Origin: a virus
Lineage: Duplodnaviria > Caudoviricetes
IMG/VR virus record: IMGVR_UViG_3300003937_000325
Reading direction: 5' to 3' (one strand)
Length of the DNA stretch: 64,000 bases
Shown here: positions 1-64,000 of the stretch, in pieces
How positions within the stretch are numbered: the first letter of the stretch is position 1
Layout: every line of letters starts with the position of its first letter
Notes under the pieces: model-generated
What the model was told of the DNA's origin: nothing
Seen by the model: the letters and a program-made list of their open reading frames with translations, nothing else
Database searches by the model: none
Program-made: the position numbers and the translations under genes

Positions 1-1797
1 ATGTGGTAGGTCTTGATAGGTGAACCCTTTTTTTCTTGACGTTCTCCACGCTAAGTTTTCTAAAGAAAACATGTATTTTTTAACTCCTTCACCTTTAGGA
101 CTAAAATCATTACCTACTATGTTTGTACTTTCATTACCCCTCATTGGTGCAATGTTTAAATTGTATGTACTATCTAACACTGAGTAAGTAAACCGTCTAT
201 TTGCCGTTGTAATACCCTCAGTTTTTTGTAAATCACCCATAGAGTAATATGGGGTATCTTTAGTAAATACACGACAATACTCCTGTCCAACAATATCACC
301 ATCAACATCTTTATAGGCAATTACTCTTGAACCTTTTGTTAGTTCTCTCGTACCGTCATGAAACACTTTTGATACTTGGTCGATGGCATTACCAACATGT
401 TGTAGTTTTCTAACACCTACTACCTCATCGGCAGCGTTAATTAATTTTTGTGTATTATCTAATATAGAACCTTTAGTGTATTGGTAGTTTCCGGAACCAT
501 CTACTGATTGTGTGGCGGTAAAAGTATTTTGAACCCCTTGTTCATTCCAATCCGTATCAATAGTACCAAAAAACTCAGCACCTTTACCAACTTTTTGTCC
601 TGCCCTATCTTTATATTTTGGTGAAACCCAAGTAAATCCTCCTTGTAATCCCCCATCATCATATGTTGAGGTTTGATTTAAACCAAATTTATATTGATTA
701 TCTTTTTCTTCGTTTTCGTAAATTTTAGCAACCTCATCATAACCATATACGGGTGTTTGAGTTTTATTACCATCTCTATCTAACGGTAATGACTCCGCAG
801 GGGCAACAACATCTCTCATTTCTTGTTGCGAACTACCTACGTAATAATTTTGTTTAGGTACCTTTGTAAATAAATCGGTTAAGAAGTTTTTATTATAATC
901 AGGTATATAACGGTTTAATCTAAGTCCGTGAAAAAGTCTTGAACGTTGTCCACCACCTGTATTATCCAAGAATATTTGCATTCCTGTCTTTTCGGTGGGT
1001 AACTTTAAAACTCCTCTCTTATCAAATAAACCTGTTATTTTATTGGCTATTTGATTTAAATACATTTGTTTTGGTTCAGAACTAAAGTAATCACCAGGTA
1101 TCCACGAATATGGTGAATACACACCACTAACTCTACTAATGAAGTCTAAACCTTTACCAATTAAACTCTTAGGTACTGAAATTTTCCAATCTCTCTCAAT
1201 AATAGATTTATTACCTGTGACGATACCGAGTAAATCAAATGGGTCTGTTAACGCATCTATCGCGTTTACTCTACCTATAGTTTGTTGATATGTTTCTTCG
1301 GCTATTCGATATTGAAACTCAGTCTTAAGTGATTCCGCAGCAATTCTCGCTAAATCAGAATCTTGAGATAGTGAACCGTTATCCCCTTGAGGGTTTTGAC
1401 TTGTTAATAATATAAATGGATTGTATGAAGAAGCAATAAAAGTATTATATGGACTTTTACCGACTAATGCTGGTATCCCTTGTCCCATATCTAAATTTAA
1501 AGTATTACTAAAACTAGTTACAGAATTTATAAAGGTTATGTCATCAATAGATTTTGGCTCACCAAAACCTCCTTCAGGTCCATATTGGTTTTTAACATAA
1601 GCATAGTTCCCTTCATCAGAACCAATTACTTCCACCTCTTGAGAGTCAATAACACCAATATCATTTATAATAACTTCACTTTGTCCTGGTTGTGACGCAG
1701 GAGTAAAACCATCACTATTATATGGTTGTAGATTTTTTACTAATAATTTTTTTCTAAAATTTTCAGTAGAATCAAATGATAATGGACTTAATGACAT
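1..1797 (-). CDS. Large putative virion/baseplate structural protein, truncated by the window edge (missing from the ORF track)
   Basis: Manual translation: ATG at 1797 gives MSLSPLSFDSTENFRKKLLVKNLQPY..., and the same frame is open at the window edge (...KKYMFSLENLAWRTSRKKGFTYQDLPH). The interior was not translated end to end. Lies directly downstream of the tape measure gene and has a TATTTAT motif 17 nt upstream. Confidence 0.7.
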   Translation of the reverse strand, partial: MSLSPLSFDSTENFRKKLLVKNLQPYNSDGFTPASQPGQSEVIINDIGVIDSQEVEVIGSDEGNYAYVKNQYGPEGGFGEPKSIDDITFINSVTSFSNTLNLDMGQGIPALVGKSPYNTFIASSYNPFILLTSQNPQGDNGSLSQDSDLARIAAESLKTEFQYRIAEETYQQTIGRVNAIDALTDPFDLLGIVTGNKSIIERDWKISVPKSLIGKGLDFISRVSGVYSPYSWIPGDYFSSEPKQMYLNQIANKITGLFDKRGVLKLPTEKTGMQIFLDNTGGGQRSRLFHGLRLNRYIPDYNKNFLTDLFTKVPKQNYYVGSSQQEMRDVVAPAESLPLDRDGNKTQTPVYGYDEVAKIYENEEKDNQYKFGLNQTSTYDDGGLQGGFTWVSPKYKDRAGQKVGKGAEFFGTIDTDWNEQGVQNTFTATQSVDGSGNYQYTKGSILDNTQKLINAADEVVGVRKLQHVGNAIDQVSKVFHDGTRELTKGSRVIAYKDVDGDIVGQEYCRVFTKDTPYYSMGDLQKTEGITTANRRFTYSVLDSTYNLNIAPMRGNESTNIVGNDFSPKGEGVKKYMFSLENLAWRTSRKKGFTYQDLPH

Positions 1798-1884
1798 CTA
1801 TATATTCTTTTTAGATAAATAGATGGTAACATAATTTTGTGTAAACTAAAAGAATAGATTTATACAAAGATACCCCTATTAATA

Positions 1885-3825
1885 TTATGAGTTCATACCC
1901 ATACTAGTTACAGACCCACCATACGTTCCATCTTTATTAAGTAGTTGGGAACTGATTGCGGCTATCGCGTCTGGATTATTAATTAAGTATCTAGCAAACT
2001 CCTCCTTAGTCATAACCGAATTAGTCGGCATATTATCAAGTTTTAAATTAACTTCACCACTCACATTAAGGTTAGAATTAGATGCGATGGCACTCGTAGT
2101 TGGTTCATTAATGTTAAGACTTGAAGTATTTAAATTATTCACAGAGAAATTATCTCGTTGAGTGGGTGGGGGGCCTTCCCCACCTTCATTATTTTCATTT
2201 GTATTACCCTCACCTGTAACAGGTTGAACCTCCGTATTATTTGAACGTTCAGTAGGCGTTGCGGTCGAACCAGGAAAAAGGTCTTTAAGTTTGTCCATAA
2301 AATCCCTTTTAAAATCAAATTCCCCAAATTTTATAGCCGCCATATCGAACGCTTCTTGAATAAACCCATACGCAGCATCCGCAAAATCATCGGCCTGGTC
2401 TGGACTTACTTTTAATTGACTTAATCCCAAAGAAAACGCTTCGACAACTTTATCAGGTATTTGAAAAAATTCTTGTGCCCTTCTTCCTTTACCTCTTTCA
2501 CCTTTATCGTTCTCACCTTTAAGAGAGTCAATTACATTGGTACTAGACGTTACTAAACCTTCCGCGATATCTGTAAAACCGTCACCTTGTGCTAATTGTA
2601 GTCTAGTCATATTCGTTAGAACTGATTGAGCCGCGGCTATTTCATTGAGATAACCCATCGATTTTTTAGCGACATCTAGTTCATTCATCGCATCTTTAGC
2701 TACAACTTTTTCTAATGCCGTGTAATCATTAGCTGTCATATCATTGAAACCTTGACCAATTTGTCTAAGTGTCCCATCAGGCATAGTAATATCAATATTA
2801 CCGTCTTTATTAATCTTACCAAGATTAGAAATTAACTCTTTTTGTTCATCACTTACACCACTAAGATTACCTAATATATCTAATTTCTTATTTTTTTGAG
2901 CTGCCTTCATAGCTAATTCGGTCATCTCTTGGTAACCCATTCCAGCTAAATCCGCGGCCTCTCTAAGTCGATACATCTCAGTAACAGGGATATCAAATTC
3001 ACCCGTTTCTTCGTTAAAACTCACTGATGCTGCGGCCATACCAACAACACTATCTTGTAGACCTTCCATATCCGTTTGAGCCATGTGAAGTAACTGAAAT
3101 GGGTCACCTAGTTTACCAATGGCACCACCTAACATTTGGAAACCTGCGGCGGTTTCAATCGCGGCTTCAGGGGACATTAATTTATCAGCTAAACTAACAG
3201 TTGTACCCATATCAATTCTTAAAGATTGAGCTTGTGCGACCATATTAGAAAGACCTTTCACACCATCTTTAAAATTATATGATGTCATTAACTTTAAATT
3301 CTTGTTAACACCACCCATAAATTCTGAGACATTTAAACCATATGACCGAGCCTGTTTTGTCATACCTTCCATTGTTTCCAATGTTTTGTCGGTTGTATAA
3401 CCTAATGTATCAAATGAAGTCGCCATAGTAGCTAATTCCGCGGCAGACATATTAGCGGTAAAACCTAAGATTTGAAATGCCTCAATTTGTTTGTCAGAGA
3501 AAAATGTTAATCTCATCATGGACTCATTTAGAGCCCCATATAATTTAATATTATCTTCAACACCTTTTCCAACTAATAAAGTATTTTCTGCGGCGGCAGC
3601 AGATGCTTTTTGTATGGCGTTTCCAACTACCCTTGTCGAACCCATGACCTCCCTAGCAGTATTTGCCGCTAGAGTATTGTAACCCGCCACGGAGTTAATC
3701 ACCGATTGGATTTCGGTTAAACTATTTTTAAGACTTGTAGCAAAAGCTTTAAGGGAAATATCAGCTATTTTAATATTAGTAGCAATATTACCCGTTACTT
3801 TTTCCATATCATCAGATTGGTACAT
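1885..3825 (-). CDS. Tail tape measure protein
   Basis: 646 aa, Ala/Met/Gly-rich and helical in character; canonical position after tail tube and chaperone genes; length similar to T4 gp29. Confidence 0.7.
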   Translation of the reverse strand: MYQSDDMEKVTGNIATNIKIADISLKAFATSLKNSLTEIQSVINSVAGYNTLAANTAREVMGSTRVVGNAIQKASAAAAENTLLVGKGVEDNIKLYGALNESMMRLTFFSDKQIEAFQILGFTANMSAAELATMATSFDTLGYTTDKTLETMEGMTKQARSYGLNVSEFMGGVNKNLKLMTSYNFKDGVKGLSNMVAQAQSLRIDMGTTVSLADKLMSPEAAIETAAGFQMLGGAIGKLGDPFQLLHMAQTDMEGLQDSVVGMAAASVSFNEETGEFDIPVTEMYRLREAADLAGMGYQEMTELAMKAAQKNKKLDILGNLSGVSDEQKELISNLGKINKDGNIDITMPDGTLRQIGQGFNDMTANDYTALEKVVAKDAMNELDVAKKSMGYLNEIAAAQSVLTNMTRLQLAQGDGFTDIAEGLVTSSTNVIDSLKGENDKGERGKGRRAQEFFQIPDKVVEAFSLGLSQLKVSPDQADDFADAAYGFIQEAFDMAAIKFGEFDFKRDFMDKLKDLFPGSTATPTERSNNTEVQPVTGEGNTNENNEGGEGPPPTQRDNFSVNNLNTSSLNINEPTTSAIASNSNLNVSGEVNLKLDNMPTNSVMTKEEFARYLINNPDAIAAISSQLLNKDGTYGGSVTSMGMNS

Positions 3826-3853
3826 AGATATAATTGTTTACTATAAATATTAG

Positions 3854-4060
3854 TTATCTAGATTTCTGTCGTTGTTTTTCTATCTGTTCGTTTTTTTCTT
3901 GGAATTCAGAAGAAAGTTTATCAATAAAAAACTTTCTCTCAAAGGTGGGCATTAATTGTAGGTCTGAGTAAGACATATTAACATGTTTACTTAGATAATA
4001 GAACTCATCGAGCATAATTTTCCTATAGTTAGAAGAAAGGACGAAAAAACTCTGCCCCAA
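3854..4060 (-). CDS. gp51-like / gpT-like tail or baseplate assembly chaperone (own ATG at 4015, or frameshift extension of the upstream gene)
   Basis: YYLSKHVNMSYSDLQLMPTFERKFFIDKL resembles the 'hydrophobic-x-MP-x-x-ER' signature of gp51/gpT-type chaperones; overlaps the upstream ORF; the annotated start is a TTG. Confidence 0.55.
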   Translation of the reverse strand: MGQSFFVLSSNYRKIMLDEFYYLSKHVNMSYSDLQLMPTFERKFFIDKLSSEFQEKNEQIEKQRQKSR

Positions 4061-4778
4061 AAGTGATACGCATAGTCACTTTTTCTCCTGACGGGGCTGT
4101 AGTAGTTCTATTAAGGTCCAACTTAGGTTCACAATCTTTCATTGTGTTTCTAATAAATTTTGAATCCATAATAGGTAGCGTACTTATAAAGGTTGATATT
4201 TTTTCTCTATTTTCATCCCCATCTATGGAAATGATTAACTTTTCTAACCGTTTAGTAACAAGAGGTACCGTTACTCCGTCAGGGTATAAATCAGGTAATT
4301 CAGATAACTCATTAGTATCTTGAATATTTAAAAGTCGACATACAACATTGACACCTGTTTTTGGTAAATTAAATTCAAATAAGCCCTTTTCATTAGGTTT
4401 TATCTTAGTTTTTTCAATGTTTAATTCATCTAAAGCCACCTTAAAATTAAAATCCTTACCTGTTTTTGGGTCTTTTAATACAAAGTTATAGTCAGAACCA
4501 AACGCAGTATTTCTTAAAAATATTAATACAGCCTCGGCGTCCCCATCTAATAATTCGTTAACATTAAAATCAGGTTCGTAAATTTTATTTTTTAGTAATG
4601 TCATCACTAAGTTTTTACTTCCTGAATTAGATAATAATAAGTTTTCATCCTGAGCGGTTAAATAACCGACTTTAAGTGATTTTTTCTTATTAGTGTAAAA
4701 AATACCTTGCGATGGTAATGGTACCACATCGTGTGGTAAATTCATATTTGCTTGTCCGTATTGTTTTCCTTGGTCCAT
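4029..4778 (-). CDS. T4 gp26-like baseplate hub / tail assembly chaperone
   Basis: LPHDVVPLPSQG...VGYLTAQDENLL N-terminus is typical of gp26-like proteins; located between tube and tape measure. Confidence 0.65.
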   Translation of the reverse strand: MDQGKQYGQANMNLPHDVVPLPSQGIFYTNKKKSLKVGYLTAQDENLLLSNSGSKNLVMTLLKNKIYEPDFNVNELLDGDAEAVLIFLRNTAFGSDYNFVLKDPKTGKDFNFKVALDELNIEKTKIKPNEKGLFEFNLPKTGVNVVCRLLNIQDTNELSELPDLYPDGVTVPLVTKRLEKLIISIDGDENREKISTFISTLPIMDSKFIRNTMKDCEPKLDLNRTTTAPSGEKVTMRITFGAEFFRPFF

Positions 4779-4794
4779 AATAGTTTATTTAAAT

Positions 4795-4830
4795 AAAAAA
4801 CCATAGAAGTTCAATGACCTCTATGGTTTT
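4795..4830 (-). terminator. Intrinsic terminator downstream of tail tube gene
   Basis: Inverted repeat AAAACCATAGA...TCTATGGTTTT followed on the minus strand by TTTTTTATTT. Confidence 0.65.
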
Positions 4831-4831
4831 A

Positions 4832-4859
4832 AATATACAATTGATTGGTTTATTATCAA
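4832..4859 (-). promoter_or_regulatory. sigma70-like promoter TTGATA-N16-TATATT for the chaperone gene
   Basis: Read directly on the minus strand; same class as the promoters at 19932-19960 and 59210-59238. Confidence 0.4.
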
Positions 4860-4872
4860 TACTTGTTTTATA

Positions 4873-5361
4873 TTAGTATACCAAAATACATCTATCAGGA
4901 CGTAATGTAGCTGTAATAGTAGCTAACGCATCATCACTATATCCTAAACTATCGAAATTAACATCAGTTAAAAATGTTCCTTGTAGAATCCATTTTTCAA
5001 CCGCCACACCTGTTGGGTCTAACATCTCTAGGTCTAAGTCTTTCTTATAACCTGCAGCATATCCCATACGTCCTGTTACGGACTCTGAATGTAATCTAAC
5101 CCACTCCATTAACGCTTGTGACGCTGATGGTCCAATTGGGTCACGGAATGTAACGTTTATCGTGTTCCACACGAATCTACCTGCTACGTATGTAGAGGTG
5201 TTTAAAAAAGGAATCTCTGTTGACCCGATTTGGATGTTAGGTCTTGATGTAGACTCAACATACCAAGAATTAATACCCAATGAAGATGGAAACGATAGTA
5301 TAAATCGGTTCTTCCTTTTTGGTTCATAGGGAACGGGCATTTTCATTAATAAGTCTGCCAT
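4873..5361 (-). CDS. gp19: Tail tube protein (T4 gp19-like)
   Basis: 162 aa; YEPKRKNRF, W-x-x-I-x-V-T-F-R-D, 'W-x-L-x-G-x-F' and C-terminal 'TATLRPDRC' motifs; downstream of sheath. Confidence 0.9.
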   Translation of the reverse strand: MADLLMKMPVPYEPKRKNRFILSFPSSLGINSWYVESTSRPNIQIGSTEIPFLNTSTYVAGRFVWNTINVTFRDPIGPSASQALMEWVRLHSESVTGRMGYAAGYKKDLDLEMLDPTGVAVEKWILQGTFLTDVNFDSLGYSDDALATITATLRPDRCILVY

Positions 5362-5481
5362 TGTATTTTGGTTTTATATTTCTTTAGTTTATTTAATTAT
5401 AAATATCCAGTTTAAAAGTTTTTCTATTTACTTTTATTTTTTTTTCAGTAATCTACTAGAGCAAATAAAATATAATAATAA

Positions 5482-6333
5482 TTATACTTCTTTTTTATCT
5501 CCTCCTTTAGTTAAATACATTTTAACTGGTTTATCTTTATATTCTTTATCTAAAAATGCTTTAATCTTTTCTACATTGCCTGGGTCATCGTCAGAAAACC
5601 CAATCATAGGTATGAAATTATTTTTTATATCATTTTTAAGAAAGGCTTTTTTACCAATTCTTTCACTCATTTCTTTCACATACGCGATAAAACTCCTTAA
5701 AGCTTTAATTTTACCCTCTTCAGGGTCAGCAGCGTTACCTTCACCATATGTTACAGGATGGTATTTATTTAAATCCAAATAATCATTAATCATTACGGAC
5801 GAATCCTTTTCCTCGTCACCCGACATATTACGATACTTTTTAAGATTGTCAATTAAAGACTCCTTGCTAATACCGTTATGGTTAGTCACAATCATATTAT
5901 AAATCGCTTCACGTAATACCGATGGTGTGTGACCTCTTGCAGTGATTATTGAAAAAATTGACCCCCCGTTTATCGCTTCAACAAAATCATTCCACGATGG
6001 ACCTGGTTTTGCTAATAGGGAGTCCACTATAAAGGCGTTATCACCCTTAACTCCGAAATTTCTGTAAGGGTCATCGGCATACCCTACAATCATTTTACCC
6101 TTATATTCAAAAGGTTCTTTACCAATCATACCTCGATAGTCGGCGAAGTCTTCTGTTGACATTCCCACCTCCTCGTCCTCATCGGACAAAAGTATGATTT
6201 GTGTCGGCATAGTCGCAATATTATCATCCCAATCAAAAGCATAATACTTTAAATCGGGATTACCTTCAGGGTCAAACCCTTCTTGTAATTTTTTTTCGTG
6301 ATAAAATTCTCTAATAACCTTCTTTAAACTCAT
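5482..6333 (-). CDS. HAD-superfamily phosphatase (PNK/RNA-repair phosphatase-like)
   Basis: Motif I FDWDDNI, motif II IITARGH, motif IV FSDDD. Confidence 0.6.
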   Translation of the reverse strand: MSLKKVIREFYHEKKLQEGFDPEGNPDLKYYAFDWDDNIATMPTQIILLSDEDEEVGMSTEDFADYRGMIGKEPFEYKGKMIVGYADDPYRNFGVKGDNAFIVDSLLAKPGPSWNDFVEAINGGSIFSIITARGHTPSVLREAIYNMIVTNHNGISKESLIDNLKKYRNMSGDEEKDSSVMINDYLDLNKYHPVTYGEGNAADPEEGKIKALRSFIAYVKEMSERIGKKAFLKNDIKNNFIPMIGFSDDDPGNVEKIKAFLDKEYKDKPVKMYLTKGGDKKEV

Positions 6334-6341
6334 CTTTCTAC

Positions 6342-6485
6342 TTAGTTTTTCTTATTAATTTTTACCATTAGTCTCTCTAATTGTGACTCAGATATAACAA
6401 TATTCTGAGGTTTTTTAGAAAAAGACTTTTTTCCGTCAGACTTTACGTTTAACGACTCGTTAAGTGTTTTTTTCTTGAATTCCAT
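6342..6485 (-). CDS. 47-aa basic mini-protein (not in ORF track) with IVISESQLERL motif
   Basis: Manual translation MEFKKKTLNESLNVKSDGKKSFSKKPQNIVISESQLERLMVKINKKN; fills the gap between sheath and HAD genes. Confidence 0.65.
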   Translation of the reverse strand: MEFKKKTLNESLNVKSDGKKSFSKKPQNIVISESQLERLMVKINKKN

Positions 6486-6516
6486 TTTATTTTTGTTTAA
6501 ACGTTTAATTGGCTAA

Positions 6517-6538
6517 GAGGAGGGAATTAACCCTCCTC
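6517..6538 (-). terminator. GC-rich hairpin after sheath gene (terminator or RNA-stability element)
   Basis: GAGGAGGG-AATTAA-CCCTCCTC perfect 8-bp stem; the U-tract is weak. Confidence 0.45.
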
Positions 6539-6561
6539 CTTAATATAAATATAGTTAGTTA

Positions 6562-9500
6562 TTAAATATCTTCAAAAGATGCTCCTGTAGGAGTAATCAA
6601 GAATTCAATATCTATAAATTCAAGTGCTCTTGTTGGTTTCAAGTAAATTTTACCTGTTAACGTATTAGAGTCTAAATCTTCAGGTGTATTTGAAACTGTA
6701 ACTCTAAAGTCAATCAAACCTCTGTCTCTTCTAATACTATCTAAGATAGGATTAACTGAGTCTAAGAACTCTTGTCTAACTTGTTCATCGTTTTGTTCGA
6801 ATAATAATCTTACCGCTACTGCCGAAATTAACTTACGTGCTTGTAGTAATAATCTTCTAACATTTATTCTATCAAGTGCAGATTCTTTAATCTGTAAAGT
6901 TTTGTTACCCCAAATAACTGTACCAACATCAGAGAAGGTTGCTATCGGGTTTAATCTACCTTGATAAAGTGTATCTCTATCTTCTTGTGTTAGTTTTTTA
7001 CGTGCTTTAACAGAATTAACTAAACCTCTCGTGTAACCCGCTGATGCGAACCATGGGAAAGCGATGTTGTCTGTTAATGCTAAGTTTCTAACAACTTCAC
7101 CTGTTGGTGGAAGATAAATCTGTGTATTATTAACCGTATCTCTTGTAAGAATCCATGGGTAATAAGTTGCAGTGTAGTTAGAGTCAATTCCTGTATCCTC
7201 TAAATTATCTACCGCCTCTTCAGGATAAATGAAGTCCGTATCGAAATTCCCTAAAGAAGGTGTAAACATATTATAATCAGGTGTTGTACAAATATAAACT
7301 GAATCCGCTCTGTCCTGTTCAATCATGTCAATTGCTGACTCAACTAAATTTGAGTTGTTAACATAATCAATACCAGGTGTAGTAAACACGTTAATGTTAA
7401 CTGATTCAGGATTATTGAATGTGTACTGACCCCATAAGTAAGCGTAATAATCAGTGTTAGCCCAAGTTAATTTATCTGGACCTACAATTTGTTTAAATGC
7501 TCCCCACCCTGTTGCGGTTGGATAAGTTATTGATGGTGCAGCACCTGCTCTAAATCCAGCAGCTCCTAATTGGTACCTGTCACCATTAGTTCTATATTGC
7601 CTGTAAATGTCCCATCCGTCAAAACCTCCTGATGGTACAACAGTGAACTTACGTGCATTTAATCTATAATATGGGTTACTTTCACTTTGAGGTTCCCCGT
7701 CAAAACTAGCGTCACCAACTTCAAAAGCGGTTTCACCTGAAGTAACATAGTTAGATGAAATTAAAATAACCGTTGCTCCTGAATCCATATGGTAACCTTT
7801 AGTTAGGTAAGACCATGGTTGTGAATCAGTAGCGGTCGCTAAATTAGTAGGATTTTGTTTTCCTTTATATGATAAGAAATCCGCATCTATACCTGCGGTG
7901 TTAGAAACACCTAAGTATGTTCTTCTTACTCTATCACCTGAACTTCTTGTTTCATTGTCTGTACCTGAAGCCGCACCAAATGGTGGGTTCCAAATAACTT
8001 CACCCGGTGTGTCATATTTTGTTTTATATTCTAAGAATGGTGATTTAACCCCTGAATACTGTCTAGTTTGATATCCTCTAAACCCACAAGGTAGTGAATC
8101 CATAGGTGCATCTTCATTCATTTCTAACATTATAAATCTTGACCTTAATTCAAATTCACCATTAGATGTACCAATTTTCTTAGCTACAAAACTATTTTGG
8201 TTGATATCCATCGTACAGTTAGTGAATTTCTCTAAAACTACAGGATTTGCGTCTGTATCGAAGAAATCACGTACTACAACATCAAAGGTTCCATTATTAA
8301 ATGAGATATTCATAATTGAAACTTTTACCTCTCTGTTTGCAGCATTACCGTCAGATATTGTTATAACTTTAAACATATCATAAACTTGGTTACCTCTCAG
8401 TTCTGAAACAAAATATGGAGTTTCAGGTGTTTGATATTGTTCTAAATACCAACCAATACTTGTGTTAGTTCCTAAATCTTGTCTCGCACTTGGTAAATCA
8501 GTTAGTGTACAATTTAAACCACGAACACGACCTAATCTATAACCAGTATTTAATAAGTTATAATATTCTTCTTCTACGAATAAAGGTACTTCAGATTTTG
8601 GTTTTGCAAAATTCGATTTTCCGAATACCTTTGATAGGTAATTGGAATTAGATACGTTAAATGATGTTTGGAAAAAGAAATTATCTCCATTTGCAGTTGT
8701 TGCTGAAAGACCAAATGTAGAGAAAGGGTTAGTATTAACCTCCGAGTAAACACCCGTACAATCCATGTTAACATCAGTTAATCCTGATACTTCATATACA
8801 GGACCATCATCAGAAGTATATGTATCGATACCTCGTGAACGTAAAGTTGCTACTACCACATCATGATAATCATTATACGGTGTACCTGTATAATTAGTTA
8901 CGTAAACTTGAGCGGTCCCTTGATATTCGAGACCAACCGTATTTACTAACGTGGTTACACCAAAGCCGAAACCTGTACCATTATAAACACCATTAGATTC
9001 TGTAAATAATGCGTAATACCATGGGTCGTTTACTGAGTCAGTTAATTCTATTGATTCAAACTGTATATTTTCAACACCTAAAACATTTACGTTACTTACG
9101 TAATTAGGTGTAGTAGTTACTCCTGTAATATTATCATATGTGGTCGAATCGACTGCTCCCCAAAAATAGGAGGTTTGTCCCGAATTTGCGTTGTTTACAA
9201 TTTCAGAATAGAAATAACCTTCCATATCTGATTGTAAAGTTGATTCACCGCCAGTATATGTTGTATATGAATCTGTTATCACACCTTGAATTGAAGCGGG
9301 TAGACCACCATAATTGGTGATAGCCACACTTGTAGATGTTCCTGAAACTCCGGAGAATGACACTGTAAATGGTCCAGTTTGTCCCGTAGCGGTCGTTCCT
9401 GAACTATCTAAGTTACCGATAGTTGTTATTGACCATGAAGGTCCTGCGTCATACCCTGATAATCCAAGTACCCTTGTTACAAACAATTGATTTGATTGTT

Positions 9501-9756
9501 GTAGATAAGACTTAGCTATATAAGCCGCCTCATACTTAGGTATCTGAGTATTTACAAATTTAGTTGGATTTGTACCACCAAAATAGGATTGGAACTCATC
9601 GTAATTAGTAATGAAAATCGGCTCGAATGCTGGTCCCGAAATTGTTTCACCTACTAACCCAAGAGTTGTTACTCCTACACTTTGTGCTACAAAACTTAAA
9701 TCTCTTTCTGATGTATAAACACCCGGAGATACGAATACTTTGTTAGATGTCGCCAT
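6562..9756 (-). CDS. gp18: Contractile tail sheath protein (T4 gp18-like)
   Basis: N-terminal FVSPGVYTSERDLS; C-terminal WFASAGYTRG, LNPIATF, IWGNKTL, RINVRRLL and PTRALEFIDIEF sheath motifs. Confidence 0.95.
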   Translation of the reverse strand: MATSNKVFVSPGVYTSERDLSFVAQSVGVTTLGLVGETISGPAFEPIFITNYDEFQSYFGGTNPTKFVNTQIPKYEAAYIAKSYLQQSNQLFVTRVLGLSGYDAGPSWSITTIGNLDSSGTTATGQTGPFTVSFSGVSGTSTSVAITNYGGLPASIQGVITDSYTTYTGGESTLQSDMEGYFYSEIVNNANSGQTSYFWGAVDSTTYDNITGVTTTPNYVSNVNVLGVENIQFESIELTDSVNDPWYYALFTESNGVYNGTGFGFGVTTLVNTVGLEYQGTAQVYVTNYTGTPYNDYHDVVVATLRSRGIDTYTSDDGPVYEVSGLTDVNMDCTGVYSEVNTNPFSTFGLSATTANGDNFFFQTSFNVSNSNYLSKVFGKSNFAKPKSEVPLFVEEEYYNLLNTGYRLGRVRGLNCTLTDLPSARQDLGTNTSIGWYLEQYQTPETPYFVSELRGNQVYDMFKVITISDGNAANREVKVSIMNISFNNGTFDVVVRDFFDTDANPVVLEKFTNCTMDINQNSFVAKKIGTSNGEFELRSRFIMLEMNEDAPMDSLPCGFRGYQTRQYSGVKSPFLEYKTKYDTPGEVIWNPPFGAASGTDNETRSSGDRVRRTYLGVSNTAGIDADFLSYKGKQNPTNLATATDSQPWSYLTKGYHMDSGATVILISSNYVTSGETAFEVGDASFDGEPQSESNPYYRLNARKFTVVPSGGFDGWDIYRQYRTNGDRYQLGAAGFRAGAAPSITYPTATGWGAFKQIVGPDKLTWANTDYYAYLWGQYTFNNPESVNINVFTTPGIDYVNNSNLVESAIDMIEQDRADSVYICTTPDYNMFTPSLGNFDTDFIYPEEAVDNLEDTGIDSNYTATYYPWILTRDTVNNTQIYLPPTGEVVRNLALTDNIAFPWFASAGYTRGLVNSVKARKKLTQEDRDTLYQGRLNPIATFSDVGTVIWGNKTLQIKESALDRINVRRLLLQARKLISAVAVRLLFEQNDEQVRQEFLDSVNPILDSIRRDRGLIDFRVTVSNTPEDLDSNTLTGKIYLKPTRALEFIDIEFLITPTGASFEDI

Positions 9757-9789
9757 TGTGTAATTTTTTTCTTAAGTTTTTATTTATAG

Positions 9790-9796
9790 ATAAATA
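9790..9796 (-). promoter_or_regulatory. Putative late promoter TATTTAT (sheath)
   Basis: ATAAATA on + strand, 33 nt upstream of the sheath ATG. Confidence 0.55.
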
Positions 9797-9890
9797 TTAG
9801 CAAAAAGATGAAAAAACTATTACATAAAGAGTATATTTATATAGAGTAGGAAAAAATTCTACCTTTTTTCTACTTTTTAAAAAAACATGG

Positions 9891-10040
9891 ATGAGTAAAA
9901 TAAAAAACATAAAAATTTCACCTGAGTCACATAAGACTTTAAAACTATACTGCGAAAAACACGGTTTAAAGATTTATAAATTCTTAGAAAAGTTAATTGA
10001 GGATAATTGTAAAGAAGTTAGAGATATCTACGGAGAGTAA
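9891..10040 (+). CDS. Ribbon-helix-helix (Arc/CopG-like) DNA-binding protein, 49 aa (not in ORF track)
   Basis: Manual translation MSKIKNIKISPESHKTLKLYCEKHGLKIYKFLEKLIEDNCKEVRDIYGE: alternating beta strand KNIKIS, helix A, G-turn, helix B. Confidence 0.7.
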   Translation: MSKIKNIKISPESHKTLKLYCEKHGLKIYKFLEKLIEDNCKEVRDIYGE

Positions 10041-11081
10041 TTATAGAAGTCTAGCTTTAGATTTTAATACTGACTGTTTGGTTATATCTATTTTAACTAC
10101 ATCAATCTTAATCTCATCATTAGTTGATACCTTTATTGTTGCGATATCATCACCAATATAGTTATCATTAATATAAACGGAATAACTATCTACATTAGAC
10201 GTTTCTAATATTGTTAAATCAATTTCATATCTGTAAGTTTCAGTTAAAGATTCTAAACCACTAACAAAAATAATGTCTAAATCAAAATCACTTGGATTCG
10301 AAGGTAATTTCTCAACTCTCTTACCAGTATTAAGTAAATCAACCTCAAATATAGTTGCGGTTCTAGATATTGCAGGAGACACCTCAAACTCTTCTTCATC
10401 TAATAAGAATCCCATCATTAAGAATTCGTAGTTTTGTACGTAGTATTTTCTTTTCTCAAGTTCTAAAACGGATTCGTCAGATGAACTGTTTAATATCATT
10501 GGTATATAGTGACCCTTTATTTCTGTATACGCTTGTCTAGATGAAAATTTCTGTAATACCTTTTTATTAAAGTCATTTAACTCTCTCATTCTATTACAGA
10601 ATATTTTTACATTGTAAGTAATATCTACAGGAACGGGTTGAGGTATTTTATATATGTCCATTCCTTTTCTTTGTCCGTCCCACGTTGGTACTTTAGCGTA
10701 ATAGAATTGTCTTCTATTTGGTATTGTATATTGTAATGATGGATTTGTCCCAAACTTAACATCGGGGTTTCTAACCGTGGCAACAAAAGGGGGTTTAATA
10801 TTTTTATCTAAATCCTGAAAATTCCAAGTCTCAGTAAACTGAGCCCAATTTTGTGTGGTTATAATTAAATCTATATTTTTTATATTCTTCCCGTTTACTG
10901 AAATACCTAATTCGTCTCTAACAAAATCTAACATACCCCTATCTAAATCTGCATGTAAAATGGATTTTGGTAAATAGGTACCATCTTCTTGAATTTGTTC
11001 AAGTAGTTCCTCTCTTCTCTGATGTAAAATTTTATCAGGAGTTAAAGGTAAATATTTTTTTACATTTTTAGGTAGTCCCAT
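10041..11081 (-). CDS. Tail terminator / sheath stabiliser (T4 gp15-like)
   Basis: PVPVDITYNVKIFCNRMRELN resembles the gp15 'PVPYNxxFxL' region; adjacent to sheath and neck genes. Confidence 0.6.
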   Translation of the reverse strand: MGLPKNVKKYLPLTPDKILHQRREELLEQIQEDGTYLPKSILHADLDRGMLDFVRDELGISVNGKNIKNIDLIITTQNWAQFTETWNFQDLDKNIKPPFVATVRNPDVKFGTNPSLQYTIPNRRQFYYAKVPTWDGQRKGMDIYKIPQPVPVDITYNVKIFCNRMRELNDFNKKVLQKFSSRQAYTEIKGHYIPMILNSSSDESVLELEKRKYYVQNYEFLMMGFLLDEEEFEVSPAISRTATIFEVDLLNTGKRVEKLPSNPSDFDLDIIFVSGLESLTETYRYEIDLTILETSNVDSYSVYINDNYIGDDIATIKVSTNDEIKIDVVKIDITKQSVLKSKARLL

Positions 11082-11641
11082 TATTTTACAGTTTCACTTA
11101 TAAAAAATACTTTATTCTTAGAGTTAATCATTTCAACCTCGTTAGCATTGTAAATTGGTTCCTCACCATCTTTTCTAACGAATGAGTCATACTTATACGG
11201 ATTATACGTTATCACATTCTCATTTGGCTCATCAGGTAAGTTTTCACACGGAAACGTACAAAAATCCATTAAAGTTCCAATCACAAAGGCATGTACATTT
11301 TTTCTCATTTCATCTCTTACTTTTTCTTTACCTCCTTGTCGTACTCTAAATTCAACATCTTTTAATTTAACATAATCGGCATACATTACAATTTTATTTT
11401 TATATGATACTGAAAATGTGTGTTTATGTAAGTTATAGTATACCATAACTTTTTTACCTATATAATTAACTTCTTGATTATCGTTACCACATTTATGACA
11501 GATATACGGGTCGTGGCCACCGTCACTTAAATCCCAAGACCACCCACAATCATCACACACAACTTTTTCACCTTCAATACCTTCACACATATGTGACATA
11601 CGGGTTTTAATAAAATTTATTTCTTTTAGTAATTTTTTCAT
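11081..11641 (-). CDS. Hypothetical protein with CxxC...CxxC zinc ribbon and a conserved phage domain (VMVYYNLHKHTFSV)
   Basis: CDDC...CHKC; translationally coupled to both neighbours. Confidence 0.6.
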   Translation of the reverse strand: MKKLLKEINFIKTRMSHMCEGIEGEKVVCDDCGWSWDLSDGGHDPYICHKCGNDNQEVNYIGKKVMVYYNLHKHTFSVSYKNKIVMYADYVKLKDVEFRVRQGGKEKVRDEMRKNVHAFVIGTLMDFCTFPCENLPDEPNENVITYNPYKYDSFVRKDGEEPIYNANEVEMINSKNKVFFISETVK

Positions 11642-12153
11642 ATTCCTCTAAATTCCCCGTCATTAACAGGTGCCGCAATTATACTTCGGTAAAATGGTTT
11701 ATACCCACCATAAGTATGTTTATTGTCGCTAACAACACGACCATCATTAACAACAGAGTAATACCTTACTCGGTCCTCAGTTTCATAATAACCTAAATAA
11801 TCGCCATAATCGATGTCAATATTTAACTCGTCTAACGCGTCTTGGTAAACACCAACCTTTAAGTTACCTGGTTCTAATTGTGATAAATTAGCATTAGAAT
11901 AATTTTGATTTTCAGGTGTCTCGATAGTTACGTATCCTTTAAATTCAACAGGAGGTAAAAACTGTATTCCGTCCTCTAAAGATTCTCCATACACATCATC
12001 GGTTTTAGTTTTTTGTCTATCGACCTTATATAGAACAACGGTGAAATGCATATCACCTTCAAGCCATTCACGACCCATATTTTGTTCTAATCCAAAATCC
12101 TCGGAACCGAAAAACTTTTCTAAACGCGTTATTGGTATCTTTCTATTACTCAT
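11638..12153 (-). CDS. Neck / head-closure protein (T4 gp14-like)
   Basis: DDVYGES motif and beta-rich fold pattern; position in the neck/tail-completion cluster. Confidence 0.55.
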   Translation of the reverse strand: MSNRKIPITRLEKFFGSEDFGLEQNMGREWLEGDMHFTVVLYKVDRQKTKTDDVYGESLEDGIQFLPPVEFKGYVTIETPENQNYSNANLSQLEPGNLKVGVYQDALDELNIDIDYGDYLGYYETEDRVRYYSVVNDGRVVSDNKHTYGGYKPFYRSIIAAPVNDGEFRGI

Positions 12154-12199
12154 ATATTGATAAATAGTTAGTTTATAGTTATATTATAAATATTAGATT

Positions 12200-13963
12200 A
12201 TGGAAAGTAATAAAGATAAATTATCTAAGATACCTGAAGTTAGGGCGCAACGTACATTAGAAGTATACGATGGGTTCAATAATTATATACAATCTATTCA
12301 AAAAAAATTTAAAGAACAAAAACATTTTAAATTAACAAGGGCTCAAGCCGACTACATCAATAGTTATCATGAGTTAGTCCCTAAAATAGCCAGAAAGTGG
12401 GTGGACTTAGATAGTTACTTCGGTAAGAAGATGATGGAAGATAAACTTCTTACAAAAGTACCTGAAAAAGTTTACATTGAAAAACTTTTGGTCGAAAAAG
12501 ATAAATCTTTTCACATATGGGGTAAAATATTTGAAAATGAAAAATTACATTCATTTTGGTTACCTCGTGTTGCACTAATAAAATCACAGGAAATTGAAAA
12601 GGTTCAAATAGATTATACTAAATACTCTCATAGACCTCCGTTAGAACATCAAATAGAATCTATTGAAAAATTAGCGAGTCATAAGAAATATATCTTAGCT
12701 GATGATATGGGGTTAGGTAAGACTACCTCAACCGTCATTGCTGCTTTAGAGTCGGGAGCCGAAAGAGTATTAATTGTTTGTCCAGCATCTTTAAAAATTA
12801 ATTGGAAACGTGAAATTCAAAATTATACCGAAAAAAGCATATCAATAGTCGAAGGTAAGAAATGGGAAAGTGCCGATTTTGTTATTATTAACTATGACAT
12901 ATTAAAGAATTTTCATGATATAAAAAACAAAGAAGAATCAATAATATTGCAAGAAGGGTTTGATTTAGTTGTTGTCGATGAGGCACATTACATTCAAAAT
13001 GTTCAAGCAAAAAGAACTAAATTAATTAACGACATAATAAATTCAATAGGTAAGGTATGGTTACTAACGGGTACTCCAATGACATCAAGACCAATTAATT
13101 ATTATAATTTATTAAATTTAGTAGAATCACCTGTGGCTTATAATTGGATGGCGTACGTAATTAGGTACTGCGAAGGTTATCAATTTAATGTGGGTAATCG
13201 TAAAGTGTGGAACGTAAATGGGGCGTCTAACTTATTAGAGTTAAGAGATAGAACCAAAACGCATGTTCTTAGAAGATTAAAACAGGATATTTTAGATTTA
13301 CCTGATAAGATTATCACTCCCGTTTATTTAAATTTAAAATCTAAAGAGTATATGGCACTTATGGGTGAATACTACGATTGGATGGAGGATGATAGGGAGA
13401 AAAAATCATTAACCGTACAATTTTCTATGTTAATGAAAGTCAGACAAATAATTGCCGAAAATAAAATAAAAGAAACTTGTGAGTTAGTTGAAAACATTAT
13501 TGAACAAGGAAAGAAAGTAATTGTCTTTACCAACTTTACTGACACACTAAATAGAATTGCGGACCACTTTGGTAAAAAGGCAGTTAAATTAGACGGTAAG
13601 ATGAGTAAAGTTGCTCGTCAAAACTCTGTAGACCAATTTCAAGAAAATGATAAAATAAAAGTTTTTGTTGGTAACTTAAAAGCTGCAGGTGTTGGTATAA
13701 CTCTTACCGCAGCAGAGGCAGTAGTTATGAATGATTTATCATTTGTTCCTTCTGACCATTCACAAGCCGAAGACAGAGCGTATAGATACGGACAAAAATC
13801 TAATGTTTCTGTATTCTACCCAATTTTTGAAAACTCAATAGAAGGTATCATATATGATATTTTATCTAATAAGAAAAATATTTTTGAAACGGTTATGGGT
13901 GATAATGAGGAGAGAGGGGACATAATGGAACAAATTATTAATGAAATATCAGTTAGAAGATAA
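12200..13963 (+). CDS. SNF2-family (SMARCAL1/HARP-like) helicase/ATPase
   Basis: ADDMGLGKT Walker A, VVDEAH, LLTGTP, AAGVGITLT and QAEDRAYRYGQ motifs. Confidence 0.92.
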   Translation: MESNKDKLSKIPEVRAQRTLEVYDGFNNYIQSIQKKFKEQKHFKLTRAQADYINSYHELVPKIARKWVDLDSYFGKKMMEDKLLTKVPEKVYIEKLLVEKDKSFHIWGKIFENEKLHSFWLPRVALIKSQEIEKVQIDYTKYSHRPPLEHQIESIEKLASHKKYILADDMGLGKTTSTVIAALESGAERVLIVCPASLKINWKREIQNYTEKSISIVEGKKWESADFVIINYDILKNFHDIKNKEESIILQEGFDLVVVDEAHYIQNVQAKRTKLINDIINSIGKVWLLTGTPMTSRPINYYNLLNLVESPVAYNWMAYVIRYCEGYQFNVGNRKVWNVNGASNLLELRDRTKTHVLRRLKQDILDLPDKIITPVYLNLKSKEYMALMGEYYDWMEDDREKKSLTVQFSMLMKVRQIIAENKIKETCELVENIIEQGKKVIVFTNFTDTLNRIADHFGKKAVKLDGKMSKVARQNSVDQFQENDKIKVFVGNLKAAGVGITLTAAEAVVMNDLSFVPSDHSQAEDRAYRYGQKSNVSVFYPIFENSIEGIIYDILSNKKNIFETVMGDNEERGDIMEQIINEISVRR

Positions 13964-14001
13964 AAAATTATAATTAACCATTATTTATAATAAAAAAATA
14001 A

Positions 14002-15564
14002 ATGAAGTTCAAAAGATTAATAAATAAAATCTCAACGATTGAACATAAAATTAATAGCCGAGAAAAGTTAACAGAAGTTAACGTTAATATCTCGCACACT
14101 CCCAAACAAATTTTAACAGAAATGAAAAAAATTGGTATAGAAACATTACCGTACTCTTATTCTGCCTTAGAGAGATTTATAGATTCAGAAACTATGGATA
14201 CTCACTATAACAAACATTATAAAGGATACGTTAAGAAATTAAATAATGCATTGTCGAGTAGAGTTGACGGTAACATTGAATTAGAACAATTAATAAGAGG
14301 TATTTCACGATACAATAAAACAATTAGAGACAATGCGGGCGGAGCATTTAACCACGCACTTTTTTGGAAAATAATGTCACCCAAAAAACAAAGAGCTCAA
14401 GGTGAAATTTATGACAAAATAATTAAGGATTTTGGTAATTTTCCTAAATTCAAAAAAATATTTAGTAATGAGGCAATAAAAAACTTTGGTTCAGGATGGA
14501 CTTGGTTAGTCTTAACTAAGAATGGTAAATTAAAAATAATGTCCACCCCAAATCAAGACAACCCATTAATGAATGTGGTTAAAAATGGTGGATACCCATT
14601 ATTGTGTTTAGATACATGGGAACATGCTTATTACTTGAAATACCGTAATAAGAGAGATGAATATGTTAGAAATTTTTGGACAATAATCAATTGGGATTAT
14701 GTTAATGAATTATATTTAAATCAAACATCAAAAAAACTAACTGAAACGAAGATAGTTAAAAGTATTATTTCTGAAGGTGCGAGTGCAGGATGTAATAGAA
14801 ATCAAGTACAGACGTACCGCAGATTATTTAATACTAATCCTGAGATAAAAAAACGTTTTATGTATACGATAATGGATATACTAAAAGAAGTATTTTCAGA
14901 ATATTGGTATGAAAAAAACAAATACTCTAAAGGTCAAATGTCAGGGATTTATGATTATGAACAAAAAGGTCGCTCAGTGATTAATAAGTTAAATACCAAC
15001 TACACAGCTTTTTGTACATTAGTGAGTGACACAAATAAATATTTAAGAAAATATGGTATTGATGCAATTAATTTTAATGATAAAAATCACAAACAACAAC
15101 TAACTGAAGTTGATAGACTTAACAAATATTTGATAGAATTAAGGTACTCTATTTTTAACGCAGATTCACCAACGTTTAAAACTCTAATGTCTGGTTTAGA
15201 TAAAACAAATAAGTTTGGAGATAAAAGAGAGGTTGACGCTGTTGTAAGTTTAAAAAAAATATTTAACACTTCTGATGTCAAAAAAGTTGGGGAACTAGGT
15301 GACGTAGATGATATGATTAAAGGTATAGACGCAGTCGTCACATTACCTGAAGGTACTAAAACAATACAAATTAAACCATTTAATCGTATTAATAAAAAAG
15401 ACGGTAAAGTTATTGTTTACGGTACAGGAAACGTTAAACCCTATAAAACGGATTATTTAGTTTTTCATAGTGATAAGTTAGGAACTGAAGTTTTTGAGAA
15501 TAAAAATACTAAAATAGTTAACGGAAGATACGTTTTTAACGAGTCATCACAATATATTAATTAA
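14002..15564 (+). CDS. sod: Fe/Mn superoxide dismutase (Mn/cambialistic signature) fused to a C-terminal PD-(D/E)xK-like domain
   Basis: LPYSYSALE, HYNKHYKGY, NAGGAFNHALFW, NQDNP and LDTWEHAYY retain all four metal ligands; the extra ~280 aa end in DDMIKGIDAVV...TIQIKPF. Confidence 0.85.
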   Translation: MKFKRLINKISTIEHKINSREKLTEVNVNISHTPKQILTEMKKIGIETLPYSYSALERFIDSETMDTHYNKHYKGYVKKLNNALSSRVDGNIELEQLIRGISRYNKTIRDNAGGAFNHALFWKIMSPKKQRAQGEIYDKIIKDFGNFPKFKKIFSNEAIKNFGSGWTWLVLTKNGKLKIMSTPNQDNPLMNVVKNGGYPLLCLDTWEHAYYLKYRNKRDEYVRNFWTIINWDYVNELYLNQTSKKLTETKIVKSIISEGASAGCNRNQVQTYRRLFNTNPEIKKRFMYTIMDILKEVFSEYWYEKNKYSKGQMSGIYDYEQKGRSVINKLNTNYTAFCTLVSDTNKYLRKYGIDAINFNDKNHKQQLTEVDRLNKYLIELRYSIFNADSPTFKTLMSGLDKTNKFGDKREVDAVVSLKKIFNTSDVKKVGELGDVDDMIKGIDAVVTLPEGTKTIQIKPFNRINKKDGKVIVYGTGNVKPYKTDYLVFHSDKLGTEVFENKNTKIVNGRYVFNESSQYIN

Positions 15565-15605
15565 AGAAATGTAGTTTTCTGAATATTTATTAAGAAAACA
15601 CACAT

Positions 15606-16718
15606 ATGTCAGTAATAGTTGAACCACAAAGAACAAAACTTTATACCCGTGTAAAACACCTATTAGGTGCACCAATACGTAGTATTGAAATAGAAGATGA
15701 AATGATGGACTCTTTATTAGAGTTATCTATTCAGGATTACGCTCAATATGTGAATGATTGGTTAATAGAGTCTCAATGGACATCACTTTACGGTATGAAC
15801 TTAGATGAACAATCTGTCACAAGAGCATTCACTACTCGTTCATTAGACTGGGAAACTCAATACACCTATTCTTATTCTAAAATAGTTGGACTTCAAGCCG
15901 GTGGAGACTCAGTACTCAAAAAAGATTATATCGACTTAAAAACAAACCAACAAATTTATGAAATACCAGCAGGTAGAGAATTAAATGAATTATTATGGTT
16001 TTCAAGAGCAGAATTAGACGCAGCCTTTTTCGACCCATTTATGGGTGGATTTGGAGGTATGGGTGGTGTAGGTTTAGGTGGTGGTGCCGGATTTTCACAA
16101 ATGGGACAAACAGGTAATTACATGATAACACCCGCTTTTGACATTTTACTTAGAATGCAAGACATAAATTTAAAACGAAGACTTATTGGTGGTGAATTAA
16201 CGTATAGAGTAACTGCGTTACCTGAAGGAAAAAAAGCCGTACATCTTTATAATGTCCCTGGAGGTAAATTTGATTTTGGTACAATAGAAAATAACGAATA
16301 TAGAGTATGGTATTGGTATTACGAAACTAATGATAGGGAAGATTGTTTAGCTAAAAACCCTGATGTAGTGAGACTACCTTCTGATATTCCAATTGATGAA
16401 ATGTTATGGGCAGAACTAAATAATCCAGCACAAGCTTGGGTTAGAAAGTGGTTTGTTGCTTATGTTAAAGAAACTTTAGGACGTGTAAGAGGTAAATTTA
16501 GTGGTAATTTAAAAACTCCAGATTCTGAAGTAACAATGGATTACGATTCTTTACTCACTGAAGCTAAAGACGAAAAGAGTAAATTAATGGAAGAATTAAT
16601 GAATCGATTAGAAAGGTTAAGACCTGATAAGATGATGGAAAGAGAAGCTAATTTAGCTGAAAATTTAAATAAATCATTACAATACAGAGCGTTACCGAGA
16701 CAAATGTACGTAATTTAA
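15606..16718 (+). CDS. Neck / head-tail adaptor protein (T4 gp13-like)
   Basis: LGAPIRSIEIEDEM N-terminus and WVRKWFVAYVKETLGRVRGKFSG...MDYDSLL C-terminus are typical of gp13-like proteins. Confidence 0.75.
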   Translation: MSVIVEPQRTKLYTRVKHLLGAPIRSIEIEDEMMDSLLELSIQDYAQYVNDWLIESQWTSLYGMNLDEQSVTRAFTTRSLDWETQYTYSYSKIVGLQAGGDSVLKKDYIDLKTNQQIYEIPAGRELNELLWFSRAELDAAFFDPFMGGFGGMGGVGLGGGAGFSQMGQTGNYMITPAFDILLRMQDINLKRRLIGGELTYRVTALPEGKKAVHLYNVPGGKFDFGTIENNEYRVWYWYYETNDREDCLAKNPDVVRLPSDIPIDEMLWAELNNPAQAWVRKWFVAYVKETLGRVRGKFSGNLKTPDSEVTMDYDSLLTEAKDEKSKLMEELMNRLERLRPDKMMEREANLAENLNKSLQYRALPRQMYVI

Positions 16719-16720
16719 CT

Positions 16721-17059
16721 ATGGGAATTATAAAAACACGACCGATTAAAAAAATTATTAATGGTAAAGAAACTATTTTTTCTGAAACTATTATGGTAAT
16801 TAATATGCCTTTTTATAAGACAAATGGTGAGAGCGCTATTGTGGTTAAAAATAGTAATTCAGAATGTGTCATTTTATTAGATGAAACCACCACAGAACAT
16901 ATTACCGTAAAATCTATGTCAGACTCTATAGTAAAAACAGACAAACTAATCGATGAACAATATGAAGAAATTAGACTCGAAAAGTTTGCCTCTGTTGAAC
17001 TAAGATATATAAATAACTACTGGTACGTTATGTCTTCTGATGGTCTAAAGAATTCATAA
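16721..17059 (+). CDS. Hypothetical beta-rich protein
   Basis: ORF coupled to the neck gene; its 3' end overlaps the polymerase 3' end by 32 nt. Confidence 0.55.
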   Translation: MGIIKTRPIKKIINGKETIFSETIMVINMPFYKTNGESAIVVKNSNSECVILLDETTTEHITVKSMSDSIVKTDKLIDEQYEEIRLEKFASVELRYINNYWYVMSSDGLKNS

Positions 17060-19859
17060 TATTCATATTTTTATTAACGTATTCCATATCCACTAATTTA
17101 GTTGTATTCTCAAGATACATGTAATATGGGTTTATGTTAACGTCATCCCAAAACCTAATTTCGGGGTCAGATAATGTTAATACTTCATCTAAATTATCCT
17201 GACTACCTTCTTTCATGGGGAATCCTCTAACCAACTTAGTTTGTGATTTAGTAAAAAACGGTCTATCATCTGGATTATCCACTAATATTTCACTACGAAT
17301 TTCAGGAGAAAACACTACCAACAAAGGTTCAATACGTTTATTAAATGCTGCCATATAACGAGGAATATTGTATTCACCTAATTTGTCAGGTGTTTCACTA
17401 ATATATTTATCATCAATTAAATAACAATTCAATACGATTTCTGTAGAATCTGGAGGCATTGGCTTACCATTATTTATTGCATATTCTCTCTTTTCTGCCG
17501 CAGTTGCATTCCACTTATTCTTTTTTTGAACATCACCGTGAGATTTTCGTTCACCATTATTGACATAATAGATAGTATCACCTAATCCCACATTTAAGTT
17601 ATGTTTTATAGCTAATTCCATATGTGCCTGTCGAGACATTAAAGACCCTGATTTGGTTCGTTTTTTTACGTGTAATTTATAATCACTTATACTTTGTTTA
17701 ACACGAGATTTATTGGCGATTTTAGAAATCGGTATCTCCAAGTTATAAATTTTATTTACATACTCATAATAAAAGTCTAAAAACTCATGACCTTTACCGT
17801 CCAATAATAGACGTAACCCTTGGTCCAAAAACTCTGCGACATACGTTTGAAGCTTTTTAGATTTAATACTATTACCTGTTAATTTAACCTTACCTGTATC
17901 AGTGAGTAGTGCGTAGTTTTTACGTGCAACATTTATAGTAGACGGCCATACACCGTCAGTATCTAACCCCATTTCACCTCTCATGAAAATATCATTATAC
18001 TCCGCTACGTCCGCCTCAGTACCAATATACTCTTTACCTTCTTCAACCAACCCGTTTAATCCTTTACCGATATATGTGTGTTTTTCACGTTCAGGTGGAG
18101 ATGAAAAGTTTACACCATCCGTATCCATCACTAATGGTTTGTAACCTCTCTTCATAAACCACATTATCATTTGTCTAAGATATTGTCTACCCGTACAGGT
18201 AATTTGTTCTCCCATATCCATATCACCCCACGGAAATACGTGTGGAGCGGATAATGACCCGAAAAATGCGTTAATGAATATTTTAATTGGTAATTGTTTA
18301 CGATTATACTTTTTAGATTGTTCTGGGTCTGAAACGTATAAATCTGAAGCCAATTTTTTATAAGTGATACGAGTATCTCTAAAATACTTTAACATACTCT
18401 TCATGGCTCCCGTTACATCACATTTAGGGAAGATATCATGAACTAACTGTATCGATGGGTATAGTGATGAGTAATCGAGTTTTAAAACGTCTGTAGAGTA
18501 CCCTACTGCCATCAATCTTGACAATCCACCTGTAAATGGTCGTTTTTCACCTTTCTTAGGAATTGCTAAGTTATGTTTATATGACCAAGCGGCCATAATC
18601 ATTTTCCATAATGTTGCGGTACCCATTGTTGATAGCCTCTCATATGTGGTAGGTACTAATTTAGATAGAAGGAAGTTTGCTTGATTAAACTCCTCGTCTA
18701 CAACCATAGTCTCCCATATATCATCATAGAGATACCTTTCAATAATGTAGTTCCCATTTACCTTTTCATAGTGTCCTGGAAATCTTTCCATTAGGTTTTC
18801 AGTACCTATTGAACCAACTTCTTTGTAACCACCTGTCTTTGGGTTGAAATAATAATCTTTGTTGTCAAAATAAATTTTACCAATTTTATCTCCTTCAACA
18901 TAAACACGGTTTTCTTTTTCCGCCCCAATAAATTGAGTTATGTATTTAAGACCCCAACTTTTAATGTCTGAGTTAATTGCTTGTGTTCTTCTAACTGCAT
19001 GTGCGATATCAATGATATTGTAACCCCACATCATTGTTTGAGTGTATGGTTCCATTTCATTCGCTAACTTCAACATACCCTCCTTCTGTCTTAACTTTTG
19101 TTTGGGATTTAATGTTTTAGATATTTTTTTGACATCTAACCCTAATATTTCCGCTCTACGAAGAATAAAAGGAAAATCGAAAAAGGCTGAGTTATAACCA
19201 CCAATCAAGGTCGGTTTTATACTTGCGATTGTATCAAAAAATTCAATAATAACTTTACGTTCCTCTTCATCGTTTTCACAAGCGATAACCTTTTCGAAAC
19301 CTTTATTATCTTTCATCCCTATAAGGAATATTTTACTATCCTCAGGAGATAGTCCTGTAGTCTCAATATCAAATACAAAACGATGTACCTCATCGTATTC
19401 ATCGAAACCTTTAAAAAGTCTTTTATTTTTTTGTATTAAATATTGTTCGGCAGGTGCTAGAATCATTATGTAGTCTGAATTACCACGACCCCATGGGTCT
19501 AATCCACCACCTTTAAAAAAGTTTACTAAATTACTATATGATTTAGTTGTCTTAACTAAATACTTTAAACCCTGTTCCATTCGGGTATCATTATGAGTAT
19601 CTAATGTCTCAATAATTATTCCATGTGTAGACATAGCTTGTTTTTGAGCTGCCTTAGAACCGCCATAAAAGTTGAGTCCTTGTAGGTTACCTACCCATGC
19701 AAATGGAATAAATGTGTCTGATTTTATTGATTTACCCTGTATTGGGTCTTGAATTACTTTGAATATTTTTCCTGACGCGTAATCATATTCTAACGCTACA
19801 ATATATTTTTCAGGGTCCTCTCCATTGAGGAACGTTTCAATTTGTTCTTGTGATACCAT
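17028..19859 (-). CDS. polB: Family B DNA polymerase (T4 gp43-like)
   Basis: Exo I FDIETTG, Exo II YNSAFFDF, region II LDYSSLYPS, region III KIFINAFFG, region I MDTDG. Confidence 0.95.
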   Translation of the reverse strand: MVSQEQIETFLNGEDPEKYIVALEYDYASGKIFKVIQDPIQGKSIKSDTFIPFAWVGNLQGLNFYGGSKAAQKQAMSTHGIIIETLDTHNDTRMEQGLKYLVKTTKSYSNLVNFFKGGGLDPWGRGNSDYIMILAPAEQYLIQKNKRLFKGFDEYDEVHRFVFDIETTGLSPEDSKIFLIGMKDNKGFEKVIACENDEEERKVIIEFFDTIASIKPTLIGGYNSAFFDFPFILRRAEILGLDVKKISKTLNPKQKLRQKEGMLKLANEMEPYTQTMMWGYNIIDIAHAVRRTQAINSDIKSWGLKYITQFIGAEKENRVYVEGDKIGKIYFDNKDYYFNPKTGGYKEVGSIGTENLMERFPGHYEKVNGNYIIERYLYDDIWETMVVDEEFNQANFLLSKLVPTTYERLSTMGTATLWKMIMAAWSYKHNLAIPKKGEKRPFTGGLSRLMAVGYSTDVLKLDYSSLYPSIQLVHDIFPKCDVTGAMKSMLKYFRDTRITYKKLASDLYVSDPEQSKKYNRKQLPIKIFINAFFGSLSAPHVFPWGDMDMGEQITCTGRQYLRQMIMWFMKRGYKPLVMDTDGVNFSSPPEREKHTYIGKGLNGLVEEGKEYIGTEADVAEYNDIFMRGEMGLDTDGVWPSTINVARKNYALLTDTGKVKLTGNSIKSKKLQTYVAEFLDQGLRLLLDGKGHEFLDFYYEYVNKIYNLEIPISKIANKSRVKQSISDYKLHVKKRTKSGSLMSRQAHMELAIKHNLNVGLGDTIYYVNNGERKSHGDVQKKNKWNATAAEKREYAINNGKPMPPDSTEIVLNCYLIDDKYISETPDKLGEYNIPRYMAAFNKRIEPLLVVFSPEIRSEILVDNPDDRPFFTKSQTKLVRGFPMKEGSQDNLDEVLTLSDPEIRFWDDVNINPYYMYLENTTKLVDMEYVNKNMNIMNSLDHQKT

Positions 19860-19890
19860 ATTATTTGTTTTTTCGTTTGAGACATTTTAC

Positions 19891-19909
19891 TCACATCGTA
19901 TTGATGTGA
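19891..19909 (-). promoter_or_regulatory. Perfect 7-bp hairpin in the polymerase 5' leader (candidate translational operator)
   Basis: Minus-strand RNA UCACAUC-AAUAC-GAUGUGA lies between the promoter and the ATG. Confidence 0.45.
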
Positions 19910-19931
19910 TTACTCTTTAACACTTAAACAA

Positions 19932-19960
19932 ATTATAGGTAATGATTATAGAATTGTCAA
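19932..19960 (-). promoter_or_regulatory. Consensus sigma70-type promoter TTGACA-N17-TATAAT(TTG) for DNA polymerase
   Basis: Exact match read on the minus strand; 17-nt spacer counted. Confidence 0.75.
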
Positions 19961-19961
19961 A

Positions 19962-20417
19962 CTATTTTGTGTTTCTTTCTTGCCATTCGTAAGATACTGA
20001 ATCTTCATCTATCGGACCACCTTTAGCCCAAGTATAACAAGTTCTAGCTGAGTGACATTTGAAGTTGTGCATCCAACAGTAACCTAAACGACCATCATCA
20101 TCTGATGTAACTCCAGGCATACATTCATCCATTCGTTTTGATATGTCAAATGCAACACAATTACCACATAAAGATTTTTTAGCTGCCTCTTCAGTAGTAT
20201 CCCAATGTTTCGATAAGTCTTGCCAATAATCACCAGGTTCATCTACATTTAATGGTCCATATTTTATATGTTCTGACTTTATAGATGAGTCTCGATTTTT
20301 CGTATTTAATTCTAAATCTTGAGTGGCTTTTGGACAGTCCATTTCTGATTCGCCTAATAATCTACGATTTAATCTTTCGATTACTAAATTTTTTTGCCTC
20401 CTTATACTATTACTCAT
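19962..20417 (-). CDS. Cys/His-rich hypothetical protein (putative metal-binding)
   Basis: CGNC...C...CWMHNFKCHSARTC; N-terminal RLNRRLLGESE leader. Confidence 0.65.
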   Translation of the reverse strand: MSNSIRRQKNLVIERLNRRLLGESEMDCPKATQDLELNTKNRDSSIKSEHIKYGPLNVDEPGDYWQDLSKHWDTTEEAAKKSLCGNCVAFDISKRMDECMPGVTSDDDGRLGYCWMHNFKCHSARTCYTWAKGGPIDEDSVSYEWQERNTK

Positions 20418-20448
20418 AGATTATAATAAGTTAATTTATTTTACCATT

Positions 20449-22224
20449 TTAGTCACATGGTATTATGCTTGTAACCATTCCATTAGTTACAATAAGTATA
20501 TCAGTACTACCATCAACAGCTATACGACCGTTATCGAACGGGAATTCACCATTAGGGTCTGTAAATATTGGGTTATTTTGTGCTGGAGTAGTATTAGTCT
20601 CGTCTTTAAATTTAGCGAAGTAATACGTTTCAGTTTTAACCGCCGCACATTGTGTTACTCCTGATGCACCTATAAATGAAGGTAACGCCGCAGGACATGA
20701 AATATCCATATCCCATACTGTATTACTATAAAATCCAATACTTTCTAGTCTTAGGTCAGATGCAAGAGTATTTGTTTTCGGTATCACCATAAGGTTCCAT
20801 GTTCTTGGGTCACCAGCATCAGTACCTGTGTTCGCCACATAATCCCCATTTTGGAATGTTGCGTTGGCAGTACCGTTTACTACCCAAGCTTCGTTAGCAT
20901 CTAAATAATATTGGGTTAATTCATATGATACTCCCGCAGTAATACTTGTAGGTGCCTCGGTTGGTGAACTTGTTCCAACATATGTGAAGTTTCCGGTACC
21001 TGGACTTGTTGACTTGACTGGGTTTGTTACTGCAAGATTTGGACTAAACAATGTATTGTAGGTTGCTAAGTTATGACGTACTCTAATACCATCTGGAATT
21101 GAACGAGGCCCGAAATAAATAACAACCGCACCTGTGTCAGTACCAACACTAAAGTCAACAAGATACTTACCTTGTGTACCTATAGGTATACTTGGGGCTC
21201 TATTACACGGTTGTAAAGGTATTGCTGGCTCAGTTGGTGTCGGAGTTGGTGTTGAAGTACTAGTTGGTGTCGGGCTGACATCTCCACCTCCACCTGTTGT
21301 TGGTGTTGGAGTCGGAGTCGTAGTATTAGTTGGTGTTGGAGTCACATTTTTATCATCTGTAGTTGGTGTCGGAGTTGGTGTTGAAGTACTAGTTGGTGTT
21401 GGGCTGACATCTCCACCCCCACCTGTAGTTGGTGTCGGAGTTGGTGTTGAAGTACTAGTTGGTGTTGGGCTGACATCTCCACCTCCACCTGTTGTCGGTG
21501 TTGGTGTTGGGGTTGAGGTATTAGTTGGTGTCGGGCTTGGAGCTATATCACATATACAATTTCCATTTGTATTTGCTGACCCACCACATGATGGACTATT
21601 GTTTATTACACTCAGAGCACAAATTGTTTTTGAATCGTATCGGTCGAGTATGATTTGTGTAGTTATACCCTCACAATCTACTACTGTAAATGTTGTACCA
21701 GATTCACATTCCATACCTCCATATAAGGACCACGTATTACAACATGGATTCGTTGGTGTTGGTGTCGGGGTTGATGTGTTAGTTGGGGTATTAGTTGGAG
21801 TAGACGTGGGAGGAAGACCTGTTGTTACTGTCGGTGTCGGTGTTACAGTATTAGTTGGCGTATTTGTCGGTGTTACAGTATTAGTTGGAGTATTTGTCGG
21901 TGTTACAGTATTAGTTGGCGTATTTGTTGGGGTAGACGTGGGAGGAAGTCCTGCCGTTACTGTTGGTGTTGGTGTTTGAGTTGGCGTACTAGTGGGTGTT
22001 GGGGTGACAAAAGATACTGTTGCAATAACATCACACGGAGAATCACTTGCACATATATATACGTTATGAGTATCAACATCAACAAATGAATACCCATCAA
22101 TTAATTGTTGTCTAGTTACCGTAGCAATTAGATTTCCAGCATCTATTGAGGTATGATAAATATTAATCACCGAGATATTTGTCCCGACCGTTAATCCTGT
22201 TAATGTTACTGTTCTATTCGCCAT
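20449..22224 (-). CDS. Thr/Pro-rich (mucin-like) putative virion appendage protein
   Basis: Two long PT/PTNT tracts separated by a Cys-rich domain, with a beta-rich C-terminal domain; TATTTAT 8 nt upstream. Confidence 0.7.
   Translation of the reverse strand: MANRTVTLTGLTVGTNISVINIYHTSIDAGNLIATVTRQQLIDGYSFVDVDTHNVYICASDSPCDVIATVSFVTPTPTSTPTQTPTPTVTAGLPPTSTPTNTPTNTVTPTNTPTNTVTPTNTPTNTVTPTPTVTTGLPPTSTPTNTPTNTSTPTPTPTNPCCNTWSLYGGMECESGTTFTVVDCEGITTQIILDRYDSKTICALSVINNSPSCGGSANTNGNCICDIAPSPTPTNTSTPTPTPTTGGGGDVSPTPTSTSTPTPTPTTGGGGDVSPTPTSTSTPTPTPTTDDKNVTPTPTNTTTPTPTPTTGGGGDVSPTPTSTSTPTPTPTEPAIPLQPCNRAPSIPIGTQGKYLVDFSVGTDTGAVVIYFGPRSIPDGIRVRHNLATYNTLFSPNLAVTNPVKSTSPGTGNFTYVGTSSPTEAPTSITAGVSYELTQYYLDANEAWVVNGTANATFQNGDYVANTGTDAGDPRTWNLMVIPKTNTLASDLRLESIGFYSNTVWDMDISCPAALPSFIGASGVTQCAAVKTETYYFAKFKDETNTTPAQNNPIFTDPNGEFPFDNGRIAVDGSTDILIVTNGMVTSIIPCD
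21230..21540 (-). repeat. Five ~21-22 aa tandem units SPTPTSTSTPTPTPTTGGGGDV
   Basis: Visible in the translation and as ~66-nt near-identical DNA repeats. Confidence 0.85.
21745..22010 (-). repeat. PTNTVTPTNT-type tandem repeats (30-nt unit x3) plus duplicated VTxGLPPTSTPTNT
   Basis: Repeated tgttacagtattagttggcgtatttgtcgg-like units at 21841-21930. Confidence 0.85.
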
Positions 22225-22318
22225 CTTAAATTATAAATATAGTTGATTTTATTATTCTTGTCATATTATTATAAATATATCCACTTTTAGTAATCTTATT
22301 ATATTTTTATTTACCTTT

Positions 22319-22672
22319 TTAAATTATATTAATATACAAATTTTCTCTTATTGGAGCAATTAACTTACCCATTGAGTTATGTATATGGAACTCACCAATG
22401 AACCTACCTTTAGTGTTCGTATCCTTTTTACGCCACTTATAATAAATATAATATTCATAAGGAGCATCGGGGTTATTTTGTATTTTTTCAGTTATATACG
22501 CATTTTCCATTAAAATTTTAGGAATACCATTCGATTCATTTTTCATCGAAAATCTAATTGTTGCGGTATCTAAATCCGTATCAAATATTTTATATGCGTC
22601 TGTTCGCCCATCTCTGACGACCTGCATTTTCAATATTGGTAACTCACTATTTTGTCTTATAAAAAATTCCAT
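22319..22672 (-). CDS. BppU-like / baseplate-adaptor small beta protein
   Basis: MEFFIRQNSELPILKMQV...YKWRKKDTNTKGRFIGEF pattern; paralogue of 24405..24596. Confidence 0.5.
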   Translation of the reverse strand: MEFFIRQNSELPILKMQVVRDGRTDAYKIFDTDLDTATIRFSMKNESNGIPKILMENAYITEKIQNNPDAPYEYYIYYKWRKKDTNTKGRFIGEFHIHNSMGKLIAPIRENLYINII

Positions 22673-22705
22673 ACTATCAATAAATAGTTTTTATATTTAA
22701 TTAGG

Positions 22706-24082
22706 TTATTGATTACTTCCGTAACATTCCATACTAATCTCATTAGATGTTATTTTATACTCATAACACTCACTACTACCTGATGGTAAGTTACTAACTA
22801 AAACATATAATGGAAAGTCGTTATATGTTAATCCGGTACCGTAAATTTCCCATGGACCACCAACACAGTCTCTAAACTGTACAGTAAAGGTAAATGAAGG
22901 GGAAGACATATTGGACTCAATAGATAACTCACAATATGGTTCTTCAGGAGTATCTTGACATATCATATGTTGACCATACGTGGACGCGTAACTATATCCA
23001 TCTGCAATTCTTTCAGGTCTAAATTCAAGATTAATAAAAGTAATTCCAAAATTAGCACAATATGACATAATAGTATGACAATCAGAATTTGGTATGTTAC
23101 AAGGAAAGTTTGGGCAATCAGAAATATATGTACCATCGAATGTACCTAAAGGAATGGTCCATGTACCATAGTCCCATGTGTGGAATCCAAGAACAGCATG
23201 ACCCACTTCATGAGCATGTAAAAAATTATCAAATAAATTACCTGTAACTCCCGACATAACATAAGGTAAGTCTACGTTAACATTATATGCAACTGCAACA
23301 TTATTAATTGTATTATCAATATCAGGATAATAAATTCCTAAGAAATTAGATATCCCTTGTAACCCCGTATTATTAAAACTTCTTCGATTTATCTGATAAA
23401 TGAAGTTATAGTCAATACCCGGTAATAAAGTATTATGGTTATTTTTATAATAAGTACCAATAGTATCTCGATATTGTACTTCATTAGGATTTCCCGCAAC
23501 ATTCCATGGTTCTGAGGTTTGAGTAGTCCATTCTACGATACCTTTAACTTTAAAAGTGAAATCACCATTAAAACTTGGTTCATAGAAGGCATTAAGGAAT
23601 AAATTCATCGATTCAATATAAAGTTGTGAATTACCACCATTTTGCTGTATTCTATTATATGAATTAAACGGTAAATCATATATCATATCGACACAATAAT
23701 ATTGTGACCCACTTAAGGACTGTGACATTACCGACTCTCTGAATTGATTAATTTCTCTTTCTTTAGGGTTTACAGTACTACCACAATTAAAATTAGGACC
23801 TTCGATAAATGATTTAAACGCAGTATAAAGTTTATCTGTCGTTTCAGTTAATAAAACTGTAGTACTATTCTTTTCGTATAAACAATAAACCGTAGTTTCA
23901 CTAATACCTAAACTACCAATACTCTTATTACCGTCTTTAATTCGATAAGTTCTAAGTATTGGGCTAACTGACTCTATTATAGAATTTTCACCCTGACTTG
24001 ACAATGTTATTTCAGGATTAGAATACTCAGTTTTTTCTAATCTCATTATCGCCATAGTTCCATCCCAATTAGGAATTGCCAT
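22706..24082 (-). CDS. Reprolysin/M12B-like zinc metallopeptidase (reading frame open upstream to 24436)
   Basis: HEVGHAVLGFH zinc motif and TIMSY Met-turn; the 118 in-frame codons upstream encode a GGS/PT linker with no ATG. Confidence 0.7.
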   Translation of the reverse strand: MAIPNWDGTMAIMRLEKTEYSNPEITLSSQGENSIIESVSPILRTYRIKDGNKSIGSLGISETTVYCLYEKNSTTVLLTETTDKLYTAFKSFIEGPNFNCGSTVNPKEREINQFRESVMSQSLSGSQYYCVDMIYDLPFNSYNRIQQNGGNSQLYIESMNLFLNAFYEPSFNGDFTFKVKGIVEWTTQTSEPWNVAGNPNEVQYRDTIGTYYKNNHNTLLPGIDYNFIYQINRRSFNNTGLQGISNFLGIYYPDIDNTINNVAVAYNVNVDLPYVMSGVTGNLFDNFLHAHEVGHAVLGFHTWDYGTWTIPLGTFDGTYISDCPNFPCNIPNSDCHTIMSYCANFGITFINLEFRPERIADGYSYASTYGQHMICQDTPEEPYCELSIESNMSSPSFTFTVQFRDCVGGPWEIYGTGLTYNDFPLYVLVSNLPSGSSECYEYKITSNEISMECYGSNQ

Positions 24083-24404
24083 TTCAAAGGACTCGTAATT
24101 ATTATCGTAGATATTTTTTAGAGTTTCTGAATTGTAAGTAAATTCTGATAGGTTTTCACCTGTAGAATTAAATGTAAATAAACCTATAGGTGTATCACCT
24201 GAGTTAGTAAATTCACAATTTAACTCACAACTTAACGAATAATTAGGTGTTTGAGATATTGTGGGGGTGGGGGTAGGGGTAATACTTGAAGGTGATGGTG
24301 TAGGGGGTATCGGTGTATTAGACGGTGTAGGGGGTATTCCTCCTCCAGATGAGCCTCCTCCAGATGAACCTCCACCATACGGTTTACAACATAGTTCAGG
24401 CTTG

Positions 24405-24596
24405 CTAATTGAATCTGATAACTGAGGCAGGTTTATTCATAATGTAATAAACATTAGTTTCTTCATTCCACATACTAAAAGTGATAGTCGAGTCTTTAGT
24501 TAAGTTATCAAACTCTCTAAAGTCAACTCTACCATCTTTTACTATTTGTACCTTTATAATAGGTAACGTACTATTTTTTCTTATAAAAAATTCCAT
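24405..24596 (-). pseudogene. Truncated BppU-like N-terminal domain, out of frame with the downstream linker-peptidase frame
   Basis: The first ~60 aa align by eye with 22319..22672, then the ORF stops; the +1 frame continues SDSISKPELCC-GGS-PT-peptidase. Confidence 0.55.
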
Positions 24597-26707
24597 TATG
24601 TTATTACGTTAAAGTTAGGGTTACAATCTGTTTCGGATATATCAAAACCGAAATCACAAGTTATTTCATCAGTTACAAAATCAAAATCACATACTGCCTC
24701 TTCCGCATCAAAATCAAAGTAACATCCCAATAAACAAGGGAAACAGTTACTACACCAAAAGTCATATAAATTATATCTACCTTTTAGTTCTCTATAATTA
24801 TGTTGAACTTGCGGAGTTGATAATGGTTCGGTATACATCCTAAACTGAGATATCCCACCCATAAAAGTTCCCCCAAAATTAGGTTCAAGTAAGATATCAG
24901 TGGTTAAACCAGATAATGAAGTACCCGATAAAGTTTGGTTTGGCATCGATTCTGGGTCCTGTATATACTTTCCTTCTGTGGCGGTACATGCGCTAAACAT
25001 TAAACTCTCTCTAAGTCCTTGGGTACCTCCGCCCCAACTTACATTAAATGGTACTCCAAGTTGTTTTTCTTTTTGAGTATTTAATTCACGAGGTATAATT
25101 TCTTCAAAATCCTCAATAACCATAAATAGGTAACCATTAACATATAATTTTAATAACCCTCTTCTTCTGTCTTTATTACGTAACCATTTTCTATTTAATT
25201 CAATTAAACTTTCCTTTTTCTCTTTTTTACTACCTATATGTGTTTGTGGTGGCATTATTAAATTGTACGCGGCACCATTTATTGCTGACGGGTAAACCAC
25301 ATCTCTTATATCACCTAAACCTCCCCAATTAATTAAATCACAGTCCTCTAATGTTTGATACCTCTCAAATACGGCAGAAAACATTACCCATCTTTCTTCA
25401 GTATTAGCAGTTAAACAAACTAATGAGTCGTACCCACAATCATCATATATTCCCCTAACTGAACAAATCTCATTAATACAATAACCTGAAGAATATGTTA
25501 ATCCTGTTGTTCCACAGCTACCTGTTGTAACACAGTCACCTGTTAATTTAATGTATTTAACACATAAGTGTGGGTTTTTAGGGTCCCCCGATAATCTTAT
25601 TGACATTGCATTTGAAAGTGCATCAACCCCTGGGTCCACCGGTGGGTTAACTATTGTAGTATCATATGCTCCGCAAGGTCCCGTATTATGTTTAACTGTG
25701 GTACCTGTAGTTGGAAAAACTTTAAAACAATCTGAATTGGTTACTCCTGTGTCGGCACAAGCACATGTTCTTATACAATCATCTAATCCGGTGGTAACTC
25801 TTTTATATGTCCATTCTGTACTACTTTTACCTGAGGTATCAACATTAAACCCGCAATTATAGTTATAACAACCTAAACCGTCTGAACCTTGATTACCTCT
25901 TTTAGATTCTACTTTACCTGAAGCAGGGTGGTAATATTTATTTTCAGCCCTCGTACCAAAATAAAAGAACATACCCGCATTTTCAGGGTAGACATCATTT
26001 AAATAAACTTCAGAAGGTTGTATATTAAATTCTTCTCTTTGCCTTGGTTTAATCACAGTCTCCATAGTCCATCCTTTATTTACTCTTTCAGGAAAAACTT
26101 CGTAATCATAACCAAATAATTTATAAAAACCTTGATAAAATCCTCCGTATAACTCATTATAGTAACCTATCGAATCAAAATTATTTTTAGATACTATATT
26201 ATAAATTGTTTTTGAATTACCCGAAAACCTATGGTTTGGATAATCGGCATATGAAGTTACTGGATGAAATTTCATTCTACGGTCATAGTAATGTGGGTTC
26301 CATTTTTCAAAATCATTAATACCCATTGTAAATGTTATGGTTTCACCTGTCATTTTATCATATAACCCGTTATCGGTTGCAACCAAACCTATATCACACA
26401 AAGTAGTCGCCGATTCACAGAATAAATCAACATTTTTAGGGTTATAATAATTTTCAGACACTAAAGTATTTCCGGTATAATTAACATTCCACAACAATTT
26501 CATTTTTTGGTTAGATATATTTGATGATAAATCAATATACACGGGTAACCTATCTCCATCGTCTTCCGCAATAAGTTTTTTAGAAAATACTACCTCCTCA
26601 TCATAATCTCTTTCATCTGAAGCGATTGTAAGGTCAAAGTAACTACTACTATCTAAACGGATATCGTATCGATTAAAATTATAATTATTAATATTCTGAC
26701 TTGCCAT
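24596..26707 (-). CDS. Large virion/tail-associated protein with C-terminal LamG/concanavalin-like domain
   Basis: GLLKLYVNG...GGISQFRMYTEPLSTPQVQHNY is a LamG-like ending; Cys-rich; late motif upstream. Confidence 0.5.
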   Translation of the reverse strand: MASQNINNYNFNRYDIRLDSSSYFDLTIASDERDYDEEVVFSKKLIAEDDGDRLPVYIDLSSNISNQKMKLLWNVNYTGNTLVSENYYNPKNVDLFCESATTLCDIGLVATDNGLYDKMTGETITFTMGINDFEKWNPHYYDRRMKFHPVTSYADYPNHRFSGNSKTIYNIVSKNNFDSIGYYNELYGGFYQGFYKLFGYDYEVFPERVNKGWTMETVIKPRQREEFNIQPSEVYLNDVYPENAGMFFYFGTRAENKYYHPASGKVESKRGNQGSDGLGCYNYNCGFNVDTSGKSSTEWTYKRVTTGLDDCIRTCACADTGVTNSDCFKVFPTTGTTVKHNTGPCGAYDTTIVNPPVDPGVDALSNAMSIRLSGDPKNPHLCVKYIKLTGDCVTTGSCGTTGLTYSSGYCINEICSVRGIYDDCGYDSLVCLTANTEERWVMFSAVFERYQTLEDCDLINWGGLGDIRDVVYPSAINGAAYNLIMPPQTHIGSKKEKKESLIELNRKWLRNKDRRRGLLKLYVNGYLFMVIEDFEEIIPRELNTQKEKQLGVPFNVSWGGGTQGLRESLMFSACTATEGKYIQDPESMPNQTLSGTSLSGLTTDILLEPNFGGTFMGGISQFRMYTEPLSTPQVQHNYRELKGRYNLYDFWCSNCFPCLLGCYFDFDAEEAVCDFDFVTDEITCDFGFDISETDCNPNFNVIT

Positions 26708-26722
26708 GAATGGTTTTTATAG

Positions 26723-26748
26723 ATAAATACTTTGTTCGTAGTATTTAT
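26723..26748. promoter_or_regulatory. Back-to-back putative late promoters (ATAAATA 26723-26729; TATTTAT 26742-26748)
   Basis: Each copy lies 15 nt from the ATG of a divergent gene (26707 and 26764). Confidence 0.6.
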
Positions 26749-26763
26749 ATTAAAAAAGAATCT

Positions 26764-27516
26764 ATGAAGTCGTATCTTTATAAAACAAAGGAGGGTGCTG
26801 AGAAAGCCTCAAAGGAATTGGGTTGTGAGGGTTCTCACAAACATAAAAGAAAAACATTTATGCCGTGTAAAACACATAAAGAGTTTTTAGATGTTACTCA
26901 GACCTCAAAACCTGAAGGAGAAATGGATGAGATAATTGACTATGACGGTACTATGTTAAATTCTAAAATACCGATTTTAGACCCTAATGTTAGTGCGGAT
27001 GGTAATACAACTATGGATAAGACTGTTGCGATGGCTCGTATTACACAAGACCCGTTAACAAGAGGGTATAGAACATATTATGGTGAGAGTATCGAAAAAC
27101 GAGAAGTTAGTGAAGAAGATATGGAAGACGCTTTTGGTTATGACGAAACCAAATTTATGGATGCCGATGAAACTATAGATTTCTTTATGGATGAATTAGG
27201 TTTTGATGAAGACGACGCTAAAGGTAGGTCTGAAGAAATGGGTAAAGACCCTAAATTAGATGATAGTTCAGAGTTTAAAGATAAGAAAAATTTTGTCATG
27301 AAAGGTCGACTTACAGAAAAAGGAAAAGTTTTAAGTAAAGAAGACTTAATTAAGATGGCTGACGATATGTTAGTTAGTAAATCTGAAGATAAAGATTTAA
27401 AAATTGACCGTAAACTTTCACCAATATTAGTTAGAAATATAAAGGCATTAAAAAAATTGGCATTATTAGATGGTATATCAACATCCGAATTAGTTAAAAT
27501 TTTAAAAAATGAATAA
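26764..27516 (+). CDS. Hypothetical protein, N-terminal GCEGSHKH...MPCKTH Cys/His module (start revised to 26764)
   Basis: The ATG at 26764 follows TATTTAT by 15 nt; the track start at 26710 is upstream of that motif. Confidence 0.65.
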   Translation: MKSYLYKTKEGAEKASKELGCEGSHKHKRKTFMPCKTHKEFLDVTQTSKPEGEMDEIIDYDGTMLNSKIPILDPNVSADGNTTMDKTVAMARITQDPLTRGYRTYYGESIEKREVSEEDMEDAFGYDETKFMDADETIDFFMDELGFDEDDAKGRSEEMGKDPKLDDSSEFKDKKNFVMKGRLTEKGKVLSKEDLIKMADDMLVSKSEDKDLKIDRKLSPILVRNIKALKKLALLDGISTSELVKILKNE

Positions 27517-27973
27517 GGAATTATATAACAGAAAAGTTAAAGTACCTGAATCACTTTGTAATCACCTATCTCAGTGTTTTGATTCTGTTGACGCCGATAG
27601 TAATGTCGAAGGGTTTAATAGAAACCAAGACTTAAGAAAAAGTGGTGTGGCCACTTACCAACAAATTAAAAGAATTAAAAATTGGTTTGAAGGTTATGAG
27701 GGTAATAAAGAAGATTCACCATACATTTTAAATGGTGGTGAAAGAATGGAAAAATGGTGTGATAGTGTTTTAGACCATTGGAGAAAAACATTAGATATCG
27801 GTAAAAAGGCCAAATCAGAAGGTGGTATGGAAAATGAATATATAAAATATCATACTAAAGATGGAATAGTTGTTAGTCCTAATCAAAAACATGAGAAAGG
27901 TATTAACAAATTTGACACGTCTGTAACTGAACAAATAAAACAAATAAACGATATAATGAAAACATTAATATAA
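27509..27973 (+). CDS. Hypothetical protein
   Basis: Overlaps both neighbours; its LNGG...W motif is shared with the C-terminus of 51002..51547. Confidence 0.65.
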   Translation: MNKELYNRKVKVPESLCNHLSQCFDSVDADSNVEGFNRNQDLRKSGVATYQQIKRIKNWFEGYEGNKEDSPYILNGGERMEKWCDSVLDHWRKTLDIGKKAKSEGGMENEYIKYHTKDGIVVSPNQKHEKGINKFDTSVTEQIKQINDIMKTLI

Positions 27974-28272
27974 TGGCAACACAAAATGACAAATTAGACT
28001 TCGCACAACCAGCTAACTCATTATCTGAATACGCTGAAGCGGAAAGAGCAAAGTTATTCCCTAAGAATGATTTTTCACCAAAAAGTGACCTTTACTCACC
28101 TCAACATCCCGATGCGATGGCAGATGGTGATAATATTGGTAGAGGAACTGCTCAATTTTTAGATGTCTACAACGAAACTGCTGGTACTTCAACAGATATA
28201 CAAGCAAGGGTTGAAAACACAAAAATTGATAAATATAGTCCTAATAAACCCTACCCTAACTTCGACTTGTAA
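27973..28272 (+). CDS. Hypothetical protein
   Basis: TAATG coupling on both sides. Confidence 0.65.
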   Translation: MATQNDKLDFAQPANSLSEYAEAERAKLFPKNDFSPKSDLYSPQHPDAMADGDNIGRGTAQFLDVYNETAGTSTDIQARVENTKIDKYSPNKPYPNFDL

Positions 28273-28655
28273 TGAAATTACTTACCACGGTTAAAGGTCT
28301 TATAAATGAAATTGCGTCTCTTAGTGATATTGAAAAATCAATTAGAGACCGAAAAGTTGTAGTTATTAATTACGATGGTAAGGAACCCGGTGGTAAGGGA
28401 TATAGAACAATAGAACCTGTTTGTGTGGGTAGAAGTAAGGGTGGTAATAATATGGTACTCAGAGCATGGGATACTGAAGGTGCGTCACATACCGCAACTA
28501 TAGGTGAAAAACCATTACCCGGATGGAGGTTATTCAGAGTTGATAAAATATTTACTTATAAGTTAACTAATGATACCTTTAATGAACCTAGACCTAACTA
28601 CAACCCTAACGGTGATAACAGTATGTCTAGTGTAATTTTAAACGCAAAATTTTAA
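28272..28655 (+). CDS. Stand-alone WYL-domain protein
   Basis: VINY...RTIEPVCVG...LRAW...WRLFRVDKI matches the WYL 'R-x-x-x-P...R-x-F-R-x-D-R-I' pattern; no HTH. Confidence 0.75.
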   Translation: MKLLTTVKGLINEIASLSDIEKSIRDRKVVVINYDGKEPGGKGYRTIEPVCVGRSKGGNNMVLRAWDTEGASHTATIGEKPLPGWRLFRVDKIFTYKLTNDTFNEPRPNYNPNGDNSMSSVILNAKF

Positions 28656-28666
28656 TATAAAATAAT

Positions 28667-29278
28667 ATGAGTGACTTAATGCAAAAATTAGCAGTTTCTA
28701 AAAAAATAATGGATAAACACAATGGAACACCTAGGAATCAAGGTGGAGGGTCACTACCTATGTCCGAAAATATAAACGCGACATATAATGTGCCTCAAGA
28801 TATGATACAACAACAAGTACCTCAACAACAAGTACCTCAACAGGCTCAACCAATTAGTAATGGTGAACCTGTAAGTGAAAATGCGATTAAAAATTCTAAA
28901 TTACCGGATGAAATAAAAAAATTAATGTTAGAAAATCCTATAGTTCAGCCACAGTCTAATGGTCCAGTATTAACTGACGAATTAATACAAGGAGCCACAC
29001 GACTAATGAATAATAATACACCTCCTCAAACAGGTCCTTTACAAAATGAAGGTAATACTGTTATCTCTAATTCTTCAACAATACCAAACAATGGGGATTT
29101 AAAACAAATGATTAGAGATGTAGTTCGTGACACAGTTAGAGATGTTGTTAGAGAAGAATTAAAAAGTTCGGGTATTGTTACTGAAGGAAACCAAAAAGTT
29201 AATGAAACATTATCTCTTAGAGTAGGTAAACATGTGTTTGAAGGAAAAGTCCTTAAAGTAAAAAAAGTAAAACAATAA
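28667..29278 (+). CDS. Gln/Pro/Asn-rich hypothetical protein
   Basis: ORF track; contains QQQVP x2. Confidence 0.6.
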   Translation: MSDLMQKLAVSKKIMDKHNGTPRNQGGGSLPMSENINATYNVPQDMIQQQVPQQQVPQQAQPISNGEPVSENAIKNSKLPDEIKKLMLENPIVQPQSNGPVLTDELIQGATRLMNNNTPPQTGPLQNEGNTVISNSSTIPNNGDLKQMIRDVVRDTVRDVVREELKSSGIVTEGNQKVNETLSLRVGKHVFEGKVLKVKKVKQ

Positions 29279-29333
29279 CAATACCTTTTCTTATTAAAAA
29301 TCTTTTACTATATTTTGATTAAAATTAAATTAT

Positions 29334-30542
29334 ATGTCAAAGATAAGAGTATTAGTCCTACCATCCGATAGAACAGGTGTCGGTAAATTTCGTTCAGTTG
29401 AACCTCACATTTTTCTACAAAATCAAAATCCTGATGACTTTCATGTAGATATAGATTACGACCCAAAAATTAATGATGATAACTTTTGGAAAGGTTATGA
29501 TATGGTTCATTTTCATAGAACAATCACTAAAGATTATGATAGTACACCGGCCTTAATCGATAAATTACATAAATGGGGCATAGTAACAGTTGCCGATATT
29601 GATGATTATTGGTTACCAACTAAAGAACATCCCGCACATGCTATGATTCAAAATAATAAGTTGAATCTAAAAATTAGAGCAAACTTAAAAGCTGCTCAAT
29701 ATGTGACAACAACTACAGAGATTTTTGCTCAAGAAATAAAAAAGTTTAATAAAAATGTTTTTGTTTTACCAAACGCGATTAACCCTAATGAACCTCAGTT
29801 TAAACATAAGACAGAACCCTCAGATAAATTAAGATTTGGGTGGTTAGGTGGTTCTTCACATTTACACGATTTAAAAATATTAGATAATTGTTTTAGTAAA
29901 TTAGGTAACTTAAAAGAAAAATATGAGTTATATTTATGTGGTTTTGATACAAGAGGCTCAGTAACTGAAATTGACCAAAAAACAGGTAATCAAAAACAAA
30001 GAGATATTAAACCAGAAGAAACGGTATGGGCGGAGTATGAAAAAATATTCACAAAAAACTATCAGGATGTACCTGAAGAATATAAAAAATACCTTTTAAC
30101 GTATAATCAACAACCTTACAACGATGAAAAATATTATCATAGAGTTTGGACACAACCCGTCACTTCGTACGCTAAAAACTACGCAAAATTTGACGTATCT
30201 TTAGCTCCGATTAAAAATCATATCTTTAATAGAATGAAATCTCAATTAAAAGTAATTGAAGCGGGGTTTTATAAAAAGGCAATTATAGCCTCAAATATTG
30301 GACCTTATACCATCGATTTAAAACACGCACTTAAATATGGTGAATTTGTTGATGGTAATGCATTATTAGTAAATGAAGGTAGAAATCATTCAGATTGGGC
30401 AAAATATATTAAGAAATTGGTTAATAACCCAACATGGGCTGAAGATTTAGGTGAAAGGTTATATGAAACAGTAAAAGACACTTATGATTTAAATGTAGTA
30501 ACAAAAACGAGAGCAGAAATATATAAAACAATAACAAAATGA
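29334..30542 (+). CDS. GT-B fold glycosyltransferase (GT4-like)
   Basis: DIDDYW, FGWLGGSSH and APIKNHIFNRMKSQLKVIEAG motifs. Confidence 0.8.
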   Translation: MSKIRVLVLPSDRTGVGKFRSVEPHIFLQNQNPDDFHVDIDYDPKINDDNFWKGYDMVHFHRTITKDYDSTPALIDKLHKWGIVTVADIDDYWLPTKEHPAHAMIQNNKLNLKIRANLKAAQYVTTTTEIFAQEIKKFNKNVFVLPNAINPNEPQFKHKTEPSDKLRFGWLGGSSHLHDLKILDNCFSKLGNLKEKYELYLCGFDTRGSVTEIDQKTGNQKQRDIKPEETVWAEYEKIFTKNYQDVPEEYKKYLLTYNQQPYNDEKYYHRVWTQPVTSYAKNYAKFDVSLAPIKNHIFNRMKSQLKVIEAGFYKKAIIASNIGPYTIDLKHALKYGEFVDGNALLVNEGRNHSDWAKYIKKLVNNPTWAEDLGERLYETVKDTYDLNVVTKTRAEIYKTITK

Positions 30543-31240
30543 TAGATTTACCATTAAACAAACTTTTATTTTTCGATTTAGAAACTGTAGGTATTGAAAA
30601 AGACTTACCGACACTTAAGAAAAATAAACCAGAATTAGCAAGATTATTTGAGAGTTACTTAGATTGGTTTATTAGGAAATATCCTGACCAAGAAGGTAAA
30701 ACACCTGAAGAGATTTTTATTAATAAGGCCGCATTAGTTGCTGAGTTCTCTAAAATTATAGTAGCATCTTTTTCTTTTATAACTCCAAGTGATGAGGTAC
30801 ATACTCAAACATTTGCCGAAGATGACGAGAAAGAATTATTACTTAAGGTTAGAGACTTATTAAATAAAGTTCAAAAATTAGATTTTCACTTATGTGGACA
30901 TAATATTAAATTTTTTGATATACCAACCTTAGGTAAAAGATTTTTAACTAATAATATTTTACCACCAAAAATATTACCTTCATACGAAACTAAACCGTGG
31001 GAGGTAAAGGCTCTTGACACTAAAGATATTTGGCAGTTTGGTAACAATTTTGGGATATCATCGTTAGATTTAATGTGTGTGTCAATGGGTATTGAAAGTC
31101 CTAAAACGGGGGAAGTAAGTGGTAATTTAGTACACGACACATATTGGAACGCAAATGGATTATCGCCAATAGCGGAATACTGTGAAAAGGATGTAAATGT
31201 ACTTGTCGAATTAATTAGAAAAATTTACAATTTAAAATAA
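30539..31240 (+). CDS. 3'-5' exonuclease, DEDDy / PolB-exo-like
   Basis: FFDLETV, GHNIKFFDIP, YCEKDV. Confidence 0.8.
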   Translation: MIDLPLNKLLFFDLETVGIEKDLPTLKKNKPELARLFESYLDWFIRKYPDQEGKTPEEIFINKAALVAEFSKIIVASFSFITPSDEVHTQTFAEDDEKELLLKVRDLLNKVQKLDFHLCGHNIKFFDIPTLGKRFLTNNILPPKILPSYETKPWEVKALDTKDIWQFGNNFGISSLDLMCVSMGIESPKTGEVSGNLVHDTYWNANGLSPIAEYCEKDVNVLVELIRKIYNLK

Positions 31241-31243
31241 GAT

Positions 31244-31843
31244 ATGTTTAAAAAATTTAATGAATTAAAAAATGATATGTCTAAATTAAAAGACATACAA
31301 AAGCAACTTAGTGATGTGGATATGTCTGACCCTAAAGCGATGTTAGAGTCTTTCGGTGTTGATTATGATGAGTTAGAAAAATCATTTACTCACACAGGAT
31401 TTGAACCAACACAAATAGACTATACTTTTAAGTCCGTTAATCCTGAACCTAAATATCACTATGGTAGTGATTCGGGGTTCGACTTACGAGCTAATGAAAA
31501 AGTGACATTAGAACCATTTGGTAGAGCTTTAATCCCAACAGGCTTATACATTGATGTACCACAAAGGAGTGAGGTACAAGTAAGACCTAAAAGTGGTTTA
31601 GCTATTAAGAAAGGTTTAACCGTCCTTAACACACCAGGTACTGTGGACGAAGGATACACAGGGGAAATAAAAGTTATATTAATTAATCTTAGTAATGAAA
31701 CTCAAGTAATCGAATTTGGAGATAAAATTGCACAAGCGGTAATATGTCCCGTAATTCAAGGTCGAGACGTTAAGTTAAATAGAGTTAAAGAAATTAAAGA
31801 AAAAGACCGTAACTCAAACGGATTTGGTTCTACAGGAAATTAA
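31244..31843 (+). CDS. dut: Trimeric dUTPase with N-terminal extension
   Basis: SGFDL, RPKSGL, PGTVDEGYTGEI, IAQ and GFGSTG motifs. Confidence 0.92.
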   Translation: MFKKFNELKNDMSKLKDIQKQLSDVDMSDPKAMLESFGVDYDELEKSFTHTGFEPTQIDYTFKSVNPEPKYHYGSDSGFDLRANEKVTLEPFGRALIPTGLYIDVPQRSEVQVRPKSGLAIKKGLTVLNTPGTVDEGYTGEIKVILINLSNETQVIEFGDKIAQAVICPVIQGRDVKLNRVKEIKEKDRNSNGFGSTGN

Positions 31844-31853
31844 ATAAAATTTT

Positions 31854-33254
31854 ATGATAACAATTGGATATTGTACTAAAAAAATTGACCCTAAGTTTAA
31901 AGAATATATAGAACAGTCTTGCGGTGTTCATAAAATGGAGGTCATACCTTTTGAAAATCCAGGTACCCATTCATTAAGTGAGGCTTATAATATAATTTTA
32001 GAAAAGGCAAGTAACGATATAGTAGTATTATGTCACGATGACCTTTACTTCGAAAAGAAGAATTGGGGAAATAAGGTACTTAAACATTTTAAAAGAAATC
32101 CTGAATATGGTATTTTAGGGGTCGCAGGTACTAAATTTTTTCCTAAGTCGGCAAGATGGTGGGAAATTACCGAAGAGATGTTAGGTATAGTTAACCACCA
32201 ACAAGGTGAAAAAAAATGGACTAACCAATATAGTGAATCAAAGGGTAGTAAATTAGATGAAACCGTCATTGTTGATGGTCTTTTCATCGCTTTAGATAAA
32301 ACTAAAATAAAACATACTTTTGATGAATCTTTTAATGGATTTCATTTTTATGATTTAGGTTTTAGTTTTAAAAATCACATTAGTGGAGTTAAGATTGGAG
32401 TATTTTATGATGTGAGAATAACCCACCTTTCAATAGGTCAGACAAATAATGAATGGGAAAATAATAGGTTAAAATTCTTAAGTATGTACGAGGATAAATT
32501 ACCTATACTTTTACCTACTAAATTTAATAAAAAACCAATAAAGAAAGGTGAACCCTTAGTAACTTTAGCGATGCCAATTTATAATTATGCTAAAAGGTTA
32601 AATCCTACTTTACAATCCGTTTATAACCAAGATTATACTAATTTCGAAATTACTTTAGTTAATGATGGTTCAGATGATGAGTACTGTTTAATGAAATTAG
32701 ATTCATTAGAAGGTCAGGAAGGTATACGAATTATACATAAAGAGAATACTGGAGTTTCTGACACTCGAAACGTGGCGGTTAGAGAAGGTAAAGGTGAATA
32801 CATTTTACCTTTAGATGCTGATGATATGATTTATCCTGGTTACCTTAAAACAGGTGTTAACATTATAAAGAAAAACCCTAAAATAAGTCCTGTTTATTGC
32901 GATACTGTTCATGTTGGTGAAATGCAGGGGTTAGAAAAAAGACCTGAGTGGTCAAAAGAAAGACTTTTACAGGGTCCATTTATAGTTAATAGTTCTATGT
33001 ATTCCCGTGAAGCTTATAATTCAATAGAGGGTTACAGTACAGAAATGAAAGGATGGGTAGATTATGACTTATGGGTACAAATGATGGATGCCGGATTTAT
33101 TGGTAAAAGAATCCCTAAGGGACTATTTATTTATTTCCACCATGAAAGTGAAGGTAAGGGGTCAGTCTCTACATCTGCACGACAAAATATGGGGGAATTA
33201 CATAAAACAGTCTTGGAAAGACATAAAAAAAGAAAAAACAACAGTAATGAGTAG
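31854..33254 (+). CDS. Two-domain GT-A glycosyltransferase (GT2-like x2)
   Basis: LCHDD in domain 1; VNDGS, GVSDTRN and PLDADD in domain 2. Confidence 0.85.
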   Translation: MITIGYCTKKIDPKFKEYIEQSCGVHKMEVIPFENPGTHSLSEAYNIILEKASNDIVVLCHDDLYFEKKNWGNKVLKHFKRNPEYGILGVAGTKFFPKSARWWEITEEMLGIVNHQQGEKKWTNQYSESKGSKLDETVIVDGLFIALDKTKIKHTFDESFNGFHFYDLGFSFKNHISGVKIGVFYDVRITHLSIGQTNNEWENNRLKFLSMYEDKLPILLPTKFNKKPIKKGEPLVTLAMPIYNYAKRLNPTLQSVYNQDYTNFEITLVNDGSDDEYCLMKLDSLEGQEGIRIIHKENTGVSDTRNVAVREGKGEYILPLDADDMIYPGYLKTGVNIIKKNPKISPVYCDTVHVGEMQGLEKRPEWSKERLLQGPFIVNSSMYSREAYNSIEGYSTEMKGWVDYDLWVQMMDAGFIGKRIPKGLFIYFHHESEGKGSVSTSARQNMGELHKTVLERHKKRKNNSNE

Positions 33255-33393
33255 TATTGACCAACAAAATAACGGTAACCCTCACACACATGAAACTAGA
33301 AATTCGTTCAATCAAAAAGTGGCAAAATTATCTATGTTAGGTAGAAGTAAAAAGGTACAGTGGAGTGATAAACGAAGATATCGAAACATATAA
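33247..33393 (+). CDS. 48-aa basic hypothetical protein (start revised to 33247)
   Basis: MSSIDQQ...KVQWSDKRRYRNI; this ATG overlaps the upstream stop, whereas the track start is buried inside the GT2 gene. Confidence 0.5.
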   Translation: MSSIDQQNNGNPHTHETRNSFNQKVAKLSMLGRSKKVQWSDKRRYRNI

Positions 33394-34223
33394 TGAAAAA
33401 TAATCCTAATATCGAAGCTTTTGATGAATTTGGTTTTATCTTATGGTACTACCTACCAGTCGCTTATCATCAATATTTAGAAGGTAATCTAAAATCGACT
33501 GCAAGTAAAATTGGTAGTGGACCCGTGTTTTATTTTTCTCCGAACCATACTGAGGTTAATAAACATTTTGACCCACCACTTTTACATCATTACTTAACTA
33601 CAGAACATAAAAATGTGTGCTACGGTTTAAATAGCCCTAAGTTTACTAATGATAAATGGACACCTCCACCACTCAAAGAGTTCTATAAAAATGATAAGTA
33701 TAAGTATGATAAACCAATTTTAACTATACATAATAAAAACACTAAAGAATGGGGTCGTCACCCTCATAATTACTTTAATAGTGAAATATTAGAAAAAATG
33801 TTTATCACTTTTGAAAATGATTATCAAATAATTTATATAAGACCGCCTGATAAATCTGATGACTACAAATTACAAATAGATACCGGACAAGGAACTTTAG
33901 ATATTGGTGATAAAGAAGTTTTAAAAAGACATCCTTCGGTTATTAATATTGAAACATTGTTACATGAAACAGATAAAACTTATAATGAAGTTCAATTTAT
34001 GGTATTAGCAAATTCAGAACATCACTTGACTCCGGCTGGTGACGCGGTTATTCCCTCATACTTTGGTGGTGATGTTTTTATTTATAATTGTCCTCGTTGT
34101 ATATCCGCTTCAAGAGGTGTTTGGAAAACTGGTTCATGGATGGAAAAATTATCGGGCTCTAAAATATATGGATTTAATAATTATAATCAGTTATTAATTA
34201 ACTCAAAAGATAAGTGGTTATAA
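33393..34223 (+). CDS. Putative glycosyltransferase-like protein
   Basis: EFG...LP N-terminus, Rossmann-like pattern and cluster context. Confidence 0.4.
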   Translation: MKNNPNIEAFDEFGFILWYYLPVAYHQYLEGNLKSTASKIGSGPVFYFSPNHTEVNKHFDPPLLHHYLTTEHKNVCYGLNSPKFTNDKWTPPPLKEFYKNDKYKYDKPILTIHNKNTKEWGRHPHNYFNSEILEKMFITFENDYQIIYIRPPDKSDDYKLQIDTGQGTLDIGDKEVLKRHPSVINIETLLHETDKTYNEVQFMVLANSEHHLTPAGDAVIPSYFGGDVFIYNCPRCISASRGVWKTGSWMEKLSGSKIYGFNNYNQLLINSKDKWL

Positions 34224-34224
34224 T

Positions 34225-34938
34225 TTATCTTTGATGTAGTAACATCCCATAATATTTAGGTTTACATTCCCCTAACCACCATTGCATTTCAGAAAAACTA
34301 CTCATATTGGTGCCGTAAATGTCCGTAGACAAACTACCTAAGTATTGGTCTATTAATATATCTTGCATACCTTCCACAGTGGTAAAATCCCCAAACTTGG
34401 TTCTTTTAGGTGTGGTGTAAACATCATATCTTTGTTTAATTAAATTTGTTGTCTCGGTGTCATCACAGGTTAATAAAATTTTACCTTCAACTTTATCCAT
34501 TATCTTAAAAAGATTATCTTTTTTAAAATGTCTACCCCATGAGTTATATTCGTGAGGAAAACTTCTAAAAGTTCTAACACTAACCGCACTATAATCGCCC
34601 AACCTATCTTTCTCTTCTTTAATTTTATTTGTAATGTAATCGATAGGTTCTAAAGTTTTAATCACTTCAATATATCTTTTCTTAAGGTCGGATGGTAAGT
34701 TATCTTTACCTCCTTCATTATGTGTGTTCATTTTATGGTGAATAAATTTACAGTCAGATACACTATTTATCGCACTACCATTAAAGATATTTTTATATAA
34801 ATCATTAAATTCACATCTAACTCCACCACCACTTTTAGGTACATTCCATAAAAGATTTATATCTCCATACTCCACTATGGATGATATGATACATTTCATT
34901 CTATTAGAAATACCACCATATGGATTACAGTTAATCAT
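34225..34938 (-). CDS. Putative fucosyltransferase-like (NodZ/GT23-like) protein
   Basis: GGISNRMKCIIS N-terminus, AVSVRT, LLTCDD and GTNMSSFS motifs. Confidence 0.55.
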   Translation of the reverse strand: MINCNPYGGISNRMKCIISSIVEYGDINLLWNVPKSGGGVRCEFNDLYKNIFNGSAINSVSDCKFIHHKMNTHNEGGKDNLPSDLKKRYIEVIKTLEPIDYITNKIKEEKDRLGDYSAVSVRTFRSFPHEYNSWGRHFKKDNLFKIMDKVEGKILLTCDDTETTNLIKQRYDVYTTPKRTKFGDFTTVEGMQDILIDQYLGSLSTDIYGTNMSSFSEMQWWLGECKPKYYGMLLHQR

Positions 34939-35614
34939 AAAATTGTTTAATTGGTTTTATTAATAATGGAAGTTTATCATTCGTAAAAATAACATATTCC
35001 ACATCCTTCCATCTTTGAAATTCAGTATACCCTATATCAGTAATATCTGTAAACTTACTTTCCACAAAATTTAAAAAATTTCTCTGATAGTCGGTAAAAG
35101 ATTCACTCGATTTATTTGGGGTATTTAAATCAAAAAGTCTATTATGTTTTTCTAATGTAGGTAAAACTAAAGAATTTTTAAATAACCCGTTAGATACCGA
35201 CGCGTGATTATTATCCCAATATGATGCAACAAAACTATGATTTTTTATTTTTTGTAAAAAATAACTTACCGTATTTTTAAGATTAGGTATATAATCATCT
35301 TCAATCAAAAAAGAATAATCATATTCACCATATGTTTCCATAATCCCTTTTTCCCAAGCACCATAAGAACCACCTACATTTTCCCTAGTAAATAAATTTC
35401 CTTGTAAACTACTTTTTTCTATAAATTTATTTATCGTATCAATACAATATTGGTCATATTCAATATTAGTTTTGTTAATTACAAATGTAAAACCATCAAT
35501 ATCATCAGGATTACTAGATAAAAATTCAATATGTTTATTTAATAACATTTTAAAATCAGTGTGTATTCCCGCTCTTCTTCTACCACAATATATGCTTACT
35601 ATATAATTTACCAT
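34931..35614 (-). CDS. Putative GT-A glycosyltransferase
   Basis: RENVGGSYGAW and FLIEDDY. Confidence 0.55.
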   Translation of the reverse strand: MVNYIVSIYCGRRRAGIHTDFKMLLNKHIEFLSSNPDDIDGFTFVINKTNIEYDQYCIDTINKFIEKSSLQGNLFTRENVGGSYGAWEKGIMETYGEYDYSFLIEDDYIPNLKNTVSYFLQKIKNHSFVASYWDNNHASVSNGLFKNSLVLPTLEKHNRLFDLNTPNKSSESFTDYQRNFLNFVESKFTDITDIGYTEFQRWKDVEYVIFTNDKLPLLIKPIKQFYD

Positions 35615-35620
35615 AGTTTT

Positions 35621-36298
35621 TTATAATTTATTATTTTTATATTCTCGATGGTATGACCTACCTATATGACCAACAAAAGGGTCCCATATTGAACCAAAAT
35701 CAATCATAGTACACTTATCGCCAATCTCATCATAAAGTTCATCTACAATAACATTAGTCGCCATAGAAGATGATAAACCGAAGACTACGTCATCGTATCT
35801 TTCCGTCATTTTTATCATATCACTTTTAATTCTTTCTTTATCTAAAAAACAATTAACAGATGGTACACTAATAAAATCAGTATATTTAATATCTAATTTC
35901 TTTAATTTATCACTTGATACAATAACAAAGTTTCTACTTTCTAATGATTTAACTAATGGTTTTAATTGTCCACTTAGAGCCGAGTCTTCCCATATACCCG
36001 CATTAACCCAATCAATATTTATATTATTGTTTTTTATAAATGGTAGTAAAATATTAAGTATATTTTTTATCTGTCCGTGGTCTAAATTCCATATTGCTTT
36101 ATAATAACCCTTATCGTTATTTAATGCATTATTAAGAGATTCCCTCATTTCAGGAAAATATTTATGACCATCACAATTTTGACCGTTTTTACCAATAGTA
36201 CAAAACCATTCTCCGTCTCCCCATCGAGTAAATGAAAAATTATCCTTACTATTTATTTTTTCTATATAATACTCAATTGGGTTATTTTTTATATTCAT
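35621..36298 (-). CDS. GT-D fold (DUF1792-like) glycosyltransferase
   Basis: FSFTRWGDGEW and IDFGSIWD motifs correspond to the DUF1792 'RFGDGE...DIG' signature. Confidence 0.65.
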   Translation of the reverse strand: MNIKNNPIEYYIEKINSKDNFSFTRWGDGEWFCTIGKNGQNCDGHKYFPEMRESLNNALNNDKGYYKAIWNLDHGQIKNILNILLPFIKNNNINIDWVNAGIWEDSALSGQLKPLVKSLESRNFVIVSSDKLKKLDIKYTDFISVPSVNCFLDKERIKSDMIKMTERYDDVVFGLSSSMATNVIVDELYDEIGDKCTMIDFGSIWDPFVGHIGRSYHREYKNNKL

Positions 36299-36310
36299 AG
36301 TCCCTTATTT

Positions 36311-37342
36311 TTAATACCCTAACATTGATGTGTCATATTTATCATATAATTCAGTTTGTTGACCTATCGATTTAGAGGGTTTAATGTTAATTTTTGGTAA
36401 GTCTAAATTTAAATCACCGATAAAATCTCTTATAATTTTTAATTGATTTTCTAAATCAAAACAAAGGTCTTCATATTTTATAACCAAATCGGCCTCTTTA
36501 CAAGACTTAATCGATTCATTTATATAATACTTTATCTTACCGTCTAAATCGTTAATACCGATATTTCCATACTTATTATGGGGTATGTACTTTTTCTTCA
36601 CTGCCATATCAATTGGGTGTCTCATAATATATACAGTTTTACATTTAGGAAAATCTTTTCTAAGTACATCATTTATAAACATAAAATGCCCATGTTTAAT
36701 CGCAAATTTATCAGGATTTTTTAATCTTTTTTTTACAAAATTAATTACTCTTTTAAAATCTTTTTTTCTCCATGAAGCGTCAAATTCTTGCACAAAACTA
36801 CCTTTACCAAAATCTAATGAATCCGCACCAATTTCTCTACCTACGTAAAATCCGAAACCTTCAAATATTTCGGCAACTACTCTACTTCCAGTACCACCAA
36901 AACCACCTATAAAAATCTTACTAACAGGTTCTTTAATATATTTCATATGAAGGTACTTTTCACCTCTAACTATTTTAACCTCACCAGTTTCTACAAAACC
37001 TAATGACTCATATAATTTTTTGGCGAAATTGTTTTCAAAAACCCATAAAGTTGCGTAATTTTTATTTTCTAAATATAAATTATAGGCTTGTCTAGCATAT
37101 CCTTTTTTACGAAAATCAGGGTGTATATCACACCCAACCTCATCACCATTAGTTCTAATATAACCAACAGGTTCTTCATTAACCTCAATTATAAACCATA
37201 AAGGATTATAAGATTCAAACCATGATTTACATTCATCACTTGTAAATTCTGAATCATTTTCTAAAAATTTTCTAGTTGACTCATCATTCCTAACTTCAAT
37301 TAAAAAGTTTAAATCATCTACAGTTAGTTTTCTTAATATCAT
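36311..37342 (-). CDS. GNAT N-acetyltransferase (PseH-like) fused to a PAPS-dependent sulfotransferase
   Basis: DIHPDFRKKGYA and NNFAKKLYESLGF (GNAT); IGGFGGTGSRVV (5'-PSB), YIMRHPID (3'-PB) and IKYEDL (sulfotransferase). Confidence 0.75.
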   Translation of the reverse strand: MILRKLTVDDLNFLIEVRNDESTRKFLENDSEFTSDECKSWFESYNPLWFIIEVNEEPVGYIRTNGDEVGCDIHPDFRKKGYARQAYNLYLENKNYATLWVFENNFAKKLYESLGFVETGEVKIVRGEKYLHMKYIKEPVSKIFIGGFGGTGSRVVAEIFEGFGFYVGREIGADSLDFGKGSFVQEFDASWRKKDFKRVINFVKKRLKNPDKFAIKHGHFMFINDVLRKDFPKCKTVYIMRHPIDMAVKKKYIPHNKYGNIGINDLDGKIKYYINESIKSCKEADLVIKYEDLCFDLENQLKIIRDFIGDLNLDLPKINIKPSKSIGQQTELYDKYDTSMLGY

Positions 37343-38524
37343 TTACCACCCTTTTTTAATTGTATCTACGATATATTGTCGGTCTTCAGGGGTTACCCAC
37401 CAACCAACTGGTATAGATACCATCTTACCAATAGTTTTATCTAAATTAGGTAAACTACAAACAAATTCTCTAACACACGTATGCTTATCATTTCTTTCGT
37501 GTACCTGAGAAACCGATATTCCATGGTCACCCATATGTTTATAGAATCTATCCCTATCATTAACAAGTACAGAATAAATCCAAAAAGAGGAATCAAATCC
37601 ATCTTCTCTTTTTAATAATGTAAGTCCCTCGACATCTTTAAGATTTTCATCGTAAAATTTAGCGTTAGATTTATGTTTTTCAATTATCTCGTCAGCATGT
37701 TTTAAATTTTCAATACCTACAGTCGCACAGACATCATTCATATGGAATTTATAACCCCATTCCTCAATATCCGCTTCACATCTAAAATCTTTTCTATCAC
37801 CATCACGGTCAATACCGTACCACCTTATTAGTCTAGCTCTATCGTTTAACTTCTTATGTGGAGAAAGTAGTAACCCACCATCAATAGATGTTATATGTTT
37901 TATGGCCTGTAATGAAAACATGGTTAAATTACCATGTGTACCAATACTTTTTCCTTTATATGTTGAACCAAAAGAGTGTGCTCCATCCTCTATCACCGCA
38001 GGTTTAAAACCATACATACGATGTGCTCTTTCTTGTATTTCTTTTATTTTATCTAAATCGTTTGGATAACCTCCCCAATGAACTAACATAATAACTTTAG
38101 TTTTTGGTGTGATTTTTCTTGCTAAGTCATCTAAATCCATATTTAAAGTTTCAGGGTCAATATCCACCCATTTGATGTTTAAATTATTTGCCAATACAGG
38201 CCAATTAGATGCGGTACAAGTTAATGGGGTGGCTAAAACCTCGTCCCCTTCTTCTAAACCTGGCCATTTTGAATCGTAACCAATAACACCCTCATAAACT
38301 ACCTGATTTGTTGATGGTTTTTTTAATAAATGTAAAGCTAAATGAAGTGCTGATGTACCTGCATTTACCGTTGATACGTAGTCGTGATTAAAATGAGTTT
38401 TCATCATTTCTTCTAATTCATTTACTTTAGGTCCTTGACCAATATATCCGCTATTGATTACTTTAGTTACCTCTTCAGCCGCTGTTGGAGCCATGAATAC
38501 CTTGAATAAGTCTATTTTTTTCAT
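37343..38524 (-). CDS. DegT/DnrJ/EryC1/StrS PLP-dependent nucleotide-sugar aminotransferase
   Basis: NAGTSALHLA, VHWGG, EDGAHSFG, SLQAIKH (PLP Lys) and YKFHMND. Confidence 0.92.
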   Translation of the reverse strand: MKKIDLFKVFMAPTAAEEVTKVINSGYIGQGPKVNELEEMMKTHFNHDYVSTVNAGTSALHLALHLLKKPSTNQVVYEGVIGYDSKWPGLEEGDEVLATPLTCTASNWPVLANNLNIKWVDIDPETLNMDLDDLARKITPKTKVIMLVHWGGYPNDLDKIKEIQERAHRMYGFKPAVIEDGAHSFGSTYKGKSIGTHGNLTMFSLQAIKHITSIDGGLLLSPHKKLNDRARLIRWYGIDRDGDRKDFRCEADIEEWGYKFHMNDVCATVGIENLKHADEIIEKHKSNAKFYDENLKDVEGLTLLKREDGFDSSFWIYSVLVNDRDRFYKHMGDHGISVSQVHERNDKHTCVREFVCSLPNLDKTIGKMVSIPVGWWVTPEDRQYIVDTIKKGW

Positions 38525-38627
38525 ATTATGTTGTTTTATATACTATAAGTTATTAATTTACTTATAAAAATAAACAAACAATTTAGATTTTTAAATAGTC
38601 TACTACATTTAGGATAAAATTATAATT

Positions 38628-39443
38628 ATGAGCATAGTAGGTATAGTTGGAAATGGGTTTGTGGGAGAATCACAAATTTTTGCATTTTCACCAACAAATG
38701 AAATAAGAGTGTATGATATCGACCCTCTAAAGTCGACACATACTAAAGAAGAAACCCATAAATCTGATTTTATATTTGTATGTGTACCAACACCTATGAG
38801 TGTTGACGGAAGACAAGATTTATCTTTTATAGAAAAAGTTTTTGAAGAATCCGTTGAGGGACCAATATACATTATTAAATCGACCGTGTTACCCGGAACC
38901 ACAGAAAAATTACAAGAAAAATATCCTCACTTAAGTATAATATTTTCACCTGAATTTTTAACTGAGAGAACTGCTAAATTAGATATGTTAACTCAAGCTA
39001 GAATAATTTTTGGTGGAGATAGAAAAATTACCAATAAGGTTGAGAAACTATTTTCAAACAGGTTTATGAATCGTCACTTTATACATACTGATTCAAAAAC
39101 CGCCGAATTTATAAAGTATATGAATAATACTTTTTTTGCAACTAAAGTGTCATTAATGAATGAGTACCATAGATTAGCTAATTTAGTTGGAGTTAATTGG
39201 GATGATGCAATGTACGGGTTTTCATCGGATGGTCGTATTGGTGACTCCCACTTACATGTACCAGGACCTGACGGTAAATTAGGTTTTGGTGGTACCTGTT
39301 TTCCTAAAGATATTAACGCATTAATCTCCATGGCTAATGATGTCGGTGTTAATATGAATGTGTTAGGTGCCGCCTGGAAAACTAATTTAGAAGTTAGACC
39401 TGAGCAAGATTGGAATAAACTAAAAGGTAGGGCAATAAGTTAA
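38628..39443 (+). CDS. ugd: UDP-glucose/GDP-mannose 6-dehydrogenase (short form)
   Basis: GNGFVG, CVPTP, KSTV, PEFL, KYMNN and GFGGTCFPKD (catalytic Cys). Confidence 0.85.
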   Translation: MSIVGIVGNGFVGESQIFAFSPTNEIRVYDIDPLKSTHTKEETHKSDFIFVCVPTPMSVDGRQDLSFIEKVFEESVEGPIYIIKSTVLPGTTEKLQEKYPHLSIIFSPEFLTERTAKLDMLTQARIIFGGDRKITNKVEKLFSNRFMNRHFIHTDSKTAEFIKYMNNTFFATKVSLMNEYHRLANLVGVNWDDAMYGFSSDGRIGDSHLHVPGPDGKLGFGGTCFPKDINALISMANDVGVNMNVLGAAWKTNLEVRPEQDWNKLKGRAIS

Positions 39444-39444
39444 T

Positions 39445-40527
39445 ATGAAAAATGTAGTAGTTTTAGGTGGGGGAGGATTCATTGGTGGTCACCTCTCAAA
39501 AAGATTAAAAGATAATGGTAATAATGTAACCATATGTGACATAAAAAATCATGAGTTCTTTAATCATACGGAGATATGTGATAATTTTATCAAAGGAGAT
39601 TTAAGAGACCCTAAAATAGTGGAACAAGTTATTACGGATGGTATTGATGAGGTTTATCAATTAGCCGCAGATATGGGTGGTGCGGGTTATATTTTTACGG
39701 GTGATAATGATGCGAATGTAATGCATAATTCGGCATTAATTAATTTAAATGTGGTACATGAATGTACTAAAAAGAAAGTTGGTAAAGTATTTTATTCTTC
39801 TTCGGCGTGTATGTATCCTGAACATAATCAATTAGACCCTAAAAATCCAAACTGTGAAGAGTCTTCAGCTTATCCAGCTAATCCCGATTCTGAATATGGG
39901 TGGGAAAAGTTATTTTCAGAAAGACTATTTTTATCGTTTAATAGAAATTATGAATTAGATGTTAGAATTGCACGTTTTCATAATATTTTTGGACCTATGG
40001 GTACGTGGACAGGAGGTAAAGAAAAGGCTCCCGCAGCAATGTGTCGTAAAGTCGCAGAAACTGAAAATACATTAGAAGTGTGGGGAGACGGTAATCAAAC
40101 ACGTTCTTTTCTTTTTATAGATGAATGTATAACCGCAATATTTAAATTAATGGAGTCCGATTTTATTGGTCCCGTTAATATTGGTTCTGAAGAAATGGTA
40201 ACAATAAATCAGTTGGGCCAAATGGCTATTGATATCTCGGAAAAAGATGTTAAAATTAGTAATATATATGGTCAAGAATTTATTGATAAATATGGGTTCA
40301 AATGTCCTTTAGGTGTAAGAGGTAGAAACTCTGACAATAAACTTTATAGAAATAAAATAGGGTGGGAAGTTTCCCAACCTTTAATAAATGGAATGAAAAA
40401 AACATATCAGTGGATTAATGAGCAAGTAAACAATAAGACTTATATATACGAAAGTCCCGATAAAGGGAATACAATATATCGTAGAGAATTTGGTGAACCA
40501 CCAAACACTCGTGAAAAAACGAAATAA
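39445..40527 (+). CDS. NAD-dependent epimerase, GDP-mannose 3',5'-epimerase-like
   Basis: GGGGFIG, QLAADMGGAGYI, SSSACMYP, YGWEK and GGKEKAPAAMCRK. Confidence 0.85.
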   Translation: MKNVVVLGGGGFIGGHLSKRLKDNGNNVTICDIKNHEFFNHTEICDNFIKGDLRDPKIVEQVITDGIDEVYQLAADMGGAGYIFTGDNDANVMHNSALINLNVVHECTKKKVGKVFYSSSACMYPEHNQLDPKNPNCEESSAYPANPDSEYGWEKLFSERLFLSFNRNYELDVRIARFHNIFGPMGTWTGGKEKAPAAMCRKVAETENTLEVWGDGNQTRSFLFIDECITAIFKLMESDFIGPVNIGSEEMVTINQLGQMAIDISEKDVKISNIYGQEFIDKYGFKCPLGVRGRNSDNKLYRNKIGWEVSQPLINGMKKTYQWINEQVNNKTYIYESPDKGNTIYRREFGEPPNTREKTK

Positions 40528-40545
40528 ATACACAATACTGAAATA

Positions 40546-41253
40546 ATGGCAAGAAAAGGAGAATCGGGTACACGAAAATTACCAAGAAAAGATTTAATAA
40601 ATAAAATAATTAATAAAAATCCTAAACAAAAATTTTTATCAGAAAGTCAAAAAGAATATCACGAAATATTAAAGGAGAGTGAAATAACAATATGTACAGG
40701 ACCTGCGGGGGTGGGTAAATCATATATCGCAATGAAAGCTGCGGTAGAACTTTTAATGGACCAAAATAACTCTTATGAAAAAATAATCATTGTTAGACCG
40801 GCAGTTGAAGCTGAGGAAAAATTAGGAGCATTACCTGGTAATTTAGAAGAAAAACTAGACCCATATATTTTTCCATCGTATTACTTATTAAATAAAATTA
40901 TAGGTAAAGAGGCTAGAGAAAAATTAAAAGAAAATGATATTATAGAGGTTTTCGCTTTAGCTTATATGAGAGGTATGAATATTGATAACTCAATATTAAT
41001 CTTTGAAGAGGCTCAGAATTCAACACCTTCTCAGATGAAATTACTATTAACTAGAATAGGTTTTAATAGTAAATTTTTCATATCAGGCGATATTGACCAA
41101 ACGGATAGATATAAAGATAAAACACAATCGGGGTTATACGATGCGACAATTAGATTTAAAAATTTAGACAAAGTTGGCACATATGATTTTAAAACAGACG
41201 ATATCATCAGAAATCCTTTGATTAGTAAATTATTAGATAGATACGACACATGA
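40546..41253 (+). CDS. phoH: PhoH-like ATPase
   Basis: GPAGVGKS, LGALPG, AYMRG, EEAQN and SGDIDQ. Confidence 0.92.
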   Translation: MARKGESGTRKLPRKDLINKIINKNPKQKFLSESQKEYHEILKESEITICTGPAGVGKSYIAMKAAVELLMDQNNSYEKIIIVRPAVEAEEKLGALPGNLEEKLDPYIFPSYYLLNKIIGKEAREKLKENDIIEVFALAYMRGMNIDNSILIFEEAQNSTPSQMKLLLTRIGFNSKFFISGDIDQTDRYKDKTQSGLYDATIRFKNLDKVGTYDFKTDDIIRNPLISKLLDRYDT

Positions 41254-41900
41254 GAGTAGCATTTGATTTAAATGGTGTAATTAGAGACACTTTCACAAAG
41301 GCAGAACAATTATATCAAAAACATTATATTGATGAATTTGAGGACGAAAATAATTCTGTTTATAATGAAGAGACTGAAGAATTTGATAAAGTATTATCTG
41401 TCGATGACTTTAAATACGAATTAGATTTACCTGTAAAAAATTTAGACGATTTAATCAATCATTTTAAATTTAAAGATAAAGAAGATTTATTTGAATTCTT
41501 TTATATCGATTTTGCTATGCAAATTTTTGGTCACTCACCATCTATAGATGGACCAACTTTTAATATTTTAAATGAAATATACGAAACTTTAAGAGACGAC
41601 CATGAAGTACTAATAGTATCTGATGAAATCGGTAAGTCAAAACCAGCTACACTATTTTTTTTATCCAAGTATGGTTGTTTGGTTGAGAAAATAAAATTTT
41701 ATTCTAACATTACAATAGATAGTATGTGGGATGAAGTTGATATACTAATTACTTCCAACCCAAATCATATTATAAACCAACCGAAAAATAAAACAGTTAT
41801 TAAATGTACAACATCGTATAATGAAGATATTAATTCAGAATACACCATCAACGATATTGGAGAATTTAAAGAACTATATAAACAATTAAAATTAAAATAA
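41250..41900 (+). CDS. HAD-like 5'(3')-nucleotidase-type protein
   Basis: RVAFDLNGVIRD motif I (second Asp replaced by Asn). Confidence 0.5.
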   Translation: MRVAFDLNGVIRDTFTKAEQLYQKHYIDEFEDENNSVYNEETEEFDKVLSVDDFKYELDLPVKNLDDLINHFKFKDKEDLFEFFYIDFAMQIFGHSPSIDGPTFNILNEIYETLRDDHEVLIVSDEIGKSKPATLFFLSKYGCLVEKIKFYSNITIDSMWDEVDILITSNPNHIINQPKNKTVIKCTTSYNEDINSEYTINDIGEFKELYKQLKLK

Positions 41901-42217
41901 TGTTACAATTTTTAGAAGAAAACTATTATGTTGACTTTATTGCTTTAGAAAAAGAGGTTAATATACCTAAAAATGAAGACGGTAAAGAATTAACCACTGA
42001 AAAAGAAACTGAAAAAATCTCTGAAGATAAATTTGCTCAACACATAAGTGTAGTGAAATTTGAAACAATAAAAATGATGTTAGAGGTCGTTTTAACTGAA
42101 AGAGAGGAAATAGACGATAACTTAGGTATACGTGCGGGAACTTCAAAGTCTTTAAGTATTCCCTTTAAAATTGCTTTTAATACATTATTAAGACACGGAA
42201 TAATAAAATATATATAA
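41900..42217 (+). CDS. Hypothetical protein
   Basis: ORF track; operon coupling. Confidence 0.65.
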   Translation: MLQFLEENYYVDFIALEKEVNIPKNEDGKELTTEKETEKISEDKFAQHISVVKFETIKMMLEVVLTEREEIDDNLGIRAGTSKSLSIPFKIAFNTLLRHGIIKYI

Positions 42218-42220
42218 ATT

Positions 42221-43285
42221 ATGGATACAGAATTATTAAAAAAAGTTGAACTATCGGTTCAACGATTAACGGATAAATCAGTAAGGATTTATTTTTTAAC
42301 ACAAGACACTAAAGGGAACGCTAAGGCTTCCGTAAGACAAACTTATGAAATCGCCTTAACCCTAAAAAATAATGGATTTAATCCAATAATCATTCATGAA
42401 ACAAAAGAATATACGGGAGTTTCTGAATGGTTAGGTGAAGAGTATATGGAATTACCTCATGAAAGTATTGAAGGTGAAGATTTAAAGATTTCTCCTGAAG
42501 ATTTTATTGTTGTACCTGAAATATATGGTCACGTATTAGAACAACTTGCTAATCTACCTTGTGGTAAAATCATCTCATGTCAGGCTTATGACCATATGTT
42601 AGAGACTTTACAACCTGGTACAACTTGGTCACAATATGGTTTCCTAAAGGCGATAACTACTAGTGAAAAACAAACAGAACTTGTTAAGGGCGTTATGAAG
42701 AATATCACATTTGATATTATACCACCTTTTATTTCTGAAAAGTTCTCAGCGAAAGAAGTACCATCAAAACCAATCATTTCAATTCATACTCGTGACCAAA
42801 GGGACACTATGAAAATAATAAAAACTTTTTATTTAAAGTACCCACAATTTAGATGGGTTACATTTAGAGACATGAGAGGTCTTAATCAAGAACAGTTCGC
42901 AGAATACTTAAAAGATTCTTTTGTTTCTGTATGGGTAGATGATACATCATCAGTAGGGACATTCCCGATAGAATCAATGGCGAGTCGAACACCAGTAATC
43001 GGTAAAGTTCCAAATCTAAAACCTGATTGGATGGCAGAAAACAATGGTGTTTGGACATACGAATTAAATCAAATGACTGATATAATAGCTGAGTTCACTC
43101 AAAATTGGTTAGAGGATAATATTAATGATGATTTATATAAGGCGGGTATTGAAACCTCCGATAAATTTAAAAATAGAGAAGAATTCGAATCAAATGTAGT
43201 TGGAACATTTTCAGGTTACTTAGAGACTAGAAAAACTATATTCGAAACACAATTAGATAAACTAAAAGTAGAAGAAGAAAATTAA
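42221..43285 (+). CDS. GT-B fold glycosyltransferase (GT4-like)
   Basis: IVVPEIY and GTFPIESMASRTPVIG correspond to the 'E-x7-E' region. Confidence 0.7.
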   Translation: MDTELLKKVELSVQRLTDKSVRIYFLTQDTKGNAKASVRQTYEIALTLKNNGFNPIIIHETKEYTGVSEWLGEEYMELPHESIEGEDLKISPEDFIVVPEIYGHVLEQLANLPCGKIISCQAYDHMLETLQPGTTWSQYGFLKAITTSEKQTELVKGVMKNITFDIIPPFISEKFSAKEVPSKPIISIHTRDQRDTMKIIKTFYLKYPQFRWVTFRDMRGLNQEQFAEYLKDSFVSVWVDDTSSVGTFPIESMASRTPVIGKVPNLKPDWMAENNGVWTYELNQMTDIIAEFTQNWLEDNINDDLYKAGIETSDKFKNREEFESNVVGTFSGYLETRKTIFETQLDKLKVEEEN

Positions 43286-43290
43286 TAATT

Positions 43291-44097
43291 ATGGAAAATA
43301 AATTAAACGTATCAGTTATACTACCTATTAATTCTTCAAAAGTGAAAAACTTTGTTGAGTTCTTTAATAGTTGTATACTTTCAATAATAAAACAATCGAC
43401 ACCAATCGATGAGTTAGTTATTGTACATAGTGATGAAGAGTCACTAAAAGAAGTAGTTCAAAACTTTGACTATAGTGGTCTAACAGTAAACTTAGTTGAA
43501 AATACAGGTGATGTTGATTTCTCATCTCAAGTAAACTTAGGAGTTGAAAACGCTAAAAATGAATGGATTTCTTTATTAGAGTTTGATGATGAATATGCGT
43601 CAATATGGTTTAAAAATGTTAAACGATATATAGAAGCTTATCCAAAAGTATCAGGATTCTTACCATTAGTATTAGACGTAGATGAAAAAGGTGTTTTTGC
43701 TGGATTCACAAATGAGGCAACCTTTGCAGCTAATATGAATAGTGAGATTGGTTACTTAACTAATGAAGTTTTATTAAACTATCAAAATTTTCAAACAAGC
43801 GGAGTCGTACTTAAAAAATCAGTTTTTAAAGACTTTGGTGGATTTAAAAAATCCATGAAATTAACTTTTGTATATGAGTTCCTACTAAGGTTAAGTTATA
43901 ATTCAGTAGAAATAATGACAATACCTAGAATTGGTTACAAACACATGAACATGAGAGAGGGTTCAATTTTTTGGAATTACAAATTTGGTGAGCAAAAAAT
44001 ATCTGAAGACGAAGTTGCGTTTTGGATTGACTCGGCGAAAAAAGAACATTTTTTTATTGAAGATAGGGACATAAACTATCAAGCAATAGATGTTTAA
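43291..44097 (+). CDS. GT2-family glycosyltransferase
   Basis: SVILP, NLGVENAKNEWISLLEFDD. Confidence 0.75.
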   Translation: MENKLNVSVILPINSSKVKNFVEFFNSCILSIIKQSTPIDELVIVHSDEESLKEVVQNFDYSGLTVNLVENTGDVDFSSQVNLGVENAKNEWISLLEFDDEYASIWFKNVKRYIEAYPKVSGFLPLVLDVDEKGVFAGFTNEATFAANMNSEIGYLTNEVLLNYQNFQTSGVVLKKSVFKDFGGFKKSMKLTFVYEFLLRLSYNSVEIMTIPRIGYKHMNMREGSIFWNYKFGEQKISEDEVAFWIDSAKKEHFFIEDRDINYQAIDV

Positions 44098-44900
44098 TGT
44101 TTTTAGAACCAAAAAGTGCTACTACAACTAATAACGATTCAAATAAAGTGGTTGTTTCAGGTAATACTGAAACTCCTGAAGTGATTGAAAAGAAAAAAAG
44201 AGGTAGAAAACCAACAACTAATAATTATTTCGCGGAAAGAGAAGAGAGGGCAGTTAGATTATTTTTAACTGCCTCTACTTTTACTGAAAAAAATAAAATC
44301 TATGATGAATATCTAAGAGCACCTTTAGATAAAATGATTGAATCAATCATTAGAAGATATAAACTTTATAGAAAGGGGATGGAATTTCGTGAAATTAATC
44401 ATGACACCCACTCTTTTTTAATTACAAAGGTTGAAAAATTTAAACCTGAAAAAGGTAAAAAAGCATACTCTTATTTTGGTACGATATGTAAAAACTACCT
44501 AATGGGTATGATTATAAAAGACCAAAAAGAACAAAATAGGAAAATATCATATGAAGATATAACTACTAAATTAGAAAGTAGGCCTGATATGATTTACTAT
44601 CTTGAAAATGAAAAGATAGAGGCAACGGATGTGATTAAAAGATTCATAAAAGAACTTAATGATTATATAGAAAATACCGATTTAAATAATAACGAATTAA
44701 AGTTAGGATACGCTTTGATGGAGTTATTTGAGAATTATAACAATATTTTTATAGGAACGGATAATAATAAATTTAATAAAAATATAATACTACTATCTCT
44801 ACGTGATATGACAAATATGTCTACTAAGGAAATAAGGACATCAATGAGAAAGTATAAGAAATTATATTATGAGTTGACAAATAAATTACATAATCTATAA
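44097..44900 (+). CDS. Phage late sigma factor (T4 gp55-like)
   Basis: Sigma region 2-like FKPEKGKKAYSYFGTICKNYL resembles the gp55 'F-x-P...AFSYFT' region; last gene of a non-structural operon, immediately before late genes. Confidence 0.7.
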   Translation: MFLEPKSATTTNNDSNKVVVSGNTETPEVIEKKKRGRKPTTNNYFAEREERAVRLFLTASTFTEKNKIYDEYLRAPLDKMIESIIRRYKLYRKGMEFREINHDTHSFLITKVEKFKPEKGKKAYSYFGTICKNYLMGMIIKDQKEQNRKISYEDITTKLESRPDMIYYLENEKIEATDVIKRFIKELNDYIENTDLNNNELKLGYALMELFENYNNIFIGTDNNKFNKNIILLSLRDMTNMSTKEIRTSMRKYKKLYYELTNKLHNL

Positions 44901-44911
44901 AAAAATTATTC

Positions 44912-44925
44912 TATAAATATTTATA
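44912..44925. promoter_or_regulatory. Palindromic double late-promoter site TATAAATATTTATA
   Basis: Perfect 14-bp palindrome; the plus-strand TATTTAT is 6 nt before the ATG at 44931. Confidence 0.55.
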
Positions 44926-44930
44926 ACATT

Positions 44931-45305
44931 ATGGCAAGACCTAAAAAAAAAGAAATAGTATTAAGTAAAGACTCAGTTCTTTCACTTATGCAAGAAATTT
45001 ACAACGAACTTGTAGAACAAAGAGCGACCGCTATAAGAATACAAAATAAAATGTTGGCGATGTTAAAGGACCCTGAGGATATGACCGTTATTGGACCTGT
45101 TATCAAAGAACAACAAAAAATCGTAAATGATACTATAGAAAAGAAACTATCACTTTCTAAGTTACAGTCAACAATATGGGAAAAAACTAATAATACCTCA
45201 AGCGAGGAATTTAGTTTATCTGAAATTGATGATGACACATTACAAACCTTAATACAACAAGATTTAAGCAGTGGTGACAAGAAGGACGGTTATAAACTTG
45301 ATTAA
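44931..45305 (+). CDS. Helical protein, possibly terminase small subunit (gp16-like)
   Basis: VIGPVIKEQQKIVNDTIEKKLSLSKLQ loosely resembles the gp16 central helices; weak. Confidence 0.3.
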   Translation: MARPKKKEIVLSKDSVLSLMQEIYNELVEQRATAIRIQNKMLAMLKDPEDMTVIGPVIKEQQKIVNDTIEKKLSLSKLQSTIWEKTNNTSSEEFSLSEIDDDTLQTLIQQDLSSGDKKDGYKLD

Positions 45306-45316
45306 AAATAACCATT

Positions 45317-47281
45317 ATGTCGATAAAAGATAAGTTTAAACAGGCTAGTTCTAAAGTAGATGCATACAAATCCACTATTAATACTGCGGTTAATCAAAAA
45401 AAACTACAAAAAATATCTGATGGTTTAGATAGTAACTTTCAAAACGCAAAAAGTGACGCCCTAAAGCAATTAAACGCTATGGGTGATATCAAACAAAGAG
45501 CTCAACAAGAAATTGAAAACGTATTTGATGAATTAACTAAGTTATTCAAAAAAACTATGCCTAGTGGTAAAAATACAGGTTCTTCCACTATCGACTTCCT
45601 AATAAAACAAGTTTTAATGGCTAGTGAAAATACTAAATCCAGAATGGGTGAGATTGTTGCTGAGGAGGTATTGAAAGTTGCGGGTTGTTCAGAAGAGCAG
45701 GAGTTTAATACTCAACCACTTTACATACCAGTTAACGATATCGATTTAAGGGAATTATTAAAAAACGACCCATCATCCAAGCCATGGACATTTAGATATG
45801 AAAAAGACTCCATAAATGTCGGTTCTCAACCATTTTCAATGGATAAAGAACTTTATAATAGACTTCAGAATGAGGGTGTACCATTTACGGCCGAATACGG
45901 TAGTAGTTACATTGGTGCATCAGGAGCCGGTATTTTTGATATAAAGTATGTTACACAATACCCCGACCCTAATACTGGAACACCTATTTTTGGTGATTTT
46001 TACGAGGTAACATTAGCCAATAGATTAAATGGAGATAATTTAGGTGATTTCTTAAGAGATTATTACGGTTCTATAGATATAGTTAATTTTAATATGATAT
46101 CGGTAGAAATCATGAATATGTTAACTAACATTATTGATATTTCGGGTGGGATTTCTGTTAATCAAAAAGAAGAACAGACTAAGTTTGAAAAAATATTACA
46201 AAGAATATTAGGTCTTTGTTTTGATAGTAATAGAGAAATTGATGTTCAGGGTACCGCTAAGTTAGGGCAGTTAGATAATATAGACCCATCGTTTTTTGAG
46301 ATGTCTCCACTTGATTTAAAAAATATTGAGATTGAAGTTAATAATATGATTCAAGGAGTTACCGAGTTCACTGACTGTAATAATGTCAAATTACCCGTCA
46401 ATACTGAGTCACTATTAGATTCAATGGCTCAACTCATTAATGACGATGTTGGTAATGCCGGTCAAAACGCAGATAACTTAATGGGTTTAGTCAACAATAT
46501 GGCTAAAGACCAAGATTGGAAACTCAATATACCATCGGGTATTGATTTAAATTTAAATGTCGCGATTAATAATGATTTTTTAAAGATTATCCCAAAAGCC
46601 GTGATGTTCGCTATCTTAAGACCAAAAATGTTATTAGGGTTACAAATTGTAATGAAGTCAGTTAATCCAAATTTTGCGAATATATTGGCACTAAGTAATT
46701 TAGAGTCATTTATTAAAACGTTTGGTAAATTTATGACAGAAATGTTAAGTAAAATTGCTGCGATATTTGTTGAAGAATTATTCATTTTATTAAAAAAGAA
46801 CTTAAGATTATTGGTAGAAACATTACTTGTTGAAATAGTTAAAGAAGCCAAAAATAAACAAGCTGCTATGATTGCCGGAGTTATATTTTTAATAATTCAA
46901 TTAGTTCAGGGTTTTATTGATTATCGAGAATGTAAAAGTTTAGTTGATGAAATATTAAAATTATTGAATTTAGCCGCCGCAGCCACAGGTATATCGTTAC
47001 CTTCTTTCGCTTTGGCGGCTAGTTCATTATTAGGTGGATTCTCTCCGACAAGAGCAATGACAGAAGTGACGGAAAGACTTCAATCAATAGGTATACCGAC
47101 AGGTGACCTTCCAAGTGGAGCAGTAAATATTGCCATGCCAGCAATGTTTCAACAAATAAAAGGTACTTACCAAGAGCAATTAGCTAATGGTAAAGTTGAA
47201 GTCTTTATACCACCATTAGCGGTGCCACCTGTGATAGCAGGAGCGACCGCACCATCAAAGGCTTCAGGAAAATCGTATTAA
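45317..47281 (+). CDS. Large hypothetical protein, probably virion/baseplate-associated
   Basis: 654-aa ORF in a late operon with the gp5-like gene. Confidence 0.55.
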   Translation: MSIKDKFKQASSKVDAYKSTINTAVNQKKLQKISDGLDSNFQNAKSDALKQLNAMGDIKQRAQQEIENVFDELTKLFKKTMPSGKNTGSSTIDFLIKQVLMASENTKSRMGEIVAEEVLKVAGCSEEQEFNTQPLYIPVNDIDLRELLKNDPSSKPWTFRYEKDSINVGSQPFSMDKELYNRLQNEGVPFTAEYGSSYIGASGAGIFDIKYVTQYPDPNTGTPIFGDFYEVTLANRLNGDNLGDFLRDYYGSIDIVNFNMISVEIMNMLTNIIDISGGISVNQKEEQTKFEKILQRILGLCFDSNREIDVQGTAKLGQLDNIDPSFFEMSPLDLKNIEIEVNNMIQGVTEFTDCNNVKLPVNTESLLDSMAQLINDDVGNAGQNADNLMGLVNNMAKDQDWKLNIPSGIDLNLNVAINNDFLKIIPKAVMFAILRPKMLLGLQIVMKSVNPNFANILALSNLESFIKTFGKFMTEMLSKIAAIFVEELFILLKKNLRLLVETLLVEIVKEAKNKQAAMIAGVIFLIIQLVQGFIDYRECKSLVDEILKLLNLAAAATGISLPSFALAASSLLGGFSPTRAMTEVTERLQSIGIPTGDLPSGAVNIAMPAMFQQIKGTYQEQLANGKVEVFIPPLAVPPVIAGATAPSKASGKSY

Positions 47282-47282
47282 T

Positions 47283-47480
47283 ATGGATGAAAATAAAATA
47301 ACAAAAATACTATTAGAGTATAAAAACAGTTCCAATAAAGATTTAATCGAAGCGATGGATTTTGTACAAAATGATTTTGAGGAAACTAAAACTAATATTA
47401 TTAAATTAACTCGTCATTTAGATAGTACTGAAATAATTTATAATAAAATTTTAAACGAGTATAAAAAAAGAACTAAGTAA
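47283..47480 (+). CDS. Small coiled-coil hypothetical protein
   Basis: ORF track; coupled to the next gene. Confidence 0.6.
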   Translation: MDENKITKILLEYKNSSNKDLIEAMDFVQNDFEETKTNIIKLTRHLDSTEIIYNKILNEYKKRTK

Positions 47481-49036
47481 TGGCTGATATACCATATAAT
47501 AATAGAATAATATATGTAGGTGAATGTATTGATAATATTGACCCTATGGGATTGGGTCGTATTCGTGCCGTACTAAAAACTGAAAACACTGCAGATAGGG
47601 AAAAAAGTGTTGCCGATACTGTAGGTGTAACAGAAAAATGGACATCTAGAGACCCATTTGTTATTAGACCTCTATTACCTGTCTTCATAAATACTGCACC
47701 TAAAAATGGTGAATTTGTTCATTTAATTTACTCTAACTCTGACGATAAGTCTAATAAAGATAAGTTTTATATTTCAGGTGTTTTTTCCTCTTTAACGAAC
47801 GTAAAACAAGAACCTTATAATTCGGCGGTTAGTAACAGTAATTTAGGTAGTAGAAATAAACAACAGAAACAACTACGTAACCCAAACACAGGAATCGTAT
47901 TTGAATCATCTAATAAGGGTGTCTATTCTGAGCCAGACGACATATCTATTGATGGTAGAGGAAGTGCCGATATTGTTGTTAAAGAAAATACCGTATTATT
48001 AAGGGCTGGTAAATATAATGGTCAACCTATCCCAAATGTTTACCCTGTTGGTAATGATAATAGGTCATTCTTACAACTTAGTAAATTTAATAAAAAGACG
48101 GTATACGGTGAAGCCGAAAAACTTTATAAGTTTAAGTATAGACATAAACCAATTAGAATTTTAGTAGAATATAACGTTGTAAATCCTGATAATAATTCAA
48201 ACGCCTATACAGGAGGAATTTATATTTATACTTTAACCCCTAACGAAAGAAATGGTAGTCAAAGTTTTGATTTAACTACAGATGTAGAGGGTACTAAGAA
48301 TCTATACCAAAAGTTTGATTTTTTAGCCCTATCCGTTAATGATTTGACACGTTTAATTAATAAAATAATTAATGGTGTTGCAGAAAAATTGGTACCTGAT
48401 TTATCGACTATAACAACATCAGTTACACCTTTAGGTCCTTTTAGATTAAGAGGTGGTGGTGATTCAACATACCCTATTTATTTTAGACCTCAGCCAAGTC
48501 TATATAATAAATTAAATTCTGACACATCACAAACAAATGAGAAATTATTTATAGCTAATTTAATGTCTGGCGTTAAAGTTAAACAATCGGACTTAGTAGG
48601 TGGTTATGGGTTAATATATGACCAATCAAAAAGAGGGGATGTCCCTTTTACTCCTGAAAAAAATGAGATAATACCTGAAAAGGAAATATTATTAAATAAT
48701 ACCGCATCTATAATGGGTGGGGACTTTGTTTATTTACTTTCACATAAATCATCAAAAAATGATACAGGTAAAATAAATTTATCTGACACTTTATACGGTA
48801 TTGAGGAATATACCCTTTCAGATGAGATTGAACCTAAAACATCTTCAGTTGTTAGAGGAGAAGAATTAATTGAGTTATTAAATTTAATGGTACAATTTCT
48901 TATTGGACATGTTCATCCGTATCATGGTATGGTTCCTGATGGCACATCAACTAACGGAGTTACCATGGAAAAGTTACAAAAAGAACTTAGAGACGCAAAT
49001 CAAAAGATACTAAATAAGTATATTCGTATAAACTAA
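47480..49036 (+). CDS. Baseplate central spike (T4 gp5/VgrG-like OB-fold, no lysozyme motif seen)
   Basis: GECIDNIDPMGLGRIRAV OB-fold start; C-terminal GHVHPY HxH metal-binding tip. Confidence 0.7.
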   Translation: MADIPYNNRIIYVGECIDNIDPMGLGRIRAVLKTENTADREKSVADTVGVTEKWTSRDPFVIRPLLPVFINTAPKNGEFVHLIYSNSDDKSNKDKFYISGVFSSLTNVKQEPYNSAVSNSNLGSRNKQQKQLRNPNTGIVFESSNKGVYSEPDDISIDGRGSADIVVKENTVLLRAGKYNGQPIPNVYPVGNDNRSFLQLSKFNKKTVYGEAEKLYKFKYRHKPIRILVEYNVVNPDNNSNAYTGGIYIYTLTPNERNGSQSFDLTTDVEGTKNLYQKFDFLALSVNDLTRLINKIINGVAEKLVPDLSTITTSVTPLGPFRLRGGGDSTYPIYFRPQPSLYNKLNSDTSQTNEKLFIANLMSGVKVKQSDLVGGYGLIYDQSKRGDVPFTPEKNEIIPEKEILLNNTASIMGGDFVYLLSHKSSKNDTGKINLSDTLYGIEEYTLSDEIEPKTSSVVRGEELIELLNLMVQFLIGHVHPYHGMVPDGTSTNGVTMEKLQKELRDANQKILNKYIRIN

Positions 49037-49058
49037 GTATTTATATTAAAAAGAGTTT

Positions 49059-50522
49059 ATGTCTACTTATAAATCATATTTTAATAGAAACACAACTATT
49101 GTTTCAAATTCATACGCAAATACAGGTAGAAACCCTATATGCGAACTATTCTTTGGTGGGGTAGATAATGTAATTACTCCAAAAGGGTTTAGTCGTTTTT
49201 TATTCGATATTGAATTATCAGGAATAACTGAACAAATCAAACATGGTATTATCTCTACTGGTTGTTCAAAAAGTATGAAACATATTCTCAATATGACTAA
49301 TACTTCATCATTTGATTTGGAATTATTAAATGATACATGGTCTAATGGAAGAAGAAGAGCAACTTCTTTTGATTTAGTATTATTTAGAATACCTAAAGTT
49401 TCAGGAACCACAGGAGATATTCAATCGTGGGATGAAGGTGTTGGATACGATTATTACGATTTTACTGAATTACCTACAGACAAAGCCTACTCAAGTAGAC
49501 CAACTAATTGGTACGAATCTCAAACTATTTCAAATTGGTCAGTACCGGGGGTATACGATAATTTAAATACCAATTCAAGTACAGGGTTAAATTTCTCAGG
49601 TTTAACTATTATTGATACTCAACATTTTGAATTTGGTAATGAAGATATTAAATTTGATATGACTCAAGAGATAAATGATATATTAACGGGGGCGACTACT
49701 GGAGTTACAGGATGGGGAATCGCCTTTTATCCTCAAGTTGAAAATATTACAGGATTAACTGAAAACTACTCGGTAGGGTTTTTTACTACGAATACACAAA
49801 CATTTTATGAACCATACTTAGAAACTACATATGATGATTTAATAGAGGATGATAGAAATATTTTTTATGAAAATAAAGAAAATAAATTATATCTATACAG
49901 TTACCAATTCGGTAATCCTCAAAATTTTGATGAATTACCATCTGTAGATATTACAGATATGAATGGTTCAATATTATATTTAGATTTACCAACCTGTCAA
50001 ATAACTAATGGGGTATATGAAGTTATAGTACCACCATTAACATCATCAAGTATACCATGTATGATGTACGATACTTGGAAAAATTTAAAGATTAATGGAG
50101 TTAATATTTCTAATCAAACTAATGAATTTGTAGTTAATGACTTATCGGAGTTATATCAAATTGGTTCAACAACGAATGACCCTTCATTATATGGTTTTGA
50201 TTTTTTCGGAATTAAACAAGATGAAAAGATATTAGGACCAGATGTACGTAAAGTTAACGTCATAATTAAAAAAGCGTATACTACGAATGAAGTACTTAAT
50301 AAAGTTAACGCCTATTATAGGGTATATGTTAGAGAAGGTAAAACTGAAGTTCAAGTTCAAGATTGGACACAGTTAAATAGAACACCAGATAGTCACTATT
50401 TTATTTTTAATACTGAAGACAAAATACCTAACGAATATTTCATCGATATAAAAGTATTGACGGATAGAGAGATTAATACCTATAAAAGAGAATTAAAATT
50501 TCAAATAGTTAATAGAAAATGA
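49059..50522 (+). CDS. Putative structural protein (DNRLRE/Ig-like beta domains)
   Basis: SRFLFDI and SWDEGVG motifs; late motif 14 nt upstream. Confidence 0.4.
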   Translation: MSTYKSYFNRNTTIVSNSYANTGRNPICELFFGGVDNVITPKGFSRFLFDIELSGITEQIKHGIISTGCSKSMKHILNMTNTSSFDLELLNDTWSNGRRRATSFDLVLFRIPKVSGTTGDIQSWDEGVGYDYYDFTELPTDKAYSSRPTNWYESQTISNWSVPGVYDNLNTNSSTGLNFSGLTIIDTQHFEFGNEDIKFDMTQEINDILTGATTGVTGWGIAFYPQVENITGLTENYSVGFFTTNTQTFYEPYLETTYDDLIEDDRNIFYENKENKLYLYSYQFGNPQNFDELPSVDITDMNGSILYLDLPTCQITNGVYEVIVPPLTSSSIPCMMYDTWKNLKINGVNISNQTNEFVVNDLSELYQIGSTTNDPSLYGFDFFGIKQDEKILGPDVRKVNVIIKKAYTTNEVLNKVNAYYRVYVREGKTEVQVQDWTQLNRTPDSHYFIFNTEDKIPNEYFIDIKVLTDREINTYKRELKFQIVNRK

Positions 50523-50776
50523 AAAAGGTAACAATCACTGAAAACGAACTGATAGAAATAATCACTAGAGTAATTAGTGAAAAGAAAAAATCTAAAAAGA
50601 AAAAAAAGAAGAGCACTACTTTATGTGCAAGAGGTAAAAACGCGGCGAAAGCTAAATATGATGTTTACCCATCAGCTTACGCTAACGGTTACGCCGTCCA
50701 AGTGTGTAAAGGTAAGATGCCTGGTTTAGACGGTAAAAAAAGATGTTCAGGTAAATATTGTTCGGGTAAAAAATAA
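50519..50776 (+). CDS. Small highly basic Cys-containing protein with KKVTITENEL leader
   Basis: Poly-Lys tract; CARG...YPSAYANGYAVQVC. Confidence 0.65.
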   Translation: MKKVTITENELIEIITRVISEKKKSKKKKKKSTTLCARGKNAAKAKYDVYPSAYANGYAVQVCKGKMPGLDGKKRCSGKYCSGKK

Positions 50777-50780
50777 TTTG

Positions 50781-50788
50781 TATATTTG
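50781..50788 (+). promoter_or_regulatory. Bacteroidota-type -7 element TATATTTG (TTG 20 nt upstream)
   Basis: Exact TAnnTTTG match upstream of ORF 50808. Confidence 0.45.
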
Positions 50789-50807
50789 TTATATATAAAA
50801 AAAAATA

Positions 50808-51005
50808 ATGTATCGAAATACAACTTATCATTTTGTTAAAATTGTTAATGGGGAAGAAAAACTCATTATAGAAACCGAGTCTTCTTGTTTAGAAAGGGCT
50901 TTAGATTATTTCTACCTAATGGTACCTAAGGCCTATGGGGATAAGAGTTATACTATTAGAATTAAAAAAGATAATATTAGAAACGTTGCCAGTGAATGGG
51001 ACTAA
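50808..51005 (+). CDS. Hypothetical protein
   Basis: ORF track. Confidence 0.55.
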   Translation: MYRNTTYHFVKIVNGEEKLIIETESSCLERALDYFYLMVPKAYGDKSYTIRIKKDNIRNVASEWD

Positions 51006-51547
51006 GTAGTTTTTGATATAACCCATTTATACCCTACATCTCCACCATTTAATAACCAATTAACATACTCCATATCTTTTTGTGGTTTTCCTTTAAACGT
51101 TTCATTTAAAGTGATTGTTTCTTTTTTACTGTCAAAAAATTGTTTTAATTCTAATAGTTGGTTTTTAGAAATTACGTTATTCTCAACTATCTTTTGAGTG
51201 ACTCTATTAATTCCTTTAGAGTATGATAAACCCTTTTTCATTTGGCTAATTACCGGCGAAGGGACTCTAATATAATCATTATTTTCTATAATAACGATTT
51301 TAAGGTCACCAGAACCTTTAATTACTCTGTGGTATGTCTCTTTATTAATAATATATTTTTGTCCAACCTTAAGGTCCTGGGGTAACTCCTCATCCATTTG
51401 AAGCTTCCAACCGTCACTTGATTCTACAAATATAATACGGTCGTACTCATCTTTGTGCCATTTTAACTCTTCAGAGTTAACGGATTCATTAAAAACTCTA
51501 CGTTTTTTATTATGTGATAGTTGTGTGTCTGAATATATCATTACCAA
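51002..51547 (-). CDS. Cupin-like domain fused to a small helical domain
   Basis: ELKWHKDEYDR...GWKLQMD...YHRVIKG pattern. Confidence 0.5.
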   Translation of the reverse strand: MVMIYSDTQLSHNKKRRVFNESVNSEELKWHKDEYDRIIFVESSDGWKLQMDEELPQDLKVGQKYIINKETYHRVIKGSGDLKIVIIENNDYIRVPSPVISQMKKGLSYSKGINRVTQKIVENNVISKNQLLELKQFFDSKKETITLNETFKGKPQKDMEYVNWLLNGGDVGYKWVISKTT

Positions 51548-53133
51548 AATCTACCTGAGACATTTTTACCAAAATCTTTATGTGCTCTACACGCCCAATA
51601 ACCCGCCTTAGTTTTGTCTTTTTTCTTAGCACACTGATGTCTAGCCGCAAATGATTTACGAGCACCTGGGTCGTTCCATTTAGCTGTCATAACAGGTGAC
51701 CCATAAGAAACTTTTATAACTTTACCCGTTTTGGGGTTTTTAACGTACACATACCACTTTTTAGGTCCACCTGACTTAGGTTTGTTTAAACTAACATCTT
51801 TACCTTTATATTCGGCCTCATCTATTTCATTGGCATATGTTCCATCCCAACTAAAGGATTGTTCGTTTACCATTGGAAAATCAAATGGTAATCTTTCACC
51901 CTTATAATTAAAAAATTTACCTCTATCTGATTCTAATAACTCGATTTCTTCTTCTGACCATTCATTATGACCATCATTATATAACTTACGACCCTCATTA
52001 ATCACATCAAAGTATTTGGGGCTACCATATCTAAAAACATTTTCAGTTAATGAAATACGATTATCAATATGATATTGTAATTCTTCAGATATTACGGTCT
52101 TTTCTTTAGTGTATGACTTTAAAACCGATTCAATTAATTTAGTATCATCGACTAAATCCTCATCCTCTTTTTCGGGTTCACTTAACGGTATGGATACATC
52201 GTCAAAAGAATCTAACGTTTTTGGTTGTAATGGTGGGTCTAATAAAAATCTTTGATTAATCCAACTTCTTAATTCATTTTCAACAAAAAATTCAGGAACA
52301 GGTTTATCATCTGGCTCGTTTGATGCTATTTCTGAAATATGATAAGCGAATTTTAGTTTGTTTTCATTATTCATTAAATTCATTAACCCATCACTTATAA
52401 AAAATATTTGACTAAACGGGTCCACAGGATTAATATCTCCTTCAGCAAAACTAAATACCTTCATAATTGCCTTCGCCCACCAAGATTTATAGGATGACGT
52501 TTCTTTTAATGTTGGACCTATTAGTTTATTAAGTGCTCTAACTGCAGATGTAAACATTCCCGCTACGGCAATTTGTGGTATAAACCAAGGCATTAAACGT
52601 ATAAATGCTTTAAATCCACCTTCACCTACATGTTTAGCTAATCTTTTATTTTTAGCTCCGTTAACGATACTTCTTAATTGTCCAAAAGTAATGGGTCCTT
52701 GAGCGTTACAGAATTTTTTAGCGTCACAAATACTTTTAACTACTTTACTTGAAACATTAACGTCGCCCCCTAATTCCTCTAATACTAAGTTAACTAACTT
52801 ATCTATTGATTCATTTTTCTTTTTATAATTCTTCACTTTAATTCTTGTTGGTTTTTGACCTTTCCCTGTTTGAGTATCTTTCTTTTCTTTTTCTCGTTTC
52901 CTACGACAAGCCGAGTCTTTATCTTTCTGAGACATTTTACCTGCAACACCAGCACCTCGACATACGGGATACGCTCCTTTGTCTGCGTCTCCACGACCAC
53001 ATGGCGGGTGACCACCACCTTTTTTCTTTTTACATATATTAACCCATGGACCCTTTGGTTGTGAGGAACCTTTCTTTTTTTTCTTCTTTCCAAACCAAAC
53101 GGCTAAATCTTCTGTTAAAATATATTCACTCAT
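51541..53133 (-). CDS. Modular multi-domain basic protein (candidate processed core polyprotein)
   Basis: Basic Cys-containing N- and C-terminal modules separated by helical linkers carrying I/L/V-x-E motifs; late motif upstream. Confidence 0.65.
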   Translation of the reverse strand: MSEYILTEDLAVWFGKKKKKKGSSQPKGPWVNICKKKKGGGHPPCGRGDADKGAYPVCRGAGVAGKMSQKDKDSACRRKREKEKKDTQTGKGQKPTRIKVKNYKKKNESIDKLVNLVLEELGGDVNVSSKVVKSICDAKKFCNAQGPITFGQLRSIVNGAKNKRLAKHVGEGGFKAFIRLMPWFIPQIAVAGMFTSAVRALNKLIGPTLKETSSYKSWWAKAIMKVFSFAEGDINPVDPFSQIFFISDGLMNLMNNENKLKFAYHISEIASNEPDDKPVPEFFVENELRSWINQRFLLDPPLQPKTLDSFDDVSIPLSEPEKEDEDLVDDTKLIESVLKSYTKEKTVISEELQYHIDNRISLTENVFRYGSPKYFDVINEGRKLYNDGHNEWSEEEIELLESDRGKFFNYKGERLPFDFPMVNEQSFSWDGTYANEIDEAEYKGKDVSLNKPKSGGPKKWYVYVKNPKTGKVIKVSYGSPVMTAKWNDPGARKSFAARHQCAKKKDKTKAGYWACRAHKDFGKNVSGRFW

Positions 53134-53213
53134 ACTTGATTATTACTATAATTTTATTATCTATTAAATAAATATAACGAGAAATAAACTTATTCATTAA
53201 ATAAAAAAACAAA

Positions 53214-53615
53214 ATGGCTAAAGCTAAAAAGACAACGTCTGACGAGACAAAAAAACCAACAGCTAGAAAAACTAGAACTAAAAAAACTGAAACTAAACCT
53301 GTAGAGGAAAAAGTGAGTGAAGTTTTAGAAGGTCAAGGTACCGAACAATCTGTTGATGAACAACCAAAACCTATTGGAACATTATTTGACACTATAAACT
53401 ATAGTAATCTTCAAGATTTAGATAAGTTTGTACAGAACTTAAATGGTGACCAATCATTGTACTGTGTGGTACACGCGGCTAAATCGGCACACAAACGAGG
53501 TGCATTTAGTATTGAAGAGTCTGAAGTGATTTCAAGAGCTATCAGAGTGTTAACTACACCTCCTGAGGATAAAGAAAAATCAGTTCCTGACCCTGAAGTA
53601 CACAAAGCAGATTAA
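53214..53615 (+). CDS. Hypothetical protein with Lys/Thr-rich N-terminus
   Basis: ORF track; followed by a terminator. Confidence 0.65.
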   Translation: MAKAKKTTSDETKKPTARKTRTKKTETKPVEEKVSEVLEGQGTEQSVDEQPKPIGTLFDTINYSNLQDLDKFVQNLNGDQSLYCVVHAAKSAHKRGAFSIEESEVISRAIRVLTTPPEDKEKSVPDPEVHKAD

Positions 53616-53622
53616 TTAAATT

Positions 53623-53645
53623 AAAAAGGGACATTGTCCCTTTTT
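53623..53645 (+). terminator. Intrinsic terminator
   Basis: AAAAAGGGAC-ATT-GTCCCTTTTTTT. Confidence 0.7.
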
Positions 53646-53665
53646 TTATGCAAAAAAAATACATT

Positions 53666-53866
53666 ATGACTAGAAGTGAAATAAGTACAAAAATTGTGAA
53701 AAATGAAATGATTATGATGAGGGCACGTAATAATGGTCATAAACCAAATGATGGTGATAAATTTCAACCATTAAGAATTGAAAATGAAATTTTAAGATGT
53801 ATGTATTTTGGGGAAGACTCCCCTCATTGTATTAGAAACTATACAAATAAAAAAGGGGACCAATAA
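53666..53866 (+). CDS. Small hypothetical protein (start likely 53666)
   Basis: ORF track; the first ATG at 53648 abuts the terminator U-tract. Confidence 0.45.
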   Translation: MTRSEISTKIVKNEMIMMRARNNGHKPNDGDKFQPLRIENEILRCMYFGEDSPHCIRNYTNKKGDQ

Positions 53867-53876
53867 GGTCCCCTTT
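53852..53876 (-). terminator. Major capsid gene terminator (likely bidirectional)
   Basis: AAAGGGGACC-AATAA-GGTCCCCTTT with a T-tract on the minus strand. Confidence 0.75.
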
Positions 53877-53896
53877 AATATTCCTATTAAGATATA

Positions 53897-55639
53897 TTAT
53901 CTTAAAGAGTTCAAGTCAAATGTTCTAACACCATCAACTACGATTCTACCATAGAAACGGTTATTAACCATTTTCTTAGCGTATCTCGTCATAATACCCT
54001 TTATCGGAGTAAAGTTGAACGGGTTATACATTGTAGGTGTCAACTGTAATGGTACATACGGTGCGTAAACGTACCCTGTATCCAATAATGAAGAACCTTT
54101 ATGTCCCAATAAAACAGTGTTTGGTGGGAAGTAAGGGTCTCTGTACACTTGGTATCTACCTGATAATGTACCTACTCTTTCAATACCCATGTTGTATTGG
54201 TCTTGGTCTGGAGCCGCATTTGATACGTGGAAGTATTCCAAGTCATCAAAGATAGCTGAAATTTCCGAAGAAACAACAATCCAGTTAGCTCCACCTCTTA
54301 ATGTAGATTTGTGAATTTGAGCTGAGATTTGGTTAATCGCAGTAATCAATGTCTGATTCCAGTCTTTTTGGTTATAGTTAACTGAACCATTAGACACTCT
54401 CTTCCATCCGTTGTAATCCCAACGTAATGTCCAAGCCGCACCTTTTCTTAAGTCTCTTAAGATTTCACGGTCAATTTCAGCAGCCACTTGTTCTGATAAT
54501 AAAGCTGTTAATTCAGCCTCAGCATCAATGTTATGGAATGCAGAAACATCTTGTGCTAATTCTGGAGACCATTGTGCTCTTAGTTTTCTTTCTGTAACCG
54601 ATACAGTAACTGCATCAAGGTCAAAAGAAACTTCACCCATTTGGTCTTCGAATTCTAAGTCAGCATATACTCTGTAAGTCGCACCAACCGTAGGGTTAGC
54701 CGCGAATGTAGTACCTGTATAACCATCGATTGAACAGTTAGCACATCCAACAACAGGTGTTGAAGTATCAACTGATAAATAAATTACACCGTCAGCAGTA
54801 CAAATATCATCATACTTACCACCTGGTCCTGTATAGTTTCCTGGAGGGAAGTTAGTTTGAGATTCGTTACCGTATTGAACGATACCTTTACCGTACTTCT
54901 GTGTTACCACGTTAAAGTTAAAGTAATCACCACCTATTTGTACTTCTAATGATGCTAAGAAATCCTCAGTATCTTGTTCGTTACCTGTAGGTCCGATTAA
55001 TTTACCTTGACCTGCAGATGCAAATCCTGATAATGCAACTAAAAGTGTTCTTTGGTTACCTGCATAATCACCTGCAGCCGCAACTACTAATGATGAACCA
55101 TCCCATTTTACTAATGTGGTATTAGCAGCAATTCCTGAAAACGCTCCTTTAGAGTAATCGAATAACCCAGCTGGGTCTGAATTCGGTGCAGAACCTTCGT
55201 AAAATCTATCATAAAGGTTTTTACCTGAACCGTAGTTTACTGACGTACCAGAAGGACCATTAGGTGCTCCGAAAGGTGCAACATGTGTTCCATCAGCATT
55301 TCTGTTCTGAATTTTAGGTACAAAGTAGAATAATTTACCGATTGGTAAGTTCATCGCTTGTACTGATACGATATCATTAGCTAATAATTTAGAGAATACT
55401 CTTCTAATGATAGGGAAGACTACTGTTTCAAATGAACCTGAGTTATCTGAAGCAGATGCTTCGTTAATTAAGTGAGACGCTTGGTTTTCATATAATTGTG
55501 CCATGTTCTCTTTTACGTGACCTTTAAGACCCTCTAGGAATCCTAATTTGTCCCATTTGTTGATTGTGTCTTCTTTGATAACTTTAAGGTGTTTTAACCC
55601 AATATTACCAACAAGACCTGATTCTAATAATGCTCCCAT
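53897..55639 (-). CDS. gp23: Major capsid protein (T4 gp23-like)
   Basis: SVQAMNLPIGKLFY, RKLRAQWSPELAQD, ELTALLSEQVAAEIDREI, GYVYAPYVPL and GIMTRY. Confidence 0.97.
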   Translation of the reverse strand: MGALLESGLVGNIGLKHLKVIKEDTINKWDKLGFLEGLKGHVKENMAQLYENQASHLINEASASDNSGSFETVVFPIIRRVFSKLLANDIVSVQAMNLPIGKLFYFVPKIQNRNADGTHVAPFGAPNGPSGTSVNYGSGKNLYDRFYEGSAPNSDPAGLFDYSKGAFSGIAANTTLVKWDGSSLVVAAAGDYAGNQRTLLVALSGFASAGQGKLIGPTGNEQDTEDFLASLEVQIGGDYFNFNVVTQKYGKGIVQYGNESQTNFPPGNYTGPGGKYDDICTADGVIYLSVDTSTPVVGCANCSIDGYTGTTFAANPTVGATYRVYADLEFEDQMGEVSFDLDAVTVSVTERKLRAQWSPELAQDVSAFHNIDAEAELTALLSEQVAAEIDREILRDLRKGAAWTLRWDYNGWKRVSNGSVNYNQKDWNQTLITAINQISAQIHKSTLRGGANWIVVSSEISAIFDDLEYFHVSNAAPDQDQYNMGIERVGTLSGRYQVYRDPYFPPNTVLLGHKGSSLLDTGYVYAPYVPLQLTPTMYNPFNFTPIKGIMTRYAKKMVNNRFYGRIVVDGVRTFDLNSLR

Positions 55640-55663
55640 TTTAGTATTTGTTTTTTTTAAATT

Positions 55664-57196
55664 TTATTTTTGAAGTTTACCCATTAAATCCTTCATTCTC
55701 ATGAACTGAGGATTTTCGTAAGTTTTACTTTCGATAAGATTTGTAGCAGAACCTTTAGATGGTGATTTCTGTACTTTAGATGCAACTGATTCAGTTACAA
55801 CTGCAGAACTTCCTTTCGAGTCTAAATCTTCTTTTACAGTCTTATAAAGACTTTTCGATTCCTTGATTGTTTCAGCAGAATCAAAACGTCTTAAAATGTT
55901 TATTTTTTCTTGTTTTGTTGTCGAATGCTCAGTAAACAGTCGAGTAGCGTATGCTAGATTTGAATTGAAAACAGCAACTTCATTAAGTTTTTCTTTAAAG
56001 ATGTTAAGTGCCTTACGGTACTCTTCATTTTTTTCTCTTAATTGTTTTACTTCTTTCTCAAGTGATTCATTGTACCTTGCTCTATTAGGAATAGAATGTG
56101 GTTTTGAAAGTCCTTTAGATTTATCAGAAGATGCTTTCTGTCCAGCAGCGTGACTTCTCACCATACCTTCTTTAGCCTCTTCGTAATCTTTGTGAGATTT
56201 TGAATCATCACCTTTTTTACCTCCGAACTCTTCATTAGATTCTTCATAATCCTTGTGAGATTTTGAGTCGTCTCCTTTTTTACCTCCATACTCTTCGTAA
56301 TGTTCCTCTTTGTGATGTTCTTCAGCATCGTGGTGTGCGTCTTTTTTCAACTTCTCAATTTGTGAGTAGTCGTCTTCAGCTGCGTCACCATAATAGTTTC
56401 CGTCATCCTCTCCGAGTTCAATTTCATAAACTACTTCGTCTCCTTCGTTAGATTCTTCATAATCCTTGTGAGATTTTGAATCGTCACCTTTCTTACCTCC
56501 GTATTCTTCATTTGATTCTTCATAATCTTTGTGAGATTTTGAATCATCGCCTTTCTTACCTCCGAATTCTTCGTTAGATTCTTCGTAGTCCTTATGAGAT
56601 TTAGAGTCGTCACCTTTCTTACCTCCGAATTCCTCCATTTGAATTTGATATTCAACATCAGCCTCATCATCTTTAAGTGTGATTTCGTCACCGTCTTGTG
56701 TAACAACGATTCCGTCTTCTTCACCCATAGCTTTAAAGACCTTAAGGATTTCTTCGTCAGATGCGCCTGTAAGGTCAAGTGGTAAAAGAATTTCTTCTTC
56801 GTCATCCACTTCTAACTCATCACCTGGTAAATCCATCATAAGCATATCATCAGTATCAATTTCCATATCATCCTCATCCTCATCGGATTCGTCTTCAATG
56901 TCCATGTCAACATCTAGTTCCATGTCGTCTTCAATGTCAAGTTCGTCTTGTTCTTTTGTTTCGTGCTTTACAGATTTCTCCATATCGTCACCTTCTTCCA
57001 TTTTTTCACCTTCCATTGCTTCAACAGACACTTCGTCTTCAATCTCTTCTTCATTTAGAGATTCTTTTACTAATTCACTGATTTCTTCCTTCATAGTAGA
57101 AGCAAGTATTCCTTTTGCATTCTCCGTAACGGCTTCCTTCAAATTTTCCATTTGTAGTAGCGCTTCTTCAACTAAGTTTTGTTTTTTTTGTGCCAT
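55664..57196 (-). CDS. Prohead core scaffold protein (T4 gp22-like), acidic with internal repeats
   Basis: Acidic N-half and coiled-coil C-half (LNEVAVFNSNLAYATRLF); position between protease and MCP. Confidence 0.75.
   Translation of the reverse strand: MAQKKQNLVEEALLQMENLKEAVTENAKGILASTMKEEISELVKESLNEEEIEDEVSVEAMEGEKMEEGDDMEKSVKHETKEQDELDIEDDMELDVDMDIEDESDEDEDDMEIDTDDMLMMDLPGDELEVDDEEEILLPLDLTGASDEEILKVFKAMGEEDGIVVTQDGDEITLKDDEADVEYQIQMEEFGGKKGDDSKSHKDYEESNEEFGGKKGDDSKSHKDYEESNEEYGGKKGDDSKSHKDYEESNEGDEVVYEIELGEDDGNYYGDAAEDDYSQIEKLKKDAHHDAEEHHKEEHYEEYGGKKGDDSKSHKDYEESNEEFGGKKGDDSKSHKDYEEAKEGMVRSHAAGQKASSDKSKGLSKPHSIPNRARYNESLEKEVKQLREKNEEYRKALNIFKEKLNEVAVFNSNLAYATRLFTEHSTTKQEKINILRRFDSAETIKESKSLYKTVKEDLDSKGSSAVVTESVASKVQKSPSKGSATNLIESKTYENPQFMRMKDLMGKLQK
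56177..56635 (-). repeat. Five 21-aa repeats EE(F/Y)GGKKGDDSKSHKDYEESN in two blocks (56447-56635 x3; 56177-56296 x2, last copy partial)
   Basis: Visible in the translation; 63-nt DNA units differ mainly at synonymous positions. Confidence 0.9.
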
Positions 57197-57290
57197 TTTA
57201 GTTATTTTTTTGCAAAATGTTTATTTATAGTTTTTATAATAAATATACACGAATTAAAAAAAAATCACTTTATAAAACAATAGGCAAAAA

Positions 57291-57313
57291 AAAATCGGGG
57301 TTTACCCGATTTT
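57291..57313 (-). terminator. Intrinsic terminator
   Basis: AAAATCGGG-GTTTA-CCCGATTTT followed on the minus strand by poly-T. Confidence 0.7.
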
Positions 57314-57338
57314 AATTTTATAATATGTATGTGAAGTA

Positions 57339-57548
57339 TTACTCGATTACTTCATCAATTTTACTTTCGACACATGCAGATATTCTCCAATCGTGAGTAA
57401 AACCTTCAAAGGCTTTAGTAACTTTAGCCTCAACATCTGTTACGTTAAAACCTTTAACTAATTTTTCTTCTCTGATTTTTTTAATCTTACCTGAATGCTC
57501 GTCTGGCATATCATACTGAATTTTTGCTACAAAATACTTTTCTTCCAT
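57339..57548 (-). CDS. DUF4494-like small protein (Bacteroidota-associated family)
   Basis: KYFVAKIQY...KKIREEKLV...TDVEAKV...ESKIDEVI pattern. Confidence 0.45.
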   Translation of the reverse strand: MEEKYFVAKIQYDMPDEHSGKIKKIREEKLVKGFNVTDVEAKVTKAFEGFTHDWRISACVESKIDEVIE

Positions 57549-57572
57549 TTTATTTTTTTTTCTTAGTTTTAA

Positions 57573-58295
57573 TTAATATCCTAAATAATCGGTTAATTTT
57601 TTCATTAAGTCAAGTGATTTGTCTAAACCTTTTTCAGGTTCACCATTTACACTTCTTTGTTTTGTCTCTTCTTCAATGTTCTCATCGTACTTCATTCTAT
57701 CATCTTGATTAAGGAATAAGTAAGCTCCTGGTGTTGATGGTGAAGATACTAAATCAAAACAAATTAATTCAAAATCGTCCTGCACTTCATTCCTTTCACC
57801 TTTTTTAACTAAAGAACCTACACCACGAGATGATACCCCCATAGTGACTCCCTGTCTCATAAGATTTGCCGCTTGGTCTCCTGGACATGATACAACACCT
57901 GTTTTATGAAAACCTGGTGATGTCAATAATTTTATTTTACCCATTAGAACATTACCTTCCCACCACATATCAGTTATCAAGTGTGATACACGGTCTAAGT
58001 CGATAAGTGACGATTCAGGGTGATTAAGTTCTGATATCGATAATCCTTTCTTTATTGCCTCTTGGTATTTTTCACCTTCTCTCCTTAATATTGATTCGGG
58101 ATATATTCTACCGTTTCTATTTGGTGTGTCGTATTTTTGTAATACTGCGTAAAACTCAAAAGGTTTAGAATGGTCTAATTGACCGTATGATTCTTTTATA
58201 ATATCGGCGTTACGTTTATCGTTTGGGTTTATAAAACCGGCATCCCACTCAATTAAAATCCCTTTACCCGTATCATTTGGTCCTAATATTTTCAT
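57573..58295 (-). CDS. gp21: Prohead core protease (T4 gp21-like)
   Basis: NRNGRIYP, ELNHP (His), GVSSRGVGS (Ser) and DLVSSPSTPGA. Confidence 0.93.
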   Translation of the reverse strand: MKILGPNDTGKGILIEWDAGFINPNDKRNADIIKESYGQLDHSKPFEFYAVLQKYDTPNRNGRIYPESILRREGEKYQEAIKKGLSISELNHPESSLIDLDRVSHLITDMWWEGNVLMGKIKLLTSPGFHKTGVVSCPGDQAANLMRQGVTMGVSSRGVGSLVKKGERNEVQDDFELICFDLVSSPSTPGAYLFLNQDDRMKYDENIEEETKQRSVNGEPEKGLDKSLDLMKKLTDYLGY

Positions 58296-58322
58296 ATCTT
58301 TTATTTTATAAATATGCTACGT

Positions 58323-58709
58323 TTAGTATTCCATCGAGATAAAAACGTCCCATTCACTTATTCTAATTGGAGTTACTCTTAATAATTGGTTTATTTTGTC
58401 ACTAACGAATATCTTATATTCTGTTGTTAAAACAGAATCGTCACCTTCTCCTGAGAAAAAAACGTAGTTATTCGCGAAGTCTGTAACTTCCTGTCCTTTA
58501 TAAATTACTTTACCAATTTCAACCCGAACACTTATATCTTCGTCTTGAATATCACCTTCTATCATAACACTACTTGGTAAAATAAAAGTATCCCCATAAC
58601 CAAATTCATATATAAATTTTTTAGGGTCTATAAGATTATTAAGATTATCTACAAGCGTATTTGCTTCAAATAATCTTAATAATTGACTTTCATTAATTAC
58701 GACTTTCAT
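58323..58709 (-). CDS. Hypothetical protein with MKVVINESQLLRLFE leader
   Basis: ORF track; late motif 15 nt upstream. Confidence 0.65.
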   Translation of the reverse strand: MKVVINESQLLRLFEANTLVDNLNNLIDPKKFIYEFGYGDTFILPSSVMIEGDIQDEDISVRVEIGKVIYKGQEVTDFANNYVFFSGEGDDSVLTTEYKIFVSDKINQLLRVTPIRISEWDVFISMEY

Positions 58710-58733
58710 TTAGTTGTTTTAACTATAAATAGA

Positions 58734-59171
58734 TTAAACAGACTGTTTTTTAGTTTTATGTAGTATAAAATATTTTGATTTCATTAACGGATACCCATAT
58801 AATGTATTAACTATTTGTTTTATCCTGTCTCTAAGTATCAACGATTTAAAGTCTATTTGTTCTTTTACAAATAATGTTACCTCTAAATTCATAAAACTTC
58901 TTTTACCTAATTGTATACCACTACTTCTTAAATCTAAATCGACTATGTTATGTTTTTCAAATAATAACGGGTCCACCGATTCTAATAAGTGATGTTTAAT
59001 GTCCCTCTCTAACATACCTGTCGTTCTAACCCAATTATGAGCCGTCATTGTTGGTTCCACCCAACTTTGTATGAGAATATAAACTGATTTTAATTTTTTT
59101 GCATCTACTGTTCCATAACTACATTTCGCGTTTTCGTATCCCGTTAATTGGGACGTTTTTCCTTTTTTCAT
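58734..59171 (-). CDS. Hypothetical protein
   Basis: ORF track; preceded by TTGACA-N17-TATATT. Confidence 0.65.
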   Translation of the reverse strand: MKKGKTSQLTGYENAKCSYGTVDAKKLKSVYILIQSWVEPTMTAHNWVRTTGMLERDIKHHLLESVDPLLFEKHNIVDLDLRSSGIQLGKRSFMNLEVTLFVKEQIDFKSLILRDRIKQIVNTLYGYPLMKSKYFILHKTKKQSV

Positions 59172-59209
59172 ATAAATTCATAATATCTAATGTTTATTTG
59201 TTCGTTAAA

Positions 59210-59238
59210 AATATAACTATAAAAAGTACGATTGTCAA
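59210..59238 (-). promoter_or_regulatory. sigma70-type promoter TTGACA-N17-TATATT
   Basis: Read directly on the minus strand. Confidence 0.6.
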
Positions 59239-59257
59239 AATATTGATAAGTTGAATA

Positions 59258-59264
59258 TATTTAT
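59258..59264 (+). promoter_or_regulatory. Putative late promoter TATTTAT for bS21
   Basis: 15 nt upstream of the bS21 ATG. Confidence 0.55.
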
Positions 59265-59279
59265 TATAATAAGTCATAT

Positions 59280-59471
59280 ATGTTAATAATAGAAATAGGA
59301 AAAAAAGAAAATATCGAAAGAGCCTTAAAAAGGTATAAGAATAAAGTTTATAAGACTAAACAGTTGAATAGGCTTCGAGAGGAAAAAGAGTTTACTAAGA
59401 AGTCTACTAAGAGACGTAAACAAAAACAAAAAGCCATTTATATCCAAAAAATAAAGGATTCAGAAATCTGA
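59280..59471 (+). CDS. rpsU: Phage-encoded 30S ribosomal protein bS21 (Bacteroidota type)
   Basis: MLIIEI...ENIERALKRYK...LREEKEFTKKSTKRR...KAIYIQ closely follows the Flavobacterium bS21 pattern. Confidence 0.92.
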   Translation: MLIIEIGKKENIERALKRYKNKVYKTKQLNRLREEKEFTKKSTKRRKQKQKAIYIQKIKDSEI

Positions 59472-59504
59472 ACCCTTTTTTTATTTTATATATGTAATTT
59501 AAAG

Positions 59505-60239
59505 TTATAAACCGTGTTCTAATTGTTTTAACTTATAAAGTGAAGTTAATGAAATTTCGGACTCATTAATATGACTTATAGTCTGATTTACTTTTTCATG
59601 TAAATCTTCATCATTCGATTCATTAATTTTTTCAGTTAATTTTTCTAATACAATACTTTTAGAATTTACAATCTCTTCAGCTAATTCAGTTTTAGAGAGT
59701 GATAAAAGAGCCTTTAATTCTTTTTTATCTTCCTCACTGATATCACCATATTCCTTATTAAATGTGTTTGTTGCTATTTTTAACATAGAACTTAAAGGAA
59801 TGTTAACTGATTCGTTAATTTTCACATCATCTTTATTTTCACCTAATAACTTTTTTATATTATTTTTACACTCTAAAACTTCTTCTAAGTTTCTAACCGA
59901 GTTATTATAAACTACAGTATCAATATCGGTATAGTTGTTATCTGAATTATTTTTTAATCCTTCAGAAACCCACATATTAATTTCTTTAATTTTTTTATCC
60001 TCAGTAGTTAATATATCTTTTATTGTTTCAATACATTCATTTACGTAGTCATCAACAATTTCTTTGGATAAACCTTTTTTATTGGAAAGTTCATCATAAA
60101 GAAAATATGCTTCAGCAAGTTTCTCGTTCTCAATTACATGATTTTTAAATGACTTCATATTGGTTTTAAAAGAATTTTTACCATATGACTTAGTCATTAA
60201 AGATTCTATATTTGATTTTATTTGTCCGAATTTATTCAT
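59505..60239 (-). CDS. Helical hypothetical head-assembly-region protein
   Basis: Directly downstream of portal; late motif 13 nt upstream; several I-N-E motifs. Confidence 0.6.
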   Translation of the reverse strand: MNKFGQIKSNIESLMTKSYGKNSFKTNMKSFKNHVIENEKLAEAYFLYDELSNKKGLSKEIVDDYVNECIETIKDILTTEDKKIKEINMWVSEGLKNNSDNNYTDIDTVVYNNSVRNLEEVLECKNNIKKLLGENKDDVKINESVNIPLSSMLKIATNTFNKEYGDISEEDKKELKALLSLSKTELAEEIVNSKSIVLEKLTEKINESNDEDLHEKVNQTISHINESEISLTSLYKLKQLEHGL

Positions 60240-60259
60240 AACGTTTTTTATTATAAATA

Positions 60260-62116
60260 TTAGTCATCTAGTAATGTTCTTAGTTCATCTTCAATTTTAC
60301 CTAAAGAATCTCTCCCTTTCGATAAGTCAATTTCGGATATACCATTAATCATATCATTTTCTAATATCATATTTAAATCTTTTTCTGAAGTACTTTCAGG
60401 TGTAACCTCAGCCGTAGTGTCACCACCCGTATCTGTACCACTATCACCTAAATCACTACCTAAATCACCACCTAAATCACCACCTAAGTCGCCTCCAAAA
60501 TCACTTCCACCACCACCAAATCCGGTGTCAGAAGGTTCTGTAACCTCACCTTCAGGTGCGCCACCTTCTCCAGGTTTATCACCATATAATTTATCGATGT
60601 TTGCAAATATTCCTGTTTTAGTAATTGTTTCAGGTGTTTTTTCAAGTTCCGCTCCAACAGCCTTTTCGATTCTTTGTTGTTGTAAATCTAATTTAATTTC
60701 TTCATCTGAGAAACCAAGAATATGTTTTTTAGCCCAAGAAGATGAAACAGGTTGTATACCATTACCTGGGTCAGAAACCGCATCACGGTAAAGAGCAACT
60801 TTTTGTTGCCATTGTTCAACTTTAAGTAAGTCCGCTTGTGTTGATGGGTTAGTAAGACCTAATGTAAAATTATTTAATTCGTCTTCAAAACCTAATAGAT
60901 ACAAATGTATTATAGCAATTTTATTTAACTCTTGAATCATAGATTTTTGAATTCTATTGATTGTACGAGCGAATCTTATATCTTGTAACGCTAAGTTTTT
61001 ACCATCACCAACAACCTCTTCAAACCCTAAAAATGCTTTAGGTACTCTAAGTGCAGTTAATAATTTCTTTTGTATATATTCAATATCAGCAATTTCTGAT
61101 AAGTTTTGTGCTCCTGGTAATGTGTCGATAGGGTTAGGTGCGTTAGCGTCTCTAACGGGTATGAAGTAATCTTGGTCAACCGCCATTTGATTATATCTTA
61201 AATCGACATTACCGTTATTAGAGTCCACAATTTGGTCTCTTTTAAATTTGTTAGCAACTCTCTGTACGTAAGGTTCGACATCTTTGTCATCCATGTTACC
61301 TACAAAAACTTTGAATACTCGTCTTTCAGGTGCTCTTGATGTTCTATAAACTAACATAGCATCTTCAGATAAAATAAGTTGTTTCCATATTCTTCTTGCC
61401 TTTTCTAACATAGAAGTACCATAAGGTAATTTACGGTCATCACCTAATAATCTAAAGTGAGCCACTTCCCACGTATTTAATACCATATCTTTATTTTGCC
61501 ATAAGAATTTTAAAGCATCGTTATCGGTATCTGTACTATTTTTTTCAGGTTTAATTTTCATTCCTCGTTCTTGACGAGTAATTTCAATATTAGGTAGTTG
61601 TTGTACCCCCATAACCCCTTTCTCAGGGTCTAATTTTAGATAAACGAAGTTATCCCCATACTTACAAGTATTTCTTGTCCACATAGGTAGATTAGTACTA
61701 ATATCGAGTCTATTGTTAAATAAATCCCCAAGTACTGATTTAATTCGTTTACTTTCTGAGTAAATTTGTAATATATATCCATCTTCATTCGCAGTTGTTG
61801 ATTCTTCCCCATATATATCTAACGCCGCAGATATTTCGGGCGTATATTCCATACTTTCATAATCATAAAATGAAGCTAGTCTAGTCGGTTCATAATATAC
61901 CGCTTGAGTATATAAGTTGTTCTCTACCTTCTGCCATTGTTGACCAAGATAGAGTGTTTGTTGGGCTTGAAGTTTTTCTCTCTCATACTCCTTTTTATCG
62001 GGAGTCTTTAAAAGTTCTTTCTTATCAAACTTAAATACGGGAGCTTGTTGGTCTAACGTTGAGTCAGGACCAAATACCTTAGTAAGTCGTTGCCATATAG
62101 TATAATTTTCTGCCAT
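60260..62116 (-). CDS. gp20: Portal protein (T4 gp20-like)
   Basis: PYGTSMLE, EDAMLVYRTSRAPERRVF, DYFIPVR, TLPGAQNL and DIEYIQKKL. Confidence 0.95.
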   Translation of the reverse strand: MAENYTIWQRLTKVFGPDSTLDQQAPVFKFDKKELLKTPDKKEYEREKLQAQQTLYLGQQWQKVENNLYTQAVYYEPTRLASFYDYESMEYTPEISAALDIYGEESTTANEDGYILQIYSESKRIKSVLGDLFNNRLDISTNLPMWTRNTCKYGDNFVYLKLDPEKGVMGVQQLPNIEITRQERGMKIKPEKNSTDTDNDALKFLWQNKDMVLNTWEVAHFRLLGDDRKLPYGTSMLEKARRIWKQLILSEDAMLVYRTSRAPERRVFKVFVGNMDDKDVEPYVQRVANKFKRDQIVDSNNGNVDLRYNQMAVDQDYFIPVRDANAPNPIDTLPGAQNLSEIADIEYIQKKLLTALRVPKAFLGFEEVVGDGKNLALQDIRFARTINRIQKSMIQELNKIAIIHLYLLGFEDELNNFTLGLTNPSTQADLLKVEQWQQKVALYRDAVSDPGNGIQPVSSSWAKKHILGFSDEEIKLDLQQQRIEKAVGAELEKTPETITKTGIFANIDKLYGDKPGEGGAPEGEVTEPSDTGFGGGGSDFGGDLGGDLGGDLGSDLGDSGTDTGGDTTAEVTPESTSEKDLNMILENDMINGISEIDLSKGRDSLGKIEDELRTLLDD

Positions 62117-62164
62117 ACTTCTTTTTTAGATAAATAGTAACATTATTTGAATTAAACTAAACAT

Positions 62165-63937
62165 TTAAAATTTTCCAAATAACCAAGAATTATCTTGATA
62201 GTCTTGCCTAGTCGCTTGTCCTCTGTGTCTATTGTGGTTTATTCCCCCTGGTAATGCAGATAAACTTGGATGAAAATCGTTAGAGGTATTTTTGACGGGA
62301 GTTTCATTAACTAACCAACTTTCCATCATGGCTTTAGTTTGTTCTGTCACCTTTTCTAATTGAGTAAATGAATTTTCCCCAACATAAATCGCCATAGCTA
62401 TAGCCATAATTAAATCATCATGTTGTCCTTTTTGGTGGTCGGGTCTACCGTTAATGTAAACAAAAGTGTTTAATTCATTTAATAACCTTGTTGACCTTAT
62501 TTCAAAATTATGTCTTAAGGCCTCTTCAAATGATGCCACAATCTGTACTCTTTTATTATTGAAATTTAATCCAGGAATCTTATCTAAAGTTTTAGGGTTA
62601 TATTTCCATTTATCAGCGGCATTAACACCTTCAACATATAAGTTTTTATATCCTAATTCTTGTAACTTTCTTGATGTAGATACACCCATACCACCCGTAA
62701 TATCAATTACAATAAATGCTGAATACATTGTCGCCCATTTAAATGCTATTTCTGCGACGACATCTGGTGGTACCTTACCTAAATACTCAAGAACTTGTTC
62801 TCTTGTTTCAAAATCTATTATAGTAAATGTTGTATAATCCTCACTATCACCACGAGAAACATCAATACCCATAATATATTTATGTCCTTGTATTGGCTCT
62901 TTCCATTGCCATAAAGAACCACCTATAAACTTATTTATTGGTTCTTGTATATAGTTTTGTTTAATAATTTCAATCGTACTATTTGGGATGACGTTATCCC
63001 CTGAACCCAAGAAGTTACACTCCAATTCCTGTGAGATTTTTCTTCTATCGAATTTAAGTTTTTTAGCCATACCTTCGAACCATGAAGAATAAACTTTGTA
63101 TCCATTTGCTAATTTTTCTTTAATTTCTACATAATCCCTTTCACGAGGTTTTATGTCGGTATAGTTTATTATAATTTTACTATCATCATAATCTTCTCTA
63201 TTTAACATGTAATGGATAATATCATTACATTTTATAAGTTGTAGGTCTCTAGCGTAACGAGGGTCACGATACCAATACATCTCAGTTATTTTAAAATCAT
63301 TCATACCCCTTAGTGCTTGGTCATAAATGGTATAATATATCGGGTCAAACCCGTTAGGCGTAGAAATTACGATAACTTTACCACCTGTAGAAAGTGACGC
63401 CATACATGCAGACCAAAAGTCATCATCAGCATCAATAAACGCAGCCTCGTCAAAAATAAGTATTGTTGGTGTATACCCACGAAGTGCATCTTTTGAGGTT
63501 GCAACTGCTTTAACTTCACAACCATTTGATAATTTAAAATGTCTTTGAGAATTTTTTTCGTTAGAATAAGATATCCCAAACCATGTAGGCCATTGGTCAA
63601 TAAAACTTCTAACCTTATTAGCGAATTCTTGTGATGTATCTAATTTGTTTGCAATTATTAGTACCTTTTCAGGTTTTTTCTTAGACGCAGTAACCACTTT
63701 TTTTGATGCCCAAGCTGCGGTAACTGTAGATACACCGGCCTGTCTATACTTTAAGGCAATATTTTCCTCATAAGTATCATAATCATTAATTAATGTTTTT
63801 TGGTCTGAAAATAATTCTAAAGGTACGTACTGTGATTGTGTATTATCGTAGGTTTGTAGATAAGTTTTTAACGCGTAAGGGGTATCTTTTACACACCTAG
63901 CATATTCCAATAAAACTTGCTCTCTTGATAGTCCCAT
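62165..63937 (-). CDS. gp17: Terminase large subunit (T4 gp17-like)
   Basis: KYRQAGVST Walker A, IFDEAAF Walker B, ISTPNG, QELEC and GIDVSRG...HDDL nuclease motifs. Confidence 0.95.
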   Translation of the reverse strand: MGLSREQVLLEYARCVKDTPYALKTYLQTYDNTQSQYVPLELFSDQKTLINDYDTYEENIALKYRQAGVSTVTAAWASKKVVTASKKKPEKVLIIANKLDTSQEFANKVRSFIDQWPTWFGISYSNEKNSQRHFKLSNGCEVKAVATSKDALRGYTPTILIFDEAAFIDADDDFWSACMASLSTGGKVIVISTPNGFDPIYYTIYDQALRGMNDFKITEMYWYRDPRYARDLQLIKCNDIIHYMLNREDYDDSKIIINYTDIKPRERDYVEIKEKLANGYKVYSSWFEGMAKKLKFDRRKISQELECNFLGSGDNVIPNSTIEIIKQNYIQEPINKFIGGSLWQWKEPIQGHKYIMGIDVSRGDSEDYTTFTIIDFETREQVLEYLGKVPPDVVAEIAFKWATMYSAFIVIDITGGMGVSTSRKLQELGYKNLYVEGVNAADKWKYNPKTLDKIPGLNFNNKRVQIVASFEEALRHNFEIRSTRLLNELNTFVYINGRPDHQKGQHDDLIMAIAMAIYVGENSFTQLEKVTEQTKAMMESWLVNETPVKNTSNDFHPSLSALPGGINHNRHRGQATRQDYQDNSWLFGKF

Positions 63938-64000
63938 CTATACATAATAAGTTTTTTTTATGATAAAGAAATACCCAACCCGTCTAAAAGACCTGAAAGG

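Follow-up and report, generated by a model that had tools for sequence, protein, structure and literature searches.

A two-slot glycosyltransferase island in a distant T4-like marine phage and its possible role in virion fibre glycosylation

Genes of the island

The window analysed here, a stretch of 64,000 nucleotides, derives from a distant T4-like virus that is marine, uncultured and abundant and has a genome of roughly 300 kb. Gene calls and family tests place seven supported glycosyltransferase-type (GT) genes and one candidate in a 15-kb island at positions 29334-44097 (Table 1). The seven encode a GT-B/GT4-like, a double GT2, a GT2, an AmGGT-like GT-B, a GT-D-like, a fucosyltransferase-like and a GT-A-fold protein. 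Alongside them lie a DegT aminotransferase, a GNAT-sulfotransferase fusion, a GDP-mannose 3,5-epimerase and a nucleotide-sugar dehydrogenase without its C-terminal domain. The original prediction had described a glycan-building gene system at this place, and nearly every item it listed was reproduced; of its up to eight GT-like genes, seven are supported and the eighth stays a candidate.

Table 1. Features of the island and the candidate acceptor gene (frame, conserved among relatives; slot, exchanged among relatives)
Feature	Position	Strand	Length	Evidence
Candidate acceptor with two Thr/Pro tracts (residues 58-171, 216-350)	20449..22224	-	591 aa	composition scan
Frame GT 1, GT-B/GT4-like	29334..30542	+	402 aa	phrog_7162 'glycosyltransferase' 1e-44
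PolB-exo-like 3'-5' exonuclease, frame, not glycan-related	30539..31240	+		DNA_pol_B_exo2 1.5e-8
dUTPase, frame	31244..31843	+		Pfam dUTPase 2e-24
Frame GT 2 and 3, two-domain GT2-type	31854..33254	+	466 aa	Pfam, two domains
Slot 1, first gene, candidate GT-B C-terminal half	33393..34223	+	276 aa	faint neighbour/fold matches
Slot 1, fucosyltransferase-like (O-FucT/NodZ/FUT8 clan)	34225..34938	-	237 aa	Atlas feature search and motifs
Slot 1, GT-A-fold nucleotide-sugar enzyme	34931..35614	-	227 aa	Foldseek on AF2 model
Slot 1, GT-D-like glycosyltransferase	35621..36298	-	225 aa	RWGDGEW motif and Atlas neighbours
Slot 1, GNAT N-acetyltransferase and sulfotransferase-like fusion	36311..37342	-	343 aa	Pfam and motifs
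Slot 1, DegT-family sugar aminotransferase	37343..38524	-	393 aa	DegT_DnrJ_EryC1 1.7e-70
Anchor between slots, truncated nucleotide-sugar dehydrogenase (mini-Ugd)	38628..39443	+	271 aa	UDPG_MGDP_dh_N and central domain
Slot 2, GDP-mannose 3,5-epimerase (GDP-L-galactose/GDP-L-gulose synthesis)	39445..40527	+	360 aa	phmmer against 2C59
PhoH-like ATPase, frame, right border of slot 2	40546..41253	+		PhoH 1.6e-63
Two frame genes (faint HAD-type 5'-nucleotidase; second protein)	41250..42217	+	216 aa; 105 aa	kept in 10 relatives
Frame GT 4, AmGGT-related GT-B	42221..43285	+	354 aa	profile against PDB 8xsg
Frame GT 5, GT2	43291..44097	+	268 aa	Glycos_transf_2 2e-8, above cut-off

Two frame genes encode GT-B-type enzymes. 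Frame GT 1 is GT-B/GT4-like, its Pfam match (Glyco_trans_1_4) being just 4e-4 and below cut-off; it has orthologues in 12 relatives (67-99% aa identity) and homologues at 25-35% in Phapecoctavirus-type, Klebsiella and huge uncultured phages. For frame GT 4, a profile of six orthologues (A5) matches PDB 8xsg, 'putative glycosyltransferase', at 7.4e-11, which is the A. minor glucoside-glucosyltransferase AmGGT (PMC12159676); no homologue was found among deposited phage genomes. The double GT2 gene and the further GT2 were both predicted correctly. The former combines Glyco_tranf_2_5 (residues 26-211, 9e-27) with Glycos_transf_2 (residues 238-345, 6e-30) and is longer in five relatives (548-824 aa); the latter is 69-81% identical (aa) in 6 relatives.

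Slot 1 holds the more divergent enzymes. Its first protein has no match in Pfam or PHROG searches. In one Atlas neighbour set 30% of the members carry GT9, and the AF2 model (pLDDT 54) matches just generic Rossmann and GT-B-like folds, so that it is possibly the C-terminal half of a GT-B enzyme; orthologues occur in L008, L011, L012 and L018. The fucosyltransferase-like assignment holds, though without a match by HMM (Pfam) or PDB sequence search: all ten of the 10 best family-bearing Atlas matches fall in the O-FucT/NodZ/FUT8 clan, and the protein carries GGISNR (GGxxNR), an invariant R122 and SSFSE. Its gene accompanies the GT-D-like gene in 6 loci. The GT-A-like protein has a poor model (pLDDT 57), good over its N-terminal 110 residues; this model matches GT-A glycosyltransferases and sugar nucleotidyltransferases at about 1e-5. 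This points to a nucleotide-diphospho-sugar-transferase (GT-A) fold and either a glycosyl- or a nucleotidyltransferase. The motifs YxGxRR and EDD are invariant, and in L008 the domain is fused to a GNAT. The GT-D-like call is borne out by the RWGDGEW motif, by Atlas neighbours with PF08759/PF22882 and by a homologue carrying both families (P0107; 37% identity, E 4e-42); 251 homologues are known, mostly on viral-size contigs of up to 393 kb. In the fusion protein the GNAT half is clear (3e-9 to 3e-7), whereas the sulfotransferase half gives a weak match (Sulfotransfer_3 1e-3, below cut-off) with PAPS-type motifs (GGTGSR, RHPIDMAV); in L008 the two halves are separate genes. The DegT aminotransferase was confirmed, its nearest NCBIfam model being PseC (199 bits, short of the equivalog threshold).

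The supposed UDP-glucose dehydrogenase is a nucleotide-sugar dehydrogenase that keeps GxGxxG and the catalytic Cys of GGTCFPKD (aligned to 7kws) and lacks the C-terminal nucleotide-sugar domain in Pfam; it scores 175 bits against TIGR03026 over model positions 67-295 of 413. It is 83-98% identical (aa) in 9 relatives, above the conservation of the flanking frame genes. Any acidic character of the glycan would rest on this truncated enzyme, as its sulfation would on the weak sulfotransferase match. The epimerase-like enzyme is a true GDP-mannose 3,5-epimerase, with 306 bits (3.4e-90) against Arabidopsis GME compared with about 90 bits for the next family.

Among the interspersed frame genes, the predicted exonuclease, kept in all relatives, and dUTPase (152 bits against NCBIfam dUTP diphosphatase, above cut-off) were verified. 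The nucleotidase-like gene is faint (NT5C and 5-nucleotidase, E 0.06-0.13), and the sigma gene placed beside the last block (44097-44900) gives a weak match (Sigma70_r2 0.013).

Exchange of slots among relatives

The island was compared across 14 related contigs (loci including L007, L008, L011, L012 and L016-L018). Their fixed frame consists of five GT domains together with genes of nucleotide metabolism. Two slots flank the mini-dehydrogenase, and both are exchanged at gene boundaries. In the comparison with G001, whose flanks match at 93-97% nucleotide identity, two segments (33394-38634 and 39448-40544) are substituted, with breakpoints precisely at gene boundaries. Close relatives swap this middle part, a hypervariable two-slot cassette that the original prediction had overlooked. 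At least 11 arrangements occur among the 14 loci, for example GDP-L-galactose versus GDP-L-fucose modules: L007, L008, L017 and L018 have Gmd and a Fcl-like gene in place of the epimerase. The fucosyltransferase-like gene covaries with GDP-L-Fuc or GDP-L-Gal modules.

The cassettes carry nothing but genes for glycan chemistry: GT2, GT4, GT-D-like, pyruvyl-, sulfo- and acetyltransferases, Gmd and UDP-GlcNAc 2-epimerase. Relatives' cassettes also hold a DAHP_synth_1-family enzyme, possibly Kdo8P-synthase-like, and give weak WecG/TagA-type matches.

Export genes, expression context and candidate acceptors

As predicted, neither Wzx (PF01943) nor Wzy was found in the window, in the cassettes of 14 relatives or in G004, a near-complete relative (297 kb, 99% complete), nor did any protein there exceed four hydrophobic segments. 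No ORF of the window has more than two such segments, and island genes have none except the exonuclease (one, marginal). An initiating transferase and a ligase are likewise encoded neither in the 14 cassettes nor in G004. This fits a lipid-carrier-free cytoplasmic pathway.

The putative late motif TATTTAT is present at flanking late genes and absent within 100 nt upstream of every island gene; the genes around it are of early or middle type (dUTPase, exonuclease, PhoH, sigma). Contigs from RNA libraries of four studies cover the island with an identity of at least 99% and are interrupted at its divergent intergenic region (38540/38585); the libraries may contain DNA.

The Thr/Pro-rich proteins proposed as virion targets are real and a trait of the lineage: stretches reaching some 2,000 residues were found in the window and in G002, G003, G004, L012 and L015. 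They are candidate acceptors. Signal peptides were found neither in the 591-aa protein, whose gene is preceded by a TATTTAT in sense orientation 9 nt before the start, nor in the giant repeat proteins of relatives. One Thr/Pro protein ends with a ConA-like lectin domain matching a 'virion structural protein' PHROG. In L016 the 591-aa gene is absent from its position and the frame GTs are kept. Among the relatives searched, G004 and G003 encode a GT60 (PF11397) polypeptide GlcNAc-transferase (193-199 bits), which is absent from 14 control genomes. GT60 and the Thr/Pro proteins lie tens of kb from the island.

Targets of the glycan

With moderate confidence, we favour cytoplasmic glycosylation of the phage's own virion fibres, most likely the Thr/Pro-rich proteins. 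Within a phage-encoded, lipid-carrier-free system for protein glycosylation, the island would supply the sugars and carry out elongation. The five conserved GT domains of the frame would build a core oligosaccharide, and the two slots would add outer sugars and decorations that differ by lineage. Here, the epimerase would provide GDP-L-galactose or GDP-L-gulose, DegT and GNAT an N-acetylated amino sugar; the fucosyltransferase-like and GT-D-like enzymes would act among the decorations, and sulfate would probably be added. The most likely acceptors are Thr/Pro-repeat tracts of fibre-like proteins folding in the cytoplasm, primed in relatives probably by the GT60 encoded elsewhere in the genome. 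Slot exchange through recombination at the boundaries of genes would give near-identical phages different glycan coats.

This reading is supported by the solubility of island proteins without Wzx or polytopic partners, by slot exchange at gene boundaries with glycan-only contents, by Thr/Pro proteins without signal peptides, by GT60 in relatives together with the XacN1 glycoproteins discussed below and, to some degree, by coverage in RNA libraries. GT-D further argues for it, its characterised member acting in cytoplasmic protein O-glycosylation (Fap1/dGT1). Counting against it are the lack of TATTTAT among early or middle-type neighbours, the retention of frame GTs in L016, the pyruvyl transferases and weak WecG/TagA matches typical of lipid-linked polysaccharide assembly, and the distance of Thr/Pro and GT60 genes.

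Alternatively, the enzymes may act on polyprenol-linked O-antigen, capsule or protein-glycan precursors of the host, relying on its initiating transferase, flippase and ligase; the surface of the infected cell would then be altered, the slots would track the glycan type of the host strain, and superinfection would be blocked or progeny kept from adsorbing to debris. Such remodelling is the published reading of GT-rich hypervariable islands in pelagimyophages and cyanomyophages (PMC7029224) and of cyanophage S-SCSM1, whose genome encodes Gmd, Fcl, GME, O-FucT, NodZ and five GTs (PMC9602691). The cassettes resemble bacterial polysaccharide loci (pyruvyl transferase, DAHP_synth_1, weak WecG/TagA, UDP-GlcNAc 2-epimerase), whose peripheral GTs likewise have no membrane segments, and the missing late motif would be consistent with the enzymes acting early on the host. 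We nevertheless regard it as less likely. With five conserved GT domains and as many as four variable ones, an entirely new glycan would be made instead of an existing one being modified, yet neither the 14 cassettes nor G004 encode an initiating transferase, flippase, polymerase or ligase; Wzx and Wzy are usually specific to their own repeat unit. The lineage also has a protein-directed GT60 and plentiful mucin-like acceptors, and we know of no experiment backing host-surface action in any marine phage.

Less probable still, frame and slots may serve different acceptors (capsid or decoration, secreted, soluble or host proteins), or the mini-dehydrogenase and the 276-aa protein may be remnants that lack catalytic activity. 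Although truncated, the dehydrogenase is the best conserved gene, assignments of the 276-aa and 227-aa proteins are not secure, and L016 keeps the frame GTs though its local Thr/Pro gene is absent; however, the tight operon-like packing, and the way in which donor-synthesis genes vary together with transferases, favour a single coherent pathway.

DNA hypermodification, with GTs sugaring modified bases and the dUTPase, exonuclease and nucleotidase-like gene shaping the nucleotide pool, is very improbable: the conserved interleaving of GTs with these genes and PhoH and the DNA-glucosylating GT-B enzymes of T-even phages speak for it, but to our knowledge no described DNA glycan approaches the island's range of aminotransferase, N-acetyl-, sulfo- and pyruvyltransferases, GDP-L-sugars and 8-9 GT domains, and the only ThyA homologue of G004 scores 345 bits, above equivalog cut-offs, as a canonical thymidylate synthase, without ThyX or a second, ThyA-like hydroxymethylase, which argues against DNA glycosylation and weakens this part of the prediction. 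Tet/JBP searches gave no match, which counts for little because the control was silent too. In favour of this reading, DNA glycans of diverse kinds have been described (Pyle et al. 2024, cited in PMC12619734).

Comparable GT-rich islands are already known in other marine phages. Bearing on our preferred reading, glycosylation of virion fibres, is the cultured jumbo phage XacN1. The relatives of our phage share with it a syntenic GT60 cassette, and at least two virion glycoproteins are reported for XacN1 by its authors (PMC5852040).

The phage and the gene content of its glycan island

The window, with a GC content of ~31%, originates from a myovirus that is distantly T4-like. Its products include a gp23-type capsid protein (E 6e-72) and a gp20 portal (E 4e-78), and also T4-type large terminase, tail sheath and family-B polymerase. 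The nearest cultured capsid proteins, those of Microcystis phage Mel-JY01 and Flavobacterium phage immuto, are 42-45% identical. In tblastn against other phages the capsid protein is matched in two pieces, with ~55% covered; judged from the sequence, this suggests a large insertion or extension. The closest record (G001) has 22% of the sampled 31-letter words of the window in common. Since related IMG/VR contigs reach 297 kb (G004, CheckV completeness 99%), the lineage is therefore one of jumbo phages. "Moraphages" were considered as the lineage and are unlikely, as they are placed outside the T4 group (PMC12619734) and the window has clear gp23 and gp20. Further genes of the lineage may be mentioned. 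In the superoxide dismutase protein of the window the other ~280 residues are without family match, and in G004 a bacteriorhodopsin-like gene lies ~1 kb from a gene for a PAS-domain histidine kinase.

Every ORF of the island (29334-44097) was scanned for families. Assignments are collected in the table, together with other features of the window and its relatives.

Features of the window and of related genomes, with the basis of assignment (window coordinates unless a genome or locus is named)
Feature	Location	Strand	Basis or remark
Superoxide dismutase protein, 520 aa	14002-15564		residues 47-236 complete Fe/Mn superoxide dismutase (6e-39, 4e-21)
Second variable region	19962-24600		upstream of island
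Thr/Pro protein, 591 aa	20449-22224	minus	candidate acceptor
117-aa module	22319-22672
Frame GT	29334-30542		PHROG glycosyltransferase family, 1e-44; secure
Double GT2	31854-33254		secure
Stretch replaced relative to G001	33394-38634
GT-D-like, 225 aa	35621-36298	minus	RWGDGEW motif; GT-D families in neighbours and one homologue
Fucosyltransferase-like, 237 aa		minus	language-model neighbours all of one clan; three motifs
Candidate GT, 227 aa			GT-A/nucleotidyltransferase fold in weak AF2 model (pLDDT 57)
GNAT domain with sulfotransferase-like half	36311-37342	minus	GNAT secure
DegT aminotransferase	37343-38524	minus	secure
Truncated dehydrogenase, 271 aa	38628-39443
Predicted GDP-mannose 3,5-epimerase (SDR)	39445-40527		match to 2C59
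Stretch replaced relative to G001	39448-40544
GT-B, 354 aa	42221-43285		own profile matches PDB 8xsg, 7e-11
GT2	43291-44097		secure
dUTPase, PolB-exo-like exonuclease, PhoH	interspersed in island		secure
gp23-type capsid protein, 580 aa	53897-55639		Pfam match mainly residues 313-569
GT60 gene	G004 102103-103371 (L056:1129-2397)	minus	among giant Thr/Pro-repeat protein genes
GT60 gene region	G003 6137-8300		among giant Thr/Pro-repeat protein genes
Bacteriorhodopsin-like protein, 193 aa	G004 277102-277683 (L034:17102-17683)	minus	Bac_rhodopsin 3.7e-14
PAS-domain histidine kinase	L034:18627-19877
GNAT with GT-A-fold partner	L008:15021-16148

PDB 8xsg, to which the 354-aa protein is tied, is a GT-B glucosyltransferase (PMC12159676); tblastn with this protein gave no match in deposited phage genomes. 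The GT-D-like protein is linked to PF08759/PF22882 via its homologue P0107, which matches both families, and via Atlas neighbours. The window protein itself has no Pfam match at E < 10, and profile search of PDB sequences with its alignment returned chance hits only. The same outcome was obtained for the fucosyltransferase-like protein, for which no HMM or PDB link was found. The AF2 model of a 276-aa island protein was poor (pLDDT 54) and of no use for assigning a fold. Among deposited sequences, the first frame GT has its nearest homologues in 735-kb uncultured phages (35%); others (~25%), often in two copies, are found in Klebsiella and Campylobacter phages and in coliphages of Phapecoctavirus and Justusliebigvirus type.

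Of the sugar-synthesis enzymes expected in the original prediction, the GDP-mannose 3,5-epimerase-like one was confirmed by a specific, full-length match to 2C59 (E 3e-90, 306 bits, residues 4-330; the next SDR family reaches ~90 bits), and by its sequence the protein is a GDP-mannose 3,5-epimerase. Its gene follows, 1 nt on, the end of that for the supposed UDP-glucose dehydrogenase. The latter keeps the NAD motif and catalytic Cys, but is a truncated form with N-terminal and central domains only. The C-terminal nucleotide-sugar domain, and hence the three-domain architecture of UDP-glucose/GDP-mannose dehydrogenase, is absent. In three related loci (L011, L014, L015) a full-length dehydrogenase gene comes after the truncated one. 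The predicted GNAT-sulfotransferase stands in its GNAT part, and the sulfotransferase half is a sub-threshold match backed by PAPS-type motifs. Profile search of PDB sequences with this half gave chance hits only, and BLASTP detected no similarity between it and the sulfotransferase of G001. The fusion partners of one and the same GNAT module differ by phage, being sulfotransferase-like in the window, GT-A-fold in locus L008 and GT-D-like in two database proteins (P0085, P0087).

Conserved frame, exchangeable slots and RNA libraries

We compared 14 related viral loci gene by gene. A conserved frame is formed by GT4-like, exonuclease, dUTPase and double GT2 genes on the left side, and on the right by genes for PhoH, a 216-aa protein, a 105-aa protein, GT-B, GT2 and a sigma-like protein, followed by two more genes. 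The content between double GT2 and PhoH occurs in at least 11 arrangements and ranges from 0.8 to 8 kb. A block of this kind, hypervariable in its GT and sugar-synthesis genes and framed by conserved ones, is a trait of Wzx/Wzy-dependent O-antigen or capsule loci. Against G001, whose flanks are 93-97% identical at nucleotide level, two stretches are replaced, and their breakpoints coincide exactly with gene boundaries. Exactly between these two slots sits the truncated dehydrogenase gene, the most conserved of the region (83-98% amino acid identity in nine relatives, above frame genes). Its product could be a functional mini-enzyme or a partner subunit, or the gene could serve as recombination anchor.

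Slot 2 carries either the epimerase (GDP-L-Gal/L-gulose), as in the window, L011, L014 and L015, or Gmd together with an Fcl-like gene (GDP-L-Fuc), as in L007, L008, L017 and L018. The slots assort independently: in L018, slot 1 of the window is combined with the alternative slot 2. As a pair that moves together, the genes for the fucosyltransferase-like and the GT-D-like protein lie on the plus strand in L009; no repeats were found at the borders of the inverted five-gene block. A tally of 47 cassette proteins across relatives gave glycan chemistry only. It comprises GT2, GT4 and GT-D-like transferases, polysaccharide pyruvyl transferases, sulfotransferases of three families, hexapeptide and GNAT acetyltransferases, Gmd, UDP-GlcNAc 2-epimerase, a DAHP_synth_1-family enzyme (possibly Kdo8P-synthase-like) and weak matches to WecG/TagA. 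The second variable region is found at the same position in L008, L012, L015 and L016. There, close relatives lack the 591-aa Thr/Pro gene and a gene for a 458-aa reprolysin-like protein or have others in their place.

Megablast with the island found no match among deposited phage genomes. Sequencing runs of marine DNA, at least 14 of them and drawn from more than 10 studies, contain the exact cassette variant with 100% of sampled words. It is partly present in six RNA libraries, and contigs from four RNA libraries span the whole island at ≥99% identity; DNA carry-over is possible in them, contig depth cannot rank genes, and uncovered parts carry no meaning. Contigs of one RNA run end at 38540 and resume at 38585, within the divergent DegT/dehydrogenase intergenic region (38525-38627). 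The gap hints weakly at transcription starting in both directions and fits two divergent promoters. A 28928-to-33233 joint in two RNA runs was disregarded owing to its very short flanks. The putative late motif TATTTAT is absent from the 100 nt upstream (sense strand) of all island genes, and it is present before a gene at 44931 and before the late operon next to the island (26742); with 59 occurrences against 57 expected there is no overall enrichment, and only the position before late genes is notable. Sigma-70 promoter candidates (103) were below the expectation from shuffled sequence (111). Terminator-like sites number 15 against 6.9 expected, none of them between the late operon and the first GT.

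Thr/Pro proteins, GT60 and the possible target of the glycan

The 591-aa protein of the window contains two Thr/Pro tracts. Such proteins are more numerous and larger in G004, with at least eight, five of which are 1108-2499 aa long with tracts of up to ~2,000 residues; three occur in G003 and one each in G002, L012 and L015. None has a signal peptide. One carries a C-terminal ConA-like lectin domain matching a "virion structural protein" PHROG. Pfam and PHROGs assigned neither the Thr/Pro proteins nor the 117-aa module to tail fibres or BppU. This module recurs as N-terminus of larger Thr/Pro proteins, e.g. one of 1515 aa in G003. The Thr/Pro gene nearest to the island is 7 kb off, on the opposite strand.

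A gene for GT60 (PF11397), a family of polypeptide alpha-GlcNAc-transferases that prime mucin-type O-glycosylation, was detected in G004 and G003 (193-199 bits), with nothing in 14 control genomes and none within the 64-kb window. Without signal peptides, the proteins with long Thr/Pro tracts, as candidate acceptors, would share the compartment of such an enzyme. In relatives, GT60, a carbamoyltransferase and two more genes constitute a four-gene cassette, which in G004 is syntenic with ORF330-334 of the cultured Xanthomonas phage XacN1. Four jumbo phages in culture (XacN1, Xoo-sp13, CM1 and RAS14) have GT60 homologues that are 45-48% identical, and their GT60-carbamoyltransferase cassettes are syntenic with those of the relatives at 38-47% identity. 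The examined 31-kb XacN1 region contains no homologues of island proteins. XacN1 virions are reported to contain at least two glycoproteins (PMC5852040). By analogy these may bear on our lineage and are the sole experimental hint, XacN1 having only the GT60 cassette in common. In our literature search, no relevant paper on GT60 and bacteriophages turned up.

The initiating polyprenol-phosphate glycosyl-phosphate transferase, Wzx, Wzy and the chain-length regulator are all polytopic membrane proteins. By hydropathy scan, the island has no membrane segments except for one marginal hydrophobic segment in the exonuclease, and neither the window nor any of the 14 relatives' cassettes encodes a polytopic protein. 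In G004, Wzx (PF01943) gave no match, with the control positive in 13 of 14 genomes, and no ORF has more than four hydrophobic segments; the multi-segment ORFs scanned include one rhodopsin-like protein and one PAS histidine kinase. G002 and G003 agree with this absence of export genes. The expectation that flippase, Wzy, Wzz and undecaprenyl-phosphate transferase are missing therefore holds in the window, in the cassettes of the relatives and in a near-complete genome, and the gene set of a Wzx/Wzy-dependent locus is not there.

A carrier-free cytoplasmic system of protein glycosylation is the best-supported model, which we hold with moderate confidence. In it, chains would be started on the Thr/Pro tracts by GT60 and lengthened by the frame with its five GT domains, and outer sugars and decorations, variable between phages, would come from the slot genes. 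GT-D and O-FucT-type families include protein-directed members. The link from island to acceptor is circumstantial, consisting of co-occurrence in the lineage, lack of export machinery, the GT families and the XacN1 hint. Remodelling of the host surface is a serious, if less likely, rival; comparable pelagimyophage and cyanophage islands have been read as modifying the host O-chain (PMC7029224, PMC9602691).

On the protein-glycosylation model, a further reading is a long shot. A strain-specific, sulfated glycan with L-fucose or L-galactose on the long Thr/Pro fibres might mimic algal polysaccharides (fucoidan, porphyran). The host, probably a member of the Bacteroidota that feeds on polysaccharides, would then take the virion for food and bind it through its glycan-capture proteins, and slot swaps would retune the bait. 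If so, alternation of GDP-L-Fuc and GDP-L-Gal modules and swaps of sulfo- and pyruvyltransferases would match the bait to host diet. DNA glycosylation is very unlikely, as G004 has a single ThyA homologue, which at 345 bits to TIGR03284 is a thymidylate synthase of canonical type, no ThyX was found there, and no T-even-type base-hydroxylating or hydroxymethylating enzyme was found in the relatives, in which it was sought (a Tet/JBP search was silent, but so was its control).

Comparison with known glycosylation systems

Glycan-gene islands are common in marine T4-like phages, and the present lineage is suited to settling what they glycosylate, being abundant, present in metatranscriptome libraries and clear in its frame-plus-slots design, with protein-directed GT60 and huge mucin-like proteins in relatives and the GT60 cassette in a cultured phage.

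GT/sugar islands of marine T4-like phages are as such already known. The pelagimyophage island, hypervariable in GT and sugar genes, was described as a host-recognition cluster (Zaragoza-Solas et al. 2020, PMC7029224). A gp23/gp20/TerL core and a non-syntenic island rich in GTs and nucleotide-sugar enzymes are common to these phages and ours, and cyanophage S-SCSM1 also has Gmd, Fcl, GME, an O-FucT/NodZ-type enzyme and several GTs in common (PMC9602691). In contrast to these islands, ours is located away from the tail-fibre cluster. Two slots flank its truncated dehydrogenase within an invariant frame of five GTs, and genes of GT-D-like and sulfotransferase type are among its content. GT60 and giant Thr/Pro proteins are further traits of its lineage, whose genomes are ~300 kb in size. 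Mostly without dedicated literature search, we found no description of the two-slot design anchored on the truncated dehydrogenase, of alternative GDP-L-sugar modules, of recurrent sulfo- and pyruvyltransferases, of the GT-D-like gene, or of the tie to GT60 and giant mucin-like proteins.

Virion glycosylation is on record for mycobacteriophages Che8, Corndog and Myrna (Freeman et al. 2023, as cited in PMC12619734). According to this second-hand account, soluble phage GTs act there, as would be the case here, without lipid-carrier or export genes, glycans reside on Ser/Thr/Pro-rich virion parts and GT content varies among related phages. By the same account, mycobacteriophage cassettes comprise 1-4 GTs next to the genes for capsid or tail tube and take their sugar donors from the host, whereas our island combines 8-9 GT domains with the phage's own donor synthesis and tailoring and is located between the late operon and the sigma-like gene, among non-structural genes. 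Acceptors would here be fibre-like mucin tracts, not the capsid C-termini reported there.

Glycosylation of streptococcal serine-rich-repeat adhesins employs GtfA/B, Gtf3 and dGT1 with its GT-D domain. On the proposed model, common features would be cytoplasmic stepwise O-glycosylation, a long low-complexity tract of hydroxy amino acids and enzymes of GT-B, GT-A and, here putatively, GT-D type. Unlike there, neither a GtfA/GtfB pair nor an accessory Sec system is present here, repeats are Thr/Pro and not Ser-rich, and the GT-D-like protein stands by itself, as a putative distant member of its family.

Fibril glycans of Mimivirus and capsid glycans of chloroviruses are likewise products of virus-encoded clusters. 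Although these are eukaryotic viruses, likened here by gene content, they too combine their own nucleotide-sugar synthesis (aminotransferase, N-acetyltransferase, epimerases) with many soluble GTs. Their cluster content is clade-specific, and surface fibrils are glycosylated. Should the Thr/Pro fibres be glycosylated, virion glycosylation, on record for mycobacteriophages, would reach large marine phages as well, its chemistry would gain L-galactose made by the virus and perhaps sulfate, and phage surfaces would diversify through cassette exchange, much like bacterial O-antigens.

Follow-up and report, generated by a model that had tools for sequence, protein, structure and literature searches.

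A gp55-related sigma protein and a TATTTAT box point to a variant of T4-type late transcription in large phages of probable Bacteroidota hosts

The DNA analysed here (the window, 64,000 nucleotides) is part of a large gp23-type myovirus with recognisable genes for portal, terminase, prohead protease, major capsid protein, sheath, tube and a polymerase of the family B type. The phage is uncultured; the stretch is present in marine RNA runs, exact copies of its scaffold protein occur on contigs of up to 285 kb, and an Rfam search of the window gave no match. Inside the head block, on the strand opposite to portal, protease and capsid, lies a bS21 gene (59280-59471; PF01165, E 1.4e-9) with a TATTTAT box upstream (59258-59264, plus strand, 15 nt before the gene). 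Three near-complete relatives of 270-297 kb served as the comparison set. Their genomes show the Bacteroidota sigma A promoter, with TTTG some 20 nt ahead of TAnnTTTG, and Shine-Dalgarno (SD) sequences are nearly absent from them, so the host is most likely a member of the Bacteroidota.

The last gene of a run of sugar, PhoH and GT2 genes (44097-44900, plus strand) encodes a protein of 267 aa that the initial annotation had called a gp55-like sigma. The ORF is coupled to the GT2 gene by a TAATG overlap and has no TATTTAT upstream. The window protein alone has no match in Pfam or PHROGs and none by tblastn against cultured phages, where homologues surfaced only with profiles. The family is nevertheless large and viral, with at least 8000 close homologues and 699 clusters at 50% identity (E up to 1e-10). 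A structure model built from 97 diverse members reached a pLDDT of 88.5, compared with 68 for an earlier model from close homologues, and comprises a low-confidence N-tail (residues 1-40), a sigma2 domain with a gp55-type N-terminal segment (43-168) and an extra four-helix C-terminal domain (175-266). The N-tail (44097-44220) ends in a basic KKKRGRKP patch before the folded domain, and this patch is conserved in the family.

The top PDB match of the model was T4 gp55 (7d7d_F), with Z 11.0 over 117 aligned residues of 43-168 and an rmsd of 5.2. Other sigma2 domains came next at Z 8-10, a margin that is modest for helical proteins, and the sequence evidence therefore matters. The late-sigma family phrog_234 was the commonest family match (29 of the 97 members, best E 7.5e-6, against 3 for the RpoD-type family), the family profile matched T4 gene 55 at E 0.002, and HHalign to gp55 gave E 1.3e-4. 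In addition, gp55 has specific aromatics at positions 10 and 23 (PMC2988020); Y44 corresponds to gp55 Y10 in 95 of 96 alignment rows, and F56 corresponds to W23. Residues 175-267 matched sigma4 at Z 5.2-6.0, among unrelated helical bundles. By inspection, the acidic-hydrophobic sliding-clamp binding motif is absent and the C-terminus is a basic helix of the folded domain, unlike the T4 tail. Searches for gp33 and gp45 (PF16805, PF09116), which scored T4 as positive and could miss divergent homologues, found neither in two near-complete relatives, in Flavobacterium phage immuto or in Rhodothermus phage RM378. The relation to gp55 is supported by structure match, HHalign and phrog_234, and the protein family is best placed beside gp55, as its sister, rather than within it.

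The same annotation had listed copies of TATTTAT shortly before structural or late genes. All 22 are present and all lie on the coding strand; the box-to-ATG distance (d), given there as 6-50 nt and mostly 12-17, is 12-17 for 12 of the 21 genes. On the minus strand, boxes precede the tail tube (5361; box 5399-5405, d 37), the tail sheath (9756; 9790-9796, d 33), the prohead protease (58295; 58308-58314, d 12) and the portal (62116; 62130-62136, d 13), and the box at 57239-57245 (d 42 before 57196) heads the scaffold and major capsid operon. Further minus-strand copies stand before the ORFs starting at 1797 (1815-1821, d 17), 3825 (3843-3849, d 17), 22672 (22680-22686, d 7), 53133 (53168-53174, d 34), 58709, a hypothetical gene (58725-58731, d 15), and 60239 (60253-60259, d 13), and two genes have a pair each: 12153 (12160-12166 and 12186-12192, d 6 and d 32) and 22224 (22233-22239 and 22271-22277, d 8 and d 46). 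On the plus strand, besides the bS21 box, copies precede 14002 (13982-13988, d 13), the head-tail adaptor at 15606 (15584-15590, d 15) and 49059 (49038-49044, d 14). Two boxes stand back to back at 26723-26729 (minus) and 26742-26748 (plus), each at d 15 from its own divergent gene (26707 and 26764). The plus-strand box at 44918-44924, which overlaps a minus-strand copy at 44913-44919, precedes the gene at 44931, directly after the sigma gene, with d 6, placing it in the leaderless class; in 55 of 59 relatives this box lies at d 4-7. As for the nature of the targets, tube, sheath, head-tail adaptor, prohead protease and portal do match structural families, as does bS21 its own family, while the rest are hypothetical.

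Two copies are accompanied by hairpins. The box at 6545-6551 (minus) stands, as had been described, directly before a 10-bp hairpin that follows the sheath gene, and beyond it come a 47-aa ORF (6485) and 6333. The box at 9834-9840 (plus) lies at d 50 from a 49-aa ORF (9891), with a terminator-like hairpin followed by U5 between them, and is an uncertain member of the set. The two segments (6342-6551 and 9834-10040) flank the sheath gene on both sides with the same arrangement of box, immediate hairpin and an ORF of 47-49 aa; the 9891 product shows a weak likeness to ribbon-helix-helix regulators (PF10723, E 0.009). The absence of sense TATTTAT before the DNA polymerase (19859, phrog_262), the SNF2 helicase (12200) and the sugar and GT operons was also found as described. 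The sense ATAAATA before the divergent helicase is due to the two minus-strand boxes of 12153.

In such AT-rich spacers, TATTTAT could be a chance AT-rich word, and the word itself is indeed not over-represented, with 59 copies in the window and 57.2 +/- 8.4 expected. Its placement is another matter. Intergenic DNA, 4.7 kb in all, holds 27 of the 59 copies. TATTTAT lies within 50 nt upstream of 18 of the 63 window genes, compared with 2.7 +/- 1.6 (maximum 8) in dinucleotide shuffles, and of 77/312, 94/356 and 74/275 genes in the three relatives, compared with 14, 19 and 14. This enrichment in position and strand, named beforehand as a test of the idea, is 5-7-fold over composition-matched shuffles in the window and the relatives. 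Before tandem genes, 190 sense copies stand against 49 antisense ones (p 9e-21), a bias of 4:1, and the box is found at 7.7 per kb in divergent spacers compared with 1.3 per kb in convergent ones (6:1). Variants with one mismatch are mostly without enrichment, and the box is conserved across divergent phages; the eighth base, after TATTTAT, is A in about 60% of the sites. For sense ATAAATA the ratio to the shuffle mean was 1.4-1.5, close to the highest shuffle value, and between a third and a half of these copies are in fact boxes that belong to a divergent gene. Shuffle enrichment, strand bias and divergent-spacer density refute the chance reading, to which we assign practically no probability. 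About a quarter of all genes in the relatives carry the box, many of them hypothetical, so the label 'late' may be too narrow for the genes it marks.

The box marks the heads of units. It was found before 83 of 196 divergent-first genes and 150 of 365 tandem genes with a gap above 20 nt (233/561 together), compared with 6 of 348 translationally coupled genes, a contrast that is not decisive alone, the coupled class being constrained by coding sequence. Among 80 capsid loci, every one with intact upstream DNA has the box ahead of the scaffold gene, but a single one has it ahead of the major capsid gene; its absence there in the other 79 speaks against a role as a signal for translation. RNA mapping in bS21 phages showed the major capsid gene co-transcribed with its upstream gene and the protease with its downstream gene (PMC9723584), and the box positions here show the same unit pattern. 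Over 263 sites, base frequencies upstream of TATTTAT were flat, with no conserved element and no -35 element, as in the T4 gp55 system, whereas the same analysis recovered the TTTG of the host class. The Bacteroidota sigma A promoter has TAnnTTTG at -12 to -5 and an upstream TTTG; TATTTAT sites are without both, and the host-type promoter is found on a separate gene set. Word counts revealed no third promoter class, and mutual exclusion of late and host-type boxes was not significant per genome. Placement, strand, head-of-unit counts and capsid loci thus agree with the earlier proposal of a late promoter before structural genes: the box behaves as a promoter specific to the phage that heads units of virion genes.

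A host-type TATATTTG box also occurs in the window, at about 50781-50788 (plus), before 50808; the relatives' host class likewise peaks leaderless, at d 4.

Could TATTTAT instead act in the mRNA, as a U-rich S1 or bS21-linked translation enhancer that replaces the Shine-Dalgarno sequence? In favour of this, the leaders lack SD sequences and are rich in A, the ATG is 12-17 nt away for half of the window copies, and the phage encodes bS21. Nevertheless, the absence of the box before the major capsid gene and before 342 of the 348 coupled genes argues against such an element, as do a distance to the ATG that runs from 4 to more than 45 nt and a flanking A bias that tracks the box and not the ATG. 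Moreover, in Microcystis phage Mel-JY01 the box is upstream of the leaders, which bear GGAG downstream of it, and immuto uses the box with no annotated bS21 in 150 kb of its annotation. We therefore regard an mRNA element as highly unlikely, and return to TATTTAT as a promoter.

The distances from the box to the ATG place the predicted start site. They are bimodal, peaking at 4-6 and 13-19 with a trough at 9-12, and they break off sharply at 4, below which there are almost none. An SD-like sequence was seen in 1 of 263 leaders, and the peak at d 4-6 represents a leaderless class; both features had been anticipated in the initial annotation. The host-type box has the same edge (17 of 63 at d 4), and in the Bacteroidota its position is known, -12 to -5 (PMC9723704), so that a gene at d 4 there has a leaderless mRNA. 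If the late box is placed in a similar way, its end would lie at about -6 or -5. A peak of A (94, 90 and 88%) stays at offset 5 after the box while the ATG distance goes from 12 to 19, and is weaker for long leaders; a peak that tracks the box and not the ATG is as expected of a start site. A run of at least three A's follows 72% of the leadered late boxes, compared with 47% of the host-type boxes and 27% of the control positions. From these patterns we infer that transcription would start 4-6 nt downstream of the box, often in an A-run, giving leaderless or short-leadered mRNAs.

The RNA data consist of assembled contigs, from which neither strand nor start sites can be determined. One contig of depth 200 from run X2 (57231-57235, minus) has its end at 57235, on the first A, three bases beyond the scaffold/capsid box; there, 21 untemplated A's are joined to the A-run. 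On the same gene, a contig from another study stops at 57218, in adapter. For the portal, one contig extends to 62127, where the run of A's that follows the box has its first A, and another run spans the portal box. The ends at 57235 and 62127 agree with the predicted start and give a weak hint in its favour. The 21 A's possibly reflect reiterative initiation (slippage), or a template-switch or library artefact that would give the same junction. A poly(A)-leader junction was sought twice among JGI contigs, at the tail tube and at the scaffold; no second case came up in this collection, which may contain few RNA assemblies, and an exact-protein look-up for further RNA ends returned long DNA contigs only. 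At AAA start sites in E. coli, slippage gives productive reiterative initiation (PMC12709180), and poxvirus mRNAs are described as carrying 5' poly(A) leaders (PMC12722222). Those systems likewise combine an A-run at the start site with untemplated 5' A's, here seen in a single contig. It is conceivable, although doubtful, that the late promoters are built to start in A-runs and that slippage produces long untemplated 5' poly(A) leaders. Equally speculative is the wider idea that the sigma family forms a self-sufficient late switch, in which the C-terminal domain replaces gp33 and the clamp, combined with 5' poly(A) leaders made by slippage. If true, the leaders would be a poxvirus-like device suited to the SD-blind ribosomes of the Bacteroidota.

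We next consider the direction in which the box is read. The initial annotation had taken TATTTAT for an 'inverted' -10 element, and this view was not supported by comparison with T4: read forward, TATTTAT(A) and TATAAATA share six of eight bases and differ at the two central ones only. In T4 gp55, deep pockets take up A-12 and A-8 of TATAAATA, and A-9 sits in a shallow pocket lined by N13 and H95 (PMC7892883). The shared bases are the first three and the last three, including both deep-pocket adenines. TATTTATA is the exact reverse complement of TATAAATA, which follows from the near-palindromic nature of TATAAATA. In the sigma, the counterparts of gp55 R57, F86 and Y97 are kept and L54 is matched by I84, while N13, H95 and T99 are replaced by E47, Y124 and G128; the aromatic residue that stacks on the upstream A is also kept (gp55 Y97, here Y126). 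The assignment of these residues to individual bases is a putative one, taken from the alignment. Sense TATAAATA is near the shuffle range (13-15 copies, shuffle maximum 13-15), and it is TATTTAT(A) that is strongly enriched instead.

A reversed reading would have the sigma recognise the T4-type TATAAATA in opposite polarity, or transcription run in the TATAAATA direction to give antisense RNA. The exact complementarity of TATTTATA, together with the A found as eighth base in most sites, speaks for it. It would nevertheless need sigma2 to act on the template strand, unlike gp55 (PMC7892883); the residues of the sigma2 pockets line up with those of gp55 as usual, and transcription in the TATAAATA direction would run away from the genes. 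The same-direction match with its adenines, and the box of phage RM378 (TATTTAA), which does not reverse-complement the T4 box, also count against it, leaving the reversed reading scarcely credible. Very probably, then, the box is read forward in the ordinary way with shifted specificity, and is not a T4 promoter reversed.

The association of protein and box extends to other phages, and the sigma family occurs in three cultured ones (immuto, Mel-JY01 and RM378). A gp55-like protein was present in 8 of 8 box-using genomes examined. Flavobacterium phage vB_FspM_immuto_2-6A (NC_055915) encodes a homologue (E 2e-36) annotated as 'hypothetical protein' (gp118), and has TATTTAT before terminase, portal, tube and sheath; the gene after the sigma carries the box, as in the window. 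Between 67.6 and 76.3 kb, immuto also has a run of small genes, each with a near-identical upstream promoter-like block, TAT(A/C)TTTAG(G/A)TAT, a host-box variant. In Microcystis phage Mel-JY01 (PP395634) the homologue (E 2e-30) is likewise annotated 'hypothetical protein', and the box precedes terminase, portal and tube. Mel-JY01 has bS21, the same sigma family and capsid kinship with immuto, and its recorded Microcystis host may deserve a check. RM378 (NC_004735) encodes a distant homologue at 17110-17661 (E 2e-16), and its TATTTAA, one base from TATTTAT, precedes 32 of 82 unit heads with 2.6 expected. By contrast, LR756508, a 484-kb phage, encodes a clear homologue (E 3e-37), yet TATTTAT is not enriched in the 200 kb covered (50-250 kb), so sigma family and box co-vary imperfectly; alternative genetic codes gave no clear explanation of the missing box.

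Another factor might read the promoter: an RpoD-type phage sigma, the host sigma A, or a phage-modified sigma A, as proposed for Thermus phage Lalka27a. A second sigma, RpoD-type and of 274 aa, is encoded in four of five relatives (G003, 67714-68538, minus strand; also G002, G005 and G006), the box shares its initial TA and its approximate spacing with the host box, and LR756508 shows that the sigma family can occur without the box. However, no Sigma70_r2 match was found in immuto or Mel-JY01, which use the box, and this co-occurrence favours the gp55-like protein as its reader. The presence of that protein in all eight box-using genomes, and the lack in the box of the TTTG core and upstream TTTG of the host promoter, also oppose a different reader, which we consider unlikely. 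The RpoD-type sigma gene has a host-type box upstream, and its product could serve early or middle genes.

The placement, strand, spacing and conservation of the box, the fold of the sigma and the co-occurrence of the two are matters of observation, and we consider it likely, with good confidence, that TATTTAT is a forward, phage-specific, -10-only promoter read by the 267-aa gp55-related sigma, in a phage with two promoter classes. What we infer is which protein reads the box, exactly where transcription starts, that the marked genes are late, and what the C-terminal domain does. In this scheme, host-type promoters (TTTG, about 20 nt, TAnnTTTG) would serve one gene set and TATTTAT the other. 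The sigma, made from the end of the sugar/GT operon, would bind host core RNA polymerase through sigma2, as its fold suggests, and would melt the box by flipping non-template bases as gp55 does, with the upstream A entering the conserved F115/Y126 pocket. E47, Y124 and G128 would be the changed residues where T4 reads the central A's. Initiation would then take place some 4-6 nt downstream, mostly on A, and leave A-rich, SD-less leaders, usually of 8-14 nt, or none.

As described so far, T4-type late transcription relies on a box that hardly varies and on a switch of three proteins. Our verdict is that TATTTAT and its sigma are a real, widespread variant of it, with a different box and a different domain plan. 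The sigma would be a large sister family in abundant aquatic Bacteroidota phages, where it is annotated as hypothetical. The series TATAAAT, TATTTAT and TATTTAA could reveal how sigma2 pockets set the -10 sequence, and with the help of the box, transcription units could be called in the genomes of uncultured phages. A bench system for asking if late transcription can run without gp33 and clamp would be immuto with Flavobacterium sp. LMO8 as its host. In the literature searched, with subscription papers outside its scope, we found no published description of the box or of the sigma family. New here are the hint from RNA ends, a start register anchored on the motif, the comparison of pocket residues, the variant box of RM378 and immuto as a test system.

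Compared with known systems, the window phage shares with the bS21-encoding Bacteroidetes phages (PMC9723584) their hallmark, bS21 on the reverse strand within the portal-protease-capsid block, and the RNA-mapped units of those phages agree with its box positions. The words promoters, motifs and sigma factors have 0 occurrences in that study (Chen et al. 2022), and the window phage differs by its presence in marine RNA runs. Thermus phages Lalka27a and YS40 (bioRxiv 10.64898/2026.04.20.719267) likewise have a distinct late -10 box and many leaderless phage mRNAs, but their box is TAGGGT plus a C at -25, and they have no recognisable phage sigma. The T4 gp55 system, with gp33 and the sliding clamp gp45 (PMC7892883, PMC2988020), likewise uses a phage sigma2-type factor and a -10-only promoter that marks virion genes, and the equivalents of gp55 Y10, W23 (as an aromatic), L54, R57, F86 and Y97 are conserved in the window sigma. 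The differences from T4 are that the central AA of the box is TT here, that the predicted start lies 1-2 nt closer to the box than at T4 P23, that the sigma has an extra C-terminal helical domain of about 90 aa, and that the mRNAs are SD-less or leaderless, in a host that is most likely one of the Bacteroidota.

What the first reader, a model, noticed from the sequence alone, without database searches (positions are those of the whole stretch)
53897..58709. Shared I/L/V-x-E leader motif suggests a capsid-targeting and protease-cleavage code for many cargo proteins
Seen: MCP has ALLE|S and HLINE|AS (residue 60, comparable to T4 gp23 cleavage at E65). Similar amphipathic segments occur in 58709 (KVVINESQLLRLFE), 50519 (KVTITENELIEIITRVISE), 6485 (IVISESQLERL), 28272 (VKGLINE), 14002 (QILTE; KSIISE), 53133 (EYILTE), 20417 (RRLLGESE), 6333 (KKLQE), 60239 (VKINES), scaffold (SLNEE, VVTES, LIES) and the portal tail (MILEN). 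Nearly all are in TATTTAT-led units. Known: T4 gp21 cuts after Glu in I/L-x-E, and T4 internal proteins carry a cleavable N-terminal capsid-targeting sequence. Inference: a general loading tag that lets unrelated enzymes (SOD, WYL, phosphatase, cupin) be packaged and matured, which could be engineered for protein delivery.
Basis: partly seen in the sequence, partly recalled or inferred. Interest (0 to 1): 0.7.

Follow-up and report, generated by a model that had tools for sequence, protein, structure and literature searches.

The report
Shared head-loading leader on phage proteins
This uncultured marine jumbo T4-like phage puts one conserved leader of about 20 residues, ending in its head protease's likely cut site, on a few unrelated late proteins; it looks like a longer, far more widespread version of phage T4's tag for loading proteins into the head.

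Summary
Every quoted string is present, and the region is a T4-type head module: terminase, portal, three small genes, S77 protease, acidic scaffold and gp23-like capsid protein. The loose [ILV]-x-E motif does not discriminate.

Inside the list there is a real signal: an N-terminal leader, M-K-K-[IV]-I-[RK]-L-T-E-S-[DQ]-L-x-x-I-V-K-R-V-I-x-E-Q. In the window only three genes carry it: the 128-aa gene (58709), the 85-aa gene (50519) and the 47-aa ORF (6485). It heads at least 12 unrelated families in relatives and 3,313 protein clusters worldwide, nearly always at residue 1. Leader genes are enriched behind the TATTTAT late-type element, and the long contigs that carry them encode S77 proteases.

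The capsid protein's L-I-N-E60|A aligns with conserved phi-x-E|A sites in distant relatives, downstream of motifs shared with T4 gp23.

The SOD, WYL, phosphatase and cupin "cargo" claims are unsupported.

My best reading, at roughly even odds, is a T4 capsid-targeting-sequence analogue. Neither packaging nor cleavage has been shown. The scan has reported similar leaders on other DNA.

The parts
53897..55639 (-). Major capsid protein, gp23 family, 580 aa
   Evidence: PF07068 E=5.9e-72, phrog_138; matches T4 gp23 structures
55460..55639 (-). Predicted MCP propeptide, residues 1-60, ending L-I-N-E60|A. A second site, A-L-L-E6|S, lies at the extreme N-terminus.
   Evidence: It shares the NKW and ENQ motifs with the T4 gp23 propeptide. 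The phi-x-E|A site after ENQA is kept in Flavobacterium phage immuto (QIVSE|AN) and Microcystis phage Mel-JY01 (QLISE|AN). MAFFT instead aligned T4 FLTE65 with GSFE71|T, so the exact bond is not settled.
55664..57196 (-). Acidic scaffold protein, 510 aa, in the gp22 position. It has conserved helical ends and EEFGGKKGDDSKSHKDYEESN repeats whose number varies.
   Evidence: Synteny with T4 genes 20-67-68-21-22-23. The N-terminus NLVEE|A resembles T4 gp22 QLIAE|A. Orthologue alignment shows conserved VVTE|S and LIE|S/N. No Pfam or PHROG hit.
57573..58295 (-). Prohead serine protease, S77 (T4 gp21 family), 240 aa
   Evidence: PF03420 E=1.6e-23, phrog_207 E=1.9e-43. N-terminal ILIE16|W resembles T4 gp21 LLIE9|T.
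58323..58709 (-). 128-aa leader-bearing protein in the position of T4 gp68, directly upstream of the protease
   Evidence: Leader HMM 31 bits at residue 1. 37 homologues keep MK-phi-phi-I-[NT]-E-x-Q-L-x-R-L-[FS]-E|ANT. In the AF2 model residues 1-17 have pLDDT below 50 and the rest is a moderately confident alpha/beta domain.
58665..58709 (-). Leader of the 128-aa protein, MKVVINESQLLRLFE, with two candidate cut sites: I-N-E7|S and L-F-E15|A
58725..58731 (-). TATTTAT late-type promoter element 22 nt before the 128-aa start. The same element lies at 58308-58314 (protease), 60253-60259 (244 aa) and 62130-62136 (portal).
   Evidence: Across the window and six related contigs, 24 of 37 leader genes against 235 of 1012 other genes have it at -10 to -50 (odds ratio 6.1, p=1.6e-7).
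59505..60239 (-). 244-aa helical protein after the portal gene, a likely prohead-core protein. It has three I-N-E|S sites, with Glu at residues 143, 207 and 226.
   Evidence: In five orthologues all three sites persist as hydrophobic-x-acidic (one orthologue has I-N-D at the third), mostly followed by Ser, while the flanks vary. I-N-E-[SA] enrichment.
58734..59171 (-). 145-aa conserved protein between the portal and the protease. It has no leader and no family hit.
60260..62116 (-). Portal protein, gp20 family
   Evidence: PF07230 E=3.7e-78
50519..50776 (+). 85-aa leader-bearing protein: leader, then a Lys run, then a Cys-rich domain. The leader occupies 50519-50581 (MKKVTITENELIEIITRVISE|KKK).
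   Evidence: Leader HMM 33 bits at residue 1. The C-terminal domain matches phrog_27331, a 50-position family, at residues 34-74, so that domain occurs elsewhere without the leader. The gene overlaps the end of the TATTTAT-led 487-aa gene.
6342..6485 (-). 47-aa ORF carrying the leader core in its C-terminal half (6351-6401, IVISESQLERLMVKINK), plus T-L-N-E|S near its N-terminus
   Evidence: Leader HMM 15 bits at residues 28-39. The ORF and its stop are conserved in two relatives.
51541..53133 (-). 530-aa Lys/Cys-rich protein with a short conserved N-terminus, M-S/D-E-Y-I-L-[ST]-E-[DE]-L, followed by a Lys run. It is only weakly leader-like.
   Evidence: The N-terminus is conserved in four orthologues, but the leader HMM scores -1.3 bits. 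TATTTAT at -41.

Best explanation
The window carries a T4-type head-assembly module. Its S77 serine protease most likely cuts after Glu in hydrophobic-x-Glu sites. The predicted substrates are the capsid protein (removing about 60 residues at L-I-N-E60|A), the acidic scaffold and the small core-position proteins.

Separately, a defined N-terminal leader marks a small set of otherwise unrelated late proteins in this window: the 128-aa, 85-aa and 47-aa products. Its consensus is M-K-K-[IV]-I-[RK]-L-T-E-[SN]-[DQ]-L-x-x-I-V-[KR]-[KR]-V-I-x-E-Q. A short form, M-K-phi-phi-I-[NTS]-E-S-Q-L, also exists. The same leader marks many more proteins in relatives.

I infer that it works like the T4 capsid-targeting sequence. 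The leader docks the protein into the scaffolding core while the prohead is built. The protease then clips it at the first phi-T-E|S, at the terminal I-x-E|Q, or at both. The mature protein stays in the head and leaves with the DNA.

Shown here: the leader exists, is N-terminal, is modular, is linked to late-type promoters and is widespread. Inferred: binding to the core, cleavage, packaging and ejection.

For: Head module and protease family. Synteny with T4 20-67-68-21-22-23.

MCP site: the propeptide shares NKW and ENQ with T4 gp23, and phi-x-E|A is kept in 42%-identical MCPs of immuto and Mel-JY01.

The leader is non-random. There are 19 hits of 12 bits or more against 0 in reversed or shuffled controls. 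In the 98%-complete 295-kb relative G015 there are 15 against 0.

The leader is N-terminal. 144 of 148 top global hits start within 12 residues of the N-terminus. The one apparent leaderless orthologue simply uses a GTG start.

The leader is modular. At least 12 bearer families show no similarity beyond residue 28, with different domains: PG_binding_1, weak EF-hand-like and OmpA-like matches below Pfam cut-offs, and a Lys/Cys-rich domain.

The leader is widespread. 3,313 cluster representatives reach E<=1e-3 among 1.84 billion proteins, and at least 283 IMG/VR loci carry it.

Protease link: 11 of 19 leader contigs of 50 kb or more carry S77, including both that are at least 90% complete.

Late co-expression: TATTTAT precedes 65% of leader genes against 23% of others, p=1.6e-7.

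The 128-aa bearer sits between portal and protease, where T4 has core proteins gp67 and gp68.

The leader ends in I/L/V/M-x-E in the top global hits (P3 Ile in 136 of 156 leader copies matched there).

Internal second copies are preceded by phi-x-E within 12 residues in 17 of 35 cases, against a 19% background. The junction is typically phi-x-E|[NS]-K-K, as expected for cleavable cassettes.

In form the leader matches the T4 CTS: T4 IPII and IPIII start MKTYQEFIAE|A, and T4 propeptides are 10-20 residues ending in L/I-x-E (PMC9026906, PMC5694885).
Against: No proteomic, structural or genetic datum shows cleavage or packaging. No cultured relative exists; the best cultured MCP hit is 42% identical.

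The leader is far longer and more conserved than a T4 CTS and shows no sequence homology to it. The leader profile finds nothing in T4, immuto or Mel-JY01.

P1' after the terminal Glu is mostly Gln. Every T4 site read here has Ala, Ser or Thr at that position.

Many cargos are Cys-rich or peptidoglycan-binding, which points to action in the periplasm or outside the cell, not the cytoplasm.

In G015 most leader genes cluster 60-85 kb from the head genes.

The I-N-E-[SA] enrichment and the junction statistic were defined after looking at the data.
Confidence: 0.5

Rival explanations
1. The leader is an uncleaved docking or oligomerisation helix. It attaches accessory proteins to some other conserved virion part (tail, baseplate, whiskers or the capsid exterior), much as conserved N-terminal anchors let phages swap receptor-binding proteins.
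For: The 19-24 residues are conserved far beyond what a cut site needs. The hydrophobic residues (L8, I11/V12, I15/I16 of IRLTESDLENIVRRIITEQ) have the 3-4 spacing of an amphipathic helix. Cargos include PG_binding_1, OmpA-like and Cys-rich domains, which suit an extracellular or periplasmic role. Late-promoter linkage fits any virion protein. The 85-aa bearer lies beside a 518-aa gene whose N-terminus (GECIDNIDPMGLGRIRAV) I read, without a family search, as baseplate-hub-like.
Against: It does not explain the near-invariant phi-x-E at the leader end, followed by linker-like sequence. It does not explain the phi-x-E|[NS]-K-K junctions before internal copies. It does not explain why a bearer sits in the gp67/gp68 slot next to the protease. 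Very small basic bearers (85 aa with a Lys run) resemble internal proteins more than surface decorations.
Confidence: 0.2
2. The leader is a recognition tag for another conserved phage machine, not for the scaffold or protease. Candidates are the ClpC-like AAA+ unfoldase encoded near the head genes, or a modifying enzyme that serves many substrates through one shared leader, as in RiPP systems.
For: A 666-699-aa open frame matching the AAA_2 (Clp/Hsp100) family lies within about 7-14 kb of head genes in all five relatives checked. An earlier scan report (e1-127136) found a different shared phage leader that tracks a radical-SAM enzyme, which shows that shared leaders need not be capsid tags.
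Against: No radical-SAM gene occurs in 570 kb of relatives. The Clp co-occurrence is clade-wide and so not specific. Nothing links the leader sequence to Clp adaptor or degron motifs. The Glu-site features are left unexplained.
Confidence: 0.12
3. The pattern is compositional chance in an AT-rich, Lys/Glu/Ile/Leu-rich proteome, with no shared function.
Against: The tight leader has no hits in reversed or shuffled controls. It sits at residue 1 in 144 of 148 global hits. It is found on 3,313 clusters at library-wide E<=1e-3.
Confidence: 0.03

Closest known systems
Phage T4 capsid-targeting sequence (CTS) of internal proteins IPI, IPII, IPIII and Alt (Mullaney & Black 1996; reviewed in PMC9026906, PMC3012670, PMC5694885)
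   Same: Both are N-terminal peptides starting M-K, shared by otherwise unrelated proteins and ending in hydrophobic-x-Glu. Both occur in a phage with a gp21-type S77 protease and a scaffold core. T-even IP loci are likewise polymorphic apart from the conserved CTS. The first 9-10 leader residues (MKKIIRLTE|S) match the T4 MKTYQEFIAE|A in length and form.
   Different: The leader is 19-24 residues, not 10, and is far more conserved. It has two candidate Glu sites. It shows no detectable sequence homology to the T4 CTS. It sits on thousands of protein clusters, not a handful. It often recurs internally between modules. Its cargos are often Cys-rich or peptidoglycan-binding. Function is untested.
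T4 gp21 maturation of gp23, gp24, gp22, gp67 and gp68 at L/I-x-E
   Same: The gene order is the same (portal, small core genes, protease, scaffold, MCP). The MCP propeptide is homologous and has a phi-x-E|A site. The core-position proteins have several conserved phi-x-E|S sites.
   Different: The propeptide is 60 residues against 65, and the site lies 11 residues before the conserved VVFPIIRR block, against 27 in T4. The scaffold is twice as long, with acidic repeats. No homologue of gp67 or gp68 is detectable by sequence.
Long propeptides of ejection proteins in phiKZ-like giant phages (201phi2-1, phiKZ, SPN3US; PMC5694885, PMC10052503)
   Same: Many head-internal proteins are processed by a T4-related prohead protease after Glu. 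Paralogues gp53 and gp54 share an identical 15-residue N-terminus with cut sites. The propeptides are thought to target the prohead.
   Different: Those sites are A/S/G-x-E, and the propeptides are mostly over 100 residues and not shared across unrelated families. The lineage is also different: phiKZ-like giant phages have no confirmed gp22-type scaffold.

Membership tests
T4-type capsid-targeting sequence (functional class) | Lies at the extreme N-terminus of the precursor | tested here: met
   144 of 148 global hits and nearly all local hits start within 12 residues of the N-terminus. The exception in the window is the 47-aa ORF, where the core lies at residues 29-45.
T4-type capsid-targeting sequence (functional class) | Shared by proteins that are otherwise unrelated | tested here: met
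   At least 12 bearer families have no BLASTP similarity beyond residue 28, and their domains differ.
T4-type capsid-targeting sequence (functional class) | Ends in the prohead-protease site L/I-x-E, and the phage encodes a gp21-type protease | tested here: met
   Terminal [ILVM]-x-E, with P3 Ile in 136 of 156 matched leader copies. S77 protease in the window and in 11 of 19 long leader contigs. P1' is mostly Gln, unlike the T4 sites read here.
T4-type capsid-targeting sequence (functional class) | Removed by the protease during head maturation | not testable with these tools
   There is no cultured relative and no proteome. Only sequence-level compatibility is available.
T4-type capsid-targeting sequence (functional class) | Necessary and sufficient to load a protein into the prohead core | not testable with these tools
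   This needs fusion-protein packaging experiments.
T4 CTS (sequence family, MKTYQEFIAE) | Detectable sequence homology to the T-even CTS | tested here: not met
   The leader profile A2 finds no match in the whole T4 genome. The T4 CTS was read directly and shares only M-K and the phi-x-E ending.
T4-like head module (gp20, gp21, gp23) | Pfam families Portal_T4, Peptidase_S77 and Gp23 in T4 gene order | tested here: met
   PF07230 3.7e-78, PF03420 1.6e-23, PF07068 5.9e-72. T4 gene order.
gp23-type MCP propeptide | An N-terminal segment homologous to the T4 delta-region, ending at a phi-x-E|A bond before the conserved N-arm block | tested here: met
   NKW and ENQ motifs align with T4. L-I-N-E|A, Q-I-V-S-E|A and Q-L-I-S-E|A are conserved. 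The exact bond is unverified, and MAFFT offers S-F-E71|T as an alternative.
Radical-SAM/SPASM shared-leader substrates | A radical-SAM enzyme encoded with the tagged genes | tested here: not met
   PF04055 is absent from five related contigs totalling 570 kb, while the control genomes are all positive.

The most novel reading that the evidence does not exclude
The leader is a universal address label for a greatly expanded cargo system. Hundreds of swappable proteins, often Cys-rich, peptidoglycan-binding or membrane-inserting, would be made as leader-cargo cassettes, sometimes several per polypeptide. They would be loaded into the prohead, possibly with help from the ClpC-like unfoldase encoded beside the head genes, cut apart at phi-x-E junctions, and ejected into the host envelope, not the cytoplasm. 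That would make these marine jumbo phages carriers of a large envelope-directed effector arsenal.
Probability: 0.12. Interest if true: 0.85.

Novelty: new variant of a known kind. Interest (0 to 1): 0.55.

Why it matters
If the leader is a head-loading tag, abundant uncultured marine jumbo phages package a large and rapidly changing set of proteins for delivery with their DNA. That set would be far larger than T4's three internal proteins plus Alt. It would assign a cellular location to thousands of "hypothetical" phage proteins at once. It would also offer a longer, better-defined tag for protein-packaging engineering. The work also gives a practical warning: [ILV]-x-E alone cannot be used to predict prohead-protease substrates in AT-rich phages.

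Tried and rejected
1. The loose [ILV]-x-E motif as a code is rejected: it occurs at chance level and is equally frequent in glycan-island proteins.

2. SOD, WYL-like, HAD-like, the 151-aa protein, the portal tail and the scaffold as leader bearers: no leader-HMM signal. The WYL-like GLINE lies inside the domain hit. The SOD junctions I-L-T-E|M and I-I-S-E|G are conserved, but the whole region is conserved too.

3. Complex prediction of the scaffold (A5) with the 128-aa protein (A1) returned 'no answer', score 0.00. This is not evidence either way.

4. AF2 model of the 128-aa protein (pLDDT 70.7), with Foldseek searches of BFVD and PDB: no match at E<=0.001. Only insignificant resemblance to ring-building motifs such as EscJ, PrgK and SpoIIIAH appeared.

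5. tblastn of a 28-aa leader against 50,697 phage records found no match. The leader profile found nothing in T4, immuto or Mel-JY01, and only two weak hits in LR756508.

6. Genomic context of two top global hits (P0044, P0039): the contigs are under 2 kb and uninformative.

7. Radical-SAM rival: the enzyme is absent.

8. Literature searches for the motif strings, and for CTS together with marine or jumbo phages, found nothing relevant.

9. Pfam scan of ten long global bearers gave almost no domains.

10. The apparent leaderless orthologue in G005 was an artefact of my ATG-only gene calling; it starts with GTG.

Full report
WHAT IS THERE

The window (GC 0.30-0.36) is part of an uncultured marine jumbo myovirus. 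The closest held record shares 22% of the window's 31-mers. Earlier notes on this genome call it about 300 kb.

On the minus strand between 53.9 and 63.9 kb lies a T4-type head module:
- TerL, 62165-63937.
- gp20-type portal, 60260-62116.
- Three small genes of 244, 145 and 128 aa.
- An S77 prohead protease, 57573-58295.
- A DUF4494 protein.
- A 510-aa acidic scaffold.
- A gp23-type major capsid protein, 53897-55639.

The order matches T4 genes 20-67-68-21-22-23. Flavobacterium phage immuto and Microcystis phage Mel-JY01, whose MCPs are about 42% identical, have the same layout.

CHECKING THE OBSERVATION

- [ILV]-x-E occurs 367 times in 19,946 residues, or 1.84 per 100 aa against 1.50 expected from composition.
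- Half of all proteins have one in their first 30 residues.
It is: 1.80 per 100 aa on the structural/late side against 1.91 in the 26.7-44.9 kb glycan island (p=0.64). N-terminal presence is 57% against 39% (p=0.20).

A REAL SIGNAL INSIDE THE LIST

Three of the listed N-termini share much more than a tripeptide. They are MKVVINESQLLRLFE (128 aa), MKKVTITENELIEIITRVISE (85 aa) and IVISESQLERLMVKINK (47-aa ORF).

The pattern [ILV][ILVT][ILV][STN]E[SNDE][QE]L occurs three times in the six-frame translation of the window, each time in one of these ORFs.

I fetched five related contigs (G002-G006, 570 kb) and a 98%-complete 295-kb relative (G015). The same leader heads many more proteins there. A typical example is MSKKIIRLTESDLENIVRRIITEQ.
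- A profile built from 16 seeds gives 19 hits of 12 bits or more in the real proteins and none in reversed or shuffled ones.
- In G015 the count is 15 against 0.
- Nearly all hits begin at residues 1-8.
- The bearers fall into at least 12 families with no similarity beyond residue 28.
- Their other domains differ: PG_binding_1, weak EF-hand-like and OmpA-like matches below Pfam cut-offs, a Lys-run plus Cys-rich domain, and mostly nothing known.

In the window only the 128-aa (31 bits), 85-aa (33 bits) and 47-aa (15 bits) products match. SOD, the WYL-like protein, the HAD-like protein, the 151-aa and 530-aa proteins, the 244-aa protein, the scaffold, the portal and the MCP do not.

HOW WIDESPREAD THE LEADER IS

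A 30-position profile of the leader (A3) finds 3,313 cluster representatives at E<=1e-3 among 1.84 billion proteins.
- Of the top 148 hits, 144 carry it at the N-terminus.
- Lengths run from 29 to 1,072 aa.
- The consensus is MKK[IV]IRLTESDLTRIVKRVI[NKS]EQ.
- P3 of the terminal Glu is Ile in 136 of 156 leader copies matched in those hits, and P1' is Gln in 116.
- Two of the top hits are tail-fibre repeat proteins (ITESQVTNLV...). These are look-alikes, not bearers.

IMG/VR holds at least 283 confirmed loci. Of 19 leader contigs of 50 kb or more, 11 encode an S77 protease. That includes both contigs that are at least 90% complete. I found no paper that mentions the motif.

The scan itself has reported comparable shared leaders in other T4-like phage genomes. 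Among them is a 25-residue one that also joins modules. Another first-reader note on this same genome lists further bearers beyond the window.

EVIDENCE BEARING ON MECHANISM

(a) Timing. TATTTAT lies 13-24 nt before the starts of portal, protease, the 244-aa and 128-aa genes, tail and other structural genes, and is absent from the glycan island. Over the window and six related contigs it precedes 24 of 37 leader genes against 235 of 1,012 others (odds ratio 6.1, p=1.6e-7). Leader proteins are therefore made with the virion proteins, provided TATTTAT is the late promoter, which is itself an inference.

(b) Position. The 128-aa bearer sits directly upstream of the protease, where T4 has the core proteins gp67 and gp68. 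Its leader is kept in all 37 homologues and in the G005 orthologue, which starts with GTG.

(c) Cut-site logic.
- The MCP propeptide is homologous to that of T4 gp23 (NKW and ENQ motifs). L-I-N-E60|A corresponds to Q-I-V-S-E|A in immuto and Q-L-I-S-E|A in Mel-JY01. MAFFT aligned T4 F-L-T-E65|A with S-F-E71|T instead, so the exact bond is open.
- In all five orthologues the three I-N-E|S sites of the 244-aa protein persist as hydrophobic-x-acidic, mostly followed by Ser, amid variable flanks; one orthologue has I-N-D at the third site.
- I-N-E-[SA] occurs 6 times against 0.9 expected, and 5 of the 6 are in MCP, the 128-aa and the 244-aa proteins. This was a post hoc choice of motif.
- The leader has two candidate sites. 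The first is phi-T-E|S at residue 7-10, with a small P1' as in T4, which gives a propeptide the size of the T4 CTS (MKTYQEFIAE|A, read from the T4 genome). The second is the terminal I-x-E|Q, which is followed by linker-like sequence.

(d) Cassettes. 31 of 148 top global hits carry a second, internal leader. In 17 of 35 internal copies a phi-x-E lies within the 12 residues upstream, against a 19% background. The junction is typically phi-x-E|[NS]-K-K-phi-phi-R-L-T-E. That is what cleavable leader-cargo modules would look like.

(e) Structure. In the AF2 model of the 128-aa protein the leader (residues 1-17) is low-confidence, while the remainder (about residues 30-128) is a moderately confident alpha/beta domain.

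WHAT ARGUES FOR CAUTION

- Nothing here shows cleavage, packaging or ejection.
- The leader is twice as long as a T4 CTS and far more conserved. It has no sequence homology to the T4 CTS, and its profile finds nothing in T4, immuto or Mel-JY01. Such conservation suggests a specific receptor that I could not identify.
- Many cargos are Cys-rich, bind peptidoglycan or contain membrane segments. That points to the envelope, not the cytoplasm. It fits ejection proteins, but it fits virion-surface accessories equally well.
- In G015 most bearers cluster 60-85 kb from the head genes.
- A ClpC-like AAA+ protein is encoded within about 7-14 kb of head genes in all five relatives tested. It is a conceivable alternative reader of the tag. 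The co-occurrence is clade-wide and therefore weak.
- A radical-SAM partner, as proposed for a different shared phage leader in an earlier scan report, is absent.

VERDICT

The strings are there. The loose motif is chance, and a tight leader is real for three of the listed genes.
Protease maturation of head proteins is very likely. A CTS-like loading leader is the best explanation at about 0.5, and remains untested. The claim that SOD, WYL, phosphatase and cupin enzymes are tagged cargo is not supported.
- In kind this is a new variant of a known system, the T4 CTS with gp21 processing. It is notable for the leader's length, its conservation and its spread over thousands of protein clusters.

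Noticed in passing
L053:3901-5208 with G002 45205-45735; L067:10675-11916 with G003 151913-152437; L074:10995-12512 with G004 110408-110956; G004 135107-136366 with 134522-135037; L079:816-2042 with G005 60249-60788: In relatives, leader-bearing proteins of 400-505 aa are each paired with an adjacent protein of about 175 aa that has a classical signal peptide (MKKILLILLTL...SQ). One of the large partners (408 aa) has a weak OmpA Pfam match; I read OmpA-like C-terminal stretches in the others by eye. Five such pairs were seen. One of them lies directly after the MCP gene in G004, where the window has other genes.
   Followed up: partly
window 11081-11641 (-); G002 35184-35888 and 37313-39340; G003 142313-142993 and 144327-146246; G015 159086-160186: A second recurrent N-terminal leader, L-[IL]-x-E-[IV]-x-R-[IL]-K-x-x-M-G-L-[IL]-x-E-[GQ], heads unrelated proteins in relatives. 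The window's 186-aa Cys-rich protein (MKKLLKEINFIKTRMSHMCEG) is a weak variant. A third type, I-D-E-S-E-K-x-R-I-L-G-[ML]-H, also recurs.
   Followed up: partly
window 22706-24596 (-): The 63-aa ORF 24405-24596 (MEFFIRKNSTLPIIK...) is the N-terminus of a 1,515-1,689-aa Thr/Pro-stalk protein in G004 and G005. In the window the frame breaks after about 70 residues and continues in another frame through a very short Pro/Thr tract into the 458-aa ORF 22706-24082. This is either a real frameshift or truncation, or a collapsed repeat in the assembly. The 117-aa gene 22319-22672 shares the same N-terminal domain.
   Followed up: partly
window 55664-57196 (-): The scaffold protein contains five copies of a 21-residue unit, EE[FY]GGKKGDDSKSHKDYEESN. 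Copy number differs between close relatives, from none to three.
   Followed up: no
window 14002-15564 (+): An Fe/Mn superoxide dismutase carries a 42-residue N-terminal extension and a C-terminal extension of about 265 residues of unknown family, behind a TATTTAT element. The junctions I-L-T-E|MKKIG and I-I-S-E|GASAG are conserved in two orthologues.
   Followed up: partly
G002 48873-50891; G015 about 122.8 kb; G003 about 155.9 kb; G022 about 205.7 kb; G023 about 216.4 kb: An open frame of 666-699 aa matching the AAA_2 (Clp/Hsp100) family lies within about 7-14 kb of the head genes in all five relatives examined.
   Followed up: partly
window 50519-50776 (+) and 51541-53133 (-): Both proteins have a run of 6-10 lysines right after a short N-terminal helix, followed by Cys-rich segments. 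The 530-aa protein ends in a phrog_7595 domain, and the 85-aa protein ends in a phrog_27331 domain. In relatives the 530-aa gene varies from 293 to 653 aa.
   Followed up: no
window, for example 58725-58731, 58308-58314, 60253-60259, 62130-62136 (-): TATTTAT, often as [AC]TATTTATA, sits 13-24 nt before structural-gene start codons, which leaves a very short leader RNA. Its genome-wide count (28 and 31 on the two strands) is no higher than composition predicts (about 33 and 32). Only its position is special.
   Followed up: partly
G002-G006 contigs, for example G002 11521-13583 and G003 82316-86452: At least 14 phage proteins begin with Sec or lipoprotein-type signal peptides of the style I associate with Bacteroidota. 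Together with DUF4494, which I also associate with Bacteroidota, this hints at a marine Bacteroidota host.
   Followed up: no
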